The translations under genes were made by a program, and so were the position numbers. 64,000 nt of DNA from Hormiphora californensis (taxonomy: Eukaryota > Animalia > Ctenophora). How positions within the stretch are numbered: the first letter of the stretch is position 1; every line of letters begins with the position of its first letter. Positions 1 to 64,000 of the stretch are shown one piece after another. The stretch spans positions 1,364,001-1,428,000 of the forward strand of contig CM035357.1 of the NCBI GenBank assembly GCA_020137815.1. The letters are read 5' to 3'. Under the pieces are notes generated by a model. That model was not told the origin of the DNA, made no database searches, and was given only the letters and a program-made list of their open reading frames with translations.

Positions 1-682
1 ACCAATCACAGAATACTCGTATCCCATGTTTGAATTTGAGAAAATCTCTTAATTATGGCTCAGCAAAGGTGTCAGATATCATAATGATCACATGGACACC
101 CACTAACTAGCCCGGAAACACGTTTTTACACCTCTCTGTCGTTTCAGGACATGGGCCAAACAAAACCCAAACCTTTTCGTCACTTTAGGGATGTTTGTTC
201 CTGAATGAGTGGAATGAACTACCAAAAATGAAAAATGAACTTTGAGTTTTGACCTTGATTTTTCTTGTGAGCAAAGATCTTATCTTCACCAATGTTCACC
301 CAAACTTTTAAAAGGATTGAACTGAAAGTAGCGGTGATACAGCTGATTGAAAGTCGCAGGAATGGCCAAAATCATGCATTTGCATTTTCTCACCTGCCAT
401 GCGATCCGGTGCTTCAATTTGATTTTTATGGTGCTCATTGGAAAGATAATTTCGAGCCAAAGAAAAGTTTTTTACTCAAGGTAAACAATATTTCAGAATT
501 CACGAATGAATGACAGGAATGTTCATTCATGAAAAATGAACTTTTGAAATTTAATTTAAAAACAAAGCCATCAGTTAGGAAGGAATTAATCCAGCACACT
601 CCCGTAGTTTGTTTTCACACAACTATCACCGTTTTTGCGTGACAGCTCGCCAACCGACCCACAGAATATATGGGACACCCTG
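1..682. mobile_element. Right end of a probable Tc1/mariner-type non-autonomous element; left end outside window
   Basis: Ends ...TATGGGACACCCTG (682) followed by TA, the reverse complement of the common Tc1/mariner terminus CAGGGTGTCCCA. The upstream sequence is AT-rich and non-coding with an internal repeat (ATGAAAAATGAACTTT twice). Confidence 0.5.
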
Positions 683-1147
683 TAGGTATGTCAGTCTACT
701 ATTAGATTCACTGTATCAAATACTCTTCTTGTGATGCCGGCAAAGGTTCGAGGGAAATGTTGAGCTTGCTCGACAAAATACCAGGACCCAAACCGGAACA
801 ACATCAACACTATCCCTACGTGTGGGGGACGGTGGCGAAGAGTGATATTAATAGAGGTTGGCTGCCGACCATTGTGGGGCAGTAAAGTGGGTGGAATGAC
901 GGGCGGTGCAAAACACACACACACACACACACACACACCGTCATCACATCCACCGCCGCGCGGAGATTTCACAAAATAAAATCAAATTTGAAAAAAAATT
1001 TTTCAGACCCCGTTTTAAAAAAAACTGAAAACACTTTTTTTTGAAAAACGCTGCCAGCAACGTTTGCCAACGTTTTTTAGTCCATTTTTTGGTTTAATTT
1101 AAGCCAAATTTTGTGCTCTTATCATCACCCAGACATTATTACACAGC

Positions 1148-3648
1148 ATGCAAGATGTGGGTGATGTTGTAACGGGTGAAGAGTCAGGCAATGAACAAGG
1201 AAGACCGGAATCTGAAAGCGAGGTTGACAGCGGAGTAGAGTACGTGTGGAGTGAAGAGGCGGAAGATGCAGGGGAAGATTCCTTTAACTTAGGTTTGCAC
1301 TGGAATCTTTTTTAATTACTTTTTGGTCAGATGTGAACATGATATTTCTGTGTTTCCCTTCCAAATTGTTTTATTTTTCTGAACCTAATAATACCTCTCC
1401 CTAGTTTACACACCACCGACGGACCTTCCAAGCACTGTAACCCGATTAGAAGGACCTGGTGAGAGCGAAGTTTACATCGTGGGGACGGCACATTTTTCTG
1501 AAGAAAGCAACCAGGATGTTATCACAACCATTGAAAAATGTCGACCTCACATTGTTTGCTTGGAGCTGTGCAAGAACAGGGTATGTTGTTGTTGTTCGTA
1601 CTGTAAAATAATGAAAGTCCCTGAAATTCTGCTACACAATTCCACTACACCCCTAGTTACACAAGTCCACCCCTAGTTACACAATTCCACCCCTAGTTAC
1701 ACAATTCCACCCCTAGTTACACAATTCCACCCCTAGTTACACAATTCTACCACTAGCCTCCCCTAGTTACACGATTCCACCCCTAGTTACATAACACCCC
1801 TAGTTACACAATTCCACCCCTAATTACACAATTCCACCCCAAGTTACACAATTCCACCCCTAGTTACATAATTCCACCCCTAGTTACACAATTCCACCCC
1901 TAGTTACACGTGGTCAAGTTTACCGAGGAGGAGGTATTGGATGAGGTTCAAAATATCGGGCTGAGTAAAGCGAAGGAGCTTCTAGATCGATCTGGTGTTT
2001 ATTATGGACTCTTCCAACTTGCCTTTCTCTACCTTAGTGCTGGACTCACCAAACAGTTGGGCATGGCACCTGGAGGAGAATTCAGGTGGGTGTGTGAAGT
2101 GTGAGTGTGAAGTGAGAGTGTGTGAACTGTGAGTGTGTAAACTGTTTGTGAAGTGTGAAGTGTGTGTGAACTGTGAGTGTGAACTGTCACAGTTCACACA
2201 TAGTTTAACTGTGTGTGAATGATAAAGCTTAGTTTGAAAAATGATATATTGTCTATTGCAGGGATTTATTAATTGTATCCTGCTTGTCCCCTCACTTATC
2301 CTCTGTTTTATTTCAGGGCAGCCTACCGGAAAGGACGAGAGATGGGTTGTTCCTTTAGGTTGGTTGACCGGTCAATTCAGATCACCCTCCGTCGTGCTAT
2401 CATGTCACTTACACTTTGGAAACAGATAACTTTGGGAATGAGACTGGTTAGTTTTGTACTCTAGTTTGCAGCAGTTTATCCTTGCATTAGTATGCAGGCT
2501 AGGGTTCGTTGCTTATCGGTTAAACCAGTAATTTAATTTTAGTACCTGTGTTTCTCTCCCTATCCACGTTATCCCCCTCCCACGCCCAGATTTGTTTCTT
2601 GCCGCTAATTGTTCATTTTTCTCCCCCTCCCACGCCCAGTCCCACTTCTGGTTCTCCATCACTGTATCTCCCCCCACGCCTGTATCTCTCCTCTCCCACC
2701 CAGCCCCCATGGTTCTGAACCCTCACACCCCTCCCGCTCCCAGATTTTCAGTAACGAAAAGATTAGCAAGGAAGAAGTTGAGAGTTTCAAAGGGGATGTG
2801 CTGCAACGACTAATCGAGGAGATAGCCGGGGAGTATCCCAATTTGTCACGAGTCTTCGTGGATGAACGCGACAAATACCTTGCTAGAAAGATTTATGAAT
2901 CTGCAGAGGTGAGGAAAATTTCTGGCTACTGTAAAAATTAGCACCTTTGGAAGAGTGTGTAGTCGAGTGGAGGGGAGAGAAAATAGTGTAGTTGAATGGA
3001 GTCAAAAGTTGTCTCAAGTCTCTTTTTTCTACCTCTGTGTGTGAACACCTGTGTTAATTCTGAGTGTGTTAATTCTGTTGTTCAGTAGCTTCATTGGCTC
3101 CTCAAATCGCGTATTCTCTGTAATCTGTGACTCTGTTTTCCTAATCCACAAATATAAGCAGCTCATGTAACAATTTACTAATAAAAGTTTAATTTCACAG
3201 GAGATCGAGTTAGAAGAAGGTGAGAAGGTTCGAGTGGTAGCTGTGGTCGGTATTGGGCACATCTCTGGGATTAAGAAGTACTGGGCAGAGGATGTAGACA
3301 TGGAGAGTATTTGTGTGATACCAGAACAGAGTAGAAATAGTTGGATTATGGTGAAGGCAATTAAGGTAATTAATTATTGTAATTAACTAATTATTTAATG
3401 ACAGTTCATGTTACTTTAGGGGGGGGGGGTATTAGAAACGAACTGCGTGATTGATATGATTTGTCACCCATTTGACAAGTATCTCTCTAACCACTTCATT
3501 TTCAGTACACTCTTCTCACTGGTTTATTCTATACAGCCTACAGAGCTACCATCTTTTCCTGGAGCCTCGTCTCGCCCTACTGTCCTGAATGGATGTCCCC
3601 TACCCGGGTTATACAACAAGGGGCTAGTTATCTGTGGACTGGGAATTA
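1148..3648 (+). CDS. TRABD: TraB domain-containing protein, 7 exons (1148-1292, 1405-1580, 1904-2085, 2317-2446, ~2743-2908, 3201-3365, 3506-3648)
   Basis: Spliced GT-AG reading gives VYIVGTAHFSEES..RPHIVCLELCKNR, LGMAPGGEFR, LVDRSIQITLRR, VFVDERDKYL and VVAVVGIGHISGI, all hallmark TraB motifs. Hydrophobic C-terminal segment; phases are consistent. Confidence 0.92.
1636..1909 (+). repeat. 20-bp minisatellite TTACACAATTCCACCCCTAG (~13 copies) filling most of TRABD intron 2
   Basis: Direct tandem copies visible; the last copy supplies the acceptor CCCCTAG|TTACACGTG at 1903/1904. Confidence 0.95.
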
Positions 3649-4379
3649 GGGATATTTTTAGGGGAAATAATTGTGTGTGTTGAGGGACTGTGTTTCTGTG
3701 TGCTGGCACTGGTAGTGTGAGGTATTTTATGTTCTAACAAGGTGAGGTATTGTATCAGTATAAGAGTTGAAATGTCACGGTGTGTATTTATTTAGTGTCA
3801 GTTCAATCTATCCATATATGGTCATTTAGAATCTTTATTATTAATTTTGGGCTGGCCGCTGAAATCTAACCAGTTATTCAGAACTATAGAAAGCATAGTT
3901 TTTCAAGAGCGGCTGTGCCAATGAATACTGTGTAATGGTTTTGTCTTAAACATTTCGAATATTTGAATTATCTGTAAATTTGTTCGTTTTCTTGTTATAA
4001 ACTGACGGGATCAGACATCAGTAGTAATATAGAAGGACGAAGGTCTTCGTGTCATTTCTAGATCATTGTGTGCCCCTGCTTTACGAATCGGTCACACTTT
4101 TCATCAAGAGAGAGCTGCGCGCGACCACCAAATGGTTCAGATGTGGACAAACACGCGCGCGGTAGCATGTTGAGAAAGAGAGGCCAGGTCTTCAGTAATT
4201 AATTGACACACTCCCCCCGGAGATAATTGGATGTGTGTATACTTCATGTAGTACACGATGTACGTATGGGAAAGTTGACCAAATTACCGGATACGGTTCG
4301 GACGTGCTGACAAATTAACATCGAACGGAACTTCTGTGACACTGGCAATGACACATGGCATGGAGTGGTACCGGATAGT

Positions 4380-5058
4380 GTTGGTGACATTGACACCTAG
4401 TGCGTGCGAGATCGAGGTCGCGCGGCGACCGAGATCGAGCTCGCACATAGGTGTCCGCTCCGCCCCCTAAAAAAGGGTCGTGTCTTTCAAGCCAAATTGC
4501 ACGAGATCCACTGGACCGATTTTCATCCGGTTTGTCGCAAAAGACTACAAATTGGTCCTAGTTTACTGGAAAATACCCGAGAAGTTTGTCTTTCAACAGG
4601 AAGTGGGTCAAAATTGACACTGAAGTCAAATCTATAATCTGGCTTCCGAGCCTTTTTGCACCACTCCCAGACGGTGTAGAATGAATCTGAGGGTATCAGA
4701 AGATAGGTTGAACTCTTGTGAGTACTGGAAAATACCCGGCATTAATAGCTGATGCTAATTGCATCAACATATCTCCCAATATCTTCTAAATCGCATGGGC
4801 GTAGTGCAGAAACTCTCGGAAGCCAGATTATAGGTTTGACTTCAGTGTCAATTTTGACCCACTTCCTGTTGACAGACAAACTTCTCGGTTATTGTCCAGT
4901 ATATTAGGATTATTTGTAGTCTTTTGCGACAAACCGGATGAAAATCGGTCCAGTGGATCGCGTGCAACATCCCTTGAAAGAAACGACCCTTTTTGAGGCG
5001 GAGCAGACACCTGTGTGTGAGCTCAATCTTGGTCACGCACGGTGTCTATGTCACCAAC
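4380..5058. mobile_element. Degenerate foldback (long inverted repeat) element
   Basis: Arms ~4380-4650 and ~4815-5058 are reverse complements. ORFs 4404(+) and 4828-5036(-) give the same peptide EVCLSTGSGSKLTLKSNL; spacer ~165 bp. Confidence 0.8.
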
Positions 5059-5469
5059 GGATAGTGATACTAAAACCAAATCGGCGTCACTCTGTTTGGC
5101 GACCCGATCTGAGCGACAGCCGCCAGCCATTCAGTGAATCATTCTAGTAGTTTCTAGATCATCAAGCACCTCCACATTTTGTGTATAGACCGCAACCGAT
5201 TTATACAACGACAAACACGGAAAATAAGGTTTAAATCGGTTAAAAAGAGTTTCGAAATTCTCTTAAATAATAAAAATAAAGGCTACAACGTTACTTCAAA
5301 TAAACTCTCTCTCTCTATCTTACACGTTCTTTGTGACAGGTTATTTACTCCCCACAGTTATAGTGTCTGATTGTGGTCTGGAAACCCCTTGCTGAACAGA
5401 GCTTCGTTCAGCTGGGGGACCACAGTCACTACCCCACTGTAACTCGGTTCAAACTGTTCTAACTCAGAC

Positions 5470-5578
5470 CAGGAACCGACCGAAACAAGTAAACAACCAA
5501 TCAGAACTCGTTATTTAGGTCACGTGACTGGTTATCAGCCAATCAGGGACCAGTATTTCCTGATTCGGTCGGTTCGTG
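5470..5578. mobile_element. 109-bp hAT-type MITE (family A). Other copies at ~12156, 13667 (internal deletion), 14799, 15110, 16473, 17746, 19224, 24617, 28629 (noisy), 33501, 42444, 45352 (partial), 45841 (partial), 48297, 52782, 54631, 55162
   Basis: 15-bp TIR CAGGAACCGACCGAA..TTCGGTCGGTTCCTG. 8-bp TSDs seen: ACTCAGAC, ACTATTAC, CTTGCCGG, ATAATAAT, TTCATACC, ACTCGGAG, GAAGCCAT, CTAACCAC. An 8-bp TSD with CAG termini is typical of hAT. Confidence 0.93.
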
Positions 5579-6047
5579 ACTCAGACCATAGTCAGTATGA
5601 ATACCCGACCAAACACAAAATACCTGTGTTACATGTTTTTTACCTATAATAACTAAATAATGCTCGTTTTTTAGTATCCAATCCTAAGGCTCTCTGGCGC
5701 CGCGACCCATCTGAGCGCACTGTCAAATGGGTATGGCCAATCTAAGGCTCTGAAGCACACAAAAACACACGCACACTTTCACAGTGATCAATCTATCTGC
5801 CAGGATTCCTTTCTCTCTCTCTCTTTTTTTATCCTTCTCTCTCTCTCTTATTCCCTCTCTCTATCTCTCTTTTTCTCTCTATCTCCTTATCTCCCTATCT
5901 CCAGTCTCCCTATCTTTTTTGTCAACACACACTCAAAAAAACAATCACACACTTTCGATCAAGTCATTAAATGACACATTTGGACTCTGTCCAAAAGAAA
6001 CATACAGTCCCTTAATTAATTAATTAATTAATTAATTAATTAATTAA

Positions 6048-34804
<28,757 letters not shown>

Positions 34805-35899
34805 CTAGAGAGAGAGTTTGTTACTTTAACTAGGGAGAGAGAGGGGAGAGTTTGTTACTTTAACTAGGGAGAGAGTAGATGTGGAAGGGGCAACATGGTT
34901 GAAGATTTGGGTTCATTGACGTCTAGAGATAGAGGAAGCAACGTGTTAAATGGTGAAATGGGAATCAAGTTTTGTTGCTACACCAAACAATAATTGTACA
35001 AACAATACAGGATTTTAATTGATTTAGTTCAGTGGTATTCTACCTACAGCATACATTGAGGCATTACTGAGCTGCAGCAAGGAATTTAAGGGCGGGGATG
35101 CTGGATCAAGTTACAAAAAGGGGGGAATTTCCTCCAAGGAACAACACAATGTGAGGGTGGAATGTGAAGTAAAAACTGAAATTGAAAAGTGAGATTGAAA
35201 AGTCAAAAGTTTGATTCGCAAGGCCCAAGGGGCAGTAGGTATGGAAGTAGGTATGGAAGGGGCAGTAGGTATGGCAGTAGGCAGTAGGTATGGAAGTCTT
35301 TAGTAGGGCGGATGCAAAATGTTTAGTTTTGGCACACGCTCGAACACACACACGGGTAATAAGGTTAAAGTGTTACGGTGAAAGAATTCGTCCGAGTAAT
35401 AGACGGGGAAGAAAGAATGTAAATGTATGAATATAATGACATGTACAAACATGCCAGATATGTTTGATCTATCAACACAACAAGTGGGATATAATACTGC
35501 AGATTTGATCTACTGCAAAAGGTATCTATCTGCTATCAGCAACGGAATATTCTTCAGAATCGTTCTGTAGCTCAGAGAGCTGTATTATACAAGAGCGAGT
35601 TTAAATAATATCAGATCTAGGTTGGGTAACTTAATTGCTGCACGCGTGTCTGGGTGTGGGAGGAAGACATGATGATGTAATACGTTTCATCGAAAATGAT
35701 CAATTATCGCTTACGTCACAATAACGCGTTGCTTTACTATTTTACATAGTTGGGGACATGGACAATGTGGCGCCTCGTACAGGAAATTACAACTGAGGGC
35801 AACAAAAGTAGAAAGAATTATACTAGAACATTATAGAAGTTTAGTAGAACTGGGGCGATCCTTCAAGAACATTATAGAAATGTAAATGGTGTCACTTCA

Positions 35900-37241
35900 C
35901 ACGGCGTGCCTGGTGAAATTTTAACACGACCTAGCATGCGACGGGAAACCACCACTTGTACGTGGTAGCTGAGGGTCTACAGAATGGCGCTACGGTACGG
36001 GAAAAAACATTCCATTCCCTAAAATCGTTTTTTTCACTTTTATTTGATTTGGGTCAAAATTGGCTATATCAAATGTGGTCCCGAAAAATCCATAATAACT
36101 TAGCACACGAAATAAGTCATCCCTACCTATTTTTGCACGTAGAATCGATTGCCGTTGAAGTCGAATCTCTAAAATGACTGTAAAATGGTCAAAAGTTGAT
36201 TTTTTACCATTTTTTGGAGGTTTTTGGCCCCTAAACCATTGAAAACGTTGAGATAGGAATTTGAAACTAGTGCCAATCGTTAAAATGGTCATTTTTCTAC
36301 CAAGAACCAAGTTTTCGTGTATATCCGATTTATGGTTAGATTTGGGCAAATTGTTGAAATCTGCCAACTAGGAGAACCGTAACTTGATTTTCTTGTTTTT
36401 TGGATTTTGGCATTTTTGACAAACTTCTGATTGAAATGGCCAGTCGGGACCATGCTTAAGTTGTTTATGGGACAATTTTCGACTAAAATCCAAGATTTCA
36501 TACCAATCCAATAACAGATCGTTGATTTATAGAAAATTTGCGTAGGCAAAACGGTCAAAATAAGCAAGAAAAGTTGTTATTTTGACCGTTTTGCCTACGC
36601 AAATTTTCTATAAATCAACGATCTGTTATTGGATTGGTATGAAATCTTGGATTTTAGTCGAAAATTGTCCCATAAACAACTTAAGCATGGTCCCGACTGG
36701 CCATTTCAATCAGAAGTTTTTCAAAAATGCCAAAATCCAAAAAACAAGAAAATCAAGTTACGGTTCTCCTAGTTGGCAGATTTCAACAATTTGCCCAAAT
36801 CTAACCATAAATCGGATATACACGAAAACTTGGTTCTTGGTAGAAAAATGACCATTTTAACGATTGGCACTAGTTTCAAATTCCTATCTCAACGTTTTCA
36901 ATGGTTTAGGGGCCAAAAACCTCCAAAAAATGGTAAAAAATCAACTTTTGACCATTTTACAGTCATTTTAGAGATTCGACTTCAACGGCAATCGATTCTA
37001 CGTGCAAAAATAGGTAGGGGTGACTTATTTCGTGTGCTAAGTCATTATGGATTTTTCGGGACCACATTTGATATAGCCAATTTTGACCCAAATCAAATAA
37101 AAGTGAAAAAAAACGATTTTAGGGAATGGAATGTTTTTTCCCGCACCGTAGCGCCATTCTGTAGACCCTCAGCTACCACGTACAAGTGGTGGTTTCCCGT
37201 CGCATGCTAGGTCGTGTTAAAATTTCACCAGGCACGCCGTG
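35900..37241. mobile_element. 1342-bp near-perfect palindromic (foldback) Chapaev-like non-autonomous transposon
   Basis: Arms 35900-36563 and 36577-37241 around a 13-nt spacer; CACGG..CCGTG termini; 4-bp TSD TTCA (35896-35899, 37242-37245). Confidence 0.85.
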
Positions 37242-37516
37242 TTCAAACTGATCAGATCGACTGTAAAGAAGCGCTGAATGTCCTTATTATTCAAGGGCTT
37301 GTATGTCTCGTCTCCGATACTTAATGAATCAACAGCGGGGACAAAACTCCACCTTACACCGCACTATGGATCTGACTGGTAATAGAGCACGCACCAAAAG
37401 TCTACGCATACATACTCACGCATTTTCAAAAGTGGCACAACCCTTGAAAAGCGCTGCTCTTTCCCGCAATGTTGGCCAGCGTTAAAATCTGGGTGTTTCA
37501 TAAGTGCTGACAAACG

Positions 37517-38808
37517 GTTTTTCAGGGTTAGGGCTAAAAAATTTGAATTAGCCAAAACGGTTGAGTGATCTGGCGGTTAGAGCCATTTTAGTGAATCAAC
37601 TTTTTTGGCAGCGCCCTGCGCCCACCTGTAAACAGGCCACCAAACACCCAGATCGTAACGGCGCCCCGCAAATGTTCGAGGGGTGAGGGGACTCAAGCAT
37701 TACCAACAAGAGAAAAGTTAAAATCTGGATGTTCAGAGTGTTAGGATTCATGGCTTTTAGGGTCTTTCAGTAAACTTCACAACAAACGGACGCTGAAAAA
37801 ATGAAATCGTAAAAAAGTTCTGCTTTTTAAAATAGAAAATTTTTTATGATGCTGAAGATTTGATGAGCGGTGCGCGCGGCGGTATGTGGCAATTTTACGA
37901 TGCATTATGACGCCGCGCGCGTGTTCCATTAAAACAACCATGGTCATGATCAAAAACGTTAAAATTTTGATGTTTGGACTTTGGACTTTGGAGTGTCAGC
38001 ACTCGCGGTTGGAATGCGCTGCAGCCCCCTCATGCGCGCACCCCCGCAACGAGGGGACTGGAGGGAATGCCGCGCGCGCGTTTGGCCTGAGCCCGGCTGG
38101 GTCGAAAATAACTTTGCGAGCGAAAAAACGGCGGTGCTTATAACTTTGGCCCCTGAAGTCCGTTTGACTTGATTCTTTCACTAGCTGTTAGATCTGACAA
38201 TTATCTACCTTGCTGTTTTTGAGAGGAGTTAATTGGACTTCAGGAGGCTGAGCAATAACCGTTCAAAGATTGGTTGTTTTCAAAAAGTGACGTCACAGGT
38301 CCATGCAGGGACACTTTGTTTCAAATTTGAATTAAAATCTCGAATTTTTTTATTTTACCGCACTCGATTTTGCGGAGTTTGGTTCATATCTTCTGTTCCT
38401 GATAAGATAGAGACCTGCAACCGGTTGCATTTGAAAGCTGTTATCTTTCTCTTTCCAACGCTACCAAAACGATTTCTGTACCTTATCTGGAACCGGAGAT
38501 ATGATTGATTATGTATTCCCCCCTAGCGCGGTATTCCCTCCAGGCCCCTTATATTATATTATAAGGGGCCTGCAACGTATGCCAACACTCGCGGTTTTTT
38601 AGGGTTAGGGCTAAAATAGGGTTAGGGTTAGGGCTGAGGTTTGGGTTGGGGTTAGGGTTTGACATTTCCTATCAGATAAACTTTGGATTAGCCAAAACGG
38701 TTGAGTGGTTTGGCGTTTAGAGCCGTTTTAGTGCAGGGTAATTTTTTGGCAAACGCATCTGTAAACAGGCCTTCATTCTTCGAACACCCAGATCGTAGCG
38801 GTGCCCTA
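37517..38808. mobile_element. Unclassified repeat remnants: ~150-200-bp direct repeats with degenerate TTAGGG tracts around an insert ending in a hairpin
   Basis: GCCAAAACGGTTGAGTG..CACCCAGATCGTA occurs at ~37551 and ~38691; palindrome CAGGCCCCTTATA..TATAAGGGGCCTG at ~38542-38572. Confidence 0.5.
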
Positions 38809-39236
38809 AAAATACCCCTTTCTCTTTTTGGCAGCTTCTCCCCGGCTGTTGAAAGTGATGCCAATCGATGTTGAGGTTTGTGAATCCCTAAAAAAATGTG
38901 CAGTGTTTCAACAGCTTTTACACAGCCTTTAGTACACAGCAGCTACATCCCCACTTGTGAATAAAAACGCTCCCTGGGGGGTCTCCTTCCCCTGGACCCC
39001 ACAAATAAATATTGCGTGCCACCCAAGCTATATCGTTACCCGATAACCCCAAACATAGCTCTAGCGGGCAGTCCTAACCCGTCTCGATAGCTTGTTACCA
39101 GTGGAAAGCACCCTGATTTTGTTTGCCGCTAAAGACGATGACACAATTACTTTTTTTACTCCTGAAATAGTCGGATAACTCAGCTGAGATAACTCACTCA
39201 TAATCAGAATATCTACTTTAAATAATTAACAATTAA

Positions 39237-42200
39237 TTACAATACAACATGTGCAAAAATCACTGCGAAAATCAAACTCATGGACCAAGTCATCCTAACT
39301 CCATGCCCCGCTGCAGTTAGTTTAGCTTCCAACAGCTTCCTGGAGCACCCATCCGTCTTACAAGTTTCAATATAACATGCTTTAATGAAAGAATTCTTAG
39401 TGCATTCTGCGTCTTCAGTAGATCCGTCCAGACAGCCCAACCTGTAGAGACCAACACCAAGAAGATCCCACTCTGCAAGATAACAGTTCTTACATGTCGG
39501 GAATTCTTCAGCGCACGTCTGGAAGCCGAATATATCGGGTGAATATATACAACTCTCGCATTTGCTCTCTTTAGGGAGATGAAGTGGTGAGGGACAATAA
39601 CTGCTCTCACATTCAGTCTCACATCCGGTACCATTACAAGTCAGCGAGCAGGTGTCGACAGTTACACACTTTGCCATACAACCTGCACCCGTGCATATTG
39701 CAGTACAGTTTACAGATTCTTCGCAGAAGGCGATACATCCATCACCAATGCACTCTGCCTTGGAAGTCGACACCAACCCGGTAGAATTACTATAGTTATA
39801 GACTTTAGCAGAGTGGGCGGTGCACTTTTTACCTGTACACTTGGCTCTATTGTATGTTCCCTCCTGGACACTTGCGTAACAGTTATCCCCCGTACACTCT
39901 ATTTTAGAAGAGTAGGCACCAAACAGTGTTATGTTCGCCCAGTCGTTTTCCCCACTGGTGACCACATCGCTGCTAGTACCATATTTCAGATAAATCACTG
40001 CTCCTTTAGCACCCTTGGAGAGCGTCACACTAGTACTGCTGAGATAGTCAAGGAATGCTGTGTTGTTATTTCCCTTTATATTTATCACCGAGTTTCTCGT
40101 TAAAGCACAGATTTCTTTCGCACTTTCGTCGCACTTTCCAATTGTTTTACATTGGCAGGCCCCCACATCCTCTGTATCTGAGACCTCCAAATAACACCAA
40201 TCACCCTCACAATTCAGTTCATCATAACTGCCATTCAGGTAGGTGAATGTACAATATCCGCCCTTACAGGTATACTCATTATAGTAACTCTCCCCAATGT
40301 TCCCCATGGTACAACCATTTGCCTCATCAGCACCATCACCAGTATTATCGCAGGACAATATGAACTGATTATTCTGGGATTTCGAATCCTCCTCAAGCTT
40401 GTCATCAATTACCATCTTGGATTTCTTTCCCGTCACACTGATAGATCCGTAGGAGTTAGCCGTTAAAGTGGCGGATGAAGATGTTCCTACCACAGTCACC
40501 TCTAAGGTGTAACCCTTCTCCGAAGTAAAAGCACACCCCTTTTCTGTCTCCGAGCACAGAATCTGCACACTCCGACTGTTATCTGCGTTGTAAGCACACG
40601 CCGTAGAATTTTTGGCCGTTTCATAAAACTCGCCCGTACAGGTTTTATCACCAGTCGTCAGGCAAATCCTTTTGATGCACAGGCCCTGTGAGGAGGAGCC
40701 AATGACTTCTAATGTAGCAATATCAGAAACAATATTTCCACCTCCAAACGATTGACTTTCCGCATAGCTGATATTCACAAAATAATACCCGCCATACTCA
40801 GCTTTACTGGAGCTTGAGATATTGTACAGCGCGGTATAGTTTTGGTTGGCTAGTGTTAGTAGCTTGGTAGTATGAGCAGGTACAGCATTCTTGAAGACAT
40901 CCTCTTCAGTTATTGTATCAGATAAATCAGTCAACCACCGGTACCATTGGATGGTCCCAACTGCATCGGCTGCCATTATGGTGGCACTCAGTGTCCCTCC
41001 CAATCCTTCCACAAGGGTCGTGTTGGGTAGCTGTTCTGTGTAACTAAACTCCACCGCAGTGGCTGTTACTGTTGTTGTCCCTACATTGTCAATGGTTACC
41101 TGACACGAGAAATCAACTTTGGTGGCGTTGACATCGTCTGCAGGGATTGTGAAGTAGATTAGTGTCAGTTTGTTGACCGTAGTTCCCTTCTTTATGGATA
41201 GTCCTGCATCTGCCACATTTGCTGTGGTATAGGACTCCCCGCCCCATCCGAAAATTATTTTATCCTCCGGGATGTTATCCTCAGTGTTGTATACATTGCA
41301 TTGGACTTTAAGGTCGGACCCGGTTACCATGAGGGGTTGAGTGATATTGACGATGGAAACTCTGATATACGCATACATAGGGAGGAGATATTCGTTATCG
41401 TCTCTATCTGTAAACTCCCACGTGCATGTCCATTTAGTATCAAAAGCAGGGACACCTTTCAGGGTAAGTGTGAAGTAAGGTCGACCACTGTCCGGGTAAC
41501 TACCATCATACTTCACCTCCAAGGTAGAGTCTGTCTCATTGTCAATTGTCACAAACTGACTCCCAACTGCTATTTTAGCATTACTAGGGTATTTTCTTTG
41601 GCGTGTACCCAGGTGGAATCATGAAGAACGACTTCACATTAGTTGTAGCGCCAGGCAGAACCTTTTTATAGCTTGTAGACATGTAGAAATCGCGTTTTCC
41701 CTGACCTGACTTTGGTGTTCCACGAGCTCCCTTCTTCCCTCATAATCCACACTGTCCCCCAACTGTCCGAAGATAAATCCTCACAGGTTCCGCCATCGAT
41801 CTTCCTGGACTTCATATCGTCAGTACTAATCTGCCAATCTAGTGTTGTGATGTTGTTGGCAATGATTACCAGTTTCTTGTCATTGAGGAACAGCATCCAT
41901 TCTATTTCTTTATCGTCGGGCACGTTTATCATGTTCGGAGTTCCGACGCCATCCCCGCCCGTGCATCCCCATATTGTCACTGCATAGTCGGTACTGGGGA
42001 GGGTAAACGTGTTACTTTATACTTGTATAATTTTACTGGGGAGGGAGGAGGGTAAACATGTAAAGATTGGTAAAGAGTCAAGAGATAATATTGAAGGAGT
42101 TATGGAGATGATGAGGTATATATTACTTACGTCCACGAGATTCTGAGTTTAGCAGGAGTGTTTGCTCCGCTAGGTGGACTTTCGAACGCTTGAAACCAGA

Positions 42201-42946
42201 GAGAATGCTCGTTGTTAATCGTCTACAGAGTTATTAGGAATAATAGAGACTTTCTGCTACAATAAGGGTGTATACATGTACAGTCGGACCCCGATTTACC
42301 GGGATGCTCGGGGGAAAGGGTTTTACCCGGTAAATCGGGGTCCGACTAGATATTAGAAGTGATAGAGACTTTTAAATGCGGCACTGAAGCCGGTAACTTT
42401 TAGCTGAAATCGTTTCATAAACTGATACCAGATACACTCGGAGCAGGAACCGACCGAAACAAATAAACAACCAATCAGAACTCGTTATTTAGGTCACGTG
42501 ACTGGTTATCAGCCAATCAGGGACCAGTATTTCCTGATTCGGTCGGTTCATGACTCGGAGCCCGGTTTACTACCGTGTATACGAGGATCTTGTTGTACAA
42601 GTTAGCTCCCGTTTGAGCTCGCTGCCAGCCACTATACAGCTCCTTGTTATCCGCATCAATAATAGTGATACTATCAGATATATTGGAAAATTCCAATGTT
42701 GCCGGATCCAAATTTACAGCAGGATACGCTGAAACGAAATTCGTTTTTTGTGCCTTTTTTGTGGAAATATAAGAATCAATGTTATCTATGTTTACTCTTG
42801 CCTAGCTCGACCCTCTTTTCGCGAGCTCCGCCATCCCTTTACAAATGTAAAGGAGGGTTAAAACAAGTTTACTCACTAGTAAGGGTTTCACCAGCTACTA
42901 AACCCATTTGAGTAGCAAGTAGAGCAGAGAGAAGAAACGACAACAT
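39237..42946 (-). CDS. Large secreted, probably GPI-anchored protein: signal peptide, Ig-like domains, Cys-rich repeats, C-terminal LU/three-finger-like domain
   Basis: Exons 42877-42946 (MLSFLLSALLATQMGLVAG), ~42574-42728, ~42130-42222, 41994-~41706, then the 771-aa ORF. Ig-like IQWYRW..YGGYYFVNI; C-x-G-x2-C repeats; ends CKTDGCS plus a hydrophobic tail. The 41584-41705 junction is unresolved. Confidence 0.8.
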
Positions 42947-43557
42947 GTCGTTGGAAAGTTGTTATGAACAAATGTGATGAGCTAGCATGAGAGGGGATGC
43001 TAGCATGGGATATATGTGGAGCGGAGGAGGGTCGTGGTGCTTGCACAATTCACATAGTACATGTATACTATTTTTTATCCCACCTCTTTTTCTCTCTTCT
43101 CCTTTTCTGTCTATCCTTTAACCTCTTTATTCTTCTTTCTCTCAGCGTAATCCTGGTTCAAATAATAAACTCTTAGTTTGAAATACAATTTTCAAAAACA
43201 AAACAAAAATTCTCATTAAATACGAGATGGAAAATACACATTTTAACATCAAATAGTAAAGTTTAAATGATTTTACCGCATATTTTGTGCAAACATGACC
43301 AATGCAAAGTCAAATGTCACAGACACTGTCTCAATTTGCTCGACCCGATCTCACCACGCCCCACGATGGTGAAAAATAAAAAGAGATTCAACAAAACAAA
43401 ATCTTAATGTAACCTGCACCTTTTTATATTTTGCCACTTCTTCCACAACTAAACAAAACAAGTCCCACTGGCTTTTTCAGTCCCTTCAAAACTTGTTAAT
43501 AACAAGTAAATTGTGGCAAATCCCTTATTTGGGAAGCTTTTCATGGTCAACTGTCAG

Positions 43558-43742
43558 CCCCTAACAAGGCTGCAATAGTACCAACCGCTCTCACCAACCA
43601 ACCAAGTGTGTTATCCGTGACCCCTAACAAGGCTGCAATAGTACCAACCGCTCTCACCAACCAACCAAGTGTTATCCGTGACCCCTAACAAGGCTACAAT
43701 AGTATCAACCGCTCTCACCAACCAACCAAGTGTTATCCGTGG
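43558..43742. repeat. Three 61-63-bp tandem copies that include the GPCR stop codon
   Basis: CCCTAACAAGGCT..TGTTATCCGTG repeated; the minus strand reads CACGGATAA in each copy. Confidence 0.9.
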
Positions 43743-46700
43743 CCATTGTGCTTGTGGTACAGTGAGATGCTGCGTTGCCGCTGTTTGTGTTTGAAGCGGG
43801 GAGAAAAGCTGGGGACGGATTTTGTAGCGATGAGGTTGTTAGTAGACTCAGGGGCGGTGTCACTGATTAGAGAGTGCTTACTAGGCTCACTTTGATCTAG
43901 ACCTCCACCGTTCCTATCTGAAACATGTCGTGTGGATAATGGTCTAGGTAATGTAGGGATTTTGTAAATGCACAGTCGTGCTCATGTCGTGGATAATGGC
44001 ACAGGCTGAACAGTGATGATGTGCCGGCCAAAGTGCTCGACAGTAGGAGCTTGAACTAACCTAGTTTCAATTAGATAATGACCCAGTGATATTGTTGGGA
44101 TTTCGGAAAAGTTTAAAGAAGATGGTTTATTTTACCCTTTGATTTGACGGAGGATGCTTTGTGATGATTTCCACCGCCACCGGGAGTCGGTAAGGGTTGG
44201 GAAAGAGATCCTTGAAGGGAGATGGCGCCATCATTTTCATCATCTCCACACTTTGATCCCCACCTCTGAGACAAGAAAGAGTGAGAGAAACGCGCTAGCT
44301 AAAGACGACTGACATAGTTCAGCCGCAAGCTCCTGATTTTTGATTGAATTTCAGTATGTACATACTACCAACACATGACTGGCTGAAAAAGGTTCTACCT
44401 GGGACTAGATAAATCCACTCACCCTGTAAGACTTCCGGACGAAAAAGAACATTGCTTGAAAGAGTCCTCGGTGGGTTTTACGTTTGTCTGTGTGAAGAAG
44501 AGTCTGTCCATACAGAAATGGGTTGGCAGCAGCGCTGATAAATAGGAATCCACCCAGACTGAGGTTGTGCCAGTACATCCTGTGTGGGAAATTAACCTTT
44601 TTTTTTAAATTCACTAATTAACACACTTGTTGTTGACCAGCAGATATTTTCTAATCCCTGTCTCAGACTCAAATATCAATATATCATATAATGCATGAAG
44701 GAGGAAAATTAAAAAATATCTGGCCGGGGTCGAACCGACTGCCCATATAAATGTTATATGATACGTTTTCCTCAATAGACTCTATCAAGACATATTTTCT
44801 GTCACTACTTGTTACTTACCCTCCAAAGGGATCCTTGTTACCCTACTTACCCTCCAAAGCAGCCACCCAGGGTAAGGTTGTGGTGAAGGGTCCACGCTGG
44901 TCCCTGGGTACCACTCATGTCTTGGAAGAACTCGAGAACTCCATCAATATACCATGGAGTGTAGAAGATAATGAAACATAGAAGGAGCTTTATGGTCATC
45001 ATTAGTGAGTCACGCTCTCTGGCTGGCCTGTTTGGGTGATTGGAGGGGGTCGAAGGAATTATATCATTACACGTATCATTGCAGACCTCTTACACCCGAT
45101 AGGGCTCACACCCGATAGGGCCCTCAGGGGGCAGGGGTAACGTATTCCAAGTAATATTCTAACCTGTATTGATTGTTTCGGTGACTGACTTGCTTGGTCC
45201 GGTATAGTCGGAAGAGGAATGATGAGAGATAGACAAGGGAGAGAAGGGTAACTGCACCAGGTAGCAAGAAGGGAACAAGGATCTGGCCCGCTACGGAGAG
45301 TGATTTGTTGGTCTTGTTCCTCAGAACAACCTGCGGGTAGTAGTTGGTGTTGTAAACAACCAATCAGAACTCGTTATTTAGGTCACGTGACTGGTTATCA
45401 GCCAATCAGGGACCAGCATTTCCTGATTCGGTCGGTTCCTGGCTGTGGCACGGATAGTTGGTGTATAATGGGAGTAGTCACTGTGTGGTAATACTTATCG
45501 GAGACTAAATGCAGAATGATCGCAGACTGAAATGAGGTAATAATATTCTAGATGGGAGAGAGAGAGGAGAGAGAGGAAGGGAGAGAAAATGAGATGGCAG
45601 AATGAAAATAATTCTTGGGTCTAAAATCAGACTGTACATTGCCAGTATGGCCTAATCTTTGATCTTTGAAATTCTTGGATTTCACTTCATGAAATGAAAT
45701 GGAACAAGATTTAATCCTGATCAGATCTCATTCACTCTAGGAAATAAAATAGAATTTCACAGAATACCCACTGATTTGTTGGTTCCTGATTTCTACACCC
45801 ACCACACAAAGACCAGCACTGCGGCTGCAGTACTCAGCATGGAAATACTGGTCCCTGATTGGCTGATAACCAGTCACGTGACCTAAATAACGAGTTCTGA
45901 TTGGTTGTTTACTCGGTTCCTGCACAGAACACTCACCACACAGAGACCAGCACTGCGGCTGTACTCAGCATTGGATATTTTCCCGTCGTAAGAGTAGACT
46001 GAGGATACTAGTACAAGAATCCAAGCCAGACAAGTAGCAGCTATCGTCCGCGGTATTGAGCAAATCTGAATTGGATGTAGGGTTGGTATACGCTACAGGC
46101 CCCTTATGCGGGGGTGTGCACATGAGGGGGCTGCAGTGCATTCCAGGATGTAGGGAGGGATATCGGTCAAAAGTTCATGGAGGGGAAATATACATTTATG
46201 AGCTCGCTTGTGGCTATTTCGAAAAGGTAGTCAATTACACTTCGATCCTAATCTCACAAAGATTTATAAAAAAGTAAAGTGAACTTACCCTTCCAACCCT
46301 TAGAGGTGCAAAGACGCATATAACCCGGAAGAGGGCGATGAATGTCACGAAGATGATTGAGATACGGGCACAGCAGCTATGTAGAAACACCACTACCACT
46401 GAAAGTAATAATGATAGCTACTGGAATTACACAAATTAAATTGCACTAGTAAATGTAAATCGCGATATATCTAATAATTGTGGACAGTTGTTTCTTTTAT
46501 TTTCCTATCCTTGGCTTTAAAACTTAACTCTCCCTTATGTTTGGCCTAACTTAACTAACCTGTGATGGTGCTACCGGGCGAACCAAGTATATCCCTTCCA
46601 TTTAGAAGACCATGTATGGTAGCCCACACTGGTATCGTCAGGATGATAATATCACCCGCTGCCAAGTTGCTCACTAGGGTAAAGAAACTCGCTTTCGACT

Positions 46701-46929
46701 GGTTTGTTCTGTATCTCAGCGTACTAAACATCTGGTAGAACAGGTATCCATTCTCTGAGATACCCATTATTGACAAACACAGATAGAGAATTCCAAGACT
46801 GGTATCAAATGACCTGACCCAGGGTTTCTCCAGACACTCTGTGACTAGTTTCGTGTAGTTGGCTCCTTGTTCTGGCATTATGAAGGGTTTAGCTGCAACC
46901 GTTACAAGTTGAGTCGGGTCCACATCCAT
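43733..46929 (-). CDS. Rhodopsin-like (class A) GPCR, ~8 exons
   Basis: TM1 GISENG; TM2 NLAAGD; TM3 FIALFRVICVFAPL (46290-46399); TM4 AWILVL; TM5 LVPFLLPG; TM6 CFIIFYTPW (44850-45030); TM7 SAAANPFLY (44421-44579). Tail exons end at TAA 43733. Confidence 0.85.
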
Positions 46930-47970
46930 TATATTGAACTTGGATGGATTCCTATATACTGGAACAACTTGGATGGATGGATTCCAATTCTCTATACTGC
47001 GACAAGTTACATAATGGAACTATATGGGATGTGGTTCACTGTTACACTCACAAGAAAGGGCAGAAAGTTGGCATGTGCTGCAGTCCTTTGGTGACGCAGT
47101 CACCCTTACAACTCGCGCGCGTAGCACGCGAAAACGAAGCCCGCGAAGCAGAGAGGTGATGGCATCACCAATGCAGTCCTCTAGCGTGTAAGTTTGTGGC
47201 GGCTACAAGAGGGGACTGCAGCGTTTGCCAAAGTTAAAGAAACAGTGTTAAATCTAAAGGGGTTCACGCCCATGGCAACCGCTCAAATAAACACAACAAT
47301 TCAGACAAATAAAGGCAGACTAAAGAATTATATTATCTCTCTTTTATTATTATTATCTCCCTCCTATGTAAAGTTAGAGGCAGTGTGTAATTATCCAGGC
47401 TCTACTGACATATGTTTCTATTGTCAAGGGACGGGCTGGCTACAAATTAAGGGGCCATTACGGGGGCAAAGTTGTATTGTAACAACAAAACTATAACAAT
47501 GTCAGTAGCAAGGTTAGCTCCACAAACAAACCAAAGGACCACAAATTAAGTATCCTAAGTAATTCCTAACTATTAGTTTATGACGTGTCAAAAGTGATCT
47601 AAGAAGGAATCTCCTCCTCTGGTATAGGCTGCTTACTACTTATATGTTTTACTAAAGTCAGATTTTTAAGTAGTCACCAGTTAGTGTAGTCACCCCTCCC
47701 CTTCTTGTGCACTCGTTTTTTGGTGAGCTTGTCAAAAGTTGATAAATGTCACATGCGTGTGAAAAAGGGGGTGACTAAATCCTACTCTACTACTACTAGT
47801 ATCGGCTGCCTGTGCTGCACTATTACAAAATGAAGAGGTGGTGTGGGAGAGAATTAAACCACGTGATGCACCTGATCATCTTTCTCCCACTCTTTCCCTC
47901 CTGCTCATTCTCTCCATCTTACTAATGCTTTTCTCTTTCTCCATTTCTTTCTCTCTTTCCTTCCCCGCCG

Positions 47971-48065
<95 letters not shown>

Positions 48066-49695
48066 CCACCATTATCCCACAAGAAGAGGAGCATGGTACA
48101 AGGTATCTAGCTCCACGGAAATCACTTTCCTGCAGATCTACTAATCTCGCCAAGCGAGAGAGAAAGAGAGGGAGAGAGAGAGATAGTATGGTATCTGGAA
48201 GGTGGGAAAGAGTGCATATTATAAGTCTTGGGATAGGGAAATGACACACACGAAGAAAGATAAAGAGGAAGATAATATCTTAAGATGGGAAGCCATCAGG
48301 AACCGACCGAATCAGAAAATAATGGTCCCTGATTGGCTGATAACCAGTCACGTGACCTAAATAACGACTTCTGATTGGTAGTTTACTTGTTTCGGTCGGT
48401 TCCTGGAAGCCATACGACTAATGAGGCTAAATGGGAAAATATATATTTAGGGCACAACGGTCTTTGAAAGTTGTTTTGTTCAAACAAGGCAAGTTCAAAG
48501 TTGAAAGCAGTGTTCGTTAGCTGAAACTTTTTGTGTGTTTGCATTTTTTGTTTGTTTTTTGTGATCTGTGAAGAAGATAAGACTATCAAGGCTCAGGTAT
48601 GGCTACTCACATAAACTTGATTGGCAACACCCATCACATAGCAACACCCACATAGCAACACCCACATAGCAACACCCATCACATAGCAACACCCACATAG
48701 CAACACCCACATAGCAACCTGCAACACCCATCACATAGCAAGGCAAATTGTATACGAGAAGTGATCGAAAGAACAACATGGGTCAAGGTCGAAACTTGAA
48801 CCTCAATACGACAATGAGATGATTTAATACCTGATCAATCGGTGTAATATCTGTAACCTTGCACCTACCCCAGTCTCTCACTTGGGAATAACTTTACGTG
48901 TAGTTTTACACATGGAATAATGAAGGGGTTTTGTTATGTTCTAGCCCTCCTTTACATTTGTGTTTCGCGGGCGGGGCCGACGAAACACAGTCTAGCTAGG
49001 CAAGAAGGGGTGTACAGCATACTGAATGCGACAAGTGTTGAGTGAATACTTATAAAGTGACATATTTTTCGAAGTAAAGCAAGTGTTTCAGTCATACAAT
49101 GACAGATCTGTGTAAGTTATCCTGTACGAGTAACAATTAGTGTGTTAGAAGGGTTAATCACAAGGACATGTGTGAATGAAATTATCAAAATATGTTAGAA
49201 AGATCCTAGGCCTACGAATATATTTGTTGAGTAACTAAAAAAGAGGTGTACCTGACGCGATCTGAATTTGTCAATAATATCAACACAAATGAGCCAATTA
49301 TACCAACATCAATTTATCTCCCCCTCCATCTAACTCCCTCAAACTTAGCCCGTCTCTGTATCTGTATCTGGCAGGAGCGGATAATTACAATCGTAACATT
49401 ACATCGGCCAATTAAAACGGAGAGGCATACGGAGAGGCATTCCTTCTCCCTTCAATTCATTATCCCCCCATACTTCCCTTCTTTTCATTATCCCCCAGCA
49501 ACTTTGTCCAATTACCTCTCATCTCTCACTCCCTCAGTTTCTCTCTAGTCTCTCCTTCTCTCCCAGTACTCTTAACTTTCCCATCGGATTTCGTTTGATA
49601 ACGTTCATCATGCCAAATGAAAGACACAAATTGGCACCTTTCCAGCATTTTACTAACTTATCTCGCCCCATCATTATAGCTCAAGATGACATGAT

Positions 49696-52600
49696 ATGGT
49701 GTACACTAGGAAGACCAAGTTATCACGGTTACCCGCTGAACACATTTACAAGTTAACCCAGAGTTTAACCGTTGCACCTGATACACGAGGATGGAGGCCG
49801 CTAATTGCTTTTCTCAACTTAAACATGGGTACGTTGCCTTCTTGGTAAACCTTCCTTACTCTACCCTCTAGCTTCTACAAAAAGCTTCTAAAAATGAGAT
49901 GGGTTAGAACAATTCCCATTTGAAATTATTTGTGTTGTGAATGTCAGAACAAACTCTGGCAAATGCGAGAACTGCTGCAGCAGCTCCCAGCTGCAAACCC
50001 TCGGGTTAGAACATAACAAAAGTCAGCATTTCTCTAACACTCCTCTTATTCAGCGGAGGCGAGGATGTGTGAGGTAGGAGGCGGGGCAGAAGCAGTGATT
50101 GATTTGATACTTCAGCGAGGTTGGAATGTAGGGAAGCTAATGGATACCTTGAAGAAAATAGGAAATGAAGCCGCTGCAGCTGATATTGCTTGTGTTGTTA
50201 GTATTGAGCCAGATGCAAAACCGAGTAAGTTTTGAAGTGATGCAACCTTGATCAGATCATTGTGATTTGTTACTTTTGTGGGGAATATAATATCCTCAGT
50301 CACACTTGAATAATAATATTAATCTCCTCTCAGTCACAATTGAATAATAATATTAATCTCTTCAGTCACACTAGAATAATAATAATAATCTTCTCAGTCC
50401 TGATAGCGGGTCAGCTAGAATTACAGAGTGGGGAAACGTTACAACTCCAAGTCAATGCCCCTGCCTCCTACACAGACCTGCAGTGGTATCATGGAAAGGA
50501 ATGTTTACCAGCGGAGAAATCACGGGACCTCTCCATACCTAATGTATGTGTGTGTAATTCGCAGAGACGTGTACATCCGGAAATAAAATGTCTTTCGATG
50601 CGAATTTTAATGTTTTTCTTTCTCTTTCCAGGTTTCAGAAGCTGATATAGGTCGCTATAGTGTCCGATTGGAATCGGGCTCTGGTGTTGTCAAATGGGTG
50701 CACTGCGAAGTTAGCATCAGAAATATAGGTCAGTTTTAGTTTTATCTCTCGCTCTATGACTCATGCCCGCAAAGTGAGATCACATAGCTTCTGGGCAGAG
50801 CGCGCGCGCGGAGCACCGAATGTCTTGTGGGTATAGTGTCAGCATCGGAACGTGCGCGAGCATGCGCGGTCACAACAATAAACTGGCAATGGTACCACAA
50901 ATAAACAACAGATTTGGTCTAATTTGAAAAACAATGACCACAATTGATTAGATAAGATTAAATTCACTCCCCTTCGCTCTGTTTCAATTATTGTTTCATC
51001 AACAGTTTTACAGAGCAAACAAATTGTAGAAATAAGAAACTTCAACCGGCGTTGATGATAAAACTGATGTGCTGTAGAGAGACAACGTGTTTACTTTCAT
51101 GGTATTGTACTTCAATCGTCCCCATCCGAATCTCCATTAATAGAAGAACTAGACAGCAGCGGTTTCATCTCAATGTCTCCCTTAACCGTCTCTCCGGAAC
51201 TTCGTTTAACAGTCATTACAGCCACACAACAAATCCGCCCCAAACTAAACATGAACAGCAGGAACAAACCTACAAATATCACTATGTACAACAAATTGAC
51301 TCCTTCCCCTGCTATGTAGGAGTCAGAATCAGAGTGGTGGTCCTCGATAGGATTATCATGATGTAGGCAGTTCTCATCGTTACAGATGTGACTGTTACTG
51401 CACTCTGTTAGGACTTGTTCAATAGTGACCTGGGAGTGTGCTTGGTTACAACGAATGTAGAATTGAGAATTCATTGCTTCATGATCCTGCTATCAAATGT
51501 TCAAACCGGGGCGCGGTGAGAGAGGTTCGAGCAAGGCTAGCTCGATCCTCCCTCCTAAACAAACGTACTACTCCTGTCAGGGCATCGTCACGACAGTGCT
51601 AATCAGTACTTACCCCATTCATATGTTCCTCTAGTAACTCCTGGATGTAAAACCCGATGACCTGACAGAAGAACCTTGTCATCTTGTAAGCAGCAAAACA
51701 TTCACTATAGTGAAAATGTAGGCTGATATCAAACATATCACCAGTTTGAGTTTCAAACGTTGTAGCATTAAAGAGGCCAGAAAAGCTTATGCAGGATTCC
51801 GATTCATCCGTTGTGTCGTTAGAGGCTTTGCACGTCTTGATGTCAGATGAGCGGCATAATTCTGCGGGGAAATGAATACTGTTTAGGCTATTAATCAGAC
51901 TGTTTGAGCTGTTATGATCGGTAGATAGCCAGAGAAATTCATGTAAGAAACCAAAGTGAAGTGTGATCTACTGAGTACTGACCATAGTTATCAAATAACT
52001 GTCCTCCCTGCGACAGTGATTCTTCAGCCACAACCCCGTTAGTAAACTGCAGGCATCCATCATAGCACTGAATAGCTTCAGTCACGGGCAGGATGAAGGT
52101 GCTAACTATGAAACACAAGACAAGTGGCATAACTACTGAAATCTGAAAATGATGTCCTAACAAATCATACTGAAAGAATTGTATTTTTCGTGCTCCTTCA
52201 TAAAACTTTTCTACTCTCTGGGAAAACAATAATTAGGGGTCTTTTTCACTAAACTGGCTGTCTTTGATTGACTTATTGTCCGTATTTCACTCTGTTTTTC
52301 ATCATCGTCTACCCCTCATTGCCCAGAGGCGGTCGAAGTTGCTGTTGTAGAGTTGTTGTAGAAGACTCTGGAAATGTGTTTCCTTGGTGAAATTGCTCCC
52401 ACCACAAACTTCCTGAAGCTCTTCAGTGTTGCCATGTAGATGAGCGGGTTGAGGCTGTTGTTCAGGAACTTGACAAACGCTCCGTACCTGTACAAATATA
52501 ATCTGTTACACACAATGGGGTAAGTGGTATCAATTCCTAAATTGGTGGTGTTTTGCTATACTTGCGACAGTGATATTGAGCACACAGTTACCTGCTGAGA

Positions 52601-55600
52601 TAAAGGAAGATATCTTCGTCACCATCTTTTAATGAACTGTCCACCACCCAATACACACCTGTAGGAATAAACCAAATAAGTACACATTGGAATGTATAGA
52701 ATGGAATGTATAAAACATATAACGGAATGTATAAAGTGAAATGTATTTGAAATAATGATCATGGCTTGAATTGCTGTTTACCAAGAACCGACCGAAACAA
52801 GTAAACAACCAATCAGAACTCGTTATTTAGATCACGTGATTGGTTATCAGCCAATCAGGGACCAGTATTTCCTGATTCGGTTGGTTCCTGCGGTTTACCT
52901 ATGGGAGCGTATGAAATGATGTACACCAAAGAAACGGGAATGAGTGTGAACATGGCCTGTTTATTTTCCCCAGTAACTTTCTTCACATAGCAAAGGAGGG
53001 CTGCTGTGGTTATCAGTACAATAACATTGGGTCCTAGTAGGAAGATACCCATCAGAGTGGGTCCCAGCCACTCCCAGATACCATCCGAGGAACTGTAGTT
53101 GCACCTGTATAGAGGTAGTGAGGTCAATTCAGTGGGCGGCTGTGGGCCTCACAACTGTAGTGGGTAGTGAGGTTAACTCAGTGTGCGACTGTGGGCTTCA
53201 CAACTGTAGAGGTATAGTCGAGGTCAACACTCAGTCTGTGTCTCTATACAGTATACACACAACAGTAGTGGGTGGAACATACTGGATCGGTACAGAACAT
53301 ACTCACACATGACACAGACACACACGACACAGACACAGACACAGACACACACACTGCAGACAGTAGACACACACATAAAACTTATACCTGTAGATTCTCC
53401 AATCAAACCGTGACGGTCTCCCTATTCCTATCAGTGGGTAAAGGTGGGCAAGTGCCACAGCGATGGCACTGAAAACCAGCCCATGCTTTTTGGTCCTGGA
53501 CCGGGCAGCAAATGGTCGCATCAGGACGGCCAACTTGTTGATATTCAGGGCACAAATCAGCAGAATATCAGTCAAGCAGAAGGCATATTGGATGTAGGTG
53601 GAAACCTCGCAAAGCCACGATACTCCCTGATACTGCCAACCATTGATAGTGACGGATATTGCCACTTGAAGGATGACGAACACCCCATAAACCATATCTG
53701 CAATCGCTATCCCCTCTACTAACGTTTTAGTCACCTGAAACAGCATTCAGTTGGACCCCGATTTACTGGGGTGCTCAGGGAAAAGATTAAATAGGAAACC
53801 GGTAAATCGGGGCCCGACTGTACCATTGTATTACAACCAGTGTCAACCACACAACTAGAAAGCCCCTAGATACAGTTCATCAGCTATACATATATATACC
53901 AGAAATCCCTTTATAAGCAAAGATATATAGAACTCTGAATATTTTACTCGACACTCACCTCCCCACTGCACTAACCTCCCCACTGCACTCACCTCATCTA
54001 GTTTTATTGCGTGGTATTTTAGTGAGGCAACCAGTACTACCGCATTTCCTGGAAATATTTCACAATTATATTAGAGGTTTCTTGAAAATCAAAGGACCGA
54101 CGGTAAACATAAGCTAATTGACTATCAATTAGCTTACGTGTTCCGTCAATGACAGAAGCTTTCGAGAACACTGTCTTTCACGTCTTCACTCTTCAGCTTT
54201 TGACTAACCTAGTACAGCTAGCAGCCCTGTCCCATAGCAAACCTACCTAGTACAGCTAGCAAGCCTGTCCCATAGCACCACGCTGCAAATGCCCCTCGGA
54301 CAGCAGGTGATTCAAATTCGTAATAAGATTGGTTCCAAGGGGGTACGAACATGATTCTAAAATCTAATTTGTGTTGTTGAGTAAGTGAGTGGGACTCAAC
54401 AAAATTTGTGGGCATTCCATCTCCTGGAGGGGAAATCCACACAATTTATACTTCTGGAGGTTAGGTGAAACTTTAGCTTTAGTAAAGCAAAAGGTTGGAA
54501 CAGCGGGCCAAATAATTTGGAAATTAGATGTTTAGTAGTAAACAAACAAGCACTAAGGTGATTTAATTATTTGCGTTTTTGGCGCTGTCACCAGAATACT
54601 TTACTGTGAAATATTGGACTAACTAACCACCAGGAACCGACCGGACCAAGTAAACAACCAATCAGAACTCGTTATTTAGGTCACGTGACTAGTTATCAGC
54701 CAATCAGGGACCAGTATTTCCTGATTCGGTCGGTTCCTGCTAACCACTAACTTCACTCACCCACCTTCCTTGTTTCAGGAACAGAAACGAGACTATGTGT
54801 TTTAACAAAACTTCCTATTTTTCAGTCGAGACACTACGATTTGTGCTGCAGCCCCAAGACTGTACCATCAATGAATCCACCACAACCGCTCATTTCTTTG
54901 TGGACGTCAGACCCCTCACAGCCTCCCTTCAGTGGTACTGCGATGGGGTCCTAATGCACGGGCAGACTGAACCCTACCTGGCCGTGCAGAATCTGAACAG
55001 GAGTGCACACAGGTATACATACAGAACATGGTCTTAGTTATTTCTTCTGAGTTCTACATGTGATAGAGTTCTGGAGAATAGGAGTCCAAATCTAACAGTT
55101 TCGAAATTAAAATACGCTGATATCAGGCCTGAAATATTTCTCTCATTCTAATACCATCTACCAGGAACCGACCGAATCAGTAAATACTGGTCCCTGATTG
55201 GCTGATAACCAGTCACGTGACCTAAATAACGAGTTCTGATTGGTTGTTTACTTGTTTCGGTCGGTTCCTACCATCTATACCTCTCCCAACGTACCAGGCG
55301 ACAGTACAGCTGTGTGGCTCGTCTAGAGGGAGAAAACATTGAAACCCAGAAAGCGCTAATCAGATGGTCAGCCACTCCAGGACCAAACTTTACGGAAAGT
55401 GGTGGTAACATTGAATCAGCTACTGACAAGGTTGCCCTGGTGATTGGAAATCAGAGTTATCATGAACCAACTTTTGGTGATATTGTACACGCTGAGGATG
55501 ATGCGAGGGATATTAGTGATTGTCTCCGGGCCCTCAATTTCAAGGTAGGACTAGGAAGTACAAACAAACAAACAAACAAACAAACAAACAAACAAAAGGT

Positions 55601-58600
55601 AGCACTTTTGTAGCTCATATTATTATAGAAGTAGTAGTACTTGTGTAGTTCATATTGCACAGCTTGTGCGCTCCGTGAGGGTTCGATAGAGCAATGTAGG
55701 ACTAGGACGTACAAACAAACGAATAGGAGTAAACAGCTGCATTGTGGTAACTCACTCAACTCACATAACACATTATGAGTCATTTGAGTCATTTCCCACA
55801 CTGTGGTGTTATGTGAGTTTCTCAAGCGAAACATACACATCTAGCACCACATACATCAGCGAGTTTGAAAAATGAAAAACTCCTAAAAAAGGTAGATTAA
55901 CTAATTAAGCCTGGCAATACAACAAGACATTAGTAATATTCGAGTTACTATCTGATTACAGGTAGTGTCACTGATAAATCTGAGCCGTATTGAAATGTTG
56001 GCGGCATTTGATTCTTTCTACAAGTTACTAAGTGGCGGGGTCTATGGTGTCCTCTACTTTGCAGGTCAGTGTGGGCTGTGAACTACACATTTCTAAAAAC
56101 TTGTACAAGTAAACTGGAAGTGAATGTGAAAGTGCCAACTTGTAATTCTATCGGTGAGAGATATTGAATGTGCACGTTTACAATTTGATAAGGTGTAGGA
56201 TAACTAGACAACTAGTATGACATTTAGTAGAATCAGTTCAAGACAACCAACACTGATACTGTGTTGCCAATTGCCATTGGGCATTGCAACTACTGAATCA
56301 GCAATGACTGCTTGGTATTTATAGGTCGGACATAAATCGAAAGCCGATAGAATAATAGATTGTTTATCCCCATTCCAGTCTACTCACCAACCTAGTTAGT
56401 ACTAAGCACAATCTGGCGTCGGCTCGATTCTTGAAGAAACACTGTTGCTCACGTGATCAGGGGATCTGTGAAACGCCTTTATCAATACCACGTGTGTTTA
56501 AGATACTCAATGATGGCTTTGTGCCTTTATAACACAGATAACTAGTGCTCTGATAGCTTTGTAACAGTCCGACTAGACAGGATTCTTGTCGCTCGTTACA
56601 AAGCTAGCTTCTTGTCACAAGAAGAGGAAAGTAAATGGAGTTTTCCTGTTACGTTCATCACAATTCTCCCAGGTACAACTCAGCCCGCCACGCAGGCTTC
56701 ATTTTGGTGCGCTACGCGCGCCAGTTGTAAGGGTGACTGCGTCACCAATCCCAGGTCATGCTCTCCAACAATTCCTCCTCCCAGGTCACGGGTTTGAGAG
56801 TGGAGGTGTCAACTACCTGGTACCGGTGGATGCTCCTGCAGTGGTCAGTGTCACAGACTGCCTCCGAGCACAACATCTCCTCTACCGAATGCAGTTTAGA
56901 GGAACTAAACTGAACCTCCTTCTACTGGATATGTGTAGGGAGTTCCCTGGGGGTCAGGTTTCATGTGATATCAGACCCGTTCCAACTGTTAGTAATGGTG
57001 CCATCGGTTTCGCATGGTAAGATGAAACAATTTAAAGCCACAACCAATGCAATACTCCCGAACGGCCTATCTGACAGCATAAGTCAATGAACTAGTGCTA
57101 GCCTCCAAGCTTTTGACTGATCCACATCAACTCAAATTTCAAGTCAGATACTAAATCTCATCCTAGCTGATCCACATCATGTTTCCCCTGCAGTGGTCCA
57201 GGTTCCAGAGCATACGGAAGTGAGAGTGACAGGAATGGAATTTATGTGAAATATTTGAAGGAGCATATCAAATCGAACATCACTGTTACGAAACTATTGG
57301 ACACTGTCAACAGAGGTACTACACCTTGTATTGTGTATGTATTCACCCCTTATTTCTTCTTATTTCTTATTTGAACTGTTCGTACTGTCTCCATGCTCCC
57401 TGTGAGTTTTGTTGTATTTTTATTTTCGCCAAACAGTGAGTCAACCACATCTTTTTGTGAGAGATTCGTCCCTACTATTTGGTTAAAATCGGGACAAATA
57501 GTTCAACTATGTATTTCTAAAATATTACTTTCTCTCTAAATCACTATTTCTAAAACCACCACTTTCCCTCTCCAGAGATAGGGCTGAACGAGCCGACTGT
57601 CAGACAGCAGCCCCACTACCAAAGTTCAATAATAGCTGATATCTCACTGGCTGATAGAGTTGATACAACAGGTCATACTGTGGAGTTTCACCACCGATCT
57701 CTCCTGTGGGCTATGGCTAATTGTGAGTAAAAGTGTGTGATCAGTAATTTCCACCGATCATGATTTTAATACTTGTGATGACCACTTTCGTGGGTGATCT
57801 GTCCACGGCCCACCCACGGGTTGTTGAGTTCCCACGAGACCATTGGAATTCATTGTTCACGAACACTAACCCCATGATTATAATAATAGTAACCATAGTA
57901 ACGAATTATAGTAACCCTATGATTATTTCCTAGCACTGGACAGGACAACCGATGAACTGAAACTTCAAAAAGCGGTCCTCTCCGTTACATATACTGCACC
58001 ATTCAGTAATGTTCTGATATGTAAAGTAGACCCCGCACCCAATACCATTATACTTGACCATGTGAGTATAATATAACCACCACCACCACCACCACCACCA
58101 CCACCACCACCACCACCACCACCACCACCACCACCACCCCCCACCCACCACCCCACCCAATACTATTATACTTGACCATGTGAGTATAATAACCACCACC
58201 ACCACCACCACCACCACCACCACCACCACCACCACCACCACCACCACCACCACCACCACCCCCCACCCACCACCCCACCCAATACCATTATACTTGACCA
58301 TGTGAGTATAATAACCACCCCACCCAGCTGTCAGGCCAATGCTCTGACCACTGTTATTTGAGAGAAATGAGAATATTAGGGTCAGGCCAATGCTCTGACA
58401 GCCCCCCACCCCCGATTATATGGGAACAGTATTGTTTAGTCCGGTAGCCCAATAATCATGCGTGATAACTTGGATCATCATGATGATGCATCGCATGACC
58501 ATTCTCAGTTCTATAAGACACGATAAACATTAACACTTATCAACTTTCACAGGATAGTGATATATCGGGTTTGGAGTTGGAACAACTGTCTCCCTCTGAG

Positions 58601-59726
58601 TACGAAATCAGACATATACAGAGGATGGAACAACCGTTTATTGAACTGACCATCATTTACGGGTGAGTGGTGACAAACATGCCTTGCCTTGTTCGACCCT
58701 GTCTCTCCGCGACCTGCGGACCTCATTTACGGGTGAGTGGTGTGGTGACAAACATGCCTTGCCTTGCCTTGTTCGACCCTGTCTCTCCGCGACCTGCGGA
58801 CCTCATTTACGGGTGAGTGGTGTGGTGACAAACATGCCTTGCCTTGCCTTGTTCGACCCTGTCTCTCCGCGACCTGCGGACCTCATTTACGGGTGAGTGG
58901 TGTGGTGACAAACATGCCTTGCCTTGCCTTGTTCGACCCTGTCTCTCACCGGGACCTGCAAATGTCAAAGAGGGTGAGTGGTGTGGTGTGGTTAGGTAGA
59001 TCAAGTGCAGTAGGTGTATAGTCTGATTTTAAATAATTGTCGTTTACGACAGTTGTTTAAAATCCGACTATAGTGGTGAAAAGCTCCTTGTCAGAGAATA
59101 TATATTTGATCACAAACGATACAACTTTTTCCATCGGGCATCGTGTACAGTGTACACTGTACATTGTGTACATTGTACATTGTACACTCACATTTTACCG
59201 TTTCAATAATTGATATGATATCCCTCTCCCTAGATGTGATAGTGGCTCAGTGAGGATTGATCGGCCCCTATTCGCCAAGATTACAGCCAATAGAGCTGCC
59301 TTTGACATGAACCTAAATCTAAGTGGTGGTGGTGGTGGTGGTGGTTCCTCAAGAGCTACTTGTGAGGCTGGACCACCCCACCTGGCAACACGGGCATGCC
59401 CGCCAGGTTTAAACGGACCTGAATCTGGTTTAAACGGACCTGAATCTGGTTGTCATGGACCAGAGTCTGGTTGTCATGGACCAGAATCTGGTTGTCATGG
59501 GGATCCTGAGAAACAAAAGAAGGGAGAGAAGGAAACAGACCACAAACCCGTGATAGGAAAAGAGAATTTAGGTCAGAATGGATCATCAAAAACTCAGGAG
59601 TTGATGTTTGATGAGGTGTCAAGGTTACCAGACTTCCCAACAAATCACAGCACGGATATAGTCTACCCTTTTGTTGGCGTTTATCTTTTCTCACGTCGAG
59701 GTAAATACCTTACTCTCGTTTTTTAA
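49696..59726 (+). CDS. MALT1: Type-1 paracaspase (MALT1-like): death domain, Ig, Ig, caspase-like, Ig-like; 13 exons
   Basis: Exons 49696-49828, 50054-50224 (DD: LSRLPAEHIYKLTQSLTVAPDTRGWRPL..WNVGKLMDTLKKIGNEAAA), 50398-50543, 50632-50728 (Ig1), 54826-55012, 55298-55544 (Ig2, ATDKVALVIGNQSY), 55962-56064, 56785-57016 (YFAG|HG and LLLLDMCR catalytic dyad), 57194-57315, 57576-57722, 57934-58061 (FSNVL), 58553-58662, 59234-59726. All phases are compatible; the 3' end is uncertain. Confidence 0.9.
51112..52130 (-). CDS. Single-pass membrane protein with an LU/three-finger-like Cys ectodomain, nested in MALT1 intron 4 (exons ~51981-52130, ~51614-51861, 51112-~51486)
   Basis: Signal peptide MPLVLCFIVSTFILPVTEA, then IQCYDGC..ECSNSHICN, TM LLYIVIFVGLFLLFMFSLG, juxtamembrane CC and a short tail with EMKPLL. 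Confidence 0.78.
52316..54415 (-). CDS. Rhodopsin-like GPCR nested in MALT1 intron 4, 6 exons; start at 54415 or 54352
   Basis: TM1 LLAVLG|NAVVL; TM2 IAIADMVYG; TM3 CALNINKLAVLMRPF; TM5 FLLGPN; TM6 YIISYAP; TM7 NNSLNPLIY followed by helix 8 SFRKFV. Confidence 0.9.
58036..58320 (+). repeat. Three ~120-bp copies of the MALT1 exon-11 end plus donor, each followed by (ACC)n
   Basis: CCAATACCATTATACTTGACCAT|GTGAGTATAATAACC at ~58039, 58156 and 58279. Confidence 0.92.
58651..58985 (+). repeat. 80-bp minisatellite (~4 copies) carrying the MALT1 exon-12 donor
   Basis: TCATTTACGG|GTGAGTGGTG at ~58653, 58723, 58803 and 58883. Confidence 0.93.
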
Positions 59727-59933
59727 GAAACGCTTTAGTAAGAAACTTTTCAAATGTAGATCACACAATTCAGAGACACCACAACAAAATAGAACACCCC
59801 TAACTTGTTTAGTTTCTTGATAAAGAAGAAATTCTTTTTGTTTTTGGATTGCTTACACCTGTAGTTTCCTAGAAAAAAAGTTTCTTATTTAAAAGTTTCT
59901 TGAAATATGCGAGCTTAATTAACGAGAGTAAGG
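59708..59933. mobile_element. Tc1/mariner-type MITE
   Basis: TIR CCTTACTCTCGTT..AACGAGAGTAAGG flanked by TA on both sides. Confidence 0.75.
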
Positions 59934-60880
59934 TATCTCTATTATAATTTGGAGATGAACGTCGAAGTGGTGGTCGTTCGTTTTTTTTTTTTTTTTTTTT
60001 TTTTTGGGTCACTTAGCCACACGCTGAGCAAACCTCATACCACCCGGGTATGGGTAACTATGGCGCTAAGCTCCCCCCTTTCTCGATTTTGATGAAATGG
60101 GGGGAACCTATGGCATCAGTCATAAAGTCTGTCGAGTTGGGATTGTTCTGGAACAAGGTAACGTTTTGCCTTTGAGAGAGTCTTGAGTTTGGTTTAGTCT
60201 GGAACAAGGTAACATTTTGCCTTTGAGGGTGTTTTGAGTATAGTTTGGTCTGGAACAAGGTAACATTTTGCCTCTGCGTGTAACTTGGAGTTGGTCTGGA
60301 TCGAGGTAACGTTTTGCCTTTGCGAGTGGGTCTGTTGGTGGCGCTATAGCTAGCTAAAAAACAGTAAATAAAAATATAAATCAAATCTCTCAATCGCCAC
60401 ATCCACTTTTCAAACCCAATGCTACATAATATCATTTAAAATGTGTACACAATAGATGGACAGACAATACGGACAGATTGAACTTACAGCATTTTGATGC
60501 ATGATTGGTACCGTGATGTTGTTGATGATGAGATGAGTGGTGTGTCCACTGTCCATTTTCAGTTGAGATAGAGATAAACGAATACGATCAAACACAAATT
60601 TTTTATATTGATATTGTTATCTAATCCTATTTTAACCCCCTTTTAGAGAAAAAAAATCAAACACTAATACGGGATAAGACAGATTGTGACACCACTAGAA
60701 TGTATAATGTTCTAGAAGACAATGCGGACAAGACAGATAAGAACATTTGTTAATTGTTACACGCGATAAGCGACTTAGTGCACCAGAACACAAGGATTGT
60801 CTCTGTAGTGTGGTGTTTAGCAATGTCCGCTATATTGGGAGAGGTGGGTGGGGGAGGGTGGGTGGGGGTGGGGCGGGGGG

Positions 60881-63800
60881 TAATATTGGACAATAATGTA
60901 GCTGTAATTTAGTAGTGAGACCAGGCAAGGCTCGAGAGACAGTTCAGTGGTAACTGGGAGGTCATGTGTGATGGAAATGAGAACTAGAGACAGATTTGAG
61001 TTGCATTTTATTGATGAAAATAGCCCTTTTTGGTGTCTGAGACAAGCAAAAGTGAAACGAAATGCAACGTGACGAACGAGTAATGAATAGAATTCTGCTC
61101 TGTGACTTGTTAGTGCTCCTTTATCAAACACGCAATGGCAAAGTACAAAGTTTCCCCAATTTAATTAAATGCGAAATTCCAAAGTTTTGGTCGATTTTGG
61201 CCAAAATTGCTGCCCTAAACTAACTATTGGACTGTGCGTTGCCGGGGAGACTGCTCGCTGGTGACTGAGAGATCATATGTTCTCAAATATTGGTATTTGA
61301 GGCGGATTTAAGTTGCATTTTAGTGAGGGGAAGAGCTAATATTGGACAATAATGTAGCTGTAATTTAGTAGTGAGACCAGGCAAGGCTCGAGAGACAGTT
61401 CAGTGGTAACTGGGAGGTCATGTGTGATGGAAATGAGAACTAGAGACAGATTTGAGTTGCATTTTATTGATGAAAATAGCCCTTTTTGGTGTCTGAGACA
61501 AGCAAAAGTGAAACGAAATGCAACGTGACGAACGAGTAATGAATAGAATTCTGCTCTGTGACTTGTTAGTGCTCCTTTATCAAACACGCAATGGCAAAGT
61601 ACAAAGTTTCCCCAATTTAATTAAATGCGAAATTCCAAAGTTTTGGTCGATTTTGGCCAAAATTGCTGCCCTAAACTAACTATTGGACTGTGCGTTGCCG
61701 GGGAGACTGCTCGCTGGTGACTGAGAGATCATATGTTCTCAAATATTGGTATTTGAGGCGGATTTAAGTTGCATTTTAGTGAGGGGAAGAGCTAATATTG
61801 GACAATAATGTAGCTGTAATTTAGTAGTGAGACCAGGCAAGGCTCGAGAGACAGTTCAGTGGTAACTGGGAGGTCATGTGTGATGGAAATGAGAACTAGA
61901 GACAGATTTGAGTTGCATTTTATTGATGAAAATAGCCCTTTTTGGTGTCTGAGACAAGCAAAAGTGAAACGAAATGCAACGTGACGAACGAGTAATGAAT
62001 AGAATTCTGCTCTGTGACTTGTTAGTGCTCCTTTATCAAACACGCAATGGCAAAGTACAAAGTTTCCCCAATTTAATTAAATGCGAAATTCCAAAGTTTT
62101 GGTCGATTTTGGCCAAAATTGCTGCCCTAAACTAACTATTGGACTGTGCGTTGCCGGGGAGACTGCTCGCTGGTGACTGAGAGATCATATGTTCTCAAAT
62201 ATTGGTATTTGAGGCGGATTTAAGTTGCATTTTAGTGAGGGGAAGAGCTAATATTGGACAATAATGTAGCTGTAATTTAGTAGTGAGACCAGGCAAGGCT
62301 CGAGAGACAGTTCAGTGGTAACTGGGAGGTCATGTGTGATGGAAATGAGAACTAGAGACAGATTTGAGTTGCATTTCATTGATGAAAATAGCCCTTTTTG
62401 GTGTCTGAGACAAGCAAAAGTGAAACGAAATGCAACGTGACGAACGAGTAATGAATAGAATTCTGCTCTGTGACTTGTTAGTGCTCCTTTATCAAACACG
62501 CAATGGCAAAGTACAAAGTTTCCCCAATTTAATTAAATGCGAAATTCCAAAGTTTTGGTCGATTTTGGCCAAAATTGCTGCCCTAAACTAACTATTGGAC
62601 TGTGCGTTGCCGGGGAGACTGCTCGCTGGTGACTGAGAGATCATATGTTCTCAAATATTGGTATTTGAGGCGGATTTAAGTTGCATTTTAGTGAGGGGAA
62701 GAGCTAATATTGGACAATAATGTAGCTGTAATTTAGTAGTGAGACCAGGCAAGGCTCGAGAGACAGTTCAGTGGTAACTGGGAGGTCATGTGTGATGGAA
62801 ATGAGAACTAGAGACAGATTTGAGTTGCATTTTATTGATGAAAATAGCCCTTTTTGGTGTCTGAGACAAGCAAAAGTGAAACGAAATGCAACGTGACGAA
62901 CGAGTAATGAATAGAATTCTGCTCTGTGACTTGTTAGTGCTCCTTTATCAAACACGCAATGGCAAAGTACAAAGTTTCCCCAATTTAATTAAATGCGAAA
63001 TTCCAAAGTTTTGGTCGATTTTGGCCAAAATTGCTGCCCTAAACTAACTATTGGACTGTGCGTTGCCGGGGAGACTGCTCGCTGGTGACTGAGAGATCAT
63101 ATGTTCTCAAATATTGGTATTTGAGGCGGATTTAAGTTGCATTTTAGTGAGGGGAAGAGCTAATATTGGACAATAATGTAGCTGTAATTTAGTAGTGAGA
63201 CCAGGCAAGGCTCGAGAGACAGTTCAGTGGTAACTGGGAGGTCATGTGTGATGGAAATGAGAACTAGAGACAGATTTGAGTTGCATTTTATTGATGAAAA
63301 TAGCCCTTTTTGGTGTCTGAGACAAGCAAAAGTGAAACGAAATGCAACGTGACGAACGAGTAATGAATAGAATTCTGCTCTGTGACTTGTTAGTGCTCCT
63401 TTATCAAACACGCAATGGCAAAGTACAAAGTTTCCCCAATTTAATTAAATGCGAAATTCCAAAGTTTTGGTCGATTTTGGCCAAAATTGCTGCCCTAAAC
63501 TAACTATTGGACTGTGCGTTGCCGGGGAGACTGCTCGCTGGTGACTGAGAGATCATATGTTCTCAAATATTGGTATTTGAGGCGGATTTAAGTTGCATTT
63601 TAGTGAGGGGAAGAGCTAATATTGGACAATAATGTAGCTGTAATTTAGTAGTGAGACCAGGCAAGGCTCGAGAGACAGTTCAGTGGTAACTGGGAGGTCA
63701 TGTGTGATGGAAATGAGAACTAGAGACAGATTTGAGTTGCATTTTATTGATGAAAATAGCCCTTTTTGGTGTCTGAGACAAGCAAAAGTGAAACGAAATG

Positions 63801-64000
63801 CAACGTGACGAACGAGTAATGAATAGAATTCTGCTCTGTGACTTGTTAGTGCTCCTTTATCAAACACGCAATGGCAAAGTACAAAGTTTCCCCAATTTAA
63901 TTAAATGCGAAATTCCAAAGTTTTGGTCGATTTTGGCCAAAATTGCTGCCCTAAACTAACTATTGGACTGTGCGTTGCCGGGGAGACTGCTCGCTGGTGA
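60881..64000. repeat. 456-bp tandem satellite, ~6.8 near-identical copies, continuing past the window end
   Basis: An essentially identical 83-aa spurious ORF recurs every 456 bp (61336, 61792, 62248, ...); I noticed only one substitution (~62377). Confidence 0.97.

Follow-up and report, generated by a model that had tools for sequence, protein, structure and literature searches.

The window, a 64,000-nt stretch of DNA from the ctenophore Hormiphora californensis, contains five modelled genes in which duplications at splice sites were confirmed (Table 1). The gene models comprise 54 introns with 108 splice sites, 40 of these introns being in ortholog-aligned genes; at the TraB acceptor array the junction was placed from the open frame and from Pfam TraB matches on exons. 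Internal exons have a median length of 138 nt and introns, after collapsing repeats, of about 210 nt; the GC content of the first 40 intron bases is 39%, compared with 47% in exons. For GPCR1, a word-based search returned no homologues and an exhaustive search found an ortholog. A tentative GPCR1 exon of 45 nt (45482-45526) was removed from the model, as the ortholog has a 15-residue gap exactly there; the figures given below for 110 sites include its two sites, neither of which is positive, and the event counts are without them. A 61-bp array begins at the GPCR1 stop codon, where there is no splice site.

Table 1. Host genes, repeats at or beside splice sites, and MITE copies near donors (positions in the window; exon nt, exon nucleotides per unit)
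Feature	Position	Strand	Details
TraB-domain protein gene	1148..3595	+	7 modelled exons; exonic Pfam TraB matches
TTC41-like NACHT/TPR protein gene	11100..34804	-	exons unreadable 24144 to 29645, poorly polished stretch
GPCR1 gene, seven-transmembrane-type receptor	43733..46996	-	8 exons
MALT1-like paracaspase gene	49696..59700	+	label from domain order; Pfam PF00656 on homologues
GPCR2 gene, rhodopsin-family receptor	52316..54356	-	nested in MALT1 intron 50729-54825
TraB acceptor array	1636..1909	+	20-bp unit x ~13.8 (TRF 1648-1909), 6 exon nt; score 50; real AG at 1902-1903; 12 AG-bearing copies
TraB donor-abutting GT-rich array	2086..2187	+	13-15-bp units from donor GT, 0 exon nt; entered as non-junction in statistics
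TraB acceptor 2742-2743, diverged copies	2574..2747	+	score 14; copies at 2588, 2638
TTC41-like acceptor	11634..11713	-	39-bp unit x 2 (TRF 2.1), 18 exon nt
TTC41-like donor 14914-14915	14741..14931	-	exon-end copy at 14750; second donor copy from 8-bp target duplication of MITE 14799-14907
TTC41-like acceptor array	15564..15980	-	38-bp unit x ~11, 9 exon nt; TRF 8.8 x 38 bp at 15564-15977 plus diverged units; inner copies near-identical, distal ones diverged
TTC41-like acceptor 19528-19529	19474..19807	-	19624-19680 repeats ~52 nt of exon; a third unit resembling the acceptor lies near 19778
TTC41-like acceptor array	20015..20337	-	units of 41-46 bp; AG in five additional copies
Array abutting TTC41-like acceptor 24145	24146..24207	-	21-bp x 3; intron partly annotated, outside statistics
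TTC41-like acceptor 29795	29753..30149	-	three copies with at most 42 exon nt, followed by degenerate units of intron sequence alone; exon copy detected by tblastn
TTC41-like acceptor 33709	33702..33789	-	one copy 74 nt upstream; score 14
TTC41-like acceptor 34805, first coding exon	34766..34934	-	copy with 39 exon nt including ATG; score 45; upstream intron unannotated, outside statistics
Acceptor 41994 of predicted secreted-protein gene (SEC), ORF-only model	41990..42060	-	score 12, below main threshold
GPCR1 donor 44849-44850	44813..44859	-	one copy 31 nt into intron
GPCR1 donor 45935-45936	45795..45963	-	exon-end copy behind partial MITE
MALT1-like acceptor array	50284..50399	+	32-34-bp unit x ~4, 2 exon nt
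GPCR2 acceptor	53105..53234	-	~49-bp unit x 2-3, ends at AG, 0 exon nt
GPCR2 donor	53952..53995	-	17-bp unit x 2.6
GPCR2 donor	54207..54277	-	38-bp duplication, 31 exon nt
MALT1-like donor 55545	55541..55720	+	copy at 55696
MALT1-like acceptor 56783	56660..56790	+	weak, score 10: three short CCCAGGT look-alikes, dispersed element between
MALT1-like donor 58062, x 3	58036..58324	+	~120-bp unit enlarged by (ACC)n, 26 exon nt
MALT1-like donor 58663	58648..58990	+	70-80-bp unit, four extra GT copies; TRF about 3.8 x 80 bp at 58648-58988
MITE	33501..33609	.	perfect 8-bp target duplication covers donor, 7 nt into 3.8-kb intron
MITE, similar to 33501..33609	14799-14907		
MITE, similar to 33501..33609	52782-52890		
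MITE	12156-12264		6 nt from donor, no clear duplication

Direct repeats at splice sites

A junction-anchored, gapped repeat search (offsets of 12-400 nt, low-complexity matches removed, main threshold a score of at least 14) placed 18 of the 108 splice sites in the five genes, about one in six, inside a local direct repeat. Both boundary types are affected (10 acceptors and 8 donors), the best copy lies on the intron side at every covered site, and the number of extra copies ranges from one to about a dozen. The units are 17-150 bp long, are private to each junction with no motif common between loci, and include 0-52 exon bases. The exon share is below one half in 17 of the 18 units (P = 1.4e-4), and the breakpoints thus lie near the junction on the exon side. 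Many copies, though not all, keep the AG or GT; the copy at 1822, for example, has AA. All are collinear genomic DNA, intron and exon together. Scores did not exceed 10 at 90 of the 110 scored sites and reach 62 among the positives, so that the repeats are not due to chance.

The original prediction listed 19 such loci in five genes. All of them contain an annotated splice site and 18 score at least 14 (range 14-62); at the remaining locus, 56660-56790, the splice site stands but the proposed threefold repeat is weak. The predicted copy numbers roughly match those of TRF (13.8 x 20 bp, 8.8 x 38 bp, 2.1 x 39 bp and about 3.8 x 80 bp), the measured exon content agrees with the few to ~55 bases proposed, and the units do differ at each junction as it had stated. 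Further junction repeats were observed at TraB acceptor 2742 and SEC acceptor 41994, together with the abutting arrays 2086-2187 and 24146-24207.

Assembly support and splicing of the copies

Short-read contigs were compared over 16850-21000 only. One of 467 nt (X2) crosses the two copies at 19474-19680 and shows no substitution. In a second sample, an X6 contig joins 19530 to 19784 without 19531-19783, and an X5 contig of the same sample covers 19502-19635; another haplotype thus seems to lack the duplication, and copy number appears to differ at this one locus. Among the contigs listed, none crosses 20015-20337. The assembly is unpolished at about 25900-29100, and the exon after acceptor 19528 contains two indel errors (19455 and 19470), corrected by the short-read contigs. 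These defects, together with contig support across one duplication only, are what could be said for the arrays being artefacts of long-read assembly, a possibility we regard as negligible: the copies differ by substitutions and carry MITE insertions, and at 19474-19680 the short-read contig across the whole duplication refutes it.

Reading from the copy next to the exon yields the frame of the ortholog, and 53 of the 54 distal copies tested would be non-productive (37 by frameshift and 16 by an in-frame stop), which bears out the proposal that the homologous frame comes from the exon-proximal copy only. Many distal copies nevertheless resemble functional sites, with 34 of 43 acceptor copies scoring within the range of real acceptors (at or above their 5th percentile) and six copies at 15612-15840 scoring equal to the real one. 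A recursive splice site consists of an acceptor directly joined to a donor (AGGT). This arrangement is regenerated in only 3 of the 43 acceptor copies, and stepwise removal of the arrays, one option of the original prediction, is therefore unlikely; the sequences indicate that the spliceosome likely ignores the distal copies.

Human introns provide isolated, donor-side precedents. According to the available part of the report on them (PMC1557585), which covers the 37-bp VNTR of F7 IVS7 as well as 6-16, CBS IVS13, lamin B2 and PDGF intron 4, the first F7 unit spans the donor, as here, the alleles vary in copy number, and identical downstream pseudo-donors are silent via 5'-3' scanning; some pseudo-sites are used in 6-16 and CBS. 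More than half of the ctenophore arrays are, in contrast, on the acceptor side. The occasional use of human pseudo-sites and the good scores of the acceptor copies would fit arrays that function in recursive splicing or as regulated alternative sites. We consider such a function very improbable in view of the scarcity of regenerated AGGT, the non-productive outcome of nearly all distal uses, the apparent absence of one duplication from another haplotype and the lack of a unit motif common to the loci.

Enrichment at exon edges

Duplication events spanning a GT or AG number 18 of 31 in this window, which was chosen for its repeat pattern and to which all the statistics are confined, compared with 6.25 expected under a pooled null (P = 8e-7) and 8.48 under a host-intron null (P = 4e-5), a 2-3 fold excess. 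In the ortholog-aligned genes alone, 13 of 23 events span a junction, compared with 4.4-5.8 expected. Microsatellites with a period of up to 6, repeats within transposons, the MITE target duplication at 16466 and events in incompletely annotated introns (24146, 29316, 29447 and 34766) were left out of the event count, and unit lengths were set by hand. Per base, real sites are covered as often (18 of 110, 16%) as all intronic GT/AG decoys in the window (471 of 3088, 15%), and exceed only decoys outside junction arrays (222 of 2757, 8%). The event test is preferred because array interiors inflate per-base cover. Enrichment over random placement was thus recovered by events and not per base against all decoys.

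A 109-bp transposable element is also concentrated near donors. Nine of its 14 intronic copies lie within 45 nt of a donor, compared with 2.8 expected (P = 5e-5, with a cut-off picked after the data were seen); seven are within 25 nt and nine within 60 nt, and three target duplications cover the donor site itself. The hAT signature is a pair of terminal inverted repeats with an 8-bp target duplication. Terminal inverted repeats are present here, and 13 of the 15 copies with both ends are flanked by 8-bp repeats that differ at 0-2 positions, so that by its sequence the element looks like a hAT-type MITE. Its copies are 92-100% alike, mostly with 8-bp target duplications; they are therefore young, which makes retention bias less likely for them. 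In a second repeat family in the window, every copy is more than 90 nt away from the nearest donor. Metagenomes scanned for the MITE returned two contigs, too small a number for a test, and run X7, possibly RNA, a single MITE contig, which is uninformative about expression.

The MITE was also considered as an Introner and rejected, since each of the 14 genic copies is embedded in a longer intron and none forms an intron itself; a literature search gave no support to the idea that it is an Introner already published from ctenophores. Linker-biased insertion of DNA transposons and Introners is described in the available part of one report (PMC9860276), and the MITE resembles those elements in being short and non-autonomous, with terminal inverted repeats and target duplications able to copy a splice site. 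It differs from Introners in lying within existing introns and making none, and any linker targeting would be deduced from its position only.

The junction excess could also arise with no mutational bias, if duplications occur at random, selection removes those in exons and copies at junctions outlast others in a window picked for density. Overlap with junctions would then be common because introns are short, and the longer life of junction copies would follow from the conservation of one copy and from the splice site acting as a barrier to deletions. The missing per-base excess agrees with such an origin, as do the raised intronic indel rates reported for a related ctenophore in the available part of one source (PMC8527503), and an assumed threefold retention or detection bias would largely explain the excess (P becomes 0.02-0.09). 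However, exon sequence makes up just some 27% of a unit, so that conservation should give a bias well under twofold; at an assumed twofold bias the excess stays (P 0.001-0.013), and the young, intact MITE copies are edge-biased too. We judge this explanation unlikely. Edge-focused mutation, as originally predicted, has modest support from the event excess, the exon share and the donor-side MITE, but these data do not distinguish it from biased retention or ascertainment.

Origin and persistence of the arrays

The original paper on such an array, the 'mirage' of the amphioxus Adh3 gene, is reportedly that of Canestro in 2002. In the available parts of two reports (PMC3087553, PMC3902484), amphioxus mirages are described in Adh3, the globins BflGb6 and BflGb9, troponin C and PGBD5, with normal splicing shown by RT-PCR, somatic instability at Adh3, a generating mechanism called unclear and no co-located transposon reported. 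They share with the ctenophore arrays locus-specific tandem units across the exon-intron boundary at 5' or 3' ends, of 10-160 bp compared with 17-150 bp here. In both, many but not all copies keep the AG or GT, inner units are homogenised and border units diverged (judged qualitatively, at 15564-15980), and haplotypes differ in copy number (here at one locus). The present case differs in its ctenophore host, in the 18 of 108 sites affected within one window and counted against a null, and in that splicing at the exon-proximal copy is predicted from the reading frame. The original prediction had known of no description of this structure, which thus already has a name. No published report of mirages in ctenophores was found in a search that was thin on subscription journals. 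By their sequence, the ctenophore arrays are mirage-type minisatellites, and ctenophores are added to a structure already described.

We consider it fairly probable that these mirage-type duplications have a somewhat edge-biased origin and persist as splicing picks the copy nearest the exon. The units are private to their junction and the copies extend intron-ward. A first duplication would arise by slippage or break repair, after which unequal exchange would alter copy number. By analogy with known cases, donors would be selected by 5'-3' scanning in which the first site is taken, and exon definition would select acceptors, with stray use of a distal copy leading to a frameshift or stop; first-come scanning cannot be the rule in acceptor arrays, which need the last copy to be chosen. 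In the final and weakest step, the 2-3 fold excess would reflect greater exposure of the DNA that immediately flanks nucleosomes positioned on exons, and this exposure would account for the young MITE beside donors as well. This step is plausible although short of probable.

An origin coupled to transcription or splicing, through R-loops, spliceosome-tethered breaks or RNA-templated repair at splice sites, would fit the breakpoints near the junction on the exon side and the three target duplications over donors. It seems quite improbable to us, as the copies are collinear genomic DNA rather than spliced products and the anchor of one array is a stop codon.

Beyond the edge-biased origin favoured above, exon edges could be a general insertion hotspot in this ctenophore, in which exposed linker DNA beside exon-positioned nucleosomes directs duplications and transposons to the outermost tens of bases of the intron, so that introns lengthen at the ends and splice sites are replaced over time, a possible but rather unlikely extension. 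On the collapse of an array, a distal copy would then take over as acceptor, which the joint of 19530 to 19784 suggests. The predicted growth of introns from their ends does occur, but it amounts to no more than about 2.4 kb in 25.6 kb.

The array at 15564-15980, in which six decoy acceptors score as high as the real one, offers a natural substrate for studying how the last of several equal 3' splice sites is selected, the reverse of the problem posed by the F7 donor. In practice, gene prediction is misled by arrays of this type, and short-read assemblies collapse them. Since insertions of two unrelated kinds are concentrated in the same few tens of bases, a mutation bias at exon edges becomes testable, and the hotspot, if true, would supply the missing mechanism of mirages across animals.

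Duplications at splice junctions

For every splice dinucleotide, a gapped copy was sought 12-400 nt away in both directions, and low-complexity matches were removed. Among the 110 sites then listed, 90 scored at most 10, two scored 12 and 18 (10 acceptors and 8 donors) scored 14-62; the two sites removed later were both negative. Each duplicated unit is private to its junction, and all 18 positives have their best copy toward the intron. The original prediction had named 19 such loci, of which 18 pass the score threshold, including acceptor 34805, scored outside the intron list, but 56660-56790 scores just 10. Its assignment to five genes, its copy numbers and the exon content of the units (0-52 bases) are all correct. 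It was also right that only the proximal copy provides the homologous frame: use of the distal copies would be non-productive, with a frameshift in 37/54, a stop in 16/54 and an open frame in a single copy (30 nt, at the weak locus 56660-56790). Junction arrays added ~2.4 kb to the 25.6 kb of intron length, and other arrays 1.0 kb.

Acceptor strength was estimated using a rough weight matrix built on the window's own sites. Of the 43 acceptor copies that retain AG, 34 score by this measure at or above the 5th percentile of the real sites; at 15612-15840, six copies equal the true acceptor. Because decoy copies match the real acceptor in score, sequence strength alone is insufficient and position must choose the site. 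The other possibility raised earlier, that the spliceosome removes the copies recursively, is unlikely, since AG|GT is generated in just 3 of 43 acceptor copies.

The underlying gene models required GT-AG ends and open frames. Junctions of the TTC41-like (minus strand, 34804-11100) and MALT1-like (plus strand, 49696-59700) genes were set via ortholog alignment, three TTC41-like pairs being placed by eye using frames, and the receptor gene GPCR1 was verified against its ortholog P0007, whereby one guessed exon was dropped as wrong. The TraB-domain gene, the second receptor gene GPCR2 and the predicted secreted protein were modelled from open frames, the first two being further supported by Pfam or Atlas. 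TTC41-like exons between 24144 and 29645, located in a poorly polished region, were excluded. The final set comprises 54 introns and 108 splice sites, with 40 introns in ortholog-aligned genes. Single-exon searches matched orthologs in Bolinopsis and Mnemiopsis (63-75% identity) as well as sb/3465405, a gene model with a Pleurobrachia bachei label, at 91-100% across six core exons and 75% across the last, which places the window in a cydippid ctenophore.

Repeats and gene features located in the window
Position	Strand	Feature	Observation
14799-14907		109-bp MITE, example copy	
33501-33609		109-bp MITE, example copy	
52782-52890		109-bp MITE, example copy	
11272-11374		Second small inverted-repeat family	
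12425-12519		Second small inverted-repeat family	
21730-21908		Second small inverted-repeat family	
42278-42352		Second small inverted-repeat family	
53748-53823		Second small inverted-repeat family	
43558-43741	-	61-bp array, three units	
35993-37143		Long near-perfect inverted repeat, intergenic	Arms ~570 bp around 36570, spotted by eye; possibly a foldback element
60881-64000		456-bp satellite	6.8 copies, 99% identity, continues past the window end
8257-8358	-	Second, diverged TTC41-like last coding exon	Shares 44% identity with the ortholog; placed ~2.8 kb further downstream than the first, perhaps serving as an alternative last exon
~25900-29100		Homopolymer noise, poor polishing	TTC41-like exons and one MITE copy garbled
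39240-42946	-	Predicted secreted protein	793-codon open frame without Pfam match, cysteine-rich second half; frame break near 41620-41670
50729-54825		MALT1-like intron	Rhodopsin-family receptor gene nested on opposite strand
51115-51489, 51602-52232	-	Open frames in the same intron	Candidates for another nested gene
59406-59500	+	21-bp in-frame coding repeat, MALT1-like gene	Shorter in close relative P0005

Placement relative to exon edges

Comparison with chance gave results that disagree in form between per-base and per-event tests. Per base, real sites are covered (18/110) no more often than all intronic GT/AG decoys (471/3088, P 0.79), although they are covered twice as often as decoys outside junction arrays (222/2757, P 0.004); against the latter decoys, the counts in introns <1 kb are 16/102 and 67/1321. 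Per event, with arrays and transposons collapsed, with hand-set unit lengths and in a window chosen for this pattern, junction-spanning duplications number 18 of 31 versus 6.25 expected for units anywhere in modelled introns (P 8e-7) or 8.48 for units confined to their host intron (P 4e-5), and 13 of 23 versus 4.4-5.8 in ortholog-aligned genes only. This count excludes microsatellites with a period of at most 6, repeats within transposons, a MITE target duplication at 16466, and the events at 24146, 29316, 29447 and 34766, whose introns are incompletely annotated. Given twofold odds of survival or detection for junction copies, P becomes 0.001-0.013, and given threefold odds, 0.02-0.09. The predicted mutational focus on exon edges is modestly favoured by the event excess but not by coverage relative to all decoys, and it weakens under threefold odds. 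In 17 of 18 cases exon sequence makes up less than half of the unit (mean 0.27), whereas random placement predicts one half; this reflects either breaks near the junction or purging of exon-rich copies. The MALT1-like coding repeat indicates that exonic duplications survive if in frame.

Eighteen copies of a 109-bp element bounded by terminal inverted repeats are scattered over 5470-55270. Flanking 8-bp repeats with at most two mismatches accompany 13 of the 15 two-ended copies, a target duplication characteristic of hAT elements. Fourteen copies fall in annotated introns, and at distance cut-offs picked after the data were seen, 9 of them are no more than 45 nt from a donor versus 2.8 expected (P 5e-5), with 7 versus 1.6 within 25 nt and 9 versus 3.8 within 60 nt; in three copies the target duplication includes the donor itself. 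Since the copies are young, long retention accounts poorly for this clustering. The element is very abundant, and thousands of contigs per DNA run match a stretch holding two copies, with depth peaking on the MITEs.

The second inverted-repeat family counts against a general rule, as none of its six places is within 90 nt of a donor, though an acceptor is 13-55 nt away from four of them. The 61-bp array is tied to a coding edge instead of a splice site: from the final codons and stop codon of GPCR1, its first unit runs on into the 3' UTR. In an unrelated metagenome contig (L002, 1022-1115), a related MITE lies 12 nt past the stop codon of an uninterrupted protease frame, papain-like by our own reading. 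Each is a single case, yet together they hint that the relevant feature may be the coding-DNA edge rather than the splice site itself.

Contig support, known systems and possible origin

Seven runs were listed, and contigs from four of them were aligned to 16850-21000. A 467-nt contig from run X2 over 19414-19878 contains both the real acceptor and the 52-nt exon copy with zero substitutions; as X2 is possibly the sample that was assembled, this contig tests the consensus rather than another individual. Short-read contigs of X2, X5 and X6 each restore one base near 19455 and near 19470 (two single-base assembly deletions), and the TTC41-like exon frameshift is thus an assembly error. In the second sample, X6 joins 19530 to 19784 with 8 other letters (a single table row, flank lengths not given), lacking the duplicate and abutting the exon with an acceptor-like unit that resembles one near 19778. 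X5, from the same sample, has a contig across 19502-19635. On that one row, the contrast reads as a heterozygous presence/absence difference, the one apparent polymorphism.

Such arrays have precedents, in work by Ebner et al. and by Pavelitz et al. In amphioxus, the former report intron-exon boundaries duplicated in a minisatellite-like manner, named mirages, that affect both intron ends, differ in length between haplotypes, splice normally and have an unclear mechanism (PMC3087553); the latter add PGBD5 and cite troponin C (PMC3902484). The original prediction, which knew of no description, is thereby corrected. Borensztajn et al., in the part covered, report first-come scanning at the F7 VNTR and name four further human genes (PMC1557585). 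The Hormiphora genome paper describes abundant intronic indels and nested genes, such arrays being unmentioned in the passages covered (PMC8527503). A literature search of main texts, mostly outside subscription journals, found no genome-wide mirage count and no ctenophore report.

The duplications could originate through slippage or break repair, their copies may turn over via unequal exchange, and the arrays would be tolerated through positional splice-site choice. The putative modest origin bias may be most simply explained by exposed linker DNA next to exon nucleosomes. The median internal exon is 138 nt, and GC content falls from 47% in exons to 39% over the initial 40 nt of introns; DNA transposons show a linker bias, according to the part covered of PMC9860276.

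The window holds genuine mirages at high density, in a phylum new for them, and the edge bias common to duplications and a transposon is the part worth pursuing.

Follow-up and report, generated by a model that had tools for sequence, protein, structure and literature searches.

The locus described here raises the question whether ctenophores possess a paracaspase of the full MALT1 type, with a death domain and Ig domains in front of the protease. A type 2 paracaspase consists of the caspase-like domain alone (PMC5978004, PMC5756287), and this is the form that an earlier note on this DNA gave for porifera, placozoa and ctenophora. PMC5978004 agrees with the note on this point and describes type 1 paracaspases as unseen outside planulozoa. 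Staal 2018 assigns only type 2 paracaspases to ctenophores, and in the published account the combination of death domain, Ig domains and paracaspase goes back, along with BCL10, to the ancestor of cnidarians and bilaterians. In the ctenophore gene analysed here, splicing of the exons is predicted to yield a single type 1 paracaspase. It likely stems from an ancestor that ctenophores had in common with cnidarians and bilaterians, and it likely acts as a cytosolic scaffold-protease; we consider this reading quite probable.

The predicted gene and its ctenophore relatives

In the window, by which we mean the whole 64,000-nucleotide stretch of Hormiphora californensis DNA that was analysed, 13 exons and 12 GT-AG introns with compatible phases combine into a single open frame of 771 amino acids (49696..59726, Table 1). 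The encoded protein likely begins with a death domain, followed by Ig1, Ig2, the paracaspase domain with His363 and Cys412, Ig3 and a tail. Exon 1 ends at the same place in the lobate genomic fragments P0123/P0124. A Pfam search with the 13 single exons returned two weak caspase matches and nothing else.

Table 1. Positions in the window of the predicted paracaspase exons, of intron 4 and of the genes nested in it.
Feature	Position	Strand	Content
Exon 1	49696..49828	+	start Met, first half of likely death domain (aa 1-44); 59% identity to Mnemiopsis
Exon 2	50054..50224	+	second half of death domain (aa 45-101); 44% identity to Mnemiopsis
Exon 3	50398..50543	+	opening part of Ig1; profile matches
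Exon 4	50632..50728	+	closing part of Ig1; phase-1 donor at end
Predicted intron 4	50729..54825	+	4097 bp, phase 1; Ig1/Ig2 boundary; junction inferred from sequence
Nested Cys-rich membrane protein gene	51112..52130	-	3 exons, 237 aa; open GT-AG model
Nested rhodopsin-type GPCR gene	52316..54352	-	6 exons, 317 aa; open GT-AG model
Exon 5	54826..55012	+	main part of Ig2; 5' edge without in-frame start codon
Exon 6	55298..55544	+	end of Ig2, linker, paracaspase start; Asp313 = human Asp365 position
Exon 7	55962..56064	+	paracaspase domain to catalytic His motif; 82% identity to Mnemiopsis
Exon 8	56785..57016	+	catalytic His363, Cys412; Asp410 = human Asp462 position
Exon 9	57194..57315	+	substrate loop; Gly447 = human Glu500 position
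Exon 10	57576..57722	+	paracaspase end and linker helix with conserved Trp
Exon 11	57934..58061	+	opening part of Ig3
Exon 12	58553..58662	+	middle part of Ig3
Exon 13	59234..59726	+	end of Ig3, low-complexity tail, first 14 aa of ctenophore C-terminal domain

That the DNA stems from a ctenophore, as the earlier note had surmised, is borne out by the named matches of the catalytic exon, which are Bolinopsis, Mnemiopsis and a EukProt 'sb/' model whose overall identity is 89%, with hardly any difference outside the tail. Two papers use 'sb' numbers for gene models of Pleurobrachia bachei. The direct orthologue in Mnemiopsis leidyi is ACHWQZ_G004123 (873 aa, GenBank, hypothetical), which is colinear from Met1 with 411 of 774 positions identical (53%), and with 44-63% identity in each of exons 1-5. 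In a Pfam search of this orthologue the caspase domain alone passes the cut-offs. At least four lineages of ctenophore type possess the gene, and they form one clade.

The earlier designation of the gene as complete is probably too strong, because the orthologues, ACHWQZ_G004123 among them, run about 125 residues further past the last matching motif, and because a probable GT donor follows position 59700 within exon 13, whose stop at 59726 applies if it is left unspliced. A six-frame search of the window found no C-terminal exons beyond exon 13, only the 14-aa start of the further domain (E 0.065), and this novel domain of the relatives is probably cut off in the window. It is additional to what MALT1 contains, and an atlas search with it gave no usable match.

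The tree of Staal 2018 lists the ctenophore paracaspases ML13052a from Mnemiopsis and sb2658077 from Pleurobrachia (Fig. S3). As our searches recovered a single ctenophore paracaspase lineage, these are probably the same gene as the one described here. The text of Staal 2018 files them under protease-only type 2, whereas death and Ig domains are found here. The protein family is known, the gene stands in that tree and a full-length Mnemiopsis model has been deposited without a name, so that the gene itself is not new and it is the type 1 architecture that appears unrecognised; the literature searched held no report of a type 1 paracaspase in ctenophores. The filing as type 2 likely arose because the N-terminal domains stay under Pfam cut-offs and because the intron with the nested genes breaks gene models.

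The large predicted intron and the predicted joining of both gene parts

The predicted intron 4, which the earlier note had described as an intron of about 4.1 kb with two antisense genes, indeed accommodates both of them as open GT-AG models. One exon of the nested GPCR gene matches Pfam 7tm_1 (E 1.2e-5). The 237-aa protein possesses a signal-peptide-like start, a Cys-rich part and one hydrophobic membrane-like segment, and a Pfam search of the ORFs of its gene gave no match. The expected truncation of gene models by predictors was also encountered, as the N-terminus is missing in three of the four other genome-derived ctenophore models (P0001, P0003, P0005).

A different reading would be that the death domain and Ig1 exons constitute a separate gene or transcript, that the expressed protease begins at Ig2, and that the Mnemiopsis model is a predictor fusion. 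The RefSeq Bolinopsis model begins at a Met within Ig2, P0001 begins at the exon 5 boundary, two transcript-like contigs begin downstream, and poly(A)-like hexamers are found at 50877 and 50900 inside the predicted intron, the junction 50728>54826 being deduced from the sequence. The single RNA run listed covered next to none of the stretch, with reads on repeats only and no joints, which has no bearing on expression. However, the canonical phase-1 donor of exon 4 fits the acceptor of exon 5, a read-through of exon 4 meets a stop after three codons, the limits of exon 4, including its end, are identical in the lobate fragments P0125-P0129, and the order and spacing of MALT1 are kept in one unbroken profile alignment. 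The Mnemiopsis model ACHWQZ_G004123 joins the N-terminal and protease parts across the corresponding intron. When shorter proteins bearing the N-terminus were sought, 10 matches came up, all of which are unnamed or hypothetical single-exon fragments. We regard a separate gene or transcript as very unlikely, and a split gene would also derive from a type 1 ancestor. Next to the predicted joined protein, a real short isoform lacking the N-terminus could exist.

Domains and specificity residues

The N-terminal death domain that the earlier note had named is recognizable above chance. It scores 16.0 bits against a profile of MALT1 death domains, where the best of 2000 shuffles, 1763 of which scored, reached 6.5 bits, and 18.7 bits against a broader profile with a best shuffle of 4.2 (1266/2000 scored), so that 0 of the 2000 shuffles reached the window score on either profile. 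The domain is nevertheless weak and no less IRAK-like than MALT1-like: in a PDB sequence search the death domain of IRAK3 (E 0.018) outscores that of MALT1 (E 0.49-0.76), with MyD88 at E 1. Pfam Death on the Mnemiopsis orthologue remains under the cut-off (E 0.11), and a single-sequence fold of the orthologue domain reached pLDDT 52 and a best Z of 4.4, with death-fold chains occupying ranks 1-7 at chance-level Z. A predicted fold with six helices at aa 14-98 (pLDDT 81-95) is partly circular, because the input alignment included bilaterian MALT1s, and an atlas search that ranks death-domain clusters first (0.81) serves as a lead only; the leads from atlas and folds point the same way. The domain is about 10 aa shorter near the helix with the human BCL10 contacts V81/L82, where the alignment is uncertain and where Lymnaea is also short. 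A pairwise BLAST of exon 2 with the Lymnaea protein gave no meaningful match.

A two-sequence search recovered the two Ig domains in front of the protease, as the earlier note had it, one with E 3e-10 and the other with E 2e-8, and the model of the Mnemiopsis orthologue shows two beta-sandwiches of high pLDDT in this region. A profile of 23 non-ctenophore type 1 N-termini matches in one stretch over aa 3-266, which spans intron 4 (E 2.9e-28).

Ctenophores might also have assembled this N-terminus independently, if a paracaspase that had only the protease acquired two Ig domains and an IRAK-like death domain. Domains of both kinds are mobile, the death domain resembles those of IRAK3, MALT1 and MyD88 about equally, and the cnidarian paracaspases P0151 and P0166 carry a death domain without Ig1-2, from which it follows that the N-terminus does vary. 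Such an assembly is nevertheless highly unlikely in our view, given that the order of the four domains, the linker lengths and Ig3 are all as in MALT1, that the tandem-Ig structure of MALT1, 3k0w, ranks second among the Ig structures matched by the model, and that the divergent but accepted type 1 protein of Lymnaea scores about as low on the death domain profile as Mnemiopsis does (13.4 and 12.4 bits). Position and colinearity favour orthology of the ctenophore and MALT1 death domains.

The catalytic motifs are intact, in agreement with the earlier note, and consist of AGHG with His363, which is split by intron 7, and LDMCR with Cys412. The PDB sequence matches of the Mnemiopsis orthologue are MALT1 in 10/10 cases (E down to 1e-49), and its model aligns to MALT1 caspase-Ig3 with Z 39.6 and rmsd 2.9 over 340 residues, compared with a best caspase Z of 23.1. 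This superposition, in which model residues 287-636 lie on MALT1 344-729, also reveals a MALT1-type Ig3 after the protease that the earlier note did not contain; its sequence signal is weak and no Pfam MALT1_Ig match was obtained. Death, Ig1, Ig2 and Ig3 regions are present in the window gene and in Mnemiopsis, beyond what defines type 2. Their order around the paracaspase domain is shared with human MALT1 (PCASP1), C. elegans MALT-1 and Nematostella t1A/t1B, and the AGHG and DMCR motifs, the pocket residues at the Asp365 and Asp462 positions, the linker Trp and the fold are shared with type 1 paracaspases.

Unlike in type 1 paracaspases, the Glu500 position is occupied by Gly, in five of the five ctenophore sequences covering the site as against Glu in 197 of the 204 rows counted, and the Glu549 and Arg551 positions are substituted as well. 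Of the three acidic pocket residues (listed in PMC4626109) two are kept and the third is Gly, so that cleavage may be less strictly specific than in MALT1. With the architecture as described, the protein could even be mainly a scaffold or cut after some residue that is not Arg. The uniform Gly can be cited for this, as can the sea anemone type 1 paralogues that failed to cleave CYLD (PMC5978004). We hold this to be unlikely: the catalytic His and Cys and the two Asp residues of the pocket are retained, conservation is highest in the protease exons (62-82% identity to Mnemiopsis), and a conserved Glu two places on may replace Glu500. The Gly provides a natural probe of paracaspase specificity.

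Origin of the architecture and a possible mode of action

In the paracaspase phylogeny that the earlier note had asked for, ctenophores form a clade (100/100) within the animal-type clade (100/100) and fall outside a 26-row bilaterian-labelled clade (96/89). The tree contains no named sponge, placozoan or slime-mould sequences, and the base of its animal clade is a polytomy. Placements of the ctenophores with lophotrochozoans (p 0.0013) and with vertebrates (p 0.009) were rejected; the ctenophore-sister placement was not (p 0.44). Bilaterian contamination is ruled out by the tree and by these rejected placements. In other animals, relatives that are truncated or read through have their breaks at the codons where introns 8 (1 row), 9 (3 rows) and 10 (3 rows) of the window gene lie, and some protease introns appear to be common to ctenophore genes and those of other animals. 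The cnidarian paracaspases of Nematostella (XP_048580644) and Porites also combine a death domain with a paracaspase and an Ig3-like part; they are without Ig1/Ig2 and belong to a clade separate from the ctenophores. Names were checked for 30 of the 150 representatives, 15 of these 30 clusters being nameless, and among them no sponge or placozoan type 1 paracaspase was found.

A cnidarian sister group would be compatible with the polytomy, and thus with an old transfer from a cnidarian into the ctenophore lineage, or with contamination. Either is extremely unlikely, as there is one clade in at least four ctenophore-type lineages, the gene is intron-rich, its introns hold a repeat seen 18 times across the window, and the bilaterian placements are rejected.

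If the exons splice as predicted, the MALT1 design likely predates the common ancestor of jellyfish and humans, a range extension that likely corrects a published date. The protease scaffold would then have arisen at the deepest or second-deepest animal split, and the ctenophore copy would uncouple its origin from the origin of BCL10, the adaptor known for it; according to PMC5978004, which drew on older genomes, BCL10 and CARD-CC are absent outside planulozoa. A ctenophore copy also implies that the 'type 2' genes of sponges and placozoans need re-annotation. Only tentatively do we go further and suggest that the full MALT1 architecture existed in the last common animal ancestor, before BCL10/CARD-CC, that animal 'type 2' paracaspases are largely losses or annotation artefacts, and that the ctenophore form is BCL10-independent, with a reshaped pocket and a C-terminal domain. 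The C-terminal domain and BCL10-independent form of ctenophores would then point to what MALT1 originally did. Because Mnemiopsis can be worked with in the laboratory, the role of MALT1 before CBM and NF-kB scaffolding, a question of Staal 2018, becomes testable.

By analogy with MALT1, a death-fold adaptor would recruit the ctenophore paracaspase, clustering via the death domain would let the protease domain dimerise and its active site become ordered, and the active protease would then cleave signalling proteins after Arg. The protein would thereby likely be a cytosolic scaffold-protease that cuts after basic residues. It likely operates independently of BCL10 and does not bind TRAF6 directly, a mode already proposed for the paracaspases of nematodes and arthropods. 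A simple scan for TRAF6-binding motifs gave one match, in the death domain of the window gene, which is not kept in Mnemiopsis and Bolinopsis, so that a TRAF6-type motif is, unlike in MALT1, not conserved among the ctenophore orthologues; the main TRAF6 site is limited to jawed vertebrates according to the published account. The most plausible upstream partner would be a MyD88-like or SEFIR adaptor, and proteins of both kinds have been reported in Mnemiopsis.

Gene model and the predicted junction across intron 4

Read from its splice sites, the paracaspase gene comprises 13 exons whose introns are all of the GT-AG type with compatible phases, and the predicted ORF is a single open frame of 771 amino acids that contains the catalytic motifs AGHG (His363) and LDMCR (Cys412). 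The earlier note had described these exons and motifs together with an intron 4 holding two antisense genes, and this description proved accurate. It is likely, as far as sequence can tell, that exons 1-13 form one gene that is joined across the predicted intron 4 junction (50728>54826). The Mnemiopsis orthologue ACHWQZ_G004123 (P0004, 873 aa) aligns with the window protein from the first Met (411/774 identical), exons 1-5 are each 44-63% identical to it, and Ig1 is joined to Ig2 in this gene model, which is deposited as a hypothetical protein. A profile was made from the N-termini of 23 non-ctenophore relatives; as these were chosen among matches to the Mnemiopsis protein, it is not a blind one. 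With window residues 3-266 it gives one unbroken alignment that spans the junction (E 2.9e-28). Exon 4 ends in a phase-1 donor, and read-through meets a stop after three codons; the ends of genomic fragments from lobate-like ctenophores coincide with the ends of exons 1 and 4. Other observations speak against a single gene. One RNA run covers next to none of the stretch, two transcript-like contigs are continuous across introns on the protease side but both start downstream of the intron 4 junction, and of four further ctenophore models derived from genomes, three are missing the N-terminus.

A search with the catalytic exon yielded 38 candidates, five of them longer proteins, namely Bolinopsis LOC134819218, Mnemiopsis ACHWQZ_G004123, EukProt sb/3465405/ and two without a name. 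The EukProt sequence is identical to the window model at 313/353 positions; the exons for protease and Ig3 are nearly the same in both, whereas identity drops to 75% in the low-complexity tail. Since sb numbers denote Pleurobrachia bachei models in two papers, these matches support the ctenophore source inferred in the earlier note, probably Pleurobrachia or a close relative.

Features of the paracaspase gene and its surroundings (window positions)
Feature	Position	Strand	Remarks
TraB-domain protein exons	1392-2938	+	Pfam PF01963, E 2.6e-6
Single ORF resembling a surface protein	39240-41618	-	793 aa; Cys-rich, hydrophobic C-terminus; no Pfam match
ORFs resembling exons of another seven-transmembrane receptor	44850-47019	-	just upstream; Pfam matches weak
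Paracaspase gene, 13 exons	49696-59726	+	
Intron 4	50729-54825	+	4097 bp; between Ig1 and Ig2; two antisense genes inside
Nested rhodopsin-type GPCR gene	within intron 4	- (antisense)	317 aa
Nested Cys-rich membrane protein gene	51112-52130, within intron 4	-	237 aa; three exons; no Pfam match; probably single-pass; Cys pattern reminiscent of three-finger (Ly6-type) domains
Dispersed repeat, about 105 bp	e.g. 54635-54742		occurs 18 times in the window; copies mostly 92-98% alike
Intronic tandem repeat, period 122	58036-58324		duplicates exon 11 end and donor site
Intronic tandem repeat, period 80	58648-58988		duplicates exon 12 end and donor site
Start of C-terminal domain	59650-59700	+	first 14 residues; GT donor after 59700
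Tandem array, 456-bp unit	60881-64000		6.8 copies, 99% alike; runs off window end

Domain identity and paracaspase type

All ten matches at E up to 0.01 in a PDB sequence search with the Mnemiopsis orthologue were MALT1, and its predicted model superimposes on MALT1 caspase-Ig3 with Z 39.6 (rmsd 2.9, 340 residues), as compared with Z 23.1 for the best caspase. The death domain is present but divergent. A MALT1 profile of 103 sequences gives 16.0 bits for it in the window, a broader profile gives 18.7 bits, and none of 2000 shuffles scored as high on either. These scores uphold the death domain of the earlier note. Pfam Death gives only E 0.11. The IRAK3 death domain outscores that of MALT1 in the PDB search, so that MALT1 orthology of this domain rests on position and colinearity. 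Folding with an alignment, which is partly circular, gave six confident helices, and folding without one gave a poor model.

In the full-length Mnemiopsis protein, Peptidase_C14 alone passes the Pfam cut-off, while two Ig matches stay below theirs at 25.1 against 30 and 20.7 against 27, as does Death at 13 against 22.6. Where gene models are truncated as well, a protein of this kind would seem to consist of the protease only, and we infer that this caused the type 2 filing in an earlier survey. The statement of the earlier note that ctenophores possess type 2 forms only is borne out by that survey (PMC5978004), which assigns type 2 paracaspases to porifera, placozoa and ctenophora, with type 1 unseen beyond planulozoa, and lists Mnemiopsis_ML13052a and Pleurobrachia_sb2658077 in Fig. 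S3. According to citing papers, the classification goes back to Hulpiau 2016. The searched passages and supplement of PMC11797021 do not mention MALT or paracaspase. A literature search, in which subscription journals were mostly uncovered and to which the sequence supplements of PMC5978004 and its bioRxiv version may add, returned no report of a ctenophore type 1 paracaspase. We consider it very probable that this is a real and apparently unrecognised ctenophore type 1 paracaspase of a known family, which likely shifts the published date of origin; two lineage-specific ctenophore features are worth testing. The Porites and Nematostella paracaspases (P0151, P0166) have a death domain and lack Ig1-2. 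The type 2 class described for cnidarians may refer to such forms, in which case it would not be protease-only either.

Phylogeny and possibly shared introns

The protease-domain tree (IQ-TREE, LG+G4) was built from 58 rows hand-picked out of a 112-row quick tree, leaving out most redundant vertebrate rows and those below 74% coverage; many labels derive from tree neighbours rather than names, and named sponge, placozoan and slime-mould rows are not included. The three ctenophore rows form one group (100/100). This group lies within an animal-type clade of 43 rows (100/100), the base of which is a polytomy, and falls outside the clade that unites the 26 bilaterian-labelled rows (96/89). AU tests of groupings that were named after the tree was seen rejected ctenophores with lophotrochozoans (p 0.0013) and with vertebrates (p 0.009); ctenophores as sister to the rest were not rejected (p 0.44).

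Indirect evidence suggests that protease introns may be shared with other animals. Other animals have truncated or read-through relatives whose break falls on the codon of window intron 8 (P0270), intron 9 (P0184, P0196, P0209) or intron 10 (P0139, P0183, P0196). The window gene has no intron at the common break of other animals just past the catalytic Cys.

Substrate pocket, recruitment and C-terminus

MALT1 is recruited through its death domain, which binds an adaptor, and clustering then leads to the protease dimer and to cleavage after Arg; the ctenophore protein would likely act in the same way. C. elegans MALT-1 works with MyD88-like/SEFIR-type adaptors in IL-17 signalling, and ctenophores are not known to have NF-kB. 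The P1 Arg is bound in human MALT1 by Asp365, Asp462 and Glu500, as stated in PMC4626109. Both Asp positions are Asp in the window protein. At the Glu500 position, each of the five ctenophore sequences covering the site has Gly, namely the window (exon 57194-57315), Mnemiopsis, Bolinopsis and the related sequences P0002 and L002; across 204 rows, many of them redundant vertebrates, it is Glu in 197, Asp in three and Gln in one. A conserved Glu is found in ctenophores two places past this Gly.

A motif scan of the window and the ctenophore orthologues found no conserved TRAF6-type motif, BCL10 is reported absent outside planulozoa in PMC5978004, and, in an uncertain alignment, the window protein is shorter in the region of the human MALT1 helix with V81/L82. 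These points favour a protease-scaffold that would act independently of BCL10. It would most plausibly be recruited through a MyD88-like or SEFIR-type adaptor, both of which are reported in Mnemiopsis.

Mnemiopsis, Bolinopsis, P0002 and L002 have some 125 more residues in common, for which neither Pfam nor the atlas gave a match. They belong to a ctenophore-wide C-terminal domain, about 125-140 aa long, as seen in P0004 aa 733-873, L001 and L002. The window carries just its beginning, and the gene probably extends beyond the window.
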